A stretch of DNA of 50,963 nucleotides from a virus (IMGVR_UViG_3300025520_000101:1-50963); one strand, 5' to 3'. Numbered from the stretch's first letter, positions 1-50,963 are shown. Numbers and translations: made by a program. The notes: generated by a model from the sequence alone, not told the origin.

Positions 1-3000
1 AAGATTCAATCTAACGACAGAAGGCTTGAGGTCTTTTTTACAGGAACAGCGACGGTAACTTATAACACCGGACAAACAGCTACGGATGACGATGTGAAAT
101 CACAAGCAGAGATCATCGATGGAGGCGATGAAGTAGAGACATTCGCACTCATTGAAGAACTTGATCCGTTGATGGTGGAAATCGATGCGCCGACAGAAAT
201 GCTTGATACTGAGAAATTCGCTATTGTAGACAGCTCAACATTTCCTTTTGGAGTCACGAGAACCGTTGAAATAGATGGCGTGACGCTATCGCCAAGTGAT
301 GCTGAAAACTTTATTTCCGGAAATCATATATTCCCACTTCTAGGAGTAGACAAGGTATACACCTACAAGGTGCACTATGATGATGGCAAAGGCCTTGTAC
401 TCACCTTCGCCGATTATGTCGTTGTCTACTCAACAAAGCCAAAGGCTCAATTTAAGGTAACGGGAACGTTTAAAGAAAACAGGCTGATTACAGCAAATAC
501 GGATGTATCAAATGTAAATTCGGCATATCTTAAAGCCAATGCAACCATAAACACAAATTTCTTCATGGCTCGAAATGTCGATGGAGATAACAGCATAATA
601 AAGTTTGGCGCTCAAAACACATCAACATTAAGCTACATCGTAAAGGCTGAAGCTGCTATCAAGATGGAGATGCAGGTTTCAGCATCAATCCCTCAGAGTA
701 AGATTCAACGTTCTGACATTCCTTCCGGCTATCATACTTCCGACATCTATAAATATGATTTATTTGTGCTTCCGGATTATGAACCGGCTCTCATAGCAAA
801 CATATGGAACGGTGTGCTTACTAGAAATGAAACACTGGATTTTTACTATGACGCTGCGAGCGTGGATGAAGACATCATAAGTGTTAATTCCTATAAAATT
901 TTCTACGACACTAACGGCGATAATATTCCTGAAACACTTGTAAGACAAGGAAATTATGCTGATTTTACAACTTATAAACCGGACAAGCTTGGTTATTACA
1001 AGATTGAATTCTACGCTGAAGAAACTTTTGGCCAACCGACATTACCACAATTCATCACAGAAGCAGATAAAAGAAAATTCACTCTAGAAAGAGAATTTTT
1101 CGTTGACAACCTGGCTCCGATGACAAAGATTTATACTGACATCGAATATAATTTTCCTCAAGCCGATGTCATTGTTTTGAACGATCAAGGCATAACTAGA
1201 GAGCTTAACAACACCATCGTCCAAGAAAGAGTAAACTGGATTAATGGATTAAGACAATCTGGTATTTTGGGCAGTGTTCAAGTTTGGGATCTATACACAT
1301 ACATCTATGACAAGCCCGCATCTACTACTCGAAATACCGGATCTAGTTATCCTTCGGCAACAACGAGTTTTTCGTCCGACGGATATTCTGGAACACTTTC
1401 ACGCTATAGTGTAACAAACAATCCATACCAAGTGGACAATGGGTATTATAGAACCGTGACGGAATCCAGTACGGGTTATGCCGACGTTCCCAATACATCT
1501 GGCGGAACAGCAGTGTACGAATACAGAGCTTCGGGATGGTCAATGGTCAGTGGATGGTCTGGATCGGATTTGCCTAGCACAATGTCATATAGTAGTGGTG
1601 GATGGACAGGAACACTCAGCAAAGTAGGTGGTACAGATTATTCGGACCCTCCGCCGAGCGGAACGGCAGCTATCGGAACGAGGTATTACAGACAGTTTTA
1701 CTGGATTGCGCATTATCAAGGCCCTATTTCAAGACAGGTACAAGTTTGGCAATCGAATTGGGTTTGGTACGACGATTACACCGGATACTATTCCGGAACG
1801 ATCTACAAAAACGTGAAGCAAACCTTCACACCGACATTCAGAAACACAGCCGATAAGTACCTAGTCTACTTCGCTGATTCAAATATAAACAATCTTGCAG
1901 ACGTCCAGTATATCAAGAACAGAGGTGCTGTAAAGGTAATTTTAGTTGGTAAAGCAAGCACCAAGGCGCAGCTCGCACATGATTATTATATTGATTCATC
2001 AAAACCTTTGGCGGATGTGCTAGCTGAGATCAACAACTTGGTAAAGACAAACAATCCTATCGAAAATCGACAACTGGTGCTTGTTGGCCAGACATTTGCG
2101 TTAAACAAGGCCGACTATGATGATGAAAACGATCCAATAACGCAAATCGGGTATCAATACGTGCATGACGCAAATTACTATGATAACAGCACGGGACTTG
2201 AAACCGGAGCAAGAGCTGCGTTCAGTACGAACAAGACTGATTATGTGAGTACGGTAAAAACATCATTTACAAAGCCAGGGAAATATACTATCTATAGACA
2301 AATCGTAGATGCGCCGACAGGAATGCCTGCTTATGCTAAAGATTCAAACACGCCAGCACTAGAAATTTTTGTGCATCGAAAACCAATCGCAGATTTCACT
2401 CTCGATTGGGATTATAATGCCGGTTCTGCAACCTACCTGACAACATGGGTTGACAAGTCATACGATTTAGATCATCAGTTTTCGGATCCTCAAAAGGGTA
2501 TTCGTGATCGTAAGATCATGTATCGCAAGACATCCGGTGATAATATTTGGATTTATGCAATACCGAATAATCTTACATCTGGCACCTATGAACTAAGATA
2601 TGCTGTAAAAGATATTGAAGGTGTGTGGTCCGACGATAAAACAATGATATTTACACTTAATCCTGAAGTGCCTATGCAATTTTCAGCAGAACTCAGATCG
2701 TCAATTCCTGAAATGCTGCTAACCAAATTTACCATAGGAAATGATGTAGAGTGGTATGATGTTTGGACACGTTTTCCATATGCCCACAGGCTCGATATTT
2801 CGCTTTGGGATGGACTTTCAAGAGTGACGGCGCTTCCTATTAAAACGGTCACTTATACCGGCACAAACGCTACGAAAATCGGTAATGACTACTACTGGAA
2901 CAACATTAACTACACAATCCCGAAAGGGATTGGCCTTCAGGAAAAAACGTACCAAGTAAGGATAGAAGCTATATCAAATTCAAATCCAAACAATAAAATT

Positions 3001-3738
3001 ACAATAAATCGCAATGTGACGCTCATCAATAACACAGCTCCAACTGTTAGTTTTACAGGTCAGCAACCGACTACGGTTTATGAAGGGGATACAATTAGAA
3101 ACACGATTCTCCCAATCGATGCCGATGGCGACCGACTAACAATCCAGTACTATGTAGCAAAACCTGGTCAATCTTTCGTATTGTTCAAAACATATATCAA
3201 CGTACAGCAAGGTGTTCCGTTTGTGCTCGATGATGTGATTGATGTTGATTCAGGAAACTATCAGTTTAGAGTTGTTGTAAATGATGGAAATGGAGGAGTA
3301 GGTCAGGCAGAAAAGACAATCGGTGTAAATCCTTTTGAAGTAACATCATATTCACTACTTCCAAGTGATCCAATGGCAGGTGACATGCTTTACTTTAATG
3401 TGGCGACAACCGGTTATGTCGATAAAATTGAAATCATCCTGGAATCTGACATTGTATCAAATGACAACCGTGTTTCCATGGGGTATAATGCGGTCAATTA
3501 CCAAGGCAATAGCATAGTTTTCTCAATATCCCCAATAACTTTGACATCAAACAAAACGTATCAGTACATTGCATGGGTAAGTACACCTCAGTCAGTCACA
3601 TTAAAAGGTGTAAGAAACCGTGCTCCATATACTTTTACGATCAGGGCTTGGCGTGGGGCGAGATATAAAGATTACTTCATCACAAGGGATATTAAAGGCG
3701 ATGTAAGGCAAACGCTCAAGATGGGTATTGGCGATTGA
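1..3738 (+). CDS. Very large putative surface/secreted beta-rich protein (Ig/PKD-like modules, degenerate vWA-like segment), 5'-truncated by the window; candidate adhesin
   Basis: Frame is open from base 1 (KIQSNDRRLEVFF...). T/S/Y/G-rich, with HRKPIADF, NTAPTVSF and YQFRVVVNDGNGG Ig/PKD-type motifs. Confidence 0.6.
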   Translation, partial: KIQSNDRRLEVFFTGTATVTYNTGQTATDDDVKSQAEIIDGGDEVETFALIEELDPLMVEIDAPTEMLDTEKFAIVDSSTFPFGVTRTVEIDGVTLSPSDAENFISGNHIFPLLGVDKVYTYKVHYDDGKGLVLTFADYVVVYSTKPKAQFKVTGTFKENRLITANTDVSNVNSAYLKANATINTNFFMARNVDGDNSIIKFGAQNTSTLSYIVKAEAAIKMEMQVSASIPQSKIQRSDIPSGYHTSDIYKYDLFVLPDYEPALIANIWNGVLTRNETLDFYYDAASVDEDIISVNSYKIFYDTNGDNIPETLVRQGNYADFTTYKPDKLGYYKIEFYAEETFGQPTLPQFITEADKRKFTLEREFFVDNLAPMTKIYTDIEYNFPQADVIVLNDQGITRELNNTIVQERVNWINGLRQSGILGSVQVWDLYTYIYDKPASTTRNTGSSYPSATTSFSSDGYSGTLSRYSVTNNPYQVDNGYYRTVTESSTGYADVPNTSGGTAVYEYRASGWSMVSGWSGSDLPSTMSYSSGGWTGTLSKVGGTDYSDPPPSGTAAIGTRYYRQFYWIAHYQGPISRQVQVWQSNWVWYDDYTGYYSGTIYKNVKQTFTPTFRNTADKYLVYFADSNINNLADVQYIKNRGAVKVILVGKASTKAQLAHDYYIDSSKPLADVLAEINNLVKTNNPIENRQLVLVGQTFALNKADYDDENDPITQIGYQYVHDANYYDNSTGLETGARAAFSTNKTDYVSTVKTSFTKPGKYTIYRQIVDAPTGMPAYAKDSNTPALEIFVHRKPIADFTLDWDYNAGSATYLTTWVDKSYDLDHQFSDPQKGIRDRKIMYRKTSGDNIWIYAIPNNLTSGTYELRYAVKDIEGVWSDDKTMIFTLNPEVPMQFSAELRSSIPEMLLTKFTIGNDVEWYDVWTRFPYAHRLDISLWDGLSRVTALPIKTVTYTGTNATKIGNDYYWNNINYTIPKGIGLQEKTYQVRIEAISNSNPNNKITINRNVTLINNTAPTVSFTGQQPTTVYEGDTIRNTILPIDADGDRLTIQYYVAKPGQSFVLFKTYINVQQGVPFVLDDVIDVDSGNYQFRVVVNDGNGGVGQAEKTIGVNPFEVTSYSLLPSDPMAGDMLYFNVATTGYVDKIEIILESDIVSNDNRVSMGYNAVNYQGNSIVFSISPITLTSNKTYQYIAWVSTPQSVTLKGVRNRAPYTFTIRAWRGARYKDYFITRDIKGDVRQTLKMGIGD

Positions 3739-3750
3739 TTTATGAAGTAA

Positions 3751-3777
3751 AGCCAGTGGGAAATTTGCCCACTGGCT
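3751..3777 (+). terminator. GC-rich hairpin after the large gene
   Basis: AGCCAGTGGG-aaatttg-CCCACTGGCT, perfect 10-bp stem; no clear U tract. Confidence 0.5.
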
Positions 3778-3797
3778 ATAATTAATGGAGGTAAAAC

Positions 3798-4763
3798 ATG
3801 AAACAAAGTGATATTTTAGAAGAGAGTAATATTATGTTGCGATACAATTTAAGGCATCGAATTATTACAGCGATGGAAAGTTATAGATTGTCATTTGAAC
3901 AACTATCTGCATTAGCGAATAATAAAGTTACACCTGAACAACTTGAAAGTTTTGTTCGTGGTAACTATCCAAATATTAATGGCATATACCTAATGAGAAT
4001 ATGTTCCATCCTAGGTATTAGTATTTCAACCATTGCTCGAGGTTATTTTAGTTATTATGAAAGCAATGAAGAAAGAGGTGCAATAGAAGGTATTATTAAT
4101 AAATCAAGAGAGGTAGAATTATTGATTAAAAGCTTAGGAGGACATATGAAAAAAACAGCTCAAGATCTATTAACAGGAAATACGCTCATCGTCGGAGGGC
4201 CTGGTACTGGTAAAACTTATTTAACGATGGAATTTATTAAAGAGTTAGAAGAGGTTAAAAATTCAAAAATTCTAGTTGTAGATTATGAAAATGAATATGA
4301 AGAATTTAATGGAAAATTCAGTAATCTAAAATCATTTTATGAGATTGGAAAAGCAATTCCTGAATCAATTCCTGGTTGGGATAAACATACATTTTTAGTT
4401 CCAAAAGTAAGATCTAGCGATATGTATAATTATTTAAGAAATAATGCTCAAATTGAACTTGAAAAGATTCTAACACATGCACTTAATAATGATTTCAATT
4501 TGCTTTTCTTAAGCCCAAATGCTGTTTCATATTTTTTAATTGATCACATTGAAAACTATCAAGAATATTTAAAAAAGATTAAAGTGGTAGTACAAGTGCA
4601 CGCTTTGGGTTTCTGTGCAGATGTGAACTTAGAAAAGTTCATGAACATCATTGTGTTTGCTAGTCATGATGTATATACTACTGATCTATTGAAAAAGACT
4701 TTTGAAATTGATGTAAAAAAGTTAAGTTATCAAAAACGTGGCGAGTATCAGGTACTAAAATAG
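3798..4763 (+). CDS. XRE-like HTH fused to a HerA/VirB4-like P-loop ATPase domain
   Basis: N-terminal SFEQLSALA...LMRICSILGISISTI HTH pattern; Walker A GGPGTGKT followed by VVDYENEY; SD GGAGG. Confidence 0.7.
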   Translation: MKQSDILEESNIMLRYNLRHRIITAMESYRLSFEQLSALANNKVTPEQLESFVRGNYPNINGIYLMRICSILGISISTIARGYFSYYESNEERGAIEGIINKSREVELLIKSLGGHMKKTAQDLLTGNTLIVGGPGTGKTYLTMEFIKELEEVKNSKILVVDYENEYEEFNGKFSNLKSFYEIGKAIPESIPGWDKHTFLVPKVRSSDMYNYLRNNAQIELEKILTHALNNDFNLLFLSPNAVSYFLIDHIENYQEYLKKIKVVVQVHALGFCADVNLEKFMNIIVFASHDVYTTDLLKKTFEIDVKKLSYQKRGEYQVLK

Positions 4764-4791
4764 TCTCAGGGTTATTGAAATAAGAAGTATT

Positions 4792-4820
4792 AAGGGCACA
4801 TAAATTTGTGCTCTTTTTTA
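4792..4820 (+). terminator. Rho-independent terminator
   Basis: AAGGGCACA-taaatt-TGTGCTCTT followed by a T run. Confidence 0.65.
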
Positions 4821-4831
4821 CAACCATTGTG

Positions 4832-4860
4832 TTTACATGGTGATATCACTGTGATATAAT
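4832..4860 (+). promoter_or_regulatory. Sigma-A promoter with extended -10 and a palindrome in the spacer
   Basis: TTTACA-17 bp-TATAAT with TG at the extended position; spacer holds GTGATATCAC. Confidence 0.7.
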
Positions 4861-4894
4861 GTAAGTAACAAATAATATATTTGAGGTGAAATCC

Positions 4895-5080
4895 ATGGAA
4901 TACGTTGTTATTTATGAAGACAGAGATCGCATAATTAAAGATGAAGTTGTATCCGGAAATGTTAGTGCAAGAATTCGTCAAATCGAATCTAGTGGAGGTT
5001 ATTTTCTCCGCTTAATGAAGAAAGAAACTTATGATCAAGCAAAGGCTAAAAGAAAAAGGGTAAGCTCATGGAGCGATTGA
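4895..5080 (+). CDS. Small hypothetical protein
   Basis: SD GAGGTG, ATG 4895; first gene after the promoter. Confidence 0.6.
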   Translation: MEYVVIYEDRDRIIKDEVVSGNVSARIRQIESSGGYFLRLMKKETYDQAKAKRKRVSSWSD

Positions 5081-5331
5081 ATACTATTGACCTTGCACTA
5101 GAGATCAATAGTATCAGCAACCATCTCTCATCTTTATCTCACGAAATGAATAGGCTCATTCATCAGTTTGATTCTCATATGTTAGCGGATGAAGATTTAA
5201 AAAAACTCATCCTTCTGCTTGATGAAAATACTATTTGTCACTTCCAATCCACCATTTTTAATATCCGATCTTTTGATGCAATGGTTGAATTGATTAAACT
5301 CTCGGGAGGGTTATATGAAAAAGTTTGGTAA
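5068..5331 (+). CDS. Hypothetical protein
   Basis: Overlaps both neighbours in operon fashion. Confidence 0.55.
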   Translation: MERLNTIDLALEINSISNHLSSLSHEMNRLIHQFDSHMLADEDLKKLILLLDENTICHFQSTIFNIRSFDAMVELIKLSGGLYEKVW

Positions 5332-5674
5332 GGTTATGATAACTATAATGTTGGTCAATTTTTTACTAAGTGCAGGCCTTGGTCTTTATTATGCAGGTCC
5401 GGTAATGGATGAAAATGATATTGGTGTTCTTGATCTCGTTATCAGTTCTGAAAGTCGCAGCGTATTCAAAGAAGAAGTAGTAAAAGCAAACAACGAGAAA
5501 GCATATGGCATTGTTTCGGCTTTCTTTGGATATCTGATCGATGAAATTTCAGTCGATCCGAATGCAAAAGCATTTGAAGAATATAGCGAAGATGCGTTTG
5601 ACTTTGAAGCCTTAATTCGTGAAAAGGAAAAAATGGACAAAATATACGACGAAGAATATTCCTCGAATCCATGA
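5315..5674 (+). CDS. Hypothetical protein with N-terminal TM/signal segment
   Basis: SD GGAGG; hydrophobic VMITIMLVNFLLSAGLGLYY. Confidence 0.65.
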   Translation: MKKFGKVMITIMLVNFLLSAGLGLYYAGPVMDENDIGVLDLVISSESRSVFKEEVVKANNEKAYGIVSAFFGYLIDEISVDPNAKAFEEYSEDAFDFEALIREKEKMDKIYDEEYSSNP

Positions 5675-5703
5675 ATTTAAGATTGCGTAAGGAGACATTT
5701 TAT

Positions 5704-5949
5704 ATGAGAATATGCTTTAACTGCAAGTATAAGAGAGTTGTAAATAGTCTGGACAAGAGTGAATCCTTTAAAGGAATGATTCATGCAAAAGACAACATCT
5801 ATGTTGAGTGTTTGAAGGGCAATTCGCACAGAATGGCAGAGCTATACAAGGATTATTCGCACATGGTGTTTGGCTCGTTAGAATATAAGGAATTTGATTG
5901 TCATGAGACTCCCGATGCCACTCTTTGTTTGGGGCATTATGCTTGTTAA
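5704..5949 (+). CDS. Small Cys-rich hypothetical protein
   Basis: SD AGGAG, ATG 5704; CFNC plus further Cys. Confidence 0.55.
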   Translation: MRICFNCKYKRVVNSLDKSESFKGMIHAKDNIYVECLKGNSHRMAELYKDYSHMVFGSLEYKEFDCHETPDATLCLGHYAC

Positions 5950-5979
5950 TCAATCTTGTAAGTATTTATTATTTTGTAA

Positions 5980-6044
5980 TGTAACTCGTTTTTGATTGCC
6001 TGGTCGCATCGATCGCCGGCTGCAGGAAGCAATATTGAGTCACA
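5980..6044 (+). repeat. 65-bp TGTAACTC...GAGTCACA unit, copy A
   Basis: 64/65 identical to the reverse complement of 25191-25255; same length and termini as 11791 and 19000. Confidence 0.9.
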
Positions 6045-6069
6045 AATATTATTTTGAAAGGATGTAATT

Positions 6070-6423
6070 ATGAAAAATTTAAAGCAAATGAGGTTATCTA
6101 AACTTGTAAATGATTCAAACCCAGACTCAAAATTTATTAGAGATATGATAGAACAAAGCATCTCTTTTGTTGAAGATCACACAGAGTTACTTAGTGTCGA
6201 TGTAGTATCATTGGACGATATTTTTGATTTAAGACCAGATGAAATTATTAGTATCAACAAGTGCTACATTCAAAAGGTTATTGCATTTCACACCAACTTT
6301 ATAGCTATTGGGAAATGGATGGAAGATGATGCAAAACTATACACGATCATGTTCGCTAGCACCAAACCCGATGCGTTTGTTTACGATGTAAAAAATGATT
6401 TTGGGATTGAAATTAAACGATAA
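6070..6423 (+). CDS. Hypothetical protein
   Basis: SD AAAGGA directly after unit A. Confidence 0.65.
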   Translation: MKNLKQMRLSKLVNDSNPDSKFIRDMIEQSISFVEDHTELLSVDVVSLDDIFDLRPDEIISINKCYIQKVIAFHTNFIAIGKWMEDDAKLYTIMFASTKPDAFVYDVKNDFGIEIKR

Positions 6424-6458
6424 ACGGGATAGTCAGATATTATATTTTGGAGGTTTAA

Positions 6459-6665
6459 GTGATTTTTAGTGATTCGGTTATTGAAGGTATCAGTTTTATA
6501 GCACGATTACTGTGTTGGTGGGGAATATCCTTTGCTCTTATTTACATTGGATCTAAATTTTACTTTGTAGATAAGTTAAGCGTGAAAATCAAATTAATGC
6601 TTATCGTAGTTGTTATCTTATTTTCAAGAGTTGCATCAGAACTCATAGTATCAGGATTACTTTAA
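6459..6665 (+). CDS. Small membrane protein (2 TM)
   Basis: SD GGAGG, GTG start, two hydrophobic stretches. Confidence 0.6.
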   Translation: MIFSDSVIEGISFIARLLCWWGISFALIYIGSKFYFVDKLSVKIKLMLIVVVILFSRVASELIVSGLL

Positions 6666-6693
6666 AATCTTTGAGCAAGGAGAAGTTCAGGAG

Positions 6694-6858
6694 ATGAACA
6701 ATAGAAATAAGGAATTATTAGAACATATCAACAAGAAGCGTGCTGCAAATGATAAGAAAAAGTTCAGATTGGCTCTTATAATTTCATTGATGCCAATTAT
6801 TATTTTTGTTCTGTATCATGCCATTGCTGTAATATATGCTCTGTTTTTTAATAGCTAA
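6694..6858 (+). CDS. 54-aa membrane protein (not in ORF track)
   Basis: MNNRNKELLEHINKKRAANDKKKFRLALIISLMPIIIFVLYHAIAVIYALFFNS*, preceded by AAGGAG. Confidence 0.55.
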   Translation: MNNRNKELLEHINKKRAANDKKKFRLALIISLMPIIIFVLYHAIAVIYALFFNS

Positions 6859-6914
6859 TAGATAATTAGATTCTAATTTGCCCAAATGGGCTTTTTTCAT
6901 TAGGAGGGGTAATT

Positions 6915-7517
6915 TTGACAAGAAAAAAAGATGTTAAAAGCATCAAAGAATATGCAGCTGAAATTGTTGAAAAATTTGAACGATGGAACAATATACACAC
7001 GCATGGCGGTAGTGATCCTTTTTGGCCTGATGGATCTAATCTAATGCTCATTAGAAATCATATTATCCATGCAAAAAGAGGATTAGAAGAATACTGCGAA
7101 AGTAATAATCTTGAGCTACCAAACGAATATTATTTCCCGACACCAGATGAAGTAGATCGAGATTACATGGCCAGAAAAGATGAAATCATTGAAAAGGCAA
7201 AAGCTGATTTTTCTGTTATTTCCAATGACGAGGATTTTAAATTTTTACAAGGCACGTACACGCTTATCAATGATAAGAAAGTCAGAGAAGAAGCGCAAAG
7301 TATAGTCCGTAGGCTCGAACCAAACTTCAACGATTTAGTGGTTTTAAGAAGGTACAACCGCAGTGTTGAATGGGATATGAAGCGCCTTAAAGAATTCTTG
7401 GAAAAACATAGAGATTCTATGCTGTTAGGTTTTAATGCTGCGGACCATGAAAGGGATGATGAAGAATTAAATGATGATTATTTTGAAGATGATGATTACC
7501 AGTTTGAAGAGGAATAA
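6915..7517 (+). CDS. Hypothetical protein with acidic C-terminal tail
   Basis: SD AGGAGG, TTG start; GGSDPFWPDG motif; ends DDYFEDDDYQFEEE. Confidence 0.75.
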   Translation: MTRKKDVKSIKEYAAEIVEKFERWNNIHTHGGSDPFWPDGSNLMLIRNHIIHAKRGLEEYCESNNLELPNEYYFPTPDEVDRDYMARKDEIIEKAKADFSVISNDEDFKFLQGTYTLINDKKVREEAQSIVRRLEPNFNDLVVLRRYNRSVEWDMKRLKEFLEKHRDSMLLGFNAADHERDDEELNDDYFEDDDYQFEEE

Positions 7518-7558
7518 CGGTTTTTCAATAACCAATACGACTTGAAAGGAGGAGGGGC

Positions 7559-8386
7559 ATGCTTAACAAGAAAATTCATGAGATTCTAACGGAGATTGCT
7601 TTAAAAACTTATCCTGATGTTAAACACGTGAAATTCTACTTGGATATTGAAAACAGAGAAATGAAGTCATTTCATGGCGACTGGTCATTACCTTCAAATA
7701 GAGGGTATGCAACAATTCGAATATTCAATTTATCTCGTGGAACTAAGGATATCATCAAGACTTCTATTCATGAGCTGGCACATAACACCGAGTACTCTAT
7801 CTATAAAAAAACTGGACATTCTAAGCGCTTCTATGAAGTTTATAAAAAGCTTCTTACAACCGCCATACACATGAATCTATTTTCACTCAATGACATGGAT
7901 GATGTTGATTCAAAACATGATCTTGATATGTTGATCAAACATCATGGGCCTATTACACTGGATGAATCAAAAGTGGATGCTTATAAAGGCGACATCGCTA
8001 TTGTGAAGATTAAAAATTCCTATGATATTAAAGATCAGTTGAAGGAGCTTGGATACATTTATAATGCTCTTGAGAAATGTTGGAACACCGAGATTAGTAA
8101 ATCCGAACTTAATTCTCATCTTGTAAAAATCAAAGCGCTGACACAAGAATCAAACATCATTGTAACGGATTACTCAGACTTAAAAATTGATACTTATGGC
8201 TACCTGATCGTTTCTGGTAACACATACGCTATAAAGGACGATCTCAAATCTACTGGATTCATTTTTAATGGATATAACATCGGAACTAATGCTTGGGTGA
8301 AAAAAATCCTGATGAAAGATAAAGATGTCGAAATTATGAATCTTAAGAAATATGATTCTATACATGTATCGATGAAAACTATATAA
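7559..8386 (+). CDS. SprT/WLM-like zincin metallopeptidase with two C-terminal repeats
   Basis: IHELAH...GHSKRFY (HExxH plus third His); repeats SYDIKDQLKELGY..W and TYAIKDDLKSTGF..W. Confidence 0.7.
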   Translation: MLNKKIHEILTEIALKTYPDVKHVKFYLDIENREMKSFHGDWSLPSNRGYATIRIFNLSRGTKDIIKTSIHELAHNTEYSIYKKTGHSKRFYEVYKKLLTTAIHMNLFSLNDMDDVDSKHDLDMLIKHHGPITLDESKVDAYKGDIAIVKIKNSYDIKDQLKELGYIYNALEKCWNTEISKSELNSHLVKIKALTQESNIIVTDYSDLKIDTYGYLIVSGNTYAIKDDLKSTGFIFNGYNIGTNAWVKKILMKDKDVEIMNLKKYDSIHVSMKTI

Positions 8387-8398
8387 GGGGTGAAAAAC

Positions 8399-9214
8399 AT
8401 GAAAAATCCATTTAATCTCAGCAATTTTAGAATCGAATCGCTCAATGTTGATACTTTTGTTGTCAGATCAGATAGCGAGCGCTTCGGGAAAGGTGCAATT
8501 ACATTTGAAAGCTTTTCTAGAAATGATTGTGTAGAATATATATTCAATAATTCGGATCCCGTAAAGCCATCGTATTATGTCATTGAAGATTTGAGCACTT
8601 GGAGCTCAAATGCTGCTGTAAAAAGCAAGATTGAGCGTTTTGATACGTTTATAGATGCGATTAAGGCTTTTGATAGGTATCGTTCAAATCCTTATGATTA
8701 TACAGATGAAAAGGCAAGACTTACTCTTGGCGTATCCGTGGGCAACGCCGAGGTAGACATCATTCATGTAAGGGGTGATAAGAATTGTCTTGTTGCCGAT
8801 TTTATAGGATCTCCAGCGATAAACACCAATAAGTACTTTCTTAATAATATGATGAGCTTAAATAATCTCATCGGTATCGATCGAATCAGGTTGTATAATA
8901 CTGGTGGATTTTCAGATGTTGAATACAAAGACTGGACAAATATGTTCTTTAAAGACGCATCAATGGATGAATATGTTAGAACGTGTAATAGCTGCAAGAA
9001 CGATATGTTTGAAGGCTATCTGTTGGAAGTGAGCGGTGACACATACTGTTCGGAGGAATGTCTACACTTAGAAGTCTCTCCAGATGAATATGAAGAGTTT
9101 TTTGAATCAGGCGATGCATGCTGGACAACATTCCCTATTCCGGATGGTTATATGCTTGATGATGTGCAGGATTATAAAGTATTAGTTGATGAAGAAATGG
9201 ATATGGAGGTGTAA
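8399..9214 (+). CDS. Hypothetical multidomain protein with C-terminal Zn finger
   Basis: CNSC...YCSEEC; acidic tail DEEMDMEV. Confidence 0.7.
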   Translation: MKNPFNLSNFRIESLNVDTFVVRSDSERFGKGAITFESFSRNDCVEYIFNNSDPVKPSYYVIEDLSTWSSNAAVKSKIERFDTFIDAIKAFDRYRSNPYDYTDEKARLTLGVSVGNAEVDIIHVRGDKNCLVADFIGSPAINTNKYFLNNMMSLNNLIGIDRIRLYNTGGFSDVEYKDWTNMFFKDASMDEYVRTCNSCKNDMFEGYLLEVSGDTYCSEECLHLEVSPDEYEEFFESGDACWTTFPIPDGYMLDDVQDYKVLVDEEMDMEV

Positions 9215-9215
9215 A

Positions 9216-9452
9216 ATGAAACGAGTTGGAACATACAAATCGTTCAAGCTTTATGAAGTGACGGAAAAAGATATTTATGAGTCTGGGGGCGCTGAAAGCA
9301 CCTATGTTAAAGGTTCGATTTTGATCTTTCTTCCGGATGATGATAATCCTTCTTTTCGATACGAAGAATGGAACGCTGATTCCATGCAAGAAGCAAAAGA
9401 TTTTATTGATAGTCATGAAATCAATGACGCTGAAGATGAATATGAGAGGTGA
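9216..9452 (+). CDS. Small acidic hypothetical protein
   Basis: SD GGAGGTG, ATG 9216. Confidence 0.65.
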   Translation: MKRVGTYKSFKLYEVTEKDIYESGGAESTYVKGSILIFLPDDDNPSFRYEEWNADSMQEAKDFIDSHEINDAEDEYER

Positions 9453-9483
9453 GTTTGATTAATAAGTATATTGGAGAAAATTT

Positions 9484-9837
9484 ATGGATAAAGAAAATTA
9501 TAATGTAAAAGAAAAAATCTATTTTGTACCATACTATGCGAATGGTTCCGGATTCTGGGGATTGCTTTTTTATTTCGTTTTGGAAAAAATATTTAGGAGA
9601 ATAAGCTTAAAGAGCATTCTAACGAAAGTAAGAAAATTGTCTTTGCTATCCTCTTTATTGGTCCTACTGTTTCTTGTTGGGTGGTTTAGTTTTTCAATAT
9701 TAATACCTTCACTAGAAGTATCTAATATAACTCTCGATGAGATATTTAAAAATGAAATAAGTCATGAGAAGCTACTGCGATTCAAGATTGAAGTTGATGA
9801 AAGAAGTTCATTTATCAGGAGCGATCCAATAAATTAA
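9484..9837 (+). CDS. Membrane protein
   Basis: Two hydrophobic segments; SD GGAG. Confidence 0.55.
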   Translation: MDKENYNVKEKIYFVPYYANGSGFWGLLFYFVLEKIFRRISLKSILTKVRKLSLLSSLLVLLFLVGWFSFSILIPSLEVSNITLDEIFKNEISHEKLLRFKIEVDERSSFIRSDPIN

Positions 9838-9873
9838 ATTCACAAAATAGAATAATAACCTGAAGGAGAATTT

Positions 9874-10290
9874 ATGAGTGTAAGAAAAACGTTGTTTATT
9901 AGCAATTTGAGTGATTTACCAAGCTCAGAGCAATATTATACCTCTAGAAAATACGACAGCATGGAGTATGTGAAAAAGAGCATAAAATATTTTGTCGTTA
10001 GCTCATTGATCGGCCTTTTCTTCGCATGGATATTAACGCTGGATGGAGCTTCGATTGATCCAAACATTAGCACTGGCTTATCACGTGTAATTATCGTAGC
10101 TGCGTTTGGATATATGGGATTTTCTTTCCATGCAGGAATGTCATTAATCGATGCGAAAGTGAGTTTTGTAACGATTCTAATACTATTAGTTACAGGGATT
10201 CTTGCCTTAGTGTTTGCTTTTGCAACTGCAATAGGATCTATAATCGCCATTCCACGTTTTATAATCAATGTACGTAAGATCTACAAATAA
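9874..10290 (+). CDS. Membrane protein (3-4 TM)
   Basis: SD AAGGAG; several hydrophobic segments. Confidence 0.65.
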   Translation: MSVRKTLFISNLSDLPSSEQYYTSRKYDSMEYVKKSIKYFVVSSLIGLFFAWILTLDGASIDPNISTGLSRVIIVAAFGYMGFSFHAGMSLIDAKVSFVTILILLVTGILALVFAFATAIGSIIAIPRFIINVRKIYK

Positions 10291-10308
10291 TTCATGTGAG
10301 GTGTTTTT

Positions 10309-10566
10309 ATGAAATACAAAGAAGAAAATGAAAAAATAATTACCGACACTGGTCGAGTGGATGATGACGTGCTACAGTACATTAAATCGATTTCAGCGAT
10401 CATCGACTTTGACTTGTCCCAATTCGAAATATCTAACATTTACTCATTGAATGCTATTTTGGATTCTCCAGATCGTTTTATCAACGATGCTGATACTTGT
10501 CAGAAGATTAGAGATCTTAAAGAGCTTATTCGTTTAATGGGAGGTCTCGAAAATGTATCAAAATGA
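10309..10566 (+). CDS. Hypothetical protein coupled to the RadC-like gene
   Basis: SD GAGGTG; overlaps the next ORF. Confidence 0.6.
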   Translation: MKYKEENEKIITDTGRVDDDVLQYIKSISAIIDFDLSQFEISNIYSLNAILDSPDRFINDADTCQKIRDLKELIRLMGGLENVSK

Positions 10567-11770
10567 TTTAGAGCGTTTTATAGAGCTTTTTAGTTCTTTT
10601 ACAAAAGTAAATAAGTCAACTCTAACTAAATTCTTGAGAGACAACAATGTTACAGAACTTTTATCAAGACCAACGGATGTCACGCTCAATCCAAAATCGC
10701 TAGAAGCTATTGAGAACCTACGGTCATTGCGAAACCTTTTTGACAACTTAAAATCATACGATCGTGAGTATAAGCTTACAAGCCCTAAAGAAGCGTGCGA
10801 CTATTTTAAGAATAGATTTGCCGATATAAGAGACAAAGAATACTTTTCCGTTACTTACTTAGACACGAAAAATCGTGTGATTGATTCTGAAATCATTTTC
10901 AAAGGAACTATTAATGCGTCTGCTGTTTTTCCAAGAGAGATATTTAAAAACGTTTTAATGAAAAATGCGCAATCTGTTTTATTCGGCCACAATCACCCGT
11001 CTGGCATTTGTGATCCTAGCAAAGAAGATATCGCAATTACAAGAAGGTTAATTGAAGCTGGCAATATCTTCAACATCTCAGTACTAGATCATGTAATTGT
11101 AGGTGGAACTAACTACTATTCCATGAGAGAAAATAACGATTTTGTTTTTGAAAATTCATTCTCTAACGATATCAAATCTGGACTTGTTAGTGAATCTGCT
11201 TCGGAACAATATATGTTGAAAGGGGAGGATGTAGCAGTGGAAAAAAAGAATAGCACGGAAGTAAAAATGTTATATGAGATGATCGGCTACAAGCTTGACG
11301 ACAAACTTTGCTTCACGACATTTGAAATGTTAGAAAATGAGTTCGAAAAAGGAAATCTATTTGAAAATATAAAAGCGTTTTCAAATCTTCCGGACGAAGA
11401 GAAACAATTAATGGCTAATGATTTTGAAGTTAATTTTAAACAGTATCAAGATGATTATGAATGGGATGAGTTTTATCGTGACAATGTAGCGAATTATAAT
11501 CAAATCACTGAAATTATTAATTTCGATTATACTGATATATCTGTAGATGGTCATGCCGGCAGATGGCATTCAGTAATGGAAGTGCCAAACAGATGGAGCA
11601 ATGAATTTAATGAGGGCGAACCTTTTTACCTGGTAAAACATGATAGCGAAGATAAACCATACGCAATCATAACTGAAAATCTTCGTGTTGTGCTTCATGA
11701 AGCTCCAAACGGTTTCAGAGATCTAGATATGGAGTCACAGATTTCTAATGATCAAGAATTTGAAATGTAA
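10553..11770 (+). CDS. radC: RadC/JAB (UPF0758) domain protein with acidic C-terminal extension
   Basis: KEYFSVTYLDTKNRVI...GTINASAVFPREIFK...HNHPSGICDPSKED...VLDHVIVG. Confidence 0.9.
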   Translation: MYQNDLERFIELFSSFTKVNKSTLTKFLRDNNVTELLSRPTDVTLNPKSLEAIENLRSLRNLFDNLKSYDREYKLTSPKEACDYFKNRFADIRDKEYFSVTYLDTKNRVIDSEIIFKGTINASAVFPREIFKNVLMKNAQSVLFGHNHPSGICDPSKEDIAITRRLIEAGNIFNISVLDHVIVGGTNYYSMRENNDFVFENSFSNDIKSGLVSESASEQYMLKGEDVAVEKKNSTEVKMLYEMIGYKLDDKLCFTTFEMLENEFEKGNLFENIKAFSNLPDEEKQLMANDFEVNFKQYQDDYEWDEFYRDNVANYNQITEIINFDYTDISVDGHAGRWHSVMEVPNRWSNEFNEGEPFYLVKHDSEDKPYAIITENLRVVLHEAPNGFRDLDMESQISNDQEFEM

Positions 11771-11790
11771 GTTGAATTTTGATTAATCTT

Positions 11791-11855
11791 TGTAACTCGT
11801 TTTTTTATGCTGGTAGCTCATGGCCAATGCCTGGAGAAGGACATTTTGAGTTACA
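11791..11855 (+). repeat. 65-bp TGTAACTC...GAGTTACA unit, copy C
   Basis: Perfect 8-bp terminal IR, 49-bp spacer; core TGGTAGCTCATGGCCAATGCCT resembles copy D. Confidence 0.85.
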
Positions 11856-11876
11856 TTCAATTAGAAAGAGGTGTTT

Positions 11877-12035
11877 ATGGAAAATAACGAAAAAGAAAAA
11901 AGAAGAAAACGAATTGAGGTTCTTATGAAGCAATATGAGGAATTGTATGGCTACGATCACGTCATGAACAATTTCAATTATTTCTATGACAAAGCGGTCT
12001 CAGAAGAGTACACAGTAACTGATGTCTCAAACTAG
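11877..12035 (+). CDS. 52-aa hypothetical protein (not in ORF track)
   Basis: SD GAGGTG after unit C; MENNEKEKRRKRIEVLMKQYEELYG...VSN*. Confidence 0.55.
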   Translation: MENNEKEKRRKRIEVLMKQYEELYGYDHVMNNFNYFYDKAVSEEYTVTDVSN

Positions 12036-12051
12036 AAACAATAACATTAAA

Positions 12052-12081
12052 GAAGCCCTTGGATATTAATCCAGGGGCTTC
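12052..12081 (+). terminator. Hairpin closing the small-gene operon
   Basis: GAAGCCCTTGGA-tattaa-TCCAGGGGCTTC. Confidence 0.55.
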
Positions 12082-12104
12082 AATACATAATAGGGGGAAT
12101 TTAC

Positions 12105-12713
12105 TTGAAAAAGCACGAAATGATACATATGGTAGAAAACTACATCCACTACATTAAAGACACTCAGAGAGTAAAAATGCCATCTACAACGCTACTCCTG
12201 TTAAGAAAATTGATTGACCATATGAACAAAGATGGGTTCTGCTTTATAAAAAACGAAACGCTTATGAACTATCTTCAAAAATCACTTAGAACTGTGCAAT
12301 CATGTACAAAATACCTAGAAGATAACGGATTTGTAGTGAAAGTTACTCGATTCAGGAACAATGGCAGTCAGAAAGAAAATGGTTATCAGTTGAAGATTGA
12401 CGTCCTTCTTGGGCTGGATCATGAACTCGAACATGAAAAACAAAACCTTGAAAACAAATCGCAAGACGAGAAGATTGATTGGAATTATTATCAAACCGAA
12501 GCATACATCGAGGGGTGCAGAAATTCGCTCAAACTTATCAATGAGGATCCCAAAGACATCTCTTTTTCAATAACCGGAGAGCTTGATGAATGGAGAAATA
12601 ATCTCAAGGTGAAAGTGGAGAGTCTTAAGCAAAGTGGATTATCAGGAAATCGTGATGGACCATCAAAAAACAAAAACTGCATGGGGAGGGTGCAATTATC
12701 TGCTCCCCCTTAA
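12105..12713 (+). CDS. Winged-HTH protein (HTH_36/replication-initiator-like N-terminus)
   Basis: GFCFIKNETLMNYLQKSLRTVQSCTKYLEDNGFV..RFRNNGSQKENGY. Confidence 0.65.
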   Translation: MKKHEMIHMVENYIHYIKDTQRVKMPSTTLLLLRKLIDHMNKDGFCFIKNETLMNYLQKSLRTVQSCTKYLEDNGFVVKVTRFRNNGSQKENGYQLKIDVLLGLDHELEHEKQNLENKSQDEKIDWNYYQTEAYIEGCRNSLKLINEDPKDISFSITGELDEWRNNLKVKVESLKQSGLSGNRDGPSKNKNCMGRVQLSAPP

Positions 12714-12768
12714 CTATAACTCTTGAACTAGATATGGGATATTGAAAATAAGATAAAGGAGTTAGTAT

Positions 12769-13488
12769 ATGAGAAGAATATACAGAAAGAGACATGCTAA
12801 ATCTTTCAGCACATTTACATTTATTTGCGTTTTGATCAGTTATTACACGTTTTACTTTTGGGGAATAGAGAAGGTAATCATGGTGGCCATACTCATGTTA
12901 CTGAGCTTCTTTTTCTATAAAAAATTTCGTAGCTTTCGTACTAAGTCAAAATACTTAAACTCTGGCATGAAAGAAGTTGATACCATGTCTGGTACAGAGT
13001 TTGAAAACTTTCTTTTGGCGCATTTTGAGAAGCTAGGTTACAAAGGAAACACAACTCAGGCTTCTAACGATTTTGGTGCTGACCTGGTACTAAAAAAAGA
13101 TGGTGAGATTATTGTGATCCAAGCTAAGCGTCACAAAGGCAAAATTGGCATTAAAGCCGTTCAAGAAGTATCTGGAGCAATTAATTTCTATAGTGCTACA
13201 AAAGGCATTGTTGTGACAAACAATTATTTTACGCCTGCTGCTGTTAAGCTTGCAGAAGCTTCTAAGATCGAATTATGGGACCGCAAATCACTTTCAGTCA
13301 GGATGAAAGCGTATATGAAAAATAAACGACTTTCTGACGATCATCTAAATTCAAACGAGCAATCAGGAGTAGAGGGGCATCAGATGTGTCCTCGATGTAA
13401 TGCCAATCTTGTTGAACGCAAAGGACAGCACGGAAATTTTTACGGATGTTCTAACTTTCCAAAGTGCACATACACTCAATCAATTTGA
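12769..13488 (+). CDS. Mrr-like restriction endonuclease with N-terminal TM and C-terminal topoisomerase-type C4 Zn ribbon
   Basis: EFENFL...DFGADLV..IVIQAKR; CPRC...FYGCSNFPKC. Confidence 0.85.
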   Translation: MRRIYRKRHAKSFSTFTFICVLISYYTFYFWGIEKVIMVAILMLLSFFFYKKFRSFRTKSKYLNSGMKEVDTMSGTEFENFLLAHFEKLGYKGNTTQASNDFGADLVLKKDGEIIVIQAKRHKGKIGIKAVQEVSGAINFYSATKGIVVTNNYFTPAAVKLAEASKIELWDRKSLSVRMKAYMKNKRLSDDHLNSNEQSGVEGHQMCPRCNANLVERKGQHGNFYGCSNFPKCTYTQSI

Positions 13489-13500
13489 TTAGGAGCGTAT

Positions 13501-13803
13501 TTAATATTTATTGCGCAGTTCTATATCATCTGGATGCAATTTTGATATAAATCGTTGAAACGCTGCTTCAAGATCTCGTAATACGGTTTTATCAATAAGT
13601 TCTCTTTCTATTGGTTCAACGTATTCCATTTCCACGAGCAACTGGTCATACATGTTAAGTCTTTCGTTGAAATAATACCCCCAAAATTCATTATCTTTAT
13701 GCCGATTGCTGTGATCGTAGAGCACAATTGAACCTGCCTTTGCAGGTTCTCCCATATCATCGACGAAATCTTCTTTGAATATAAAAAACTTTCTTTTTGC
13801 CAA
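13501..13803 (-). CDS. Hypothetical protein
   Basis: SD AGGAAGG, TTG start; 100 aa. Confidence 0.55.
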   Translation of the reverse strand: MAKRKFFIFKEDFVDDMGEPAKAGSIVLYDHSNRHKDNEFWGYYFNERLNMYDQLLVEMEYVEPIERELIDKTVLRDLEAAFQRFISKLHPDDIELRNKY

Positions 13804-13877
13804 TTGGAATACCTTCCTTTCTTCGTGTCGGAATATGTCGAATATTGTATTTTTTTATTTTATAAATCTATTTTATA

Positions 13878-13886
13878 TGTTATAAT
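13878..13886 (+). promoter_or_regulatory. Extended -10 promoter of the rep leader
   Basis: TGtTATAAT about 350 bp upstream of rep. Confidence 0.5.
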
Positions 13887-13897
13887 GGCTTTAAGCA

Positions 13898-14122
13898 AAA
13901 CAAAACCACCATTTCTGGTGGTTAGATTTTAAAAACCACCTACAGGTGGTCATACATATTAGTTTCACCCTTACAAGCGTTTCCTAGGCGTTTGTAAGTG
14001 GATCAAGTTAGCGGTCACTAACCTGAAACAACTCGACACTAAGTCTAAAGCACTAGACGAAATGTGATTAATGCGATGAAACTTTTTGATTTGATTATAC
14101 CACATCAAATGTCATTCGACAA
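13898..14122 (-). ncRNA. Putative countertranscript (antisense) RNA with its promoter, controlling rep
   Basis: Minus-strand TTGTCG(14122-14117)-17 bp-TATAAT(14099-14094) with TG extension; tandem minus-strand terminators ACCACC-tgta-GGTGGT-TTTT and AACCACCA-gaaa-TGGTGGTT-TTGTTTT. Confidence 0.6.
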
Positions 14123-14183
14123 TATTATTTGACGTTGATACGTGCCATTTCATAAAGTTTTAACATTTAAGGATGTTTCTGTT

Positions 14184-14225
14184 ATGCTGTCTAGCTTAGT
14201 TCTAGGCAGCATTTTTTATTTTTTT
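14184..14225 (+). terminator. Attenuator immediately upstream of rep
   Basis: ATGCTGTCTAG-cttagtt-CTAGGCAGCAT followed by a long T tract, ending 14 nt before the ATG. Confidence 0.7.
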
Positions 14226-14239
14226 GATAAGGTGGTAAT

Positions 14240-15085
14240 ATGAGATTAAAAAGTAGCATCCTTATAAAACTTCAAAATGATGAGACGATACAGTATAAAG
14301 CAGCTGTTATTATTTTGATGCATATGGCAAAGCGACAGAATAATAATGGCTACGTTAAGGATCTTCATTATTCTGAAGTCTGTGGAGAAACGGGCTACGT
14401 TCGTCAAACTTTTTATGATACCCTTAAAGCTTTAAGAACTGGAGGGTATATTAAATATCACCATCTTCAAAAAAATGGTTTTTATGATATTCAAATTTTG
14501 AACAACACCATCTCAAAAGGAGATCAGTTTTTGAAACTCAATGACAAAGAACTCTTGAGTCGAGAACTTAGAAACTTATCAACCGCAGAGTTAAAGCTTT
14601 ATTTGTATGGTCGCCAGAGCTGCTATACAACAGAAAAGCGCAAGAAGGCATATACATCAATTACAGTAATGAGGTTAGCACAAATCATAGGAATCTCTGA
14701 AAAATCGGTGTATTTAATCAAGTCAATGCTTGAAAAAGTAAAGAGTAAAACTAAAATGGCAATAAACATCGAGGGAAATTCCGATAAACCGAATTGGCCA
14801 TCAGAGATTTTATATCTTGCTTATGCAAGTAATTCTGAAAAAGAATTCGATTATGACGATTGCGGGATGTACTCACACTCTATTAAATCAAATTGTAGAC
14901 GAGCGGGTATAGATTCAGGAGTCGATCAGAAAGCAATCATGGATACAGCAAATCTTATTATTCAGTACCACAAGAAAGCTGATCCGAACGCAATGTTAAA
15001 ATTCATAATAGACACAATTCTAAAACGTAGATCCAATGAACCTAAATATATTCACCAGGTATTACGTGATAGATTTTCATTCTAA
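14240..15085 (+). CDS. Putative plasmid replication initiator (tandem winged-HTH)
   Basis: LHYSEVCGETGYVRQTFYDTLKALRTGGYI and TVMRLAQIIGISEKS HTHs; attenuated leader upstream, iterons downstream. Confidence 0.6.
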   Translation: MRLKSSILIKLQNDETIQYKAAVIILMHMAKRQNNNGYVKDLHYSEVCGETGYVRQTFYDTLKALRTGGYIKYHHLQKNGFYDIQILNNTISKGDQFLKLNDKELLSRELRNLSTAELKLYLYGRQSCYTTEKRKKAYTSITVMRLAQIIGISEKSVYLIKSMLEKVKSKTKMAINIEGNSDKPNWPSEILYLAYASNSEKEFDYDDCGMYSHSIKSNCRRAGIDSGVDQKAIMDTANLIIQYHKKADPNAMLKFIIDTILKRRSNEPKYIHQVLRDRFSF

Positions 15086-15157
15086 AAGGCGCTCATAGCG
15101 TCTATTAGTGTTTGTATTAAAAGGTCAACAAATTAGTCGAGATTATAAATAAAAGCG

Positions 15158-15187
15158 AACACAGGTCAAATTTGAGCCTGTGTTTTT
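15158..15187 (+). terminator. Terminator after rep
   Basis: AACACAGG...CCTGTGTT followed by T run. Confidence 0.55.
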
Positions 15188-15231
15188 TCATTTCATAGGT
15201 ATTTCTGCATCAGGAACTCTTTTTTTCCTCC

Positions 15232-15385
15232 TTTTGTCCAATAACAATTAAAAATTTGATTATAAGTCCAATTGTTTCTAATTAATTTTAGATAAGTCCA
15301 ATAAATATCAATAATAAGTCCAACAAAATATAAAAACCTTATTATAAGTAAAATAGTTTTAAAATATAGCATCAATTAAGTCCAC
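15232..15385 (+). repeat. Iteron-like array (ATAAGTCCAA) in very AT-rich DNA; putative oriV
   Basis: Copies at 15232, 15262, 15292, 15314, 15344, 15376 (three exact, three degenerate); spacing 30/30/22/30/32. Confidence 0.7.
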
Positions 15386-15717
15386 TATTTATAAAAGATG
15401 AAGGTTTTGAACACATTGAAAAATTAAACTGTGAGCGGGAATTAAGAAGAGGATATTATTATTCTCTTTTATTATTAATCTAAGACTATATATACTATAA
15501 TTCTTAGTTTAATATTAATCTCTCATCGGAAGAAAACTTCGTTTTCACCGATCTTTATATTTAATGCGGATAGAGTTTCTAACGAAACTCATTATTGATA
15601 TATTGGATATTGAAAAAGAAAGTTTCATCTTAAATTGACAAATGTTAGCAGGTAATGATATTCTAAAAGCATTATAGGTTCTATAGTGTCTATAGGATTT
15701 TGGGAAGGAGACTTTGT

Positions 15718-15957
15718 ATGAAAACATTTCATCCACGCAATTCAGTGTATGTGCCGGCAAGCGCTCCACATCCATCAAACACACAATACAAAGTATCAAT
15801 TGGTGTTGAAATGTGGGGCTGTGATCCAGTGGAAGTGATCAAAATTCAAATGGTCTATGATGGAAAGGTTGAGGGAAGAAAAAGTCCTTCATATCCAATT
15901 AATACGAAAGATTGGCTAAATGTCCATGAAGCAATTATCAGCTTAAAGAGTGTCTAG
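15718..15957 (+). CDS. Small hypothetical protein upstream of the RM genes
   Basis: SD AAGGAG, ATG 15718. Confidence 0.6.
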   Translation: MKTFHPRNSVYVPASAPHPSNTQYKVSIGVEMWGCDPVEVIKIQMVYDGKVEGRKSPSYPINTKDWLNVHEAIISLKSV

Positions 15958-15988
15958 TAGATTGATTTGAAAATAAGGGGGATTATTC

Positions 15989-17926
15989 ATGGCGAAGAAA
16001 GAAGTAAAAACTGATTTATGGGTTTACAACCTACTGAAAGATGCAAATATTGATTTGGATCCACAAGGAAGTACCATTAAGGAAATTGATTTAGCACTAA
16101 AGAGCGCTTCAAAATCTGGTACGGGTAAAGTAGGGTTTCCTGAATATGTCGGCGTAGTTAAGGATTTTTTGATTGTCATTGAAGATAAAGCTGATTTGTC
16201 AAAACACGTAAAGCTTGATGAAAAAGGCTTAATAAGTACTTTGAAAAATGATGTAAAAAATTATGCTGTAAATGGTGCTTTATTCTATGGCCAGCATTTA
16301 GCAAAGAACACATCTTATAAAAAAATTCTTGCATTTGGAATATCAGGAAATGAGAAAAAGCACAAAATTAGCCCTTTCTACATAGATGAAACGGAGTATT
16401 ACAGAGAATTGCCAGAAGTGGAATCGTTCATTTCATTTAATATAGACAATATTGATGAGTATTATATAAGAGAAGTTCTTAATGAAAACACTGATGAAGA
16501 AAAAGAAACAGCTGAAATCTTAAAAGATGCAGCTATTCTTCATGAAGATCTCAGAAACTATGGAAACTTAAAAGATATTGATAAGCCTTTGATCGTATCA
16601 GGAATCATGTTGGCGCTAAGAGAATCCGAATTTAAGAATTTTTCAATTGATGATTTAACAGGTGATACTGTTAAAACCGATGGCCAGAAAATCTACGACG
16701 CTATCAACTCTAATTTAAAAAGAGCAAACGTATCTCCTGACGTAAAAAAAGATAAAATTTTGAGTCAGTTTTCAATTGTTAAGGATACTCAGATTCTAAA
16801 TGAAATCAATGTCAAATTGAACAAAACACCTTTAAAGCATTTTACAGAGTTCTTAAATGAAAAAATCTATAGAAGTATTAAATATTCCCACTCTGCTGAA
16901 GACTATTTAGGTAGATTTTATGGTGAATTCATGTCTTACTCGGGCGGCGATGGTCAAACTTTGGGAATAGTTCTTACTCCAAAGCACATAACTGAATTGT
17001 TTTGTGATTTAGTTGAATTAAAGTCTAGTGACATAGTATTGGACCCGTGCTGTGGAACCGCAGGATTTTTAATTGCTGCAATGCATAAGATGTTGAATCT
17101 TGCTAGTAACGACAATGAGAAAAAAAATATAAAACAAAAACAATTGCTTGGCTTTGAGCTGCAACCATATATGTTTACCATTGCTACTACAAATATGATC
17201 TTAAGAGGGGATGGCAAAAGCAATCTTATAAATGTTGATTTCTTAAAACAAGACACAAATAAACTACAGTTAATGCAATCAACTGTAGGCATGATGAATC
17301 CTCCGTATTCACAAGGATCTAAACAAAATCCAGACTTGTATGAATTGGCTTTTACTGAACATTTATTGAATTCACTTGCTGTTGGTGCTAGATGCGTAGT
17401 AATAGTACCTCAATCATCTATGACTGGCAAAACTAACGAAGAAAAGACTATTAAGGAAAATATTTTAAAGAAACATACATTAGAAGGTGTAATAACTCTT
17501 AACAAAGATACCTTTTATGGGGTAGGAGCTATGCCATGTATTGCAATGTTCACAGCAGGAGAACCACATAAAAAGGATAAAGAATGTAAGTTTGTTGATT
17601 TTAAAAATGATGGTTATAAAGTAAGTCCTCACATAGGATTGGTTGAGACAGAATCAGCAAAAGATAAGAAGCAACATTTGCTTGATGTTTGGTTTGACAG
17701 AATTGAATCAGAAAGTAGCTTTTGTGTTAAAACTTCAATTGATTCATCTGACGAATGGCTTCATAGTTTTTATTATTTTAATGATGAATTACCTACAGAT
17801 GATGATTTTGAAAAAACTGTTGGTGATTATATGTCTTTTGAGTTTGCAATGATCATGCAAAATAGAGAATATCTTTTTGAGTCTCCTGATAGAAATGAGG
17901 GTGATGATAATGAAACTAACAGATAG
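15989..17926 (+). CDS. BcgI-alpha-like Type IIB fused endonuclease/N6-adenine methyltransferase
   Basis: FPEY...IVIEDK nuclease motif; LDPCCGTAGFL (motif I); MMNPPYSQ (motif IV). Confidence 0.85.
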   Translation: MAKKEVKTDLWVYNLLKDANIDLDPQGSTIKEIDLALKSASKSGTGKVGFPEYVGVVKDFLIVIEDKADLSKHVKLDEKGLISTLKNDVKNYAVNGALFYGQHLAKNTSYKKILAFGISGNEKKHKISPFYIDETEYYRELPEVESFISFNIDNIDEYYIREVLNENTDEEKETAEILKDAAILHEDLRNYGNLKDIDKPLIVSGIMLALRESEFKNFSIDDLTGDTVKTDGQKIYDAINSNLKRANVSPDVKKDKILSQFSIVKDTQILNEINVKLNKTPLKHFTEFLNEKIYRSIKYSHSAEDYLGRFYGEFMSYSGGDGQTLGIVLTPKHITELFCDLVELKSSDIVLDPCCGTAGFLIAAMHKMLNLASNDNEKKNIKQKQLLGFELQPYMFTIATTNMILRGDGKSNLINVDFLKQDTNKLQLMQSTVGMMNPPYSQGSKQNPDLYELAFTEHLLNSLAVGARCVVIVPQSSMTGKTNEEKTIKENILKKHTLEGVITLNKDTFYGVGAMPCIAMFTAGEPHKKDKECKFVDFKNDGYKVSPHIGLVETESAKDKKQHLLDVWFDRIESESSFCVKTSIDSSDEWLHSFYYFNDELPTDDDFEKTVGDYMSFEFAMIMQNREYLFESPDRNEGDDNETNR

Positions 17927-19004
17927 AGAATGGAAAATATTTAATTTCTCCGACGTTTTTGATATCCAAGGTGGTTTTTATAATAAGAAACCACCTAAAG
18001 AGAAGAATGGTACAATTCCTTTTTTAGGCGCATCTGGATTTAATAATGGTATTACTGAGTTTTATACTTTGGATACTATAAAAAATAATAGTAAAACTGG
18101 TTCAGGAAAAAATGAAAAGATTGAGCAAAAAATATATAAAGGCAATTGTATATGTGTAGCAAACAATGGTGTTGGAACAGGGAGTTCATTTTATCAAGTT
18201 GTTGATTTTACTTGTAGTCATGATGTTAACCCATTGTATTTGAAAAATTATACCTTAAATGAGAATATTGCACTGTTCTTAATCCCTTGTATTAAAGCTC
18301 AAAAAATGTGTTTTGAATATTCTCGTAAATGGCGACCTTCAAGAATGAAAAACTCTAAATTTATGCTACCGACAAAAGATGGAATAAATCCTGACTGGGA
18401 ATTCATGGATGAATATATTTCAGCACAAAAGAGGGATAAAAAAAATTCATGTACGAAATATATTAATGATAGATTAAATGAAATTAAATATAGGAATATT
18501 CCATTATTAAAAGAAAAATCATGGAGAACATTTTTTTTATCTGATATATGTTATATTGAATCAGGACAAGATATTTACGCCGATGAAAGAAAAGAAGGAG
18601 ATATTCCATATTTATCGTCTGGTTCGCAAAATAATGGAGTTGGGTATTTTGTATCAAATTCAAATCAAACATTAGAAGCAAATGCCATTTCTATAAATAG
18701 GAATGGTTCAGTAGGATATGCTTTTTATCATAAATATCCGGCATTGTATTCTAATGATTGTAGAAAATTAAAATTGAAAGAACATCGCAATGAATATGTT
18801 TCTTTGTTCATAACAAACCAAATAATGCAACAAAAGGATAAATATAATTATGGTTATAAAATGGGAACTGGAAGATTGCAAAAACAACTAATACTATTAC
18901 CGATCAACGACATGGATGAACCAGATTATGAATATATGGAACAATATATCAAAAATCTAATGATCTCAAAATATAAAAAGTATATAACAACTGTATCTAT
19001 GTAA
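17910..19004 (+). CDS. RM specificity subunit (BcgI-beta/HsdS-like, two TRDs)
   Basis: Internal duplication EWKIFNFSDVF/SWRTFFLSDIC and PDWEFMDEYI/PDYEYMEQYI; overlaps the upstream gene. Confidence 0.85.
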   Translation: MKLTDREWKIFNFSDVFDIQGGFYNKKPPKEKNGTIPFLGASGFNNGITEFYTLDTIKNNSKTGSGKNEKIEQKIYKGNCICVANNGVGTGSSFYQVVDFTCSHDVNPLYLKNYTLNENIALFLIPCIKAQKMCFEYSRKWRPSRMKNSKFMLPTKDGINPDWEFMDEYISAQKRDKKNSCTKYINDRLNEIKYRNIPLLKEKSWRTFFLSDICYIESGQDIYADERKEGDIPYLSSGSQNNGVGYFVSNSNQTLEANAISINRNGSVGYAFYHKYPALYSNDCRKLKLKEHRNEYVSLFITNQIMQQKDKYNYGYKMGTGRLQKQLILLPINDMDEPDYEYMEQYIKNLMISKYKKYITTVSM

Positions 19005-19064
19005 CTCAAAACCTTTAACCGGCAGCTCGTGATCAACGCCTTCAGGAAGATGTTATGAGTTACA
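19000..19064 (+). repeat. 65-bp TGTAACTC...GAGTTACA unit, copy D
   Basis: IR extends to ATGTAACTCA/TGAGTTACAT; contains the TAA stop (19002-19004) of the S-subunit gene. Confidence 0.85.
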
Positions 19065-19117
19065 TCCCATACAGGTTATTGAAAAAAAAGAAAAAAGCTC
19101 CTGGATTCAGGGGCTTT

Positions 19118-19528
19118 TCACTTTCTCTGGGATGTTTTCTGGCTTTCAACATAACGTTGAATGGCATCCATTGAGATTTCACCTACAGTTGATACGAGGT
19201 AACTATGGGTCCAAAGGGTGGGTAACTTGGTTCTTAATTGAGGAAATTCATCTCTTAAATATTTGGAAGTAATTCCTTTTAGGTTTTTAACCGCTTTATG
19301 AATACCTGTTTGCGGATCTACTTCAATTAATAGTTGCACATGATCTGGCTTGATTTCCAGTTGGATTATATCGATGTTCATGTTGGCACACGTTTCATTT
19401 AACAACTCCTTAAGCCGTGTTTCGACATCGCCAACTAGAATTTTTCTTCGATATTTTGGACACCAGACAACATGATATCTGCAAGAGTAGACTATATTAT
19501 TGCTTGATTTATATTTTGAATTTATCAT
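19118..19528 (-). CDS. tnpA: IS200/IS605-family Y1 transposase TnpA; HUH motif reads H-V-Q; no tnpB
   Basis: YHVVWCPKYRRKIL, PDHVQLL, LWTHSY, IQRYVESQK. Confidence 0.9.
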   Translation of the reverse strand: MINSKYKSSNNIVYSCRYHVVWCPKYRRKILVGDVETRLKELLNETCANMNIDIIQLEIKPDHVQLLIEVDPQTGIHKAVKNLKGITSKYLRDEFPQLRTKLPTLWTHSYLVSTVGEISMDAIQRYVESQKTSQRK

Positions 19529-19534
19529 ATTTGA

Positions 19535-19563
19535 ATTATATACGTGTTATTAAGATAATACAA
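19535..19563 (-). promoter_or_regulatory. tnpA promoter, probably giving a leaderless mRNA
   Basis: TTGTAT-17 bp-TATAAT-6 nt-ATG; no SD. Confidence 0.6.
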
Positions 19564-19569
19564 GCATGT

Positions 19570-19872
19570 TTACAGATTGAAATCTGGATATCTGAAAACA
19601 GACTCAATATAATTCAAATCTTCTTTTTCAATATCCACGATTCTGTTTTGAGTGGCCTTTATTATGAATAATTGTCCGAAGTATGCTGTATTATCATAAA
19701 TCAAGTTAATATTATCATATTCGTTAGGCTGGGCAAGGAGATAAAATCCTCTTCCAAGTGTAACGCTGATCAGCGAGAGATTTACTTCATGCGACAAATC
19801 GGCTATGCTTTTGGATGATACATACTCGTACTTAAAAGGGCTATCAGGGCGCTTTGAAAATATATTAGGCAT
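19570..19872 (-). CDS. Hypothetical protein
   Basis: SD GAGGTG; follows the recombinase. Confidence 0.55.
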   Translation of the reverse strand: MPNIFSKRPDSPFKYEYVSSKSIADLSHEVNLSLISVTLGRGFYLLAQPNEYDNINLIYDNTAYFGQLFIIKATQNRIVDIEKEDLNYIESVFRYPDFNL

Positions 19873-19883
19873 TATTGATCACC

Positions 19884-20583
19884 TCATAGAATGTATTTGT
19901 TGATGTGCTTATTATACTCGGTCTGAGCATCATTTATTGAAAGTTTTGAATAGATCTCTAATGATTTCCTACTTTCATGGCCACTATATGGCTGTATCAG
20001 TGCATCATCGATACCTTGTTTTTTTAACCAGGTGAACAAATAATGGCGCAGCTTATGTGGTGAAACATTTTTAGGGAGGTTGGCCGTCATAGAATATTTT
20101 TCAAGAATCTTTCGTATACCTCGATCGGTATATTTTTTGTTCCAGGATGATTCAAAGAGGTACACCGATTTTAATTTAAGCTTCTGATCTATATGAAAAG
20201 CAAGTAATTCTTTGAAGGATGAAGGGAAGGGGACAATCCTATCTTTATGACCTTTGCCATCGTTAATTTTAATCTGACATTCATTAAGCAGCACATCGAC
20301 AATTTTTAAATCGACAAGCTCTGAAACCCTTATTCCAGTGTATAAAAACATCTTAATGATTTATCATATCCTGAAAATTCTTAGAGCTCCACACAGCGTC
20401 ATAATAGCGCTTAATTTCTTCATCAGTAGGAACATAAGGGAGAGTTTTTTTCTTTTTGGGGATTTCAATCTCAAGTTCAGATCTAAGTTCTTTAAAAACA
20501 GCTTTCAAATAATCATAATCGGGTCGTTCATGGCGGAGATGCTTGGATAATTCTTTTGCCTTTTTCTTTGGTGATGTCCTCAT
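19884..20583 (-). pseudogene. Short tyrosine recombinase split by a +1 frameshift near 20361
   Basis: Removing one A from ATA-AAT-CAT restores DMIIIKMFLYTGIRVSEL; GKGHKDR, HKLRH, SGH and LEIY are intact. Confidence 0.85.
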
Positions 20584-20723
20584 GATCTGCTCCTTAAAAA
20601 GTTCCTATAATTGATAGAGTAGGAATAATTCTTATCGATTAGAGTATAACATTAGGGATATTGAAAAACAAATAGAGGTCCGTTTATATGAAGTTCCTTT
20701 TCTATTTAGATTTTCGGAAATAA

Positions 20724-20768
20724 AAAAACTACTGATACATAGGATTTATCTATGCTTCAGTAGTTTTT
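20724..20768 (-). terminator. Terminator of the leftward operon (possibly bidirectional)
   Basis: AAAAACTACTGA...TCAGTAGTTTTT inverted repeat. Confidence 0.6.
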
Positions 20769-20839
20769 GATTAGTTGGGTATTTGGATTTTAGTGTAGAG
20801 CATCCTCATTTTTTTCATTTCTATTGATATTTACGAAAA

Positions 20840-21475
20840 CTAATCTTTAATTTTTTCTCCAAAAACAGAAATCACATCTTCCTTCAAATAAAAATATCCA
20901 TTTTTCGTTTTCATGATAGGTATAAGCTTTTTATTTTTAACTATACCTTGTCTTGTAATTCCGTACATTTCAGATATCTCACTTGTTACCAATAATTCGT
21001 TTTTAATAAGCTCACGAATATTTATATCCTGATCAAGATTAATTATTCTGTCTGATTTTATTTTCGATTTTAACTTGTTAGTTAATGCCTCTGTGCTTTG
21101 ACTAGCAACTATAAGATTTACACCTTTATCAACTAATCTATCTACTAGACTTATTGTTTCAATTGATAATGCTGTGTAATCATCTATAATACACCAAATA
21201 TTATCATCTTCCTTACATGATTCTTTAATGCTCTCAACATAATTTTCTAATTCTAAATATGTTGAAAGCAACATATCTTTTTCAAAATTATTTAGTTCAT
21301 AATCCACACACATAACATTTGATAAGTGCTTCTTCAATAATCTTGAAATTTGTTGAAGATATGTCGTTTTTCCTGAAGCAGGTTTTCCAGTAACTAAAAA
21401 TAACTTGCCATTGCCATAAATCCATTCCCTTTTTTCATACATAAAATCATAAACCAAGTAGTCTATTCTATCCAT
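20840..21475 (-). CDS. P-loop ATPase with C-terminal excisionase/MerR-like HTH
   Basis: GKPASGKTT, CIIDD; LLVTSEISEMYGITRQGIV..LIP..YFYLKEDV. Confidence 0.7.
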   Translation of the reverse strand: MDRIDYLVYDFMYEKREWIYGNGKLFLVTGKPASGKTTYLQQISRLLKKHLSNVMCVDYELNNFEKDMLLSTYLELENYVESIKESCKEDDNIWCIIDDYTALSIETISLVDRLVDKGVNLIVASQSTEALTNKLKSKIKSDRIINLDQDINIRELIKNELLVTSEISEMYGITRQGIVKNKKLIPIMKTKNGYFYLKEDVISVFGEKIKD

Positions 21476-21526
21476 AATTTACACCTCACATACTTAATAT
21501 CATAACATTTCAATACTAGAATCCGA

Positions 21527-21847
21527 TTACCTATTATTTATTAATTCGCTTATACCCTTATTAAATAAATCTAGTTCATCCCATGAGTCATTTATATTCT
21601 TATTGAATTTATTAACTCTGTTAACAGATTCTAAAAATTTTTTATACTCTCTCTTGTTGAAGGGGATACCGTTTGAATAATATCCACCTTCTATAGGATG
21701 CTCGTAAAAATCGATTATAAATAGATCGTTCTTGTACAATTTTCCACTATAGTACTCACTATAATCATAATGGTTTAAATTGCTTTTTAGTTCTCTTAGT
21801 TTATATGAGGGGCCCAATTTTCTTTTTTTAGCTTTTCGTTTATTCAT
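21527..21847 (-). CDS. Hypothetical protein
   Basis: SD GGAGG; overlaps the upstream gene. Confidence 0.6.
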   Translation of the reverse strand: MNKRKAKKRKLGPSYKLRELKSNLNHYDYSEYYSGKLYKNDLFIIDFYEHPIEGGYYSNGIPFNKREYKKFLESVNRVNKFNKNINDSWDELDLFNKGISELINNR

Positions 21848-22523
21848 CGTCGCCCTCCTTTTCTTTATAAATCAGAAATGAATCTTCAAACTCATTCCTT
21901 ATTCCCACTTCGATGCGTTTCTTATAAAGATAATCGTAAATACCCAATTGGGTTAATAAAGCCTTACAGTAAGCAAGTGTACTTGATCTCCTTGAACAAG
22001 CTTTATTTGATACAAACATACCATCTTGACTTGCGAATAAAACTACTTTCAGAGTGTTCCATTCACAAATAATTTCAAAGCCGTATTGAACAACTGGTAA
22101 TTCAGAATACTCTCTCTCGTCATGCTCTACAAATACATTTGCATTAACAAATTCTCCAAAGGATCCGGTTGAACGCTTAGTAGATATAATAGCATCTATA
22201 TTATCAAAATATTGAGCTACCACATTTACTAAGTTTGCATAGTAAACATCTTTATATATAGGATTAATCTCCTTCATTTCATCCTTAGATGTTGTTATAT
22301 TCAGTTTATTTTTTTGTTTATCTACTGTATTTTTTAAATACAGCTCCTCAGCTAGAAATTCATTGATTTGTTCTCGGCCATCTTTAAAATACAAAACGTG
22401 ATATTTCATGGGAAAAATAAACCGTGTCATTTTGACAACAACACCTTCAAATAGGTGATTCTCATCAATTGTGCCTTCTGTGAATATAACTACATCACCA
22501 ACATTAATTTTATTTTTTTTCAT
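21840..22523 (-). CDS. Hypothetical protein, N-terminal SH3/KOW-like segment
   Basis: SD AGAGG, ATG 22523; INVGDVV...EFLAEEL. Confidence 0.6.
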   Translation of the reverse strand: MKKNKINVGDVVIFTEGTIDENHLFEGVVVKMTRFIFPMKYHVLYFKDGREQINEFLAEELYLKNTVDKQKNKLNITTSKDEMKEINPIYKDVYYANLVNVVAQYFDNIDAIISTKRSTGSFGEFVNANVFVEHDEREYSELPVVQYGFEIICEWNTLKVVLFASQDGMFVSNKACSRRSSTLAYCKALLTQLGIYDYLYKKRIEVGIRNEFEDSFLIYKEKEGDDE

Positions 22524-22833
22524 ATTTACCTCTTTCAATATTTTTTCTGAATTTATCCAACGTTACAGGTCTACCAGGATCATATTGACCTAAAATAACC
22601 CCATTCTGATTATGAAAATCTTTATTGAAGAAATCAATTGAGATAGCATTTTGTGTATTGATCATCCACGCTTCATCAAATAAAGGTGGGAGCATTTTCG
22701 CAAATGGTTTTCTTCGCATCGGCTTTCCATGCATTTTCAACCAATTATTTGACATGAATCTGTGTTCATAGTTTCTCTTAACCACTACGAAATCTGGCTT
22801 TTTAAAATCTTCTATACTCTGTGTTACAATCAT
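22510..22833 (-). CDS. Hypothetical protein, paralog 1 (SNNWLKMHGKPMRRKPF)
   Basis: SD AAAGGAG; homologous to 23725-24024. Confidence 0.65.
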   Translation of the reverse strand: MIVTQSIEDFKKPDFVVVKRNYEHRFMSNNWLKMHGKPMRRKPFAKMLPPLFDEAWMINTQNAISIDFFNKDFHNQNGVILGQYDPGRPVTLDKFRKNIERGKYEKK

Positions 22834-22926
22834 CAAGATGTTTCTCCTTTCATCTAGGGAAAAAAGCGAAAAAGCCATACATTAAAAGTCCACCAATACA
22901 CACATAAACCCCTTAGCATACATGAA

Positions 22927-23142
22927 CTATGCACTTAAAATATCTATTTTTTTAAGCTTTTCAAGCGCTGATTTTATATCGGATATACCGTCAGAGAGAG
23001 ATTCAATTAACTCTAACGTTTCACGATCCTTATTTTCAATGCGTTGATATTTATCCAATCGTTCCTTCTTAAACTTTAATTGTTCAGTCAATGCCGACTT
23101 TATCTCAAACACTTCATTAGCGGTAAACATAAACAAACTCAC
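22927..23142 (-). CDS. Small coiled-coil hypothetical protein
   Basis: 71-aa ORF in the operon; AAGGAG at the start. Confidence 0.55.
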   Translation of the reverse strand: MSLFMFTANEVFEIKSALTEQLKFKKERLDKYQRIENKDRETLELIESLSDGISDIKSALEKLKKIDILSA

Positions 23143-23210
23143 TCCTTCACATTTTATTCAAACAGCTTAATACCTATTAAACCTTCATCCTGATTAACGG
23201 AAATATTAGA

Positions 23211-23648
23211 TTATTTCTCACTAACTGTTACTTCACCAACGCCAATATGACCAATAATTTTACACTTAAAACATATATTGAATTTAGGACTATCTTGTCT
23301 TTCATCGTCGGCAAGCCTATAGATTGGTTCGCCACATTTAGAACAAGTTGTTTGTTCTTGCTTTCTAGCTTTAAAATAAGATTTCATTTTTTCCCTTTGT
23401 GGTTGTTCTTCAATTTTTAACTCTCGATTTCTCAATTCCCAGTTGAGCCACGTTAATTCATCTTTACTCATTCCCCAAGTGATTATTAGGAAAAGGAGAA
23501 CACCTACCCACAAAAAAAATGTATTTTTGTCGTAATGTCCAGTCCATGCATATAAAAGCCAGAACGCAATTGTAGTAACAATTGAACATAATAGAGCGAT
23601 CGGAACTGCCTTTGCAATTATCATTAAGTGACTTGTTAGTTTTTTCAT
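23211..23648 (-). CDS. Membrane protein (2 TM) with C-terminal Zn ribbon
   Basis: Two hydrophobic helices; CSKC...CFKC. Confidence 0.65.
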   Translation of the reverse strand: MKKLTSHLMIIAKAVPIALLCSIVTTIAFWLLYAWTGHYDKNTFFLWVGVLLFLIITWGMSKDELTWLNWELRNRELKIEEQPQREKMKSYFKARKQEQTTCSKCGEPIYRLADDERQDSPKFNICFKCKIIGHIGVGEVTVSEK

Positions 23649-23724
23649 ATTTACCTCTTTCTAAATTTTTTCTGAATATATCAAACGCTGCAGGACGACC
23701 AGGATCATGTTGACCAACAATGAT

Positions 23725-24024
23725 TCAATTTTGTTTTTTGATATCTTTACTGAAGAAATCGAATTTAATAGCATTTTGTGTATTGATCATCCACGCTTCA
23801 TCAATTAATGGGCGGGGCATTTTCTTGAATGGTTTTCTTCGCATTGGTTTTCCATGCATTTTCAACCAGTTATTTGATTTGTATTTGTGAAAATCATTTC
23901 TTTCAACTCTAATAAATTCGGGTCTTTTAAAATCCGCTAAGCTTTGTGTTAAGATGTGTTGTCTGCGTTCTTTTTTTCCAAGCTCGATTAAAAATTCTTT
24001 GCATTTTTCATTGAAATCACTCAT
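23725..24024 (-). CDS. Hypothetical protein, paralog 2, shortened by an in-frame TGA
   Basis: TGA aligns with GGG of paralog 1; homology continues past the stop. Confidence 0.6.
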   Translation of the reverse strand: MSDFNEKCKEFLIELGKKERRQHILTQSLADFKRPEFIRVERNDFHKYKSNNWLKMHGKPMRRKPFKKMPRPLIDEAWMINTQNAIKFDFFSKDIKKQN

Positions 24025-24025
24025 A

Positions 24026-24427
24026 TTAAACCTCTTTATCCATATTGAGCTTACCAAACCACAGTTCAAACGACATTCTCAATAAAAATGCAAAGTTCAA
24101 AACAATTACCATAATTTTTATTCCCCAAAAGAGGATGTCCATTATGACTAAATTTAAGAAAATCGAACCTAACGAAAGCTTTAATATTGGATATGCTGAC
24201 GAAATAAAAATTACTAGGTTAAGTAAAATACCGAAGATAGCTATGAATCTTGATTGTTTTTGTCTTCTGGTATTAATCAAATACAAAAGTGCTGAAGTGC
24301 CTAAAAACAAACTCAAAATCATTACTTCTATTTTCGTGTAATAAGCAAATGACAAACCTAGTATTAAAATCCAGGTAATAATTGCTGTAACTGTAGATAC
24401 CGTTAGAAAATCGTTATTTTTTCGCAT
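24026..24427 (-). CDS. Membrane protein (4 TM)
   Basis: SD GAGG; hydrophobic throughout. Confidence 0.6.
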   Translation of the reverse strand: MRKNNDFLTVSTVTAIITWILILGLSFAYYTKIEVMILSLFLGTSALLYLINTRRQKQSRFIAIFGILLNLVIFISSAYPILKLSLGSIFLNLVIMDILFWGIKIMVIVLNFAFLLRMSFELWFGKLNMDKEV

Positions 24428-24453
24428 TTGTGACCTCACAATCTATGTAGAAG

Positions 24454-24801
24454 CTATTTAAAAAGCGACAAGTTAAACATAATTAAGGCTAAACATATAG
24501 TAATAAATATAATCCAATAAAGCAGACCATCTATTTCGTACCATCGAGCCAGAAGATTAAAAGGGATAAGAACGATAATGGCAAGAGGAAACATGGTTAT
24601 TGAAAGAAGAATTAACATACCTACAGAATCTGGATATTTATCATACATAACACCAATTAAGTATGTAAATATCAATAGAGCCAACAGCAATAAGATCAGT
24701 TTCTTTTCTTTTTTTTCTCTTTCTAAATCTATACTATTTTTCTTTTTCATAGTGCACTCGATTTGATTTCTTCTCATTCTAAATCCTCTCTTTCTCAACA
24801 A
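24454..24801 (-). CDS. Membrane protein (3 TM); start uncertain
   Basis: Basic N-terminus followed by three hydrophobic segments. Confidence 0.55.
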   Translation of the reverse strand: MLRKRGFRMRRNQIECTMKKKNSIDLEREKKEKKLILLLLALLIFTYLIGVMYDKYPDSVGMLILLSITMFPLAIIVLIPFNLLARWYEIDGLLYWIIFITICLALIMFNLSLFK

Positions 24802-24874
24802 TCTTAGTTTCTAGTATTATTTTCACTTTCATTAATCGTTGTCTTTTCTTCCTTCTCAAACATCCACCCATATT

Positions 24875-25144
24875 CTAAAACAAAATAACCAAAGCAAGTG
24901 CATTTAAACCAACTTCTTTGTACTTAGTATAAAGAAAATGCTTCCAAGGTTCCGATGGAATCTTATAAGATTTGAGTCTATGTGTAACTGGATATGCTTT
25001 TTTAGTTTTTGGTTTTTTACTGATTCTCAATTTTTTTTGTCTATTATTGCAGTTAATACAAAGTTTTGGCGTGTGTCCTAGACCGATTAAAACACCGCAA
25101 GAAGAACATCGGTCAGGAGCTTTTCTTTTTTCATTGTAAGTCAT
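24875..25144 (-). CDS. Small basic Zn-finger protein
   Basis: SD GAGG, ATG 25144; CSSC...CINC; lies after unit B. Confidence 0.5.
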   Translation of the reverse strand: MTYNEKRKAPDRCSSCGVLIGLGHTPKLCINCNNRQKKLRISKKPKTKKAYPVTHRLKSYKIPSEPWKHFLYTKYKEVGLNALALVILF

Positions 25145-25190
25145 GATAAATCTACCTCGTATTAAAAGTGATGCTTCTTTTAAAAATATT

Positions 25191-25255
25191 TGTGACTCAA
25201 TATTGCTTTCTGCAGCCGGCGATCGATGCGACCAGGCAATCAAAAACGAGTTACA
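25191..25255 (-). repeat. 65-bp TGTAACTC...GAGTCACA unit, copy B
   Basis: Reverse complement of copy A with 1 mismatch. Confidence 0.9.
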
Positions 25256-25282
25256 AGATAGGATATTGAAAAAGAAATGTCA

Positions 25283-25681
25283 TTAATACGGTTCTGATTC
25301 GCCATCCCAATAATATGGACTGTTTTCGCAAGATTCTTTTGCAGCGCAATCTTTACATTCAGTACAGTCTTTAGTTTCGAATCTTGAATCACTAATTTGT
25401 CGATATAGGTTGATAACCTCTGGATTTTCTTCATTGAATCTTTCATCATTGAGTGCAGGTATCTTAAAAATGCCTTCCATATCATTCATAAGCTCAGTAG
25501 CGTTAGCGCCTTGTTCAAACTTTCCTCGAATGCGCTCCAATGCTAAGTAATAGCTATTCGGATTCGCTTCAACACATTTGCTGTGAAAGGGCCAACCACC
25601 TTCTCTAATTGTTATTTCTGATCCTTCTTTGACTGGTTCAAAGCAAACTCTACATACACCGAGATAATCATCATTTTTCAT
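25283..25681 (-). CDS. Cys-rich hypothetical protein
   Basis: CRVC...HSKC and CTECKDC....C; SD AAGGAG. Confidence 0.65.
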   Translation of the reverse strand: MKNDDYLGVCRVCFEPVKEGSEITIREGGWPFHSKCVEANPNSYYLALERIRGKFEQGANATELMNDMEGIFKIPALNDERFNEENPEVINLYRQISDSRFETKDCTECKDCAAKESCENSPYYWDGESEPY

Positions 25682-25693
25682 AGCTCGTCTCCT

Positions 25694-26191
25694 TTAAAAT
25701 TCTAATTCTTCACTATCTTCATTTGTGTCATCTTCTATTTCGTAAGGCCGTTTCCAGTACGTAGATTCATAGTACTTATAACACTCATCAACGAGTTTAA
25801 CTTCACCATTGATTAGCTCATATCGATAACTGTAATCATCCTCTTCTGGAAATACTTCAATCATCTGTACAGATTCAATGAAGTATGGCAGTAGTTTAAA
25901 GAAATGTTCAATCTCCTGATCGTAATTGTTTGTGCTGCATTGAAAGGTCCAAACTCCTGTGAATGAATCTAAGTGATTTAAGAATTCCTCATCATCTTCA
26001 TCCCAATCCCCTGGCATATGATGTAGAGGACCGTTAGGAATGTTTGAAGCATTTCTATATTTTCCAAATTCATGAAACATTATATCCGGATGGCTTAACC
26101 AATCGCCTGATGCCGCTATTAGATTAAAATTAGATCTAAATTCTTTCTTTACGACTCCTTTAAATCGTAAGCCAGTATATACACCACTCAT
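25694..26191 (-). CDS. Phage-type hypothetical protein with acidic tail
   Basis: SD AGGAGG, ATG 26191; MSGVYTGLRFK...WTFQCSTNNYDQEIEHFF. Confidence 0.65.
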   Translation of the reverse strand: MSGVYTGLRFKGVVKKEFRSNFNLIAASGDWLSHPDIMFHEFGKYRNASNIPNGPLHHMPGDWDEDDEEFLNHLDSFTGVWTFQCSTNNYDQEIEHFFKLLPYFIESVQMIEVFPEEDDYSYRYELINGEVKLVDECYKYYESTYWKRPYEIEDDTNEDSEELEF

Positions 26192-26201
26192 GCCAATCCT
26201 C

Positions 26202-26627
26202 CTACCAAATTTGATTTTTAAACCAGTCATAATAGCTATTTACCGTACTTTTTGTAAGATTGTAAATGCTTGCACATTCCTGAAATCCTTTTTCTTCAAC
26301 ATTTTTAATAAATTCCTGTTTCATTTCATCGGTCCAACGAATAGTGCCTTTTGGAGCATTGATAACTCTATTATTTGGTATTACAAGATCATCAATTGTA
26401 ATATGAAAAAATACGCAAACTTTCAAAGCAAATTCAAAAGAAAGTTTACAAGGATTTGCTTGGTTGTAGAAATTTTTTAGCTGACTTTTTGACACACCTA
26501 GCATATCAGCAATATATTTTAAGTTAAAATCACTGTTTTTGACCAATTCATACAAATTGTTTTTAATAGACTTGTTGTCTGCATTATTTAATTTATCTAT
26601 TAAAGATAGAATTTCTTCATATTTCAT
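26202..26627 (-). CDS. Double-HTH regulator (XRE-like plus C-terminal HTH)
   Basis: LKYIADMLGVSKSQLKNF...FHITIDDL; ECASIYNLTKSTVNSYY. Confidence 0.75.
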   Translation of the reverse strand: MKYEEILSLIDKLNNADNKSIKNNLYELVKNSDFNLKYIADMLGVSKSQLKNFYNQANPCKLSFEFALKVCVFFHITIDDLVIPNNRVINAPKGTIRWTDEMKQEFIKNVEEKGFQECASIYNLTKSTVNSYYDWFKNQIW

Positions 26628-26763
26628 AATCGTGTCAATCCTCTTTTCTTATCAAAAATAGTATATCAAAACCACACGTTATGTCTCAGTAAACATTTTA
26701 TTCTTGTAATGCTTTTTACAAATAATTTTCTATATTTTAATGTGAAGGTGAAGAGGGCGGTTT

Positions 26764-27090
26764 TTAATTGTTGATTACAACTTCTATTGATTTGCTGTCT
26801 TGAACAGTATATCTGACTGGAATAATGATGACTTGGCCAGGATATATTGGATCGTCTTTTAGATTGTTGCTTGTTTTGATTTCGTGTATTATTTGTCGAA
26901 CGTCCTCGTTGTAGTAGTTGAAATTTTTCGCTATATCCCAAAGAGTATCATTTGGGACGACTGTATATATATGATGTCTTGTATAAACCTCTTCTTTTGT
27001 GTTAAAATTATTGATGAAAGAGGTAATTGTGATTACAATGAGTATCAGTAGAGCGATTGAGCGAATCCTTCTAAATGTTCTCTTTTTCAT
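26764..27090 (-). CDS. TM-anchored single-LysM protein, YneA-like
   Basis: Basic N-terminus, TM, then YTVVPNDTLWDIAK...EIKTSNNL..IYPGQVIIIP. Confidence 0.8.
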   Translation of the reverse strand: MKKRTFRRIRSIALLILIVITITSFINNFNTKEEVYTRHHIYTVVPNDTLWDIAKNFNYYNEDVRQIIHEIKTSNNLKDDPIYPGQVIIIPVRYTVQDSKSIEVVINN

Positions 27091-27311
27091 ATTTTATCCT
27101 TTCTTGGAGGCAGGTGCGAACTGCCTTCTTTTATTTTTTTGTAGAAATTCAATTGTTGGATCTTCACCTTCAGATGAAACATGTTTAGTAAATGGAGATT
27201 TTGCATAGTTTCAATTTGTCAACCATTTTTACCCCGTATTTATGTGGGTTTTTTTACTTTTTATTATTTGATAAAATACAACTACTTGCGCCAAATGCAT
27301 AATCTTGCTAT

Positions 27312-27602
27312 TTAGTCAGATTGGGATAGAGATGCTGCTTTTTTAAAAACATACTCCAAATTTCGTTTCATTGTTTCCAGTTCACTTAAAAGATATTGTT
27401 GTTTTACAATTTCTTTGTTGGTCTGAAGCAGCCTTTTCTGCTTTTCTGCTAATTGTTTTTCAATATCCGGAATGCTCGTCATTGCGAAAAGGACCATATT
27501 TTCAAATTTTTCATTAAACCCGTCGCCTTTTTGTGATTCAACGAAATTCCGAACAGTTTCTGTCATGCGAATGCTCCTGCTGTACTCTTTTTTTTCCTTC
27601 AT
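27312..27602 (-). CDS. Putative ribbon-helix-helix protein with coiled coil
   Basis: SRSIRMTETVRNFV beta-alpha pattern, GFNEKFENMV, heptad tail; SD GGAGG directly after unit E. Confidence 0.6.
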   Translation of the reverse strand: MKEKKEYSRSIRMTETVRNFVESQKGDGFNEKFENMVLFAMTSIPDIEKQLAEKQKRLLQTNKEIVKQQYLLSELETMKRNLEYVFKKAASLSQSD

Positions 27603-27617
27603 GTCATACCTCCATTT

Positions 27618-27671
27618 TGTGACTCTATTTCATGTTGATTTCCAGGTGATCGATCTTATTTTTGAGTTACA
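27618..27671 (-). repeat. Shortened (54-bp) TGTAACTC...GAGTCACA unit, copy E
   Basis: Minus strand TGTAACTC-aaaaataagatcgatcacctggaaatcaacatgaaata-GAGTCACA; shares ATCGATC with A/B. Confidence 0.75.
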
Positions 27672-27920
27672 TTATGTGTTTATTAGACCTTCTTTAATTT
27701 TTTTGATTATTGCTTCTAACAACGGTTCGGGGATTCTAAAATTTTCATTTTCGAATATATTGGTCTTGATTTTCCCATCGTTATCAATAAACTCTGTGAA
27801 GTTTAAGGCCAATACTTCGATAGTTCTACTTACATAAACCAGATTGCACTCTTTGGTTTTTTTCTCAAGGATTGAATATATTTCTGGGGATACAGCTACT
27901 CGCTTATGTTGTTTCTTCAA
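27672..27920 (-). CDS. Putative RHH-type regulator, first gene of the leftward operon
   Basis: KRVAVSPEIYSILEKK; SD AGGAGGTG, TTG start. Confidence 0.6.
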   Translation of the reverse strand: MKKQHKRVAVSPEIYSILEKKTKECNLVYVSRTIEVLALNFTEFIDNDGKIKTNIFENENFRIPEPLLEAIIKKIKEGLINT

Positions 27921-27958
27921 TTTATCACCTCCTGATGAAACACATCCCTTATAGAGTA

Positions 27959-28005
27959 ATTATATCACACTTATGTACACCTTTCAACCATTTGTGTACA
28001 CCTTT
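27959..28005 (-). promoter_or_regulatory. Sigma-A promoter overlapped by two TGTACACCTTT direct repeats
   Basis: TTGAAA(27987-27982)-17 bp-TATAAT(27964-27959) with TG extension; repeats at 27974 and 27995. Confidence 0.75.
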
Positions 28006-28090
28006 AGTGTAATTGATTAGTTAATATTTATTATGTTATAATATTTTTTCTCTCTGACGAACGATTATCCCATCTTTCTACCGAAAGGAG

Positions 28091-28471
28091 GTGATAATTG
28101 TGTGTTCAAATAATGAGCAAGAAAATATGCATTTTGAATTGTTTTTCAAAGAGGAAGATAGAGCAGAATACAACAATACTAGAAAATACTACAGACATAA
28201 TCGCAGCTTAGATAAAATACGTATCAATTTACTATTTACACATTTCGACATTTTGGATTTTTTCGATCTGTTAGATCAAATAGATAATGCAGCTCTGTTT
28301 AGGGCATTAAAACAACTCAGCACTATTGATCTTCAGATAATCAAACTAAAGTATATGCACAAATTTACACTAATCGAAATAGCAAATATTCTAAATATGA
28401 ATCCCAACACAGTAAAAAAGAAGCATTCGAGAGCAATTAAGAGAATAAGCAAGATAGTTAAAGAAAAATAA
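28091..28471 (+). CDS. Sigma-70 region-4 protein (Tn916 Orf7-like position); start may be GTG 28100
   Basis: ALKQLSTIDLQIIKLKY..FTLIEIANILNMNPNTVKKKHSRAIKRI. Confidence 0.8.
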   Translation: MIIVCSNNEQENMHFELFFKEEDRAEYNNTRKYYRHNRSLDKIRINLLFTHFDILDFFDLLDQIDNAALFRALKQLSTIDLQIIKLKYMHKFTLIEIANILNMNPNTVKKKHSRAIKRISKIVKEK

Positions 28472-28615
28472 GTATAATTGCATTTTTTGGTTGTTTTTAG
28501 TTTATTTTTTGCTATAATTAAATCAAGGGGTTTTTGTTGAAATTTCGTGTTTGGTGTCCCTTTTTTGGTCTTTTGCAGGCTATATATATGTAAGGGTTTC
28601 TAGAAAGGATTAGCT

Positions 28616-28864
28616 ATGAACAAAACAAACAATAAATTTTCTGCAAAAAAACGCTTAATTAAAATGCAAATTAACAACCAAATCAAAAACTTAAAATGCA
28701 AAAATTGTAGATTCCGCAACAAAATTAGACGAGAGTGGTGCTATTTACATGGCAGACGTCTTTTGGACATTGGTAGTCATTGTACTATTGATCCAAATAA
28801 CATCTCGCAAAATCAAATTCAAATGTTGTGGAAACGCAAACTAATGAATCGTTCAGTCAGATAG
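28616..28864 (+). CDS. Small basic Cys-containing hypothetical protein
   Basis: SD AAAGGA; CKNC...C...C. Confidence 0.4.
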   Translation: MNKTNNKFSAKKRLIKMQINNQIKNLKCKNCRFRNKIRREWCYLHGRRLLDIGSHCTIDPNNISQNQIQMLWKRKLMNRSVR

Positions 28865-28889
28865 CAATCTCAAAAGAGATTCTTATAAC

Positions 28890-29240
28890 GGTCTTTGAAA
28901 ATGAGCATCAGCTCGTGCGATGACTGTCAGCTAGTGATAGTTGATGTGAGTACTATATAAATCTGAACTCAATTAAAGGTGGGAGCGTCGCTTGCAATGA
29001 CCTGTCATTTTGACGGAGAGCAATTAAAGATCAACAAATTATACATAGCAATGTATATGCGAAGATCACCGATAATTCAGCAGACTTTAATCGTCATCAT
29101 CGATGTAGCGAGATTAGGGGAGGGTCCATGGTGTTTGCCTGGATACTGTAGTCTGGGGCCTAGCAAGCTCATTCAGATTTTTATTAACTGTTTAGGTGGA
29201 GTGCCTTTTAAGAGGTGCTCCATTTTAAATAGAGAATGGA
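28890..29240 (+). ncRNA. Putative structured cis-acting RNA leader (canT/conAn2-like candidate)
   Basis: GC-richer stretch with several small stems, between the sigma-like gene and the small ORF/recombinase; call rests on position. Confidence 0.35.
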
Positions 29241-29248
29241 GGGGTTTC

Positions 29249-29380
29249 ATGCAAGACAAGCTTATGGTATTCGTAATCAAATTGGCATTGCTAAACAAGT
29301 TGTTAGGGGCTAATAAAATTACAATGCGTGAGTATATTGCAGTTAAATCAAGCTTAATGCGAAAATATAACGTATTTTAA
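29249..29380 (+). CDS. 43-aa SHOCT-like protein upstream of the LSR (possible directionality factor)
   Basis: SD GGAGG, ATG 29249; LLNKLLGANKITMREYIAVKSSL. Confidence 0.65.
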   Translation: MQDKLMVFVIKLALLNKLLGANKITMREYIAVKSSLMRKYNVF

Positions 29381-29467
29381 GAGTTGCACTTCTCGTTTGT
29401 GTTCCTGTACCATCTAAGATAAAGCTAGGGTGATATCCTATAAGAACACGGAAGGGTGATTTGTCAA

Positions 29468-31153
29468 ATGAATAATGTGAAAGTAATTAGCGCTACAGAG
29501 GGTAGAGTTAATAGGCTCTCGGCAATTCAAGTAAACTTGGTCCGTGTGGCCGCTTATTGCAGAGTTAGTACAGACTCTGATGAACAACTGCTCAGTTACA
29601 ATTCTCAAGTCATACATTATAGAGACTTGGTTAATTCAAAATCTGACTGGCAACTGGTTGATATTTATGCCGATGAAGGAATAAGTGGAACTCAAGTTTT
29701 CAAGAGAATCGAGTTTCAACGGATGATAAACGATGCAGTAGAAGGTAAGATAGACCTGATTATCACAAAATCTATCTCCAGATTCGCAAGGAACACACTG
29801 GACACACTGAAATACGTAAGATTACTAAAAGAGAAAAACGTTGCTATTCTTTTTGAAAAAGAAAACATTAACACAATGACCATGAATGGTGAAATGTTAC
29901 TCGTCATTTTAAGTTCATTAGCACAGCAAGAGAGCGAGTCGCTTTCAGCCAATGTGAAAATGGGGCTTAAAATGAAAATGAAGCGAGGTGAACTTGTAGG
30001 ATTTCACGGTTGCCTGGGATATGATTATGATCCGATTTCAAAAACGTTGTCCATAAATGAAAAAGAAGCGAACATTGTAAAATACATATTTGATAGATAT
30101 GTGGATGGTGTAGGTTCTTCAGTAATAGCAAAAGAGCTTAGATCACTAGGATATAAAACAAAAAAAGGGAACGTCAACTGGACAGAAGGCTCAGTTAGGA
30201 GGATATTGAAAAACGAAAAATATAAAGGAGACCTTCTTCTTGGAAAAACATTCACAGTTGATCCAATTACACACCGTAGGTTAGAAAATATGGGTGAAGA
30301 AGAAAAATATTACATTGACGAACATCATGAAGGGATTATTTCCGATGATCAGTTTGATGAAGCCCAGCGCATCCTCAACAAAAGAAGTTTGAAACATAAT
30401 GGCAAGGGTCGCAATGATAAATACAGTCGTAAATATGCATTCAGCAGCATTATCAAATGTGCTTATTGTGAATCAACAGCTATCAGACGCACCTGGCATG
30501 CTAAGTCTGATCATGAAAAATTTGTATGGAGCTGCATGCGAGCTGTTAAGTATGGTAAATCCAATTGTCCTCACAGCAAAGGTGTAGATGAAAAAGAAAT
30601 TGAACTTTCCTTTATCAAAGCATTCAATACACTTTGTAAAAGCAATAAAAACATAATTGAAGAGTTTTTAAAAGAAATGGAAGACACACTGGTTAATTTA
30701 GACGTCAACAAAGAAATACTTGAGATTGATAAATCCATTGAAAAATGTGAGAATAGCCTTAACAAACTAATTGACATGCATCTTGAGGAAATAATTGATA
30801 AATCTTCATATGAGTCAAAATACAAAGAGTTGATGGATAAAATTGGTGTCTTAAAATCTAGTCGATATGATTTGGAAAAATCAGTTGATGAGAACAACGA
30901 CATCAAAAAACGTATTCAATCATTTAAGCTTATATATGATAAAAACGAAGCGCTTGCTGATTTTGATAAAAACATATTTGATAGCGTTGTTGAAGAAGTG
31001 ATCCTGGGAAATGATTCTGATGATGAACGTGATCCATATTATTTGACTTTTGTTTTTAAAACTGGCCTTAGAATGGAGGGCAGCGCAAAAGAAAAAAAGT
31101 TTGATGCTTCGCTCGACGAAGTGTATTCTTATACCCTACACGAGCCATGTTGA
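29468..31153 (+). CDS. Large serine recombinase (integrase)
   Basis: RVAAYCRVSTD, YADEGISGT, ITKSISRFARN, recombinase domain, Zn ribbon CAYC...C...C, coiled coil. Confidence 0.95.
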   Translation: MNNVKVISATEGRVNRLSAIQVNLVRVAAYCRVSTDSDEQLLSYNSQVIHYRDLVNSKSDWQLVDIYADEGISGTQVFKRIEFQRMINDAVEGKIDLIITKSISRFARNTLDTLKYVRLLKEKNVAILFEKENINTMTMNGEMLLVILSSLAQQESESLSANVKMGLKMKMKRGELVGFHGCLGYDYDPISKTLSINEKEANIVKYIFDRYVDGVGSSVIAKELRSLGYKTKKGNVNWTEGSVRRILKNEKYKGDLLLGKTFTVDPITHRRLENMGEEEKYYIDEHHEGIISDDQFDEAQRILNKRSLKHNGKGRNDKYSRKYAFSSIIKCAYCESTAIRRTWHAKSDHEKFVWSCMRAVKYGKSNCPHSKGVDEKEIELSFIKAFNTLCKSNKNIIEEFLKEMEDTLVNLDVNKEILEIDKSIEKCENSLNKLIDMHLEEIIDKSSYESKYKELMDKIGVLKSSRYDLEKSVDENNDIKKRIQSFKLIYDKNEALADFDKNIFDSVVEEVILGNDSDDERDPYYLTFVFKTGLRMEGSAKEKKFDASLDEVYSYTLHEPC

Positions 31154-31187
31154 GTGTGTTGTCTTGATGTCAAGGGTGGAGAAATAG
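31134..31187 (+). other. rlmD: att junction: 3'-terminal fragment of 23S rRNA m5U1939 methyltransferase rlmD/rumA
   Basis: Reads PYTS-HVECVVLMSRVEK*, matching the RlmD C-terminal FPxTxHVE motif; overlaps the LSR stop. Confidence 0.85.
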
Positions 31188-31384
31188 GGTTATTCAAAAC
31201 ACGGATAAATAAAGGGCTTCCTGACATTGAACTTTTCTCACGGCTACTTTGCCGTAGATGTTAATGTCGGGAGACCCTTATTTTTATTCTTTGAGAAAAC
31301 ATATCAACTGCCCTGAAAGCGATAGGGTCGAGTTGACAGATTAGATTTTTTATTGAGGTTGAGGAGACAGGATAGATGCATTAT

Positions 31385-33892
31385 TTAATCTTCTCGTACA
31401 GCATCTGTATCGAAAATCCTATCCAGTTCCTCGTTTGATGTTATGCCACGAACTTTATTCCTAATCGTTGTTTTTCCCATATCTAGTCGATAGAAATGTT
31501 CACGACCATCTACACCTTTTTTAAGTCGAATGAGCTGAATCCTGCCAAATATATCCCAATGCTTCTCTGCGAATTTTGCTAAACCCACTGCCTTAGGATA
31601 ATTGTCTTTTCGGCTAGGATCGTGTGGTTCTAAAATATCAAAAACATAACCTTGTGCATCAGATCTAACAATAACTAAATCCGGGAACATAGGAGTGGTG
31701 ACACCGCTGACTTCGTAAGGGATTTCTAGTGACCACTTTTTGCGGTCAAGATTACGTAACCAGCATACAGCACCATTGTTAAGCTCTTCTGTAACAACTC
31801 CGCTTTCCCATGGATTCAGTGATGTTTCAAATGTGCCATCCTCAGAACAATAAAGATGCTGCTCAAATTTTATGCTATTATCTGGTATAGAAAAATCGAT
31901 TGAATCTGGTAGTATCCATGGTACAGATATCGGTTGTACAGAAGCATTAGTTAATCTTTCATAGACATTCTTTCGTGCCTCGCTAAGTCTAGCAATGGAT
32001 CGCTTGTTGTTTTCGTACAGTGTTATGAATTCTTCCTCAGCATAGTCATTAATCCTTTCCATTGCATCAGTATCATGTGTAAGAATGATGATTTCTTTTT
32101 TTACATCAATATGGTCTCGGGTACTATGACGAATCCAATATTCCTTGTGTAAACCCTCTCCCAACAACTTTCCGGCTTGCTCAAAATGTCGGGAAATATC
32201 AAAATCGGACATGGTCATTGTCTGTGTTTCTTCATCAAAGGAATAGGCATTGTCTCCGTATTCAAATATCAGTGTACCGAGAGCAAAACCAGTAATTGAA
32301 GCCCCTCGAGTGTCAAAGTCTCCGCTTTCTTTTATCCGTGATATCTCATCATCCATTTTTGATAAAACTGCATTTTTAACAGCTTTCTGCGCCCCTAAGT
32401 CGATACCATCCATTGTCAGCGCACGGGAAAGCTGTATTAATAATTTAAGTGGTGCCTGCTTTCGAGATGAATCTATCCGATAAGTTATGAGGTTATCCAT
32501 TGCCTCAAATACATCGGAATAGGCAAGGTTTCGTCCAAGTGTAACAAGCTCTTTACTGGTACCTGTTTCAGTGGGCATAGCAGCCTCGCTGTCACGCAAA
32601 GCATTGACTACATTTTTCACTGTTTCTTCATCAAAGTATGGAAGAAATAGGCTGACACTATTAAGCTCTGCGTCGGAAGAAATCCGTCTTGCCAAAGGCG
32701 TACGTATCATACGTCCCAGCAACTGAGCGATATAAGTATAATCTTGTGCACTGCGGAATGACATCATCGTTTCAGCTCGTGGGCAATCCCAACCTGTGGA
32801 AAGATTCATTTTGAAGAATACGATTAATACACTTTCATCCTCCTGAATTCGAGAGGCTTCAATTTGCTGAATTTCAACGTCACGTATTTTAAGAGTTCCA
32901 TGGTCATTGAAAGTATGTACCGCTTCTCCAGGCTGTAATTTGCGTCCCAGCGTTTCTTCTAGTAAATCGATGCAAGCCCCCAAATCGGTTTGGGTTGCTA
33001 TACGATCATTTCCATCTTCAACTTGAATAACAAGAATAGGGTTTATCACTTTTTCATCTTCGCGCTCACAGTAAGTCTTCCAATGAGTGCATTTTTTGCG
33101 CCAATTATCAACTGCCCCTTTAAACATGGTCATATCAGCATTGAATTGAATATCTGGATAGTGAATAATAATTCTATCTTTCAAAAGACCTGACTCACGA
33201 ACATGCTCAGGTGGAACGATGACTTTTTGAACCGTTGAAGTCGTTCCGGCAATTAAGTTATCAAATCTCTGAGGGGTTGCAGTTACACCTATAACTAAAG
33301 GCATGACGCAAAGACCGTCATCTTCACTACCCTTAATGAATTTTTGCATGATAGATTGAGCCTTATTTTCTGCTTGCACAGAGGTATAAGTTCCTCTATG
33401 TGCTTCATCTATCACCACATAAAACTTTTTAGGAATCTGTTTTGCAGTATTAGTAAGGGTTTCCCATATAGAATACTGACGCTTATCAGATGTTGAAGTC
33501 AGTAGCTTATCAGAACCTAGTTTTTGTGTATTTAGAAAATAAACGCAACCACCTTCGAGATACTCAGCACTAAAATTTGAATCTATAGTCACTAAGTCTC
33601 TAACACGGATTTTATCCGACTTGCTTTCAATTTTTAGCCGTGTTTGCTCATTGAGCTCTGGTGAATCGGAAAGCCAAACAAAAACTGAATCTGGATCTCC
33701 GATGTTGTCCTCGTTACCATAGAGTATTTCCTCAAAAAGAGTCGTCATAATAATAGTTTTTCCCGAACCAGTAGGTGCGGAAAACGAGATTATCTGAGGC
33801 TTATTTTCACGCCACACTGCATGAGCATCTTTAATTGCAGAATGCAGTTCACCAAGGGCTGTTTCCTGAAAAGGAAATAGTATATCTCTCAT
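31385..33892 (-). CDS. res: Type III RM Res-like SF2 helicase-nuclease
   Basis: APTGSGKT, IDEAH, TAT, GWDCP, QLLGRMIR, C-terminal FPD...ILEPH. Confidence 0.85.
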   Translation of the reverse strand: MRDILFPFQETALGELHSAIKDAHAVWRENKPQIISFSAPTGSGKTIIMTTLFEEILYGNEDNIGDPDSVFVWLSDSPELNEQTRLKIESKSDKIRVRDLVTIDSNFSAEYLEGGCVYFLNTQKLGSDKLLTSTSDKRQYSIWETLTNTAKQIPKKFYVVIDEAHRGTYTSVQAENKAQSIMQKFIKGSEDDGLCVMPLVIGVTATPQRFDNLIAGTTSTVQKVIVPPEHVRESGLLKDRIIIHYPDIQFNADMTMFKGAVDNWRKKCTHWKTYCEREDEKVINPILVIQVEDGNDRIATQTDLGACIDLLEETLGRKLQPGEAVHTFNDHGTLKIRDVEIQQIEASRIQEDESVLIVFFKMNLSTGWDCPRAETMMSFRSAQDYTYIAQLLGRMIRTPLARRISSDAELNSVSLFLPYFDEETVKNVVNALRDSEAAMPTETGTSKELVTLGRNLAYSDVFEAMDNLITYRIDSSRKQAPLKLLIQLSRALTMDGIDLGAQKAVKNAVLSKMDDEISRIKESGDFDTRGASITGFALGTLIFEYGDNAYSFDEETQTMTMSDFDISRHFEQAGKLLGEGLHKEYWIRHSTRDHIDVKKEIIILTHDTDAMERINDYAEEEFITLYENNKRSIARLSEARKNVYERLTNASVQPISVPWILPDSIDFSIPDNSIKFEQHLYCSEDGTFETSLNPWESGVVTEELNNGAVCWLRNLDRKKWSLEIPYEVSGVTTPMFPDLVIVRSDAQGYVFDILEPHDPSRKDNYPKAVGLAKFAEKHWDIFGRIQLIRLKKGVDGREHFYRLDMGKTTIRNKVRGITSNEELDRIFDTDAVRED

Positions 33893-36346
33893 TTATGAAT
33901 CCCTCCTGCTCCCTAATACAAAGTTATCGATGTAATCACGATATAGTTGGTATGTGTTATTTGCTTTAACTCCCGAAGTCATTTCGCGGAAGGCTTCCTC
34001 GGAGTTGGTGACGAAATAGATAACTCTAATATTATCTTCCTCCGAAAGTTTTTCAGCAAACTCAGCATACTTTGTTTCATCAATTAGAATAGCGAAGCCG
34101 TTCTGCGGTAGAATTAACATTTCCGGTTCCTCATTGCTACTTACTTCAGGCCGCTTACCGATTGCACCAGATTTAAGCCAAAGTAAGGGTAATATTTCAC
34201 GGAACTGTTGCCCCAGTGACACGCTGGTTTTATCCAAGAAATCCAGCTTGTAGTATTCTACGTTGGTTGGAAAGCCTTCGCTCATTGGACGCTTAACTTG
34301 TGATGTTACATTTATAAGGCCGAGCAAGTCGGAAACCTTCGCTTTAATTCTCTTGAATACCGCTGCTTCCTTAACAACAATGTAAAAGTCTATGATGTGG
34401 TCTTGACCTTCCAGCTCATCCAACCATTCATCAACAGCATTTACATCAAAAAGAATCGATGCCGTATGTTTATCCGAAACGATGAATTTACTATCCGCTT
34501 TTACCAACGTTTGTGGAAGTTGCGTTTTTCCTTCCTTGCTACGAAGCAAAGAGACAAGCTGCTTCTTGGCACTGCTCTTTAGAACTTCGAAGTCTTCAGC
34601 AAAGCCAAGTTGATAGAATGAGCGTTCAACTTCTTTTGTTTCAGTCAGGGTTGTAAAGTAATCGCCTGTCAAGACCGTACCGTCGTCACGATTGCCAAGG
34701 GTGCTATATTTTGTCCTCGGCCAAGTTACTGCTCGGCAAATTCCCTGTTTTTCCCATTCAGGATCACCCGGCTGATAGCCGCTCCTTTGTAAATTCCGTG
34801 CCTCGTCAACAGAAACTTCATTGTTGGTAACTAGTATGCATCGCCTGTGACCGCTGTCCTCAGCGTTCAATAGATTCACGGCGTGGAGAGTCGTACCACT
34901 CCCAGCGAAGAAATCAACAATGAGAGCATTTGGGTTATCTTTAATTACCACACCAAGCGCATCATGTACCGCATAAAGTGATTTAGGGAAAGAAAATGTA
35001 TTGGGTTTATTGAGTATACTTGTAATCATGTCAGTTCCATATGTTCCTGCATTGTGAGAGTTTCGGTACCAAACAGTTCGGACGAGCTGATTTGTCTCTC
35101 CAGCATATTCCACCTCAACGGCTCCAGTAACATTGTTACGCCCAGTTATGATTATCTCTCCACGTTCAATCTGTTCGCGTTGTTTCTTAAACAAATATTT
35201 AATAGGCCATGTCTTTCGCTTAGGATCGAATTTTCCAACAGAAACATATCCAAGCTCTATCATCTTATTTAAAGTTTCATTGCTCATTGACCATCGGCCT
35301 TCTGATAAATCAGTTCGAACGGGCCATGCTGCTTTATATCCATCTATAGTAGCATCGTAATCAGGGTGTTCTCCTAATGGTAAAACATCCCCAGCCTTGA
35401 CAACCCGGCTATTTTCTTCATCAATTAATATTGGATAGTATAAATTAGGTGAATCTTGCCTATATGAATCACTGCCTCGTCTAAGTAAAGATGCCCATGT
35501 TACCTTTTTAGAAAAAGTATCGTTTTCGCCAAGCATTCTATCGTACCAACTTGAAATATTCGCCATCGGCATAAAAACATAAATAATATACTCCTCAACT
35601 CGAGCAAAATGTCCTTGTGATACGCCTTTATAATTAATTACGTCAGTTACCATCTGAATATGAGCCTCAGGGAAAAGCTCCGCAAGTAAAGTGCGAAGAT
35701 GATGAACTTCGTGCTCATCGATTGTAACAATCAATATACCCGTATCAGGGTTCAATATCCTTCTAGCAATTTTTAATCTTTTTTGCATCATTGAAAGCCA
35801 TTTGCTATGGCGCCAGTTATCACTAGAATCTACGTAATCATTATTGTATTTCCAATCCCGCGCACCTGTGTTGTATGGTGGATCAATATAAATACAATCA
35901 ACCTTCTTGGGGTAGAGATATTCTAGTAACTGAAGTGCATGGTAATTATCTGCTTCAATGATTGAATGCCATAAATTACTATCAGGCGCATTTTCTACAG
36001 AATCAATTGGCTGAAGAGTAGGAAATATCGGTTCCCCAAACTGAGCAACTGAAACTAACTCCATAAGTGGGGAGTTCATTATATCCCCTGTTGTTTTATT
36101 ACGGCAAATAGCAGAATCACCATCTATTTTTATTACTGTATATACATCATTAATGTGGCCAGTTTTTAACGCAACTGTCGAACCGCGTTTGATAGGAACG
36201 TTGTAAAGAGGAGTACATTCTGGGATATGCTCCTCAAATACGAGTCCAAATTTTTTATTTTTTGAAATGCGGGCAAATTCCTGTTCCAAGCGGCTACGCA
36301 AGGAAGTGTCCGGAATTTGGCGCAATAAATCATCAATTGCAGCCAT
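33893..36346 (-). CDS. mod: Type III RM Mod-like DNA methyltransferase
   Basis: IYIDPPYNTG, FPKS, DFFAGSGTT; SD GGAGG, ATG 36346. Confidence 0.9.
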   Translation of the reverse strand: MAAIDDLLRQIPDTSLRSRLEQEFARISKNKKFGLVFEEHIPECTPLYNVPIKRGSTVALKTGHINDVYTVIKIDGDSAICRNKTTGDIMNSPLMELVSVAQFGEPIFPTLQPIDSVENAPDSNLWHSIIEADNYHALQLLEYLYPKKVDCIYIDPPYNTGARDWKYNNDYVDSSDNWRHSKWLSMMQKRLKIARRILNPDTGILIVTIDEHEVHHLRTLLAELFPEAHIQMVTDVINYKGVSQGHFARVEEYIIYVFMPMANISSWYDRMLGENDTFSKKVTWASLLRRGSDSYRQDSPNLYYPILIDEENSRVVKAGDVLPLGEHPDYDATIDGYKAAWPVRTDLSEGRWSMSNETLNKMIELGYVSVGKFDPKRKTWPIKYLFKKQREQIERGEIIITGRNNVTGAVEVEYAGETNQLVRTVWYRNSHNAGTYGTDMITSILNKPNTFSFPKSLYAVHDALGVVIKDNPNALIVDFFAGSGTTLHAVNLLNAEDSGHRRCILVTNNEVSVDEARNLQRSGYQPGDPEWEKQGICRAVTWPRTKYSTLGNRDDGTVLTGDYFTTLTETKEVERSFYQLGFAEDFEVLKSSAKKQLVSLLRSKEGKTQLPQTLVKADSKFIVSDKHTASILFDVNAVDEWLDELEGQDHIIDFYIVVKEAAVFKRIKAKVSDLLGLINVTSQVKRPMSEGFPTNVEYYKLDFLDKTSVSLGQQFREILPLLWLKSGAIGKRPEVSSNEEPEMLILPQNGFAILIDETKYAEFAEKLSEEDNIRVIYFVTNSEEAFREMTSGVKANNTYQLYRDYIDNFVLGSRRDS

Positions 36347-36365
36347 TTCTTTTGATCCTCCTATG

Positions 36366-38006
36366 TTAATAATCATTCGATTCGTATTTACTCCACGAAC
36401 GACCAAATAATTCATTTCCGTCCGATAAGCGTAAGATTGCTGTCTCTTCTAAGATTTTATGAGCCTTTGTAGTTGTAGAGTCAGCTTTATCAAATGCAAT
36501 AAAAACCTGACGTCTACTGGTCTGATAACGTTCCAATATGCGTTCCAGATGAACATCCTCGATACGCTTTAAAATATTTGAATCATGGATAAGTGCAGGG
36601 ATTGGACGTAATTCAAGTATGCTTAAATCGTACACAACAAGGCTCTTGTATGCTGTTCCCTCACTTGTATTGCTAGGTGTTTCAAAGACGATCTCCTTTT
36701 GAGGAGTGATATACAAAAGAGGGGCAGTTTCCTGTTCCTCAGTTACTACACCGTTAATTTTATTCATGCGCAGATTTATGTCATCTTGTATTTCATCCAA
36801 TTTTTCAGTTTGTTGCTGCAACAGTTTTTCAAGTATTTGTTCTGCATCAGCTCGTGCATCCTGAAGCTCTTTTTGATGAATCAATTCCGCTGTTTCTTCC
36901 TCAAGCTTATCAATACTTTTAGACACATTAACACACTGAGATAGTACTCTCTCAGACATCTCTTTTGCAAGACCAGACTCTTCAATTTTTCGATTAAGTC
37001 GCATAATCTCTTGATCATACTGATTGATTAACGGTTGTAATCGTTCGATTTCCTGATTCATTTCTTCGCCAAGGATTTCCCTAATTTTCTTATGAAAATA
37101 TTCAATCTCTTCAAAAGCTTTTATATTAGTGTTTGGGAAAAAATGTACCAAGGAATCAAATTCACTTGCGGTGTCTACTTTGTTATCAGCAATATTGCTC
37201 TTTATAGCATTAAGTTGTGATTGGAGGCGATTACGCTTGCGAACAAAGCTATTTAATTCTTTTTGAATTGCTGTTATTCTCTCAAACGCCTGAGTGTCAA
37301 ATCCAAACAAGGCTAATTGAGCTTCTTCACTATTTTTCATTAGCTTTTGAAGTCTATTCCTCAACGACTCTATTGTTTTTTGGTTACTCTCAATTTTCTC
37401 TATGTCAACCTTTTGGCGCTGGCGAGATTTAAGTTGTGAAGACTTAATTCCGAGTTCTTCCTCCATACTTCTTATAGAAGCAAGAATTCTATAGTGCCCG
37501 AATAGCTTTAATAGAAAATCTACAGCCTTTTCATCCTGTTCACGAGGTTTTACAAGCAACGGATACTTTTCAAGTGTATTTTCACGGCCATAGATACGGA
37601 AAAAACGCTCGGTTATTTCTGAAAATGCAAGGGAAGGAATCCCAATTTTATATTCCTGAAACAGAAATTTCCGAAAATCTTCTAGCGATAATTTTGTAAT
37701 GAAATGGCCCTCTTCATCACTCCGATATACATTTTTAGGATCATCCGTACTTCTATAGAAATAGTATGGTTGTTCATCAAACTCGAAAGTGAAATAGATG
37801 ATATGCGAACCTATTTCCTTTTTTATATCATCAGTTAGGGAGTAGTAGCTTTCACCGCCGAATACATAATCTATAATCCATAGAAATGTTGATTTTCCGA
37901 TTGCATTACTACCACCTGCACTACCTAAAACTGTATTTAGACCAGAGTTAAACCGGATAACTCGATGATCCGGTGCAAATTTATCACACTGAATTTCCTT
38001 TAACAT
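36366..38006 (-). CDS. ABC-three-component (Lamassu-like) SMC-type ABC ATPase, DUF2326-like
   Basis: FNSGLNTVLG...SNAIGKST, long coiled coil, TSEGTAYK, LIHDS, QVFIAFDK. Confidence 0.85.
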   Translation of the reverse strand: MLKEIQCDKFAPDHRVIRFNSGLNTVLGSAGGSNAIGKSTFLWIIDYVFGGESYYSLTDDIKKEIGSHIIYFTFEFDEQPYYFYRSTDDPKNVYRSDEEGHFITKLSLEDFRKFLFQEYKIGIPSLAFSEITERFFRIYGRENTLEKYPLLVKPREQDEKAVDFLLKLFGHYRILASIRSMEEELGIKSSQLKSRQRQKVDIEKIESNQKTIESLRNRLQKLMKNSEEAQLALFGFDTQAFERITAIQKELNSFVRKRNRLQSQLNAIKSNIADNKVDTASEFDSLVHFFPNTNIKAFEEIEYFHKKIREILGEEMNQEIERLQPLINQYDQEIMRLNRKIEESGLAKEMSERVLSQCVNVSKSIDKLEEETAELIHQKELQDARADAEQILEKLLQQQTEKLDEIQDDINLRMNKINGVVTEEQETAPLLYITPQKEIVFETPSNTSEGTAYKSLVVYDLSILELRPIPALIHDSNILKRIEDVHLERILERYQTSRRQVFIAFDKADSTTTKAHKILEETAILRLSDGNELFGRSWSKYESNDY

Positions 38007-38223
38007 AGCGAAGCACCCTCCCTTCCTCAATTAATTCAATTTTACCTAATGCAAACAAACAGTTTAAAGCACTTAGAAAATCAGCTAAGTCCTTTTTACG
38101 AGAAGCTGTTATTTCAAACAACTCTTTAGGGGACATGTCCTGCTGCGTTAATGCCTCTAAGATATCCGGAAAAAGAGCAATAACGCTATTAGTATAGGGA
38201 ATTACTTTATTTGGTAACCTCAT
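37984..38223 (-). CDS. ABC-three-component middle component (LmuC-like)
   Basis: MRLPNKVI..SVI...FLSALNCLFALGKIEL; overlaps both neighbours. Confidence 0.8.
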   Translation of the reverse strand: MRLPNKVIPYTNSVIALFPDILEALTQQDMSPKELFEITASRKKDLADFLSALNCLFALGKIELIEEGRVLRYVKGNSV

Positions 38224-39445
38224 CGAACACCTCACACCTTTGTACGAAGTAGGAGATTATAATCTCACACGCTCCTCTATATTTGCGGCCTGTCTTTTCA
38301 AACAATGTTTCAACAAGCAGATAGTAAATTTCGCTTTGTGATATATGTGATTCACTTGCATCTTCATACATCCGTCTAATGCTTTTAGCAAACCTATCAA
38401 CGTTTAATCTGTTTTCACCAGCTAGCCGATATAATGAATCGTTTACCCCCTCATATAACTGCCTGACATCAAACAGCACCCGATCCTTCAACCGCTTTTC
38501 GGTAATTTTATTCTCAACCTTAACAGGCTTGATTTTTAGCTGTGTATCATCGGTAACATCCATTAAATCTACTTCCCGAAGTACTTGTTCAATTTGTTTT
38601 TCTAGTGTATATCGCGAAGTAGCATCCCTTGCTATCATAAGATTTTCCAGGTCACGCTTGTCCGAAAGCAAAGCCAATTTCTCTTCTTCGGAGGCACTCT
38701 GGATTTCGCGTTCACACTCAACACACAGAAGCACTTCATCCGTTTCTGAAAGGCGAACGACTTTAGCGTAGTTAATGTCATTGCCTTCTTTTTTAATACC
38801 TAAAACTCTTCCGCACTTTTGGCATTTGCCCCCTGTTTCTGCAAGCAACACGAGAGAGTGGGCGTCAATCGCAATTTCGTAAGCAGTCTCTGGAATCAAA
38901 TTACTATATGCCGTAATGAAGCTTATGTCTAATTTTTTATCTTCAAAGGAATGTATGTACTCATCTGTTATCTCACTAACACTGCCTTCGCAATTTCGAT
39001 TTTCGACGTAAAGCACTGTATAAAGTAGGATTCCTGCAAGGAAGTCCTCCAATACAAAGGAATTACGCTTTATGATATCTTCCTTTGTCATGCGGTTTAC
39101 TATTTCAACAATTGTATCAGGCTCGATAGAGTTATCAGATGCAATAATGTCTTTTAGGGCTAAAACGATTAGGCTTCTCTTATTACTATTCAACATCTGG
39201 AGAATGTTTTGCTTAAAGTAATCTGAAATATCATGAGGATCTACATCAGGAGCTGTTTCAGTTACTATTGGGGATAAATTTTTTTTGCCTAGTATTAAAT
39301 CTGAAACGGTACCATCTTCACCACTAATATCATAAGTGGGCGCAATAGAAAGAAGCATGGTACCACACAATCGTTTTTGTGTAACTCTTTTAGCCATGCA
39401 TTTCTTTAAAATTGTTGCAAAAGTACCAAAGCATAACTTTTTCAT
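38207..39445 (-). CDS. ABC-three-component effector-position protein: N-terminal HTH-like domain, degenerate HNH-type Zn finger, conserved CTD
   Basis: C-terminal ACEIIISYFVQRCEVF; CQKC...CVEC without His. Confidence 0.75.
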   Translation of the reverse strand: MKKLCFGTFATILKKCMAKRVTQKRLCGTMLLSIAPTYDISGEDGTVSDLILGKKNLSPIVTETAPDVDPHDISDYFKQNILQMLNSNKRSLIVLALKDIIASDNSIEPDTIVEIVNRMTKEDIIKRNSFVLEDFLAGILLYTVLYVENRNCEGSVSEITDEYIHSFEDKKLDISFITAYSNLIPETAYEIAIDAHSLVLLAETGGKCQKCGRVLGIKKEGNDINYAKVVRLSETDEVLLCVECEREIQSASEEEKLALLSDKRDLENLMIARDATSRYTLEKQIEQVLREVDLMDVTDDTQLKIKPVKVENKITEKRLKDRVLFDVRQLYEGVNDSLYRLAGENRLNVDRFAKSIRRMYEDASESHISQSEIYYLLVETLFEKTGRKYRGACEIIISYFVQRCEVFDEVTK

Positions 39446-39468
39446 ACATTGCGCCCCCTTCAATAATT

Positions 39469-39687
39469 TTATTTCTTCGGAGTATCATCATCGATGTAGT
39501 CAACGATATCGCCTATGTTAACTTCAAGAGCTTTACAGATTCTTCCTAACACATCCATGCTTACCGGTAAATCTTTACCCATTTTTGCTAACGTTGTTGA
39601 AGTTAAATTTGTTCTTTCCATTAAATCCTTTTTCAACATCTTTTTATCAATTAAAAGCTTCCATAGTTTATTATAACTAAATGCCAT
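39469..39687 (-). CDS. XRE/Cro-like HTH regulator
   Basis: SYNKLWKLLID...VSMDVLGRICKALEVNIGDIV. Confidence 0.9.
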   Translation of the reverse strand: MAFSYNKLWKLLIDKKMLKKDLMERTNLTSTTLAKMGKDLPVSMDVLGRICKALEVNIGDIVDYIDDDTPKK

Positions 39688-39842
39688 TTTTAACGCCCTC
39701 CAAGCACTATTGGATGGTTTTTATTGATGCGTATTTACTAATTATAGCAATTTACTAAGCGAATTTCAATCAATAATCTAAAAATACTAAGTATTTCTTT
39801 ACAAATGCTTAGTTTTTTTGTCGTGATGTAAAAAAAGAATTT

Positions 39843-39886
39843 GCGGAGTATCAGCGGAGTGTCAGCAGAGTGCCAGCTGAGGATTT
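39843..39886 (+). repeat. 11-bp tandem repeats in the divergent control region
   Basis: GCGGAGTATCA GCGGAGTGTCA GCAGAGTGCCA GCTGAG. Confidence 0.8.
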
Positions 39887-40006
39887 AAGACGCCCAAATT
39901 ATTAGAATTTAAATAGATGGTAAGACAAGCTTACTTTAGCAAATAGAAAAACTTGACCGCTTACCAGCTACAAAAAAAATATATCAAATGCCTGATTTGC
40001 AATAAG

Positions 40007-40181
40007 GGCAAAGGATACATATTGCAACGTTTCAGTCCGTTTAGGATTGTTATGCGTTGCAATAGAAGTACCTTACCTTGTTGCGATCATTTTCAGGATA
40101 TAAGGGTCTGTGTACTTCTAGTACAGGCCTATTTTTGTATCCTTTGCCGCCAGTGCAATCCGGCGGAAAGGATGCAAAATG
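40007..40181 (+). promoter_or_regulatory. Structured leader with alternative SD-sequestering pairings
   Basis: 40136-40148 is the perfect complement of 40007-40019 and also pairs with 40162-40176, which contains the SD. Confidence 0.6.
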
Positions 40182-40712
40182 AAAATTAGAATTCTGTATG
40201 ACAACAAACCTACCTATCTGGAGGTGCCAGACGAGGACTGCACTGTAATGATTGATGCGGATTATGAAGACAGGCTATCTTCTGCTGAAGATAAAGAAAC
40301 TGTAACTCGACGATCTGTCCAAGAAATTATAGATGAGCGGTTCAATAAGCCGGAATATAACAACTGGCATAAATTTGATAGACACAGGGGCATGCCCAAG
40401 AAGCCATTTCGCAAGGATGACGAGGCTGAAGATGAAATCGATCATATGGACTATTTTCCTGATAACTCAGATGAAGAGGCTCGGGAGAAGCAGGCAGAGT
40501 ATGAATATATCTGTGAAATTATTCGCAAGAATCTCAAAGAAAAACAGGCAGAACTTCTCATAGCTATCGTCATGGATGGCATTTCTGTAACAGAATATGC
40601 AAGGCGTGAAGGGGTTACAGTAGGTGCCATTTCACATCGCATGGAAACTGCAATGAAAAATTTCAAAAAAGTTTTTCCTAAATCCTCAACTTTCCCCTCT
40701 TCTCAAGGCTAA
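40179..40712 (+). CDS. Sigma-70 region-4-like activator
   Basis: LKEKQAELLIAIVMDGISVTEYARREGVTVGAISHRMETAMKNF. Confidence 0.8.
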   Translation: MKIRILYDNKPTYLEVPDEDCTVMIDADYEDRLSSAEDKETVTRRSVQEIIDERFNKPEYNNWHKFDRHRGMPKKPFRKDDEAEDEIDHMDYFPDNSDEEAREKQAEYEYICEIIRKNLKEKQAELLIAIVMDGISVTEYARREGVTVGAISHRMETAMKNFKKVFPKSSTFPSSQG

Positions 40713-40722
40713 AAGGTAGAGG
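40680..40722 (+). promoter_or_regulatory. Bipartite motif copy 1 (TCCTCAAC-N16-GGCTA-N2-AGGTAGAGG)
   Basis: Repeated with identical spacing at 44983-45025. Confidence 0.65.
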
Positions 40723-40758
40723 GCAGTACATAAACGCTCTCGGAAAGAGGTGAAGAAC

Positions 40759-40977
40759 ATGAAACACAATTTGAAAATCAGTGTTTCAAAACATCCACAG
40801 TCTGGCGGGATTGTTTCCTGTCGTAATGTCACCATTAGGGAGCGTTTCCTTCGTTTCTTACTTGGTGATAAGCAGAAACTGACTATCCTTGTTCCAGGTG
40901 ATACCGTACAGGAACTCGCTATCTGTGAGATTAAGGAGGGAGGAATAAGTCATGAGCAAAATCAAGTTACTCCTTGA
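40759..40977 (+). CDS. Hypothetical phage protein
   Basis: SD GAGGTG; operonic. Confidence 0.7.
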   Translation: MKHNLKISVSKHPQSGGIVSCRNVTIRERFLRFLLGDKQKLTILVPGDTVQELAICEIKEGGISHEQNQVTP

Positions 40978-41275
40978 TGTGGTTTCTGATATGCGTTCTT
41001 TGGCAGACAGCATACAGGCGGTTGCAGAAGTAATGGCGGGCAATGAACCTGTCGAAACAAAAGAACCGACTACAACTGTAAAAGAGCCTAAACCAAAGAA
41101 AAAAGAAATCACATTGGAGGAAGTCAGAGCGAAACTCGCTGAAAAGAGTCAAGCCGGTCTTACTGCTGAAGTGAGGGAGATTATAAAAAAATATGGCGGC
41201 TCTAAATTAAGTGAAGTTGATTCAAAACATTATGCAAATATGCTGAAGGACGTGGAGGTACTTGGCAATGAGTGA
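40952..41275 (+). CDS. Conserved phage protein preceding DUF2800
   Basis: ITLEEVRAKLAEKS..EVREIIKKYGGSKLSEV. Confidence 0.75.
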   Translation: MSKIKLLLDVVSDMRSLADSIQAVAEVMAGNEPVETKEPTTTVKEPKPKKKEITLEEVRAKLAEKSQAGLTAEVREIIKKYGGSKLSEVDSKHYANMLKDVEVLGNE

Positions 41276-42416
41276 TCACGCAGTACTTTCCGCATCTGGG
41301 TCGCATAGGTGGCTTCACTGTCTTCCGTCTGCAAGATTGGAACTGGAGTTTGTAAATAACGAATCCAATGCAGCAGCCGAAGGTACCGCCGCCCATGCTC
41401 TTTGTGAACATAAACTTAAAAAAGCACTTCATATGAGAAGTAAGCGTCCTATCTCGGATTATAACACCGATGAGATGGAAGAACACAGTGATGCTTATGT
41501 GGAATTTGTAATGGAGCAGCTTGAAATAGCGAAGCAAAGCTGTACGGACCCGCTGGTACTTATTGAACAACGTCTTGATTTTTCTTGCTATGTGCCGGAG
41601 GGATTCGGAACGGGTGACTGCATCATCATTGCCGATAAAGGGCTTCATATTATCGATTTTAAATATGGCATGGGGGTGCTCGTAGATGTGGTGGATAACC
41701 CGCAGATGAAACTGTATGCACTTGGAGCTTTGGAAATCTACGATAGACTATATGACATTGAGGAGGTTTCCATGACCATCTTCCAACCACGTAGGGAGAA
41801 TGTCAGCACATGGACTATATCCGTAAAGGAATTAAAAGACTGGGCAGAAAATGAACTAAAACCAAAGGCATTGATGGCCTATGACGGTGAAGGTGAATAT
41901 CTTCCAGGTGAGTGGTGTACTTTCTGCCGAGCTGCTGTTAAATGCCGTGCAAGAGCAGAAGAAAAGCTGAAACTGGCACAGTCGGAGTTTAAATTACCAC
42001 CTCTACTTACGGACGCTGAAATTGAGGAAGTCCTTGCTAAATTGACAGACCTTACGAAGTGGGCAAACGAAATCATTTCTTATGCCACGGATGCTGCAGT
42101 CAATCACGGTAAAGAGTGGCATGGGTTTAAGATAGTTGAGGGTAGGTCTGTCCGTAAATATAAAGATGAAGATGCTGTGGCTGAAGCAGTCAAGGCAAAT
42201 GGCTATAAGGATATCTACCGTCAGAGTCTCATTACATTAACAGAAATGCAGAAGTTAATGGGTAAGGCAAAATTTGAGGAAATTCTCGGTGGCCTCATAC
42301 ATAAACCACCGGGCAAACCGACGCTAGTCCCACTTTCAGATAAGCGTCCGGTTATGAATGTATCAAACGTAAAAAACGAATTTAACGAAATAACGGAGGT
42401 ATTGGAATATGAATAA
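41268..42416 (+). CDS. DUF2800 family PD-(D/E)XK (Cas4-like) nuclease
   Basis: HAVLSASGSHRW..C, EGTAAH, GTGDC, IIDFKYG, QMKLYALG, WCTFC....C. Confidence 0.9.
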   Translation: MSDHAVLSASGSHRWLHCLPSARLELEFVNNESNAAAEGTAAHALCEHKLKKALHMRSKRPISDYNTDEMEEHSDAYVEFVMEQLEIAKQSCTDPLVLIEQRLDFSCYVPEGFGTGDCIIIADKGLHIIDFKYGMGVLVDVVDNPQMKLYALGALEIYDRLYDIEEVSMTIFQPRRENVSTWTISVKELKDWAENELKPKALMAYDGEGEYLPGEWCTFCRAAVKCRARAEEKLKLAQSEFKLPPLLTDAEIEEVLAKLTDLTKWANEIISYATDAAVNHGKEWHGFKIVEGRSVRKYKDEDAVAEAVKANGYKDIYRQSLITLTEMQKLMGKAKFEEILGGLIHKPPGKPTLVPLSDKRPVMNVSNVKNEFNEITEVLEYE

Positions 42417-42957
42417 TCAAAACAGAACTAAGGTTGTTACAAGTGTAAATACAAGGCTAAGCTATTTTCATGGCTGGGAACCGGTATCCATCAATGGCGG
42501 AGCGGAAAAGTACAGCGTTTCAGTACTGATTCCCAAGACAGATAAGGAAACCATCAATGCAATTAATGCAGCAGTAGATGCAGCTATTGAAGAGGGCATT
42601 GCAAAGTTTGGAGGTAAGAAACCGAATAAGGCTGCCATCAAGTTGCCGCTTAGGGATGGGGACGTGGAGCGTGACGACGAGGCTTACAAAGGTCATTATT
42701 TCGTAAATGCCAACAGCAATACTCCACCTCAGATTGTAGACAAAGCGGTCAGACCTATTCTAGATCGTAATGAGGTGTACAGCGGTTGCTATGCGAGAGT
42801 ATCCCTTAATTTCTATGCTTTCAACTCAAATGGAAATAAGGGCGTAGCCTGTGGACTTGGCAATATCCAGAAGGTAAGGGACGGAGAGCCTTTAGGTGGC
42901 AGAACTAATGCTGCGGATGATTTCACCACTGTTGAAGATGATGATTTCCTGGCATAA
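42409..42957 (+). CDS. DUF2815 family phage ssDNA-binding protein
   Basis: KYSVSVLIPK, LPLRDGD, YSGCY, GLGNIQKVRDGEPLGG, acidic tail. Confidence 0.9.
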   Translation: MNNQNRTKVVTSVNTRLSYFHGWEPVSINGGAEKYSVSVLIPKTDKETINAINAAVDAAIEEGIAKFGGKKPNKAAIKLPLRDGDVERDDEAYKGHYFVNANSNTPPQIVDKAVRPILDRNEVYSGCYARVSLNFYAFNSNGNKGVACGLGNIQKVRDGEPLGGRTNAADDFTTVEDDDFLA

Positions 42958-42971
42958 CAGATAAATAATTA

Positions 42972-43013
42972 GACAGACGAGGTGGCGGAGGAAGTTCTTC
43001 TGCCACTTTGTTT
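42972..43013 (+). terminator. Hairpin between SSB and polymerase genes
   Basis: GAGGTGGCGGAGGA...TCTTCTGCCACTTT. Confidence 0.5.
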
Positions 43014-43035
43014 GTATTCGAAAGGACGGTAATAT

Positions 43036-44970
43036 ATGAATTCTATTTCTGTTGACATAGAGACGTTTTCGAGTGTCAATCTTCAAAAATGCGGAGTTTA
43101 CCGTTATGTCGAGAGTGATGATTTTGAAATTCTGCTGTTTGGCTATTCCATTGACAATGGCGAAGTACAGGTTATTGATCTTGCCTGTGGAGAGGAAATC
43201 CCGGAGGAGATTATCAATGCCCTCATGGATAATTCCGTAACCAAGTGGGCTTTTAATGCAATGTTCGAGCGTGTTTGTATATCGAAATGGCTTAATCTTT
43301 CAGAATATCTTGACCCTGTATCATGGAAGTGCTCCATGATATGGTCGGCATATATGGGACTTCCTCTTTCTCTAGAAGGTGTCGGTGCTGTTTTAGGATT
43401 GGAAAAACAAAAGCTAACTGAGGGTAAAGACTTAATCAGATACTTTTGTACACCTTGCACTCCTACAAAATCAAATGGGGGTCGAGTACGAAATCTGCCG
43501 GAACATGATTTGGATAAATGGGAGCGTTTTAAAGCCTATAACCTTCGTGACGTGGAAGCCGAGATGTCTATAAAGCAGAGATTATCCAAGTTTCAGATGC
43601 CAGAGAATATATGGGCGGAATATCATCTTGACCAGGAAATCAATGATCGTGGCATTGCCATTGATATGACCTTTGTCAAACAGGCTGTCGCAATAGATGA
43701 ACATACCCGTGAAAAGCTAACTGCTCTTATGCAGGACATGACTAATCTAGAGAATCCAAACTCGGTGCAACAAATGAAAGGTTGGCTTTCAGAGAATGGG
43801 TTAGAAACAGATACCCTTGGTAAAAAAGCAGTTTCAGAGATGTTAAAGACAGCACCTGAACCACTAGGCACTGTTTTGGAGCTTCGTCAGCAGCTTGCTA
43901 AATCATCTGTGAAGAAATACACAGCAATGGAAAATGCGGTATGCCATGACGGTCGTGCTAGAGGGATGTTTCAATTTTACGGAGCCAACAGAACGGGCAG
44001 GTTTTCTGGGCGGCTGATTCAATTGCAGAATCTCCCTCAAAACCATATGCCTGATTTGGAACAGGCCCGTGCTTTAGTTCGTAGTGGAAACTTTGATGCC
44101 CTCACTCTGCTCTATGATTCCGTACCTGAGGTCTTATCGGAACTTATCCGTACTGCTTTTATACCCCGTGATGGAATGAAGTTTATCGTTGCAGACTTCT
44201 CAGCGATTGAGGCTCGTGTCATTGCCTGGCTTGCAGGTGAGAAATGGAGAACAGAGGTATTCCAAAAGGGTGGTGACATCTACTGTGCCAGTGCCTCTCA
44301 GATGTTTAATGTACCTGTTGAAAAACACGGTGTGAACGGACATCTTCGTCAAAAAGGCAAAATAGCCGAACTTGCACTCGGCTATGGTGGGTCTGTTGGA
44401 GCATTAAAATCGATGGGTGCTTTAGAGATGGGAATTGAAGAAGAAGAACTTCAGCCTCTTGTAAATGCTTGGAGACAGTCCAACCCCAATATCACAAAAC
44501 TTTGGTGGGATGTTGACCGTGCGGTAAAAACCTGTGTTAAGCAGAAAACTCCCACAGAGACACACGGCATTCAATTTATATATCAAAGTGGAATGCTCTT
44601 TATTGTTCTTCCTTCCGGTAGACGGCTTGCCTATGTAAAACCTCGTATGGGAGAGAATGTTTTTGGCGGTGAGTCGGTTACTTATGAAGGTGTCGGCGGA
44701 ACGAAAAAATGGGAAAGAATCGAAAGCTACGGACCCAAATTTGTAGAGAATATTGTTCAGGCAATCAGCCGTGACATTTTGTGCTACGCCATGCAGACAT
44801 TAAAGAATTGTTCTATTGTGGCTCATGTACATGATGAAATTATTATCGAAGCAGATATGAGAATGTCACTTCCTACCGTTTGTGAACAGATGGGACGAAC
44901 ACCAAGCTGGGCAAAAGGTCTGTTACTTAGTGCCGATGGCTATGAGTGTCAGTTTTATCAAAAAGATTAA
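43036..44970 (+). CDS. Phage family-A DNA polymerase with 3'-5' exonuclease domain
   Basis: DIET, FNAMFER, RTGRFSG, ADFSAIEAR, RQKGKIAELALGYG, HVHDE. Confidence 0.95.
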   Translation: MNSISVDIETFSSVNLQKCGVYRYVESDDFEILLFGYSIDNGEVQVIDLACGEEIPEEIINALMDNSVTKWAFNAMFERVCISKWLNLSEYLDPVSWKCSMIWSAYMGLPLSLEGVGAVLGLEKQKLTEGKDLIRYFCTPCTPTKSNGGRVRNLPEHDLDKWERFKAYNLRDVEAEMSIKQRLSKFQMPENIWAEYHLDQEINDRGIAIDMTFVKQAVAIDEHTREKLTALMQDMTNLENPNSVQQMKGWLSENGLETDTLGKKAVSEMLKTAPEPLGTVLELRQQLAKSSVKKYTAMENAVCHDGRARGMFQFYGANRTGRFSGRLIQLQNLPQNHMPDLEQARALVRSGNFDALTLLYDSVPEVLSELIRTAFIPRDGMKFIVADFSAIEARVIAWLAGEKWRTEVFQKGGDIYCASASQMFNVPVEKHGVNGHLRQKGKIAELALGYGGSVGALKSMGALEMGIEEEELQPLVNAWRQSNPNITKLWWDVDRAVKTCVKQKTPTETHGIQFIYQSGMLFIVLPSGRRLAYVKPRMGENVFGGESVTYEGVGGTKKWERIESYGPKFVENIVQAISRDILCYAMQTLKNCSIVAHVHDEIIIEADMRMSLPTVCEQMGRTPSWAKGLLLSADGYECQFYQKD

Positions 44971-44982
44971 ATTAATTTTTCA

Positions 44983-45025
44983 AAATCCTCAACATTCATT
45001 ACCTCCTGTGGCTATTAGGTAGAGG
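44983..45025 (+). promoter_or_regulatory. Bipartite motif copy 2
   Basis: TCCTCAAC-N16-GGCTATTAGGTAGAGG upstream of the antirepressor gene. Confidence 0.65.
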
Positions 45026-45061
45026 AACTTTCCTCTGACTAAATTACAGGAGGTAATTCGT

Positions 45062-45814
45062 ATGGACGAATTAGTAAGAATCAACTATGAAAATCATCGA
45101 CCAACCGTACTCGGTCGTGATTTACATGAAGCCTTGGAAGTCAAGACAGCGTATAAGGACTGGTTTCCAAGAATGTGTGAGTATGGATTTGAGGAAGGGT
45201 CAGACTTTAGCTCATTTTTGAGCGAAAGTACTGGAGGCAGACCAAGCGTAGATCATCAGCTTACCATCGACATGGCAAAAGAGCTATGCATGATACAGCG
45301 TACTCCAAAAGGAAAGCAGTGCCGCCAATACTTCCTTGATATTGAGAGGAAGTGGAATTCACCAGAGGCAATCATGGCAAGGGCACTACAGTTAGCCAAT
45401 CAACAGCTAACTCAAATAAGACATCAAAATAAACTGCTTGAAGGTACGATTGCTGTTCAGAATCAACAGATTACAGAAATGAAACCGAAGGTGTCCTATT
45501 ATGATGTGGTTCTAAATTGTAAAGACCTTATTTCCACATCGGCAATTGCTAAGGATTATGGCAAGTCTGCTATATGGATGAACCGTTATCTTCATGATAA
45601 AGGCATCCAGTTCAAGCAGGGTGACATCTGGCTTTTATATCAGAAGTATGCGGAGAAAGGCTACACCAGTACCAAAACACATAGCTACCTTGGCAGTAAA
45701 GGAGAACAACATACAAAGGTTCATACTTACTGGACACAAAAAGGCAGACTCTTCATTTATGAACTTATGAAGGCAGACGGTATCTTACCACAGATAGAAA
45801 TGGAGGGTGCGTAA
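45062..45814 (+). CDS. Phage antirepressor (AntA/AntB plus KilA-C)
   Basis: GRDLHEALEVKTAYKDWF, TIDMAKELCM, MKPKVSYYD, WTQKGR. Confidence 0.9.
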   Translation: MDELVRINYENHRPTVLGRDLHEALEVKTAYKDWFPRMCEYGFEEGSDFSSFLSESTGGRPSVDHQLTIDMAKELCMIQRTPKGKQCRQYFLDIERKWNSPEAIMARALQLANQQLTQIRHQNKLLEGTIAVQNQQITEMKPKVSYYDVVLNCKDLISTSAIAKDYGKSAIWMNRYLHDKGIQFKQGDIWLLYQKYAEKGYTSTKTHSYLGSKGEQHTKVHTYWTQKGRLFIYELMKADGILPQIEMEGA

Positions 45815-46248
45815 TGGGAATCAACAAATTCAATCCTGAGGGTTACCATGATCCAACTCCTCATGAAGCACTGACCAACATAATGAGAAAGGAAAAGGCA
45901 GATAAAAAATCTGCCTTTAAGCCGCTTGTATATATTTGTTCTCCCTATTCCGGTGATATAGAAGGGAACGTTGAAAAGGCTCGTAGCTTTTGTAGATTTG
46001 CCTTGGAGCAAAATTGTATACCAATTGCTCCGCACCTTATGTTTCCGCAGTTTATGGATGATGAAAACCTAAATGAACGGGAACTTGCAATTTTCATGGA
46101 TATCGTGCTCATGGGAAAGTGCTCTGAGGTATGGGTGCTTGGGAACATCATCTCAAGCGGTATGACAAGGGAGATTGAAGTAGCTAAAAAACGCAGACAG
46201 ACGGTCAGATATTTTAATCCGGAGTATAAGGAGGTCGAAAGGCTATGA
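45814..46248 (+). CDS. DUF4406-like (nucleoside deoxyribosyltransferase fold) protein
   Basis: VYICSPYSGD, PIAPHL, CSEVWV, SSGMTREI. Confidence 0.8.
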   Translation: MGINKFNPEGYHDPTPHEALTNIMRKEKADKKSAFKPLVYICSPYSGDIEGNVEKARSFCRFALEQNCIPIAPHLMFPQFMDDENLNERELAIFMDIVLMGKCSEVWVLGNIISSGMTREIEVAKKRRQTVRYFNPEYKEVERL

Positions 46249-48611
46249 AAATCGCAGTGGGCAACAGCCGGATGGATAAAAAGTGGAAAAACAGTGATGT
46301 TTCATGGGAGGATTTTTGCTCCCGTGTAAAAACGACACAACGTACCACAGAAACGGTAGAGGAATATCGGAAACTTAAAAAAGGCCAACAGGATGACATC
46401 AAGGATGTAGGCGGCTTTGTCGGAGGGCATCTAAAAGAAGGAAGGCGAAAGAAGGGTAATGTTCTATGCCGCTCTTTGCTTACCCTTGATATGGACTACG
46501 GTAAGCCGGATATCTGGGAGCAAATATCAATGCTTTTCGATTTTAAATGCTGCGTCTACTCCACCCATAAACACACACCAGAAAATCCAAGACTTAGGCT
46601 TATTATTCCACTTGCTCGTGAAATCAGCGAAGAAGAATATGCAGCCGTTGGACGTATGGTGGCAAAAGAAATCGGTATTGACCTTTTCGATGACACGACA
46701 TATGAAGCGCATCGCCTTATGTATTGGCCATCCACATCCTCAAATGGTGAATTTGTCTATGAAGAACAGGATGGAGCATTACTTGATCCTGATATTTATC
46801 TTTCAAAATATGAAAACTGGCATGATACATCAACTTGGCCGGTATCAAGCAGACAGTCTGAAGTTATTAATCGCAGTCTTAAGGAGCAGGCAGACCCGCT
46901 TTTAAAGGAGGGTGTGGTAGGAACATTCTGTCGTACCTATTCCGTTTGTGAAGCAATTGAGAAATTCTTAGGTGCAGTATATACCCCATCTGCTATGGAA
47001 GGCCGCTATGACTATATCCCGGCTGACAGTAGTGCAGGTGTGATTATCTATGATGATAAGTTCGCATACAGTCACCATGCCACCGATCCGGCAAGCGGTC
47101 TACTCTTAAATGCTTTTGACCTTGTTCGCATTCATAAATTCGGTTCTTTAGATGATAAGGTCTCCACTACTACGGCTCCCGGCAGGATGCCGTCTTTTGT
47201 AGCAATGTGTGAGTTTGCCATAAAAGACGATGCAGTGAAAGCAGAGTTTGCCAAGGAAAGACAGGCTCAAGCTGAAGAGGAGTTTAGCGATGAAGATTGG
47301 CAGACGGGATTGGAACTGGATAAGCAAGGGCGAATAAAAGACACACTAGACAACATTGTCCTAATTATTCGGCATGATGGGAATTTACAACATATAGCTT
47401 TTAACTGCCACCGTGATGGTATTGATGCCAAAGGTGGTTTGCCTTGGGAACAGATTAAGGCTGGCTGGAATGATTCAGATAACGCATTACTTAAAGTGTA
47501 CTTAAGCAGTATGTATGGAGTTTATTCTCCTACTAAGACCAAGGATGCAGTGGTAGCTGTAGCTACGGAGAGAGCCTACCATCCTATTAAGGAGTATCTG
47601 AACTCCCTGCCAAAATGGGATGGTATTAATCGGGTGGAAAACCTGCTTATTGATTATTTCGGTGCAACGGATAATTCCTATACAAAAGCAGTCATTCGTA
47701 AAACTATGGTTGCAGCGGTAGCCCGTATTTATAGACCAGGTACAAAATTTGACAGTGTGCTTATCTTAAACGGACCCCAGGGCATCGGTAAGTCTACCTT
47801 TTTTGCCAAACTTGCTGGAGATTGGTTTTCGGACAGTTTGACCATTACGGATATGAAGGATAAAGCAGGTCCTGAAAAATTGCAGGGATATTGGATGTTG
47901 GAACTGGGTGAGCTTGCCGGAATGCGTAAGACCGATGTGGAGGTTGTTAAGTCTTTTATCTCTAGGACTGATGATAAGTACCGTGCAAGTTATGGAGTCA
48001 ATGTAGAAAGCCATCCCCGTCAATGTGTGATTGTGGGTTCTACAAATGCAGAAAGCGGATTTCTTCGGGATATTACGGGCAACCGCAGATTCTGGCCAGT
48101 CCGCATTAGTGGTAACAGTAAAAAGAAAGCTTGGCAGATGACAAAAGAGGAAGTTCAGCAGATCTGGGCAGAGACACTGGTGCTTTATGAGAATGGTGAA
48201 AAACTCTACCTTGAAGGTGATGATCTACATTTAGCAACCAGTGAACAGGCTGATGCAATGGAAACCGACGAACGAGAAGGACTGGTTCGTACCTATCTGG
48301 ATACCCTTTTGCCAGATGATTGGGATGCCATGTCTTTGTACGAGCGTAGAAATTTCCTTGGCGGTAGCGAGTTTGGTGGCGGCACCCGTGTTGGAACAGT
48401 AAAAAGAACCCTTGTTTGTAATATGGAGATTTGGTGTGAGTGTTTCGGTAAAGAGGCATCAATGCTAAAGCCTTCAGACTCCTATGCCATCGGTGCCATT
48501 ATGAGAAAAATCAGTGAGTGGAACAAGTACACCGGGAACAAGAATGGTGTAGTGACGTTTCCTGTCTACGGAAAGCAGCGAGCTTATTCCCGAAATGAGG
48601 AACAAAGCTAA
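46245..48611 (+). CDS. VapE family primase-helicase
   Basis: LDMD, YSTHKH, PRLRL; GPQGIGKST, ELGEL, RRFWP. Confidence 0.9.
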   Translation: MKIAVGNSRMDKKWKNSDVSWEDFCSRVKTTQRTTETVEEYRKLKKGQQDDIKDVGGFVGGHLKEGRRKKGNVLCRSLLTLDMDYGKPDIWEQISMLFDFKCCVYSTHKHTPENPRLRLIIPLAREISEEEYAAVGRMVAKEIGIDLFDDTTYEAHRLMYWPSTSSNGEFVYEEQDGALLDPDIYLSKYENWHDTSTWPVSSRQSEVINRSLKEQADPLLKEGVVGTFCRTYSVCEAIEKFLGAVYTPSAMEGRYDYIPADSSAGVIIYDDKFAYSHHATDPASGLLLNAFDLVRIHKFGSLDDKVSTTTAPGRMPSFVAMCEFAIKDDAVKAEFAKERQAQAEEEFSDEDWQTGLELDKQGRIKDTLDNIVLIIRHDGNLQHIAFNCHRDGIDAKGGLPWEQIKAGWNDSDNALLKVYLSSMYGVYSPTKTKDAVVAVATERAYHPIKEYLNSLPKWDGINRVENLLIDYFGATDNSYTKAVIRKTMVAAVARIYRPGTKFDSVLILNGPQGIGKSTFFAKLAGDWFSDSLTITDMKDKAGPEKLQGYWMLELGELAGMRKTDVEVVKSFISRTDDKYRASYGVNVESHPRQCVIVGSTNAESGFLRDITGNRRFWPVRISGNSKKKAWQMTKEEVQQIWAETLVLYENGEKLYLEGDDLHLATSEQADAMETDEREGLVRTYLDTLLPDDWDAMSLYERRNFLGGSEFGGGTRVGTVKRTLVCNMEIWCECFGKEASMLKPSDSYAIGAIMRKISEWNKYTGNKNGVVTFPVYGKQRAYSRNEEQS

Positions 48612-48805
48612 AGTTGTACCATACTTTGTTCCCAGACTTGTTCACTCGCAAATATAGATAAAGCAATAAAGAATGACGGTTTGGAACAAGTGGAACAAGA
48701 AATTACCTTTATATATAAAAGATGATAAAAAGAAGAGTGTAAGCCTGTGCATACGTATATACACGCGCGTATAGGAAAAATCGGTCAAAGTTGTTTTCTT
48801 GTTCC
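48520..48805. repeat. GGAACAA(G) direct and inverted repeats; putative replication origin
   Basis: Forward at 48520, 48535, 48599, 48683, 48692; inverted at 48626, 48637 (1 mismatch), 48798. Confidence 0.55.
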
Positions 48806-48828
48806 GAGCCTTTATATAGGAGGAATTT

Positions 48829-49110
48829 ATGCTTGAAAAAGTTATCGAAAAGAAACTGGTGGCGGCGGTAAAAAAGATGGGAGGTATTGCGGCGAAGTTT
48901 GTTAGTCCTGGTTTAGATGGAATGCCAGACCGCCTGGTACTTTTGCCAAATGGGAAGATGGCATTTGTGGAATTAAAGGCTCCCGGTAAGAAACCCCGTC
49001 CGCTACAGCTTAGAAGAATAAAGCAATTACAACAGTTAGGATTTGCCTGCTATGTAATTGACAATGATGATCAGATTGGAGGGATACTCGATGAAATACA
49101 ATCCTCATAA
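48829..49110 (+). CDS. VRR-NUC domain nuclease
   Basis: GMPDRL...FVELKAPG..PRPLQ. Confidence 0.9.
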   Translation: MLEKVIEKKLVAAVKKMGGIAAKFVSPGLDGMPDRLVLLPNGKMAFVELKAPGKKPRPLQLRRIKQLQQLGFACYVIDNDDQIGGILDEIQSS

Positions 49111-50452
49111 ATATCAGACCTACGCGACCAACTTCATTTTAGAGCATCCCATAGCTGCAATATTCTTGGAGATGGGTCTTGGGAAAAGCGTGATTACACT
49201 TACTGCTATATTTGACTTGTGCCTTGATAGTTTTGAAGTCGGAAAGGTTCTGGTCATTGCCCCACTCCGGGTAGCAAGGGATACTTGGCCAGCTGAGATA
49301 AATAAGTGGGAGCATCTAAAAGGACTGAAGTTTTCAGTGGTAATCGGTACAGAGCAAGAGCGTCTTTCAGCACTTAGGAAACCTGCAAGTGTCTATCTTA
49401 TAAATAGAGAAAATGTAGATTGGTTGGTAAACAAAAGCGATGTTCCCTTTACTTTCGATATGGTGGTCATTGATGAGCTGTCATCCTTTAAGTCCTACGG
49501 TGCAAAAAGGTTCAAAAGCTTACTAAAAGCCAGACCAAGGGCAAAACGTATTGTGGGTCTTACGGGTACACCATCAAGTAACGGTTTAATGGATTTGTGG
49601 GCAGAGTTTCGTATTCTCGACATGGGTAAAAGACTCGGCAGGTACATAACTCACTACCGCAATTCCTTCTTTACTCCGGATAAACGTAATCAGCAGATTG
49701 TGTTTTCATATAAACCGTTACCCGGGGCAGGGGACGCAATATATCGGCTCATTTCGGATATCACCATTTCCATGAAGTCAGTGGATTTTCTGAAAATGCC
49801 AGAATGCGTGATCAATGAAGTGCCTGTATATTTGAGTGAAAAAGAGCAGTCGGTGTATAACAACTTTCGTGAAGAGATGGTTCTTGCACTTGCTAGTGAA
49901 GAGATTGATGCCATGAATGCAGCAGTCCTTTCAGGCAAACTCCTACAGATGGCAAACGGTGCTATCTATGATGAAGATAAAAGTGCCCATTTCATTCATG
50001 ATCGAAAGCTGGATGCCCTTGAAGATTTAATTGAAGGTGCAAATGGCAAACCTGTGCTTATTGCCTATTGGTATAATCACGATTTAGAGCGTATCAAGGC
50101 GAAATTCAAAGTCCGTGAAATTAAGACTTCCAAGGATATTAAGGATTGGAATAATGGCGATATTTCTGTAGCAGTTATTCATCCTGCATCAGCAGGACAT
50201 GGTCTGAACTTACAAAGTGGTGGTTCAACTCTGATATGGTTTGGACTTACATGGAGTCTGGAACTGTATCAGCAAACCAATGCGAGACTTTGGAGGCAAG
50301 GCCAAAATGAAACGGTTGTAATCCATCACATCATTACCAAAGGCACTATTGATGAAGATGTTATGAACGCCTTGAAACGAAAGGAAAAGACACAGAACGA
50401 CCTAATCAATGCGGTCAAAGCAAATCTTGGGAAAGCGAGGGAGGCGGTATGA
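49091..50452 (+). CDS. SNF2-family helicase
   Basis: MGLGKS, IDELS, LTGTP, GHGLNLQ, QTNARLWRQGQ. Confidence 0.9.
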   Translation: MKYNPHKYQTYATNFILEHPIAAIFLEMGLGKSVITLTAIFDLCLDSFEVGKVLVIAPLRVARDTWPAEINKWEHLKGLKFSVVIGTEQERLSALRKPASVYLINRENVDWLVNKSDVPFTFDMVVIDELSSFKSYGAKRFKSLLKARPRAKRIVGLTGTPSSNGLMDLWAEFRILDMGKRLGRYITHYRNSFFTPDKRNQQIVFSYKPLPGAGDAIYRLISDITISMKSVDFLKMPECVINEVPVYLSEKEQSVYNNFREEMVLALASEEIDAMNAAVLSGKLLQMANGAIYDEDKSAHFIHDRKLDALEDLIEGANGKPVLIAYWYNHDLERIKAKFKVREIKTSKDIKDWNNGDISVAVIHPASAGHGLNLQSGGSTLIWFGLTWSLELYQQTNARLWRQGQNETVVIHHIITKGTIDEDVMNALKRKEKTQNDLINAVKANLGKAREAV

Positions 50453-50673
50453 TGGACGCATTTGAAAAATTGGCGAATGCCATTATTCTACAAGCAGTTA
50501 AGGATTACCGCTTTGCACTACAAAGATTGGTGAAATATCCTCGTAATGATTCTGCTTTATATACGAAACGTGAGGTTGAGCGATTCTTCCGTTCCAGACT
50601 TTTCTCTAACATAACCTCCCTTGAACCAGAAATGTTAATTCAAAAGCTACATGAGGAGGTGGTTAGGCGATGA
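50449..50673 (+). CDS. Conserved phage hypothetical protein
   Basis: LANAIILQAVKDY...EVERFFRS; operonic overlaps. Confidence 0.75.
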   Translation: MMDAFEKLANAIILQAVKDYRFALQRLVKYPRNDSALYTKREVERFFRSRLFSNITSLEPEMLIQKLHEEVVRR

Positions 50674-50722
50674 CGGCAAAGGAATTCTTAAAGCAGGCTT
50701 ACCGTCTAAATGAATTGATAAA
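50670..50722 (+). pseudogene. 5' stub of a DUF1492/ArpU-like regulator interrupted by IS21
   Basis: MTAKEFLKQAYRLNELI, then an abrupt switch to AT-rich IS sequence. Confidence 0.65.
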
Positions 50723-50963
50723 TGTAAATTATATAATTAAATTAGCCAAAAATTCTAATCTCAAAATACACAGATTTGTACATTTTCTATTGTATAATAT
50801 TTTCAAAAAAACGATAGGGGAAATATTATGCGTAGGGATGTGGCTAATCAAATAAATTTATTGAGAGAGGAGTTTGGGTTGTTGAACAAGAGTGAACTAG
50901 CTAGAAGATTTAACTGTGATAGAAGAACTGTAGATAGATACATTTCTAATTTAGGAAATGATA
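50723..50963 (+). mobile_element. IS21-family element, left end (partial)
   Basis: Begins TGTAAATT; istA-like ORF starts about 105 bp inside. Confidence 0.7.
50828..50963 (+). CDS. istA: IS21 transposase IstA, N-terminus (partial)
   Basis: MRRDVANQINLLREEFGLLNKSELARRFNCDRRTVDRYI. Confidence 0.75.
   Translation, partial: MRRDVANQINLLREEFGLLNKSELARRFNCDRRTVDRYISNLGND

What the first reader, a model, noticed from the sequence alone, without database searches (positions are those of the whole stretch)
5980..27671. Family of fixed-length units TGTAACTC-N49-GAGT(T/C)ACA at gene junctions: best candidate for an undescribed system
Seen: A 5980-6044(+), C 11791-11855(+), D 19000-19064(+) and B 25191-25255(-) are all exactly 65 bp; E 27618-27671(-) is 54 bp. 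A and B are 64/65 identical 19 kb apart, and identity starts exactly at the 5' TGT. C and D share YGGYAGCTCRTGRYCAAYGCCT. All follow local transcription and lie at or after a stop codon; four precede an SD. Cores are GC-rich, can form imperfect hairpins and hold no sigma-A promoter. Hypotheses (inference): (1) paired operators for the RHH-like protein right after E; (2) attC-like ssDNA recombination sites (AAC...GTT core, a stop codon inside D) for gene cassettes, with a tyrosine recombinase 0.8 kb from D; (3) REP-like units spread by the Y1 transposase next to D; (4) a new cis-acting RNA motif.
Basis: partly seen in the sequence, partly recalled or inferred. Interest (0 to 1): 0.85.

Follow-up and report, generated by a model that had tools for sequence, protein, structure and literature searches.

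The report
Dyad-symmetric 65-bp junction units, island-specific
A low-GC mobile island carries five copies of a fixed-length DNA unit with identical 8-bp inverted ends at gene junctions; they look like double-stranded protein-recognition or recombination sites that mark where gene modules are swapped, not like an RNA motif or integron site, and their function is still untested.

Summary
All five units sit exactly where stated. The pattern gives 7 hits against 0 in 100 shuffles.

- The A/B repeat is 71 bp, running 6 bp past the 3' arm.
- E matches the family only by its arms and its length.
- A sixth type, F, found in the one fetched relative L021, lies flipped relative to the genes.

What the units are not:
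- No Rfam family matches.
- With the arms held fixed, the cores fold no better than shuffles.
- RNAalifold finds only the terminal stem, with 0 covarying pairs.

These results weigh against both a structured RNA and an attC-like hairpin.

Outside this lineage the units were not found: 401 genomes, IMG/VR pattern hits and 38 loci of distant relatives gave nothing. One metagenome holds the A-type unit at about two copies per island. This weighs against a host-wide REP or MITE.

What the units show:
- invariant arms and an invariant central G..C;
- an excess of short palindromes;
- in-register homology between types;
- similarity to relatives that breaks at unit edges.

My best reading, at about 0.35, is a dyad-symmetric dsDNA recognition site acting as a module-junction or recombination site. 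A dispersed operator is the close rival. The scan's earlier notes show no look-alike on other DNA.

The parts
5980..6050 (+). Unit A: 65-bp unit plus 6 bp shared with B, making a 71-bp repeat
   Evidence: inverted repeat I1. In run X4 it appears as a 71-nt unitig at about 2x depth. Its orthologue A' in L021 at 7197-7261 differs at 12 of 65 positions.
11791..11855 (+). Unit C
   Evidence: Its core matches D in register at 27/49 positions, z 5.0. In L021 the same junction holds a 59-aa ORF plus the flipped unit F. In X5, 888 nt are inserted between 11770 and 11778.
19000..19064 (+). Unit D; the stop codon of ORF 17877-19004 lies in its 5' arm
   Evidence: In X5, similarity to the window resumes at 18999. 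An X2 contig diverges at 18991. L021 ends 16 nt into the orthologous unit.
25185..25255 (-). Unit B: inverted copy of A, 70/71 identical
   Evidence: In X4 a 31-kb contig begins 30 nt inside it.
27618..27671 (-). Unit E: 54 bp, 11 bp shorter, with the same arms
   Evidence: The covariance model scores it 49.8 bits. Its core is not significantly like the others.
4832..4860 (+). Strong sigma-70-like promoter that starts the plus operon holding A, C and D
   Evidence: 11 of 12 matches, with an extended TG.
27959..27987 (-). Strong sigma-70-like promoter that starts the minus operon holding E and B
   Evidence: 11 of 12 matches, with an extended TG.
19118..19528 (-). IS200-type Y1 transposase gene, 53 bp from D
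   Evidence: NCBIfam IS200 equivalog 149 bits; RAYT model 17.7 bits, below its cut-off of 80. PHROG transposase. The region 18999-20770 is about 96% conserved in X5.
19884..20351 (-). Xer-like tyrosine recombinase, C-terminal fragment (pseudogene)
27312..27602 (-). Small protein after E, candidate ribbon-helix-helix DNA binder
   Evidence: My reading of the translation. The Atlas leads to RHH families score 0.78-0.80, which makes them leads only. Pfam and NCBIfam give nothing.
27672..27920 (-). Small protein before E, also RHH-like by eye
   Evidence: my reading. No family hit.
29456..31153 (+). Large serine recombinase at the right end of the low-GC island
   Evidence: Pfam Resolvase, Recombinase and Zn_ribbon_recom. 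GC profile.

Best explanation
The units are discrete, dyad-symmetric double-stranded DNA sites. Each has two invariant half-sites (TGTRACTC) held 49 bp apart, with AT-rich stretches inside each arm and a palindrome-rich core centred on an invariant G..C (GATC, or GGCC in C). I read them as recognition sites for a symmetric protein complex, encoded by the island or the host. Their role would be as junction or recombination sites between gene modules of a roughly 27-kb low-GC island that carries a large serine recombinase.

Units with the same core would pair with each other. The inverted pair A/B is the example. Recombination between them, or between like units on related islands, would invert or replace the DNA between them.

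What is shown: the anatomy, the lack of single-strand structure, the restriction to this lineage, and breaks in similarity at unit edges. What is inferred: that a protein binds, that recombination happens at the units, and which enzyme does it.
For: 1. Symmetry and fixed geometry.
- Both arms and the central G and C are invariant in 7 of 7 aligned units.
- Six units are exactly 65 bp. E is 11 bp shorter, about one helical turn.
- 6-bp palindromes in 5 independent cores number 11 against 3.1 expected, P=0.0002.

2. The types are homologous in register, with no indels: 21-27 of 49 positions, z 3.1-5.0, for A, A', C and D.

3. Orientation is not fixed. F read in reverse matches A (22/49, z 3.0) and D (23/49, z 3.45). 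F read forward does not (z 0.5-1.6).

4. There is no single-strand fold.
- Core z-scores are -0.7 to +1.6 with RNA and DNA parameters on both strands.
- RNAalifold predicts only the arm stem.

5. Breaks in similarity fall at unit edges.
- In X4, flanks 95-97% like the window end or begin 30 nt inside the repeat. The 71-nt repeat is its own unitig at depth 134, against 59 for the flanks. Nothing of 6051-25184 is present at 80% or more, apart from 4 short pieces.
- In X5, the RM module is missing and similarity resumes at 18999. 888 nt are inserted 13 nt before C. An A/B-type unit sits at another junction (22326 / 21848).
- An X2 contig diverges at 18991.
- L021 has a different, flipped unit plus an extra ORF where the window has C.

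6. A and B evolve together. The two X4 copies collapse into one unitig that differs from the window's copy at 3 positions.

7. A and B are inverted, and each is co-oriented with its own operon. An A x B inversion would therefore keep every gene co-oriented with a promoter. This last point is inference.
Against: - No binding or recombination was observed.
- No contig bridges A or B, so neither orientation of the 19-kb segment could be tested.
- Most rearrangements do not involve units. Only 1 of 7 alignment gaps between L021 and the window lies at a unit. X5 shows at least 10 joints elsewhere.
- A break next to D could also reflect ordinary turnover of RM specificity genes.
- The only intact recombinase is the large serine recombinase. 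Such enzymes normally act on one attP/attB pair, and from recall the unit is longer than known att sites.
- The tyrosine recombinase is a pseudogene.
- Concerted evolution of a 71-bp repeat needs only occasional homologous gene conversion, so it does not show site-specific recombination.
- Only one relative could be read as sequence (L021, up to D).
- E's 11-bp difference is a single case.
Confidence: 0.35

Rival explanations
1. Dispersed operators, or transcription roadblocks, for an island-encoded repressor. Candidates are one of the RHH-like proteins flanking E or the Cro/C1-type HTH protein 26202-26627. Sites spaced along both long operons would silence them while the island is integrated. 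This is the way stoperators or SPBRE sites work in phages.
For: - The units have dyad symmetry, invariant arms and fixed spacing.
- All five lie in short intergenic gaps downstream of the two strong promoters. E follows the first gene of the minus operon. A follows the third gene of the plus operon.
- Candidate small DNA-binding genes lie next to E.
- There is precedent: SPBRE sites are bound by MrpR (passages of PMC10516654). Stoperators are the other precedent; I saw only the abstract start of PMC9283540 in the listing.
Against: - Operators need not be 65 bp long, or identical over 71 bp as A and B are.
- None of the units overlaps a promoter-like site.
- This reading does not by itself explain breaks in similarity exactly at unit edges, or an A/B-type unit at a new junction in X5.
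- The RHH assignment is only a lead.
Confidence: 0.25
2. Miniature non-autonomous mobile elements, of the MITE or REPIN kind. They would be copied within the island lineage by the resident IS200-type Y1 enzyme or by a host transposase, and the subtypes would be diverged copies.
For: - The units are discrete, with a sharp 5' boundary and terminal inverted repeats of the TGT...ACA type.
- A and B are near-identical in unrelated flanks.
- X5 has a copy at a new junction, apparently truncated to 50 nt.
- One unit lies in the opposite orientation, and E has an internal deletion.
- The Y1 gene lies 53 bp from D and is conserved there in X5.
Against: - The flanks show no consistent target duplication or shared target tetranucleotide.
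- Copy number is about 2 per island in X4, and the MAG holding an identical contig has 1 copy.
- 0 of 401 genomes and no IMG/VR hit hold a member.
- No DDE transposase was seen among the ORFs scanned.
- The Y1 enzyme is an IS200 equivalog, not a RAYT.
- The units lack the subterminal hairpins that Y1 enzymes use, as far as I recall.
- In X4 the units persist where the tnpA region is absent at 80% identity or more.
Confidence: 0.15
3. A cis-acting RNA element in the polycistronic transcripts. It could be a processing or stability site, or a protein-binding hairpin closed by the 8-9 bp arm stem, acting between cistrons.
For: - In the window all five units are co-oriented with transcription and lie between a stop codon and the next ribosome-binding site, or a terminator.
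- The arm asymmetry (3' arm with C in A, A', B and E) is kept in one direction relative to the genes.
Against: - No Rfam match even at E up to 10.
- 0 covarying pairs, and only the invariant arm stem is predicted.
- Cores fold no better than shuffles.
- On the sense strand the variant arm gives an A.C mismatch; on the antisense strand it gives G.U.
- F is flipped.
- D lies at the very end of an operon.
Confidence: 0.1
4. attC-like folded single-strand recombination sites of an integron-like cassette system, served by the nearby tyrosine recombinase.
For: - The arms hold AAC...GTT at the two ends, in attC order. The stop codons of two upstream ORFs lie inside the 5' arm: D, and F in L021.
- Unit length is within the attC range, from recall.
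- A tyrosine recombinase fragment lies 0.8 kb from D.
Against: - There is no second stem and no fold beyond the arms.
- A, B and E have GTC, not GTT, in the 3' arm.
- The recombinase is a Xer-like pseudogene. The integron-integrase model scores 63 bits against a cut-off of 265.
- Intervals between units hold 6-10 genes.
- F is flipped.
- In X5, D stays with its downstream flank and not with the upstream cargo.
Confidence: 0.05

Closest known systems
dif modules bounded by pdif (XerC/XerD) sites in Acinetobacter plasmids
   Same: Short dyad-type sites at gene junctions bound modules that differ between related replicons. Inversions and deletions occur between sites whose variable middle parts are identical or nearly so (abstract of PMC13141974). 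That echoes the A/B pair with identical cores bracketing a replaceable 19-kb segment.
   Different: From recall, pdif sites are 28 bp with a 6-bp spacer. These units are 65 bp with a 49-bp core. No dif-like 11-6-11 arrangement is evident by eye. No recombination has been shown here, and the host is different (ribosome-binding sites suggest a Firmicute; my reading).
PeSL regulatory cassettes of T4-type phages
   Same: Small conserved intergenic repeats sit at the borders of variable genes. Recombination between them shuffles modules and makes mini-circles (abstract of PMC2839356).
   Different: PeSLs are a strong promoter plus a terminator stem-loop. The units hold no sigma-70-like promoter, have no U-tract terminator, and their cores differ between copies.
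Dispersed phage operators: SPBRE/MrpR of SPbeta and stoperators of cluster A mycobacteriophages
   Same: Many copies of one motif lie in intergenic regions across a mobile genome and are bound by a master repressor. MrpR even has a tyrosine-recombinase fold (passages of PMC10516654). For stoperators I saw only the abstract start of PMC9283540.
   Different: Those motifs are 13-15 bp. SPBRE sites lie in promoter regions. Here the conserved parts are two 8-bp arms 49 bp apart plus a centre, and the sites are not at promoters.
Integron attC sites
   Same: The terminal AAC...GTT inverted arms, a variable middle, a position right after or overlapping stop codons, and a length in the same range (range from recall).
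   Different: There is no folded L-box or extrahelical-base architecture and no IntI. The intervals are multi-gene, and one unit is flipped.
REP / REPIN elements with RAYT transposases
   Same: Short palindromic extragenic units lie after stop codons, with a Y1 HUH enzyme gene next to one of them.
   Different: The enzyme is IS200-type, not RAYT. Copy number is about 2-5 per island, and none were found in the genomes searched. There is no conserved hairpin body.
Large serine recombinase attachment sites
   Same: Quasi-palindromic duplex sites with conserved outer inverted motifs and a central crossover position (recalled). An intact enzyme of this family is encoded 1.8 kb from E.
   Different: From recall, known sites are about 40-56 bp and come as one attP/attB pair. 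Five internal sites in both orientations would be unprecedented. This was not tested.

Membership tests
Integron attC | Single strand folds into a hairpin with paired R and L boxes and extrahelical bases | tested here: not met
   Only the 8-9 bp arm stem forms. With the arms fixed, cores fold no better than 300 shuffles (z -0.7 to +1.6). The alifold consensus has 8 pairs, all in the arms.
Integron attC | Adjacent integron integrase (IntI) | tested here: not met
   The nearest tyrosine recombinase is a 155-aa Xer-like fragment. TIGR02249 scores 63 bits against a cut-off of 265. The frame is broken.
Integron attC | One site per mostly single-gene, promoterless cassette, all in one orientation | tested here: not met
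   The A-C interval holds about 10 ORFs and the C-D interval about 7. F is flipped.
Integron attC | Score with the IntegronFinder attC covariance model | not testable with these tools
   That model is not on hand. Rfam at E up to 10 gave no match on the units.
REP/REPIN with RAYT | Cognate RAYT-type Y1 transposase | tested here: not met
   NF047646 scores 17.7 bits against a cut-off of 80. The IS200 equivalog scores 149 bits against 55.
REP/REPIN with RAYT | Many copies spread over the host chromosome | tested here: inconclusive
   About 2 copies relative to the flanks in X4. 1 copy in the MAG holding an identical contig. 0 of 401 sampled genomes. The true host genome is unknown.
MITE | Terminal inverted repeats | tested here: met
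   The 8-bp arms are invariant in 7 of 7 units apart from one R position.
MITE | Target-site duplication flanking each copy | tested here: not met
   The flanks of A, B, C, D, E, A' and F share no direct repeat of consistent length (my reading).
MITE | Parent transposon with matching ends | tested here: inconclusive
   None was seen in the window among the ORFs scanned. Two large ORFs (31385-36415) were not scanned. The host genome is unknown.
Structured cis-regulatory RNA (any Rfam family) | Match to a curated covariance model | tested here: not met
   0 matches at gathering score over the window. None falls on the units at E up to 10.
Structured cis-regulatory RNA (new family) | Conserved secondary structure supported by covariation | tested here: not met
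   0 of 8 predicted pairs show a compensatory change, and no core structure is predicted. Only 7 sequences were available.
Dispersed operator / stoperator | Specific binding by a repressor of the same element | not testable with these tools
   Candidate binders are named.
Site-specific recombination site | Recombinant joints between sites (inversion, deletion circles) | tested here: inconclusive
   Contigs of 3 runs (X3, X4, X5) stop in or at the repeat, so no bridge can be read. No A-B or C-D joint is among the 15 of 40 joints shown.
PeSL-type linker | Promoter plus terminator stem-loop inside the repeat | tested here: not met
   No promoter-like or terminator-like site lies within any unit.

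The most novel reading that the evidence does not exclude
The units are the sites of an undescribed site-specific recombination system in which two fixed half-sites bind the enzyme and the long 49-bp core sets partner choice. Recombination of the identical inverted pair A/B would flip a 19-kb segment. That would swap the distal bodies of two convergent operons between their promoters, with every gene staying co-oriented. Exchange between like units on different islands would replace whole modules, as seen in X4.
Probability: 0.15. Interest if true: 0.8.

Novelty: new variant of a known kind. Interest (0 to 1): 0.45.

Why it matters
Mobile islands and phages are mosaics, but the sequences at which modules are joined are rarely identified. 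This is a sharply defined family: invariant half-sites, a fixed 49-bp spacing, and cores that differ between sites but are kept identical in one inverted pair. Similarity to three other metagenomic relatives breaks at the unit edges. If the units prove to be recombination sites, they would give a testable mechanism for cargo replacement, and possibly operon swapping, in serine-recombinase islands of Gram-positive bacteria. If they prove to be operators, they would add an unusually large, geometry-dependent site to the known dispersed silencing systems. Either way the claim is now narrow enough for a simple binding or read-pair experiment. It is also clear what the units are not: Rfam RNA, attC, or host REP.

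Tried and rejected
Relatives
- Single-protein look-ups for neighbours of C and D in IMG/VR found none.
- DNA searches of 5000-12000 against phages and of 4800-12700 against plasmids gave no match.
- RadC-domain hits are too widespread to be useful.
- An alignment of SprT-like homologues gave 11 genome loci, 68 metagenome loci and no viral loci. Only L021 (89% protein identity) and L010 (an identical 3.2-kb contig) carry units.
- A C. perfringens plasmid with a 40% homologue was fetched. My generic scans for analogous arm-pair families in distant loci were too noisy to read.

Distribution
- The A-type core 16-mer in IMG/VR gave 72 stretches, and 0 of them had arms next to it.
Each had a single site.
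- 79 of these were scored with model R1, all at 29.5 bits or less, against 49.8 or more for true units. The best one lies in coding sequence.

Expression
- No RNA holder was listed among the 23 runs.

Candidate binder
- A PDB sequence search with the protein after E gave nothing meaningful.
- The Atlas RHH leads score below 0.9.

Ideas dropped
- The first six bases of the arm equal what I recall as the -35 hexamer of a Bacillus ECF sigma class. I saw no matching -10 at the right spacing. This is recall; no test was run.
- A dif-like site within or beside the units is not evident by eye.
- As ends of a 19-kb transposon, A and B have no target duplication, and X4 keeps both ends with other cargo.
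- The units are too short to be a single-strand promoter or an sso.
- A full-text search for both arm words gave 91 papers. I saw only the 15 listed, all of which looked like primer or shRNA contexts by title.

Limits
- Supplements of papers were not opened.

Full report
1. The observation.

All five units are at the stated coordinates. A, C, D and B are 65 bp and E is 54 bp. The two-arm pattern occurs 7 times (5 sites, two of them palindromic in the arms) against 0 in 100 shuffles. Each arm alone is 5-6 times over-represented. The window is a complete 50,963-bp IMG/VR record, and it holds no further copy.

A and B are 64/65 identical, from the first T. The identity runs 6 bp past the 3' arm, so the repeat is 71 bp. 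C and D also stay similar for 6 bp past the arm.

2. Setting.

GC content is about 0.30-0.36 from roughly 3.8 to 31.2 kb and 0.38-0.44 outside that range. The units therefore lie in a low-GC island.

- Its right end carries a large serine recombinase.
- The plus operon starts at a strong promoter at 4832. It holds small genes, a SprT-like protein, a RadC-domain protein, replication-initiator-like HTH proteins, an Mrr-type nuclease and a methyltransferase with a partner protein.
- The minus operon starts at a strong promoter at 27987. It holds two RHH-like small proteins around E, a LysM protein, an HTH protein and many unknowns.
- The two operons converge at D. Next to D lie a terminator-like hairpin, an IS200-type Y1 transposase gene and a broken Xer-like recombinase gene.

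A, C and D lie in the plus operon and E and B in the minus operon. All sit between a stop codon and the next start, except D, which overlaps a stop codon and ends its operon.

3. Anatomy.

Aligned with two units from the relative L021, seven sequences keep both arms and a central G and C invariant. This centre is GATC in six and GGCC in C.

- AT-rich runs lie just inside the arms, and the middle is richer in G+C (0.43-0.51; E 0.29).
- Short palindromes are enriched. Five independent cores hold 11 six-base palindromes against 3.1 expected (P=0.0002), and 22 four-base palindromes against 13.4 (P=0.017).
- The cores of A, A', C and D are alike in register at 21-27 of 49 positions (z 3.1-5.0). The types therefore share descent or constraint without indels.
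- E is 11 bp shorter. Its core is not significantly like the others, and the gap can be placed on either side.

4. Not a structured single strand.

- Rfam gives nothing at gathering score, and nothing on the units at E up to 10.
- Single-sequence folds give z-scores from +1.3 to -3.3.
- When the arms are held and only the core is shuffled, no unit folds better than chance on either strand, with RNA or DNA parameters (z -0.7 to +1.6).
- RNAalifold predicts only the arm stem, with no compensatory change.
- In A, A', B and E the variant 3' arm makes an A.C mismatch on the sense strand.

5. Relatives.

An alignment-based scan gave one close relative, L021.

L021 is colinear with window 2439-19010 at 73-86% identity.
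- It has unit A' at the same junction as A, with 12 substitutions. These spare the arms and the central 17 bases.
- It has the start of a D orthologue at its last 16 bases.
- Where the window has C, it has a 59-aa ORF whose stop lies in the arm of a different unit, F. F matches A and D only when read in reverse, so it is flipped relative to the genes.
- Of 7 alignment gaps between L021 and the window, only this one involves a unit.

6. Other metagenomes.

23 coded runs hold parts of the region. Four were laid as contigs on 5500-25499.

X4:
- A 15.4-kb contig ends 30 nt inside A.
- A 31.4-kb contig starts 30 nt inside B.
- The repeat is a separate 71-nt unitig at depth 134, against 59 for the flanks, with 3 differences from the window.
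- Nothing else of 6051-25184 is present at 80% or more, apart from four short pieces.

So X4 holds two identical copies with the same boundaries. Both outer flanks are kept and the 19 kb between them is replaced or gone.

X5:
- One 17-kb contig is colinear with the A-C module.
- It has 888 nt inserted 13 nt before C.
- It lacks most of the RM module and matches again from 18999, one base before D, through the tnpA and recombinase fragment at about 96%.
- Another contig places 50 nt of an A/B-type unit between the homologues of 22326 and 21848.

X2: a contig diverges at 18991.

Contigs of X3, X4 and X5 all stop in or at the A repeat, so linkage across it cannot be read. Many other joints lie away from units.

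7. Distribution.

- Model R1, built from the seven units, finds only those seven in 528 kb of window and relatives' loci.
- IMG/VR pattern hits are single sites that score at chance level.
- The A core occurs only by chance in high-GC phages.
- The MAG that holds an identical contig has one unit, and four other genomes have none.
- 0 of 401 genomes sampled from one Firmicute phylum have the pattern.
- The scan's earlier notes list no look-alike elsewhere.

8. Reading.

The following fit a duplex site read by a symmetric protein assembly better than an RNA or a folded single strand:
- the invariant half-sites and the invariant centre;
- the palindrome excess and the strict length;
- a single variant shorter by about one helical turn;
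- freedom of orientation;
- the absence of single-strand structure.

The following fit a junction or recombination role:
- the sharp unit boundaries;
- the co-evolving identical pair A/B around a segment that is replaced in X4;
- the breaks at D in X5 and X2;
- the unit swap at the C junction;
- the extra A/B-type copy in X5.

Recombination could be site-specific, or homologous exchange that uses the unit as a portable linker. The dif-module system (abstract) and PeSLs (abstract) are the nearest precedents for that role. SPBRE/MrpR (passages) and stoperators (listing only) are the precedents for the rival operator reading.

I put the junction/recombination reading at 0.35, operator 0.25, miniature mobile element 0.15, RNA element 0.10 and attC-like 0.05. 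The rest goes to something not considered.

One inference is worth testing. Because A and B are inverted and each is co-oriented with its operon, an A x B inversion would exchange the distal parts of the two operons without putting any gene antisense.

9. Verdict.

This is a real, sharply defined, lineage-restricted repeat family with no described match in what I searched. The operator idea survives, and the breakpoint test is partly positive. The function is unproven, and only one relative could be read as sequence. I rate it a new variant of a known kind (dispersed junction or operator repeats of mobile elements), with interest 0.45.

Noticed in passing
window 19074-19086, 25261-25273, 7641-7653, 12736-12748, 15604-15616, 19624-19637(-), 20655-20667, 27456-27468(-): A second dispersed motif (GGWTATTGAAAAA-like) recurs through the island. 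It lies 9 nt after D and 5 nt from the 5' end of B, and also just upstream of tnpA. It holds a -35-like hexamer. Its relation to the units is unknown.
   Followed up: partly
window ~3.8-31.2 kb: A low-GC block (about 0.30-0.36) sits inside 0.38-0.44 GC DNA, with the serine recombinase at its right end. The units are confined to it. The flanking DNA holds an ABC-3C defence gene set and a phage-type replication module: DUF2800, Enc34 SSB, PolA, VapE and SNF2.
   Followed up: partly
window 19570-20583 (-): The tyrosine recombinase gene is split over frames and has in-frame stops. The region is nevertheless about 96% conserved in run X5.
   Followed up: partly
L021 7708-8220: The relative carries a free-standing GIY-YIG ORF just after A', where the window has none (Pfam 21.5 bits, just under the 22.6 cut-off). 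The relative also lacks the window's ATPase gene 3798-4763.
   Followed up: no
window 22515-22814 and 23640-23939: A 300-nt direct repeat at 80% identity lies inside the minus operon. It duplicates a gene-start region.
   Followed up: no
L010 / G001: A MAG titled Flavobacteriales holds a 3.2-kb contig identical to window ~4.7-7.9 kb. It has no other unit. The strong Shine-Dalgarno sites and the Firmicute homologues suggest the contig is mis-binned.
   Followed up: partly
window 11732-11739: A solitary copy of the 3' arm word lies 51 nt upstream of C, inside the RadC-domain gene. Solitary arm words number 3, against about 2.6 expected by chance.
   Followed up: yes
L021 52-5945: Left of the island, the relative encodes an SLH-domain protein and a 1549-aa protein. 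The latter is the full form of the window's truncated 1245-aa ORF. This points to a host with an S-layer.
   Followed up: no
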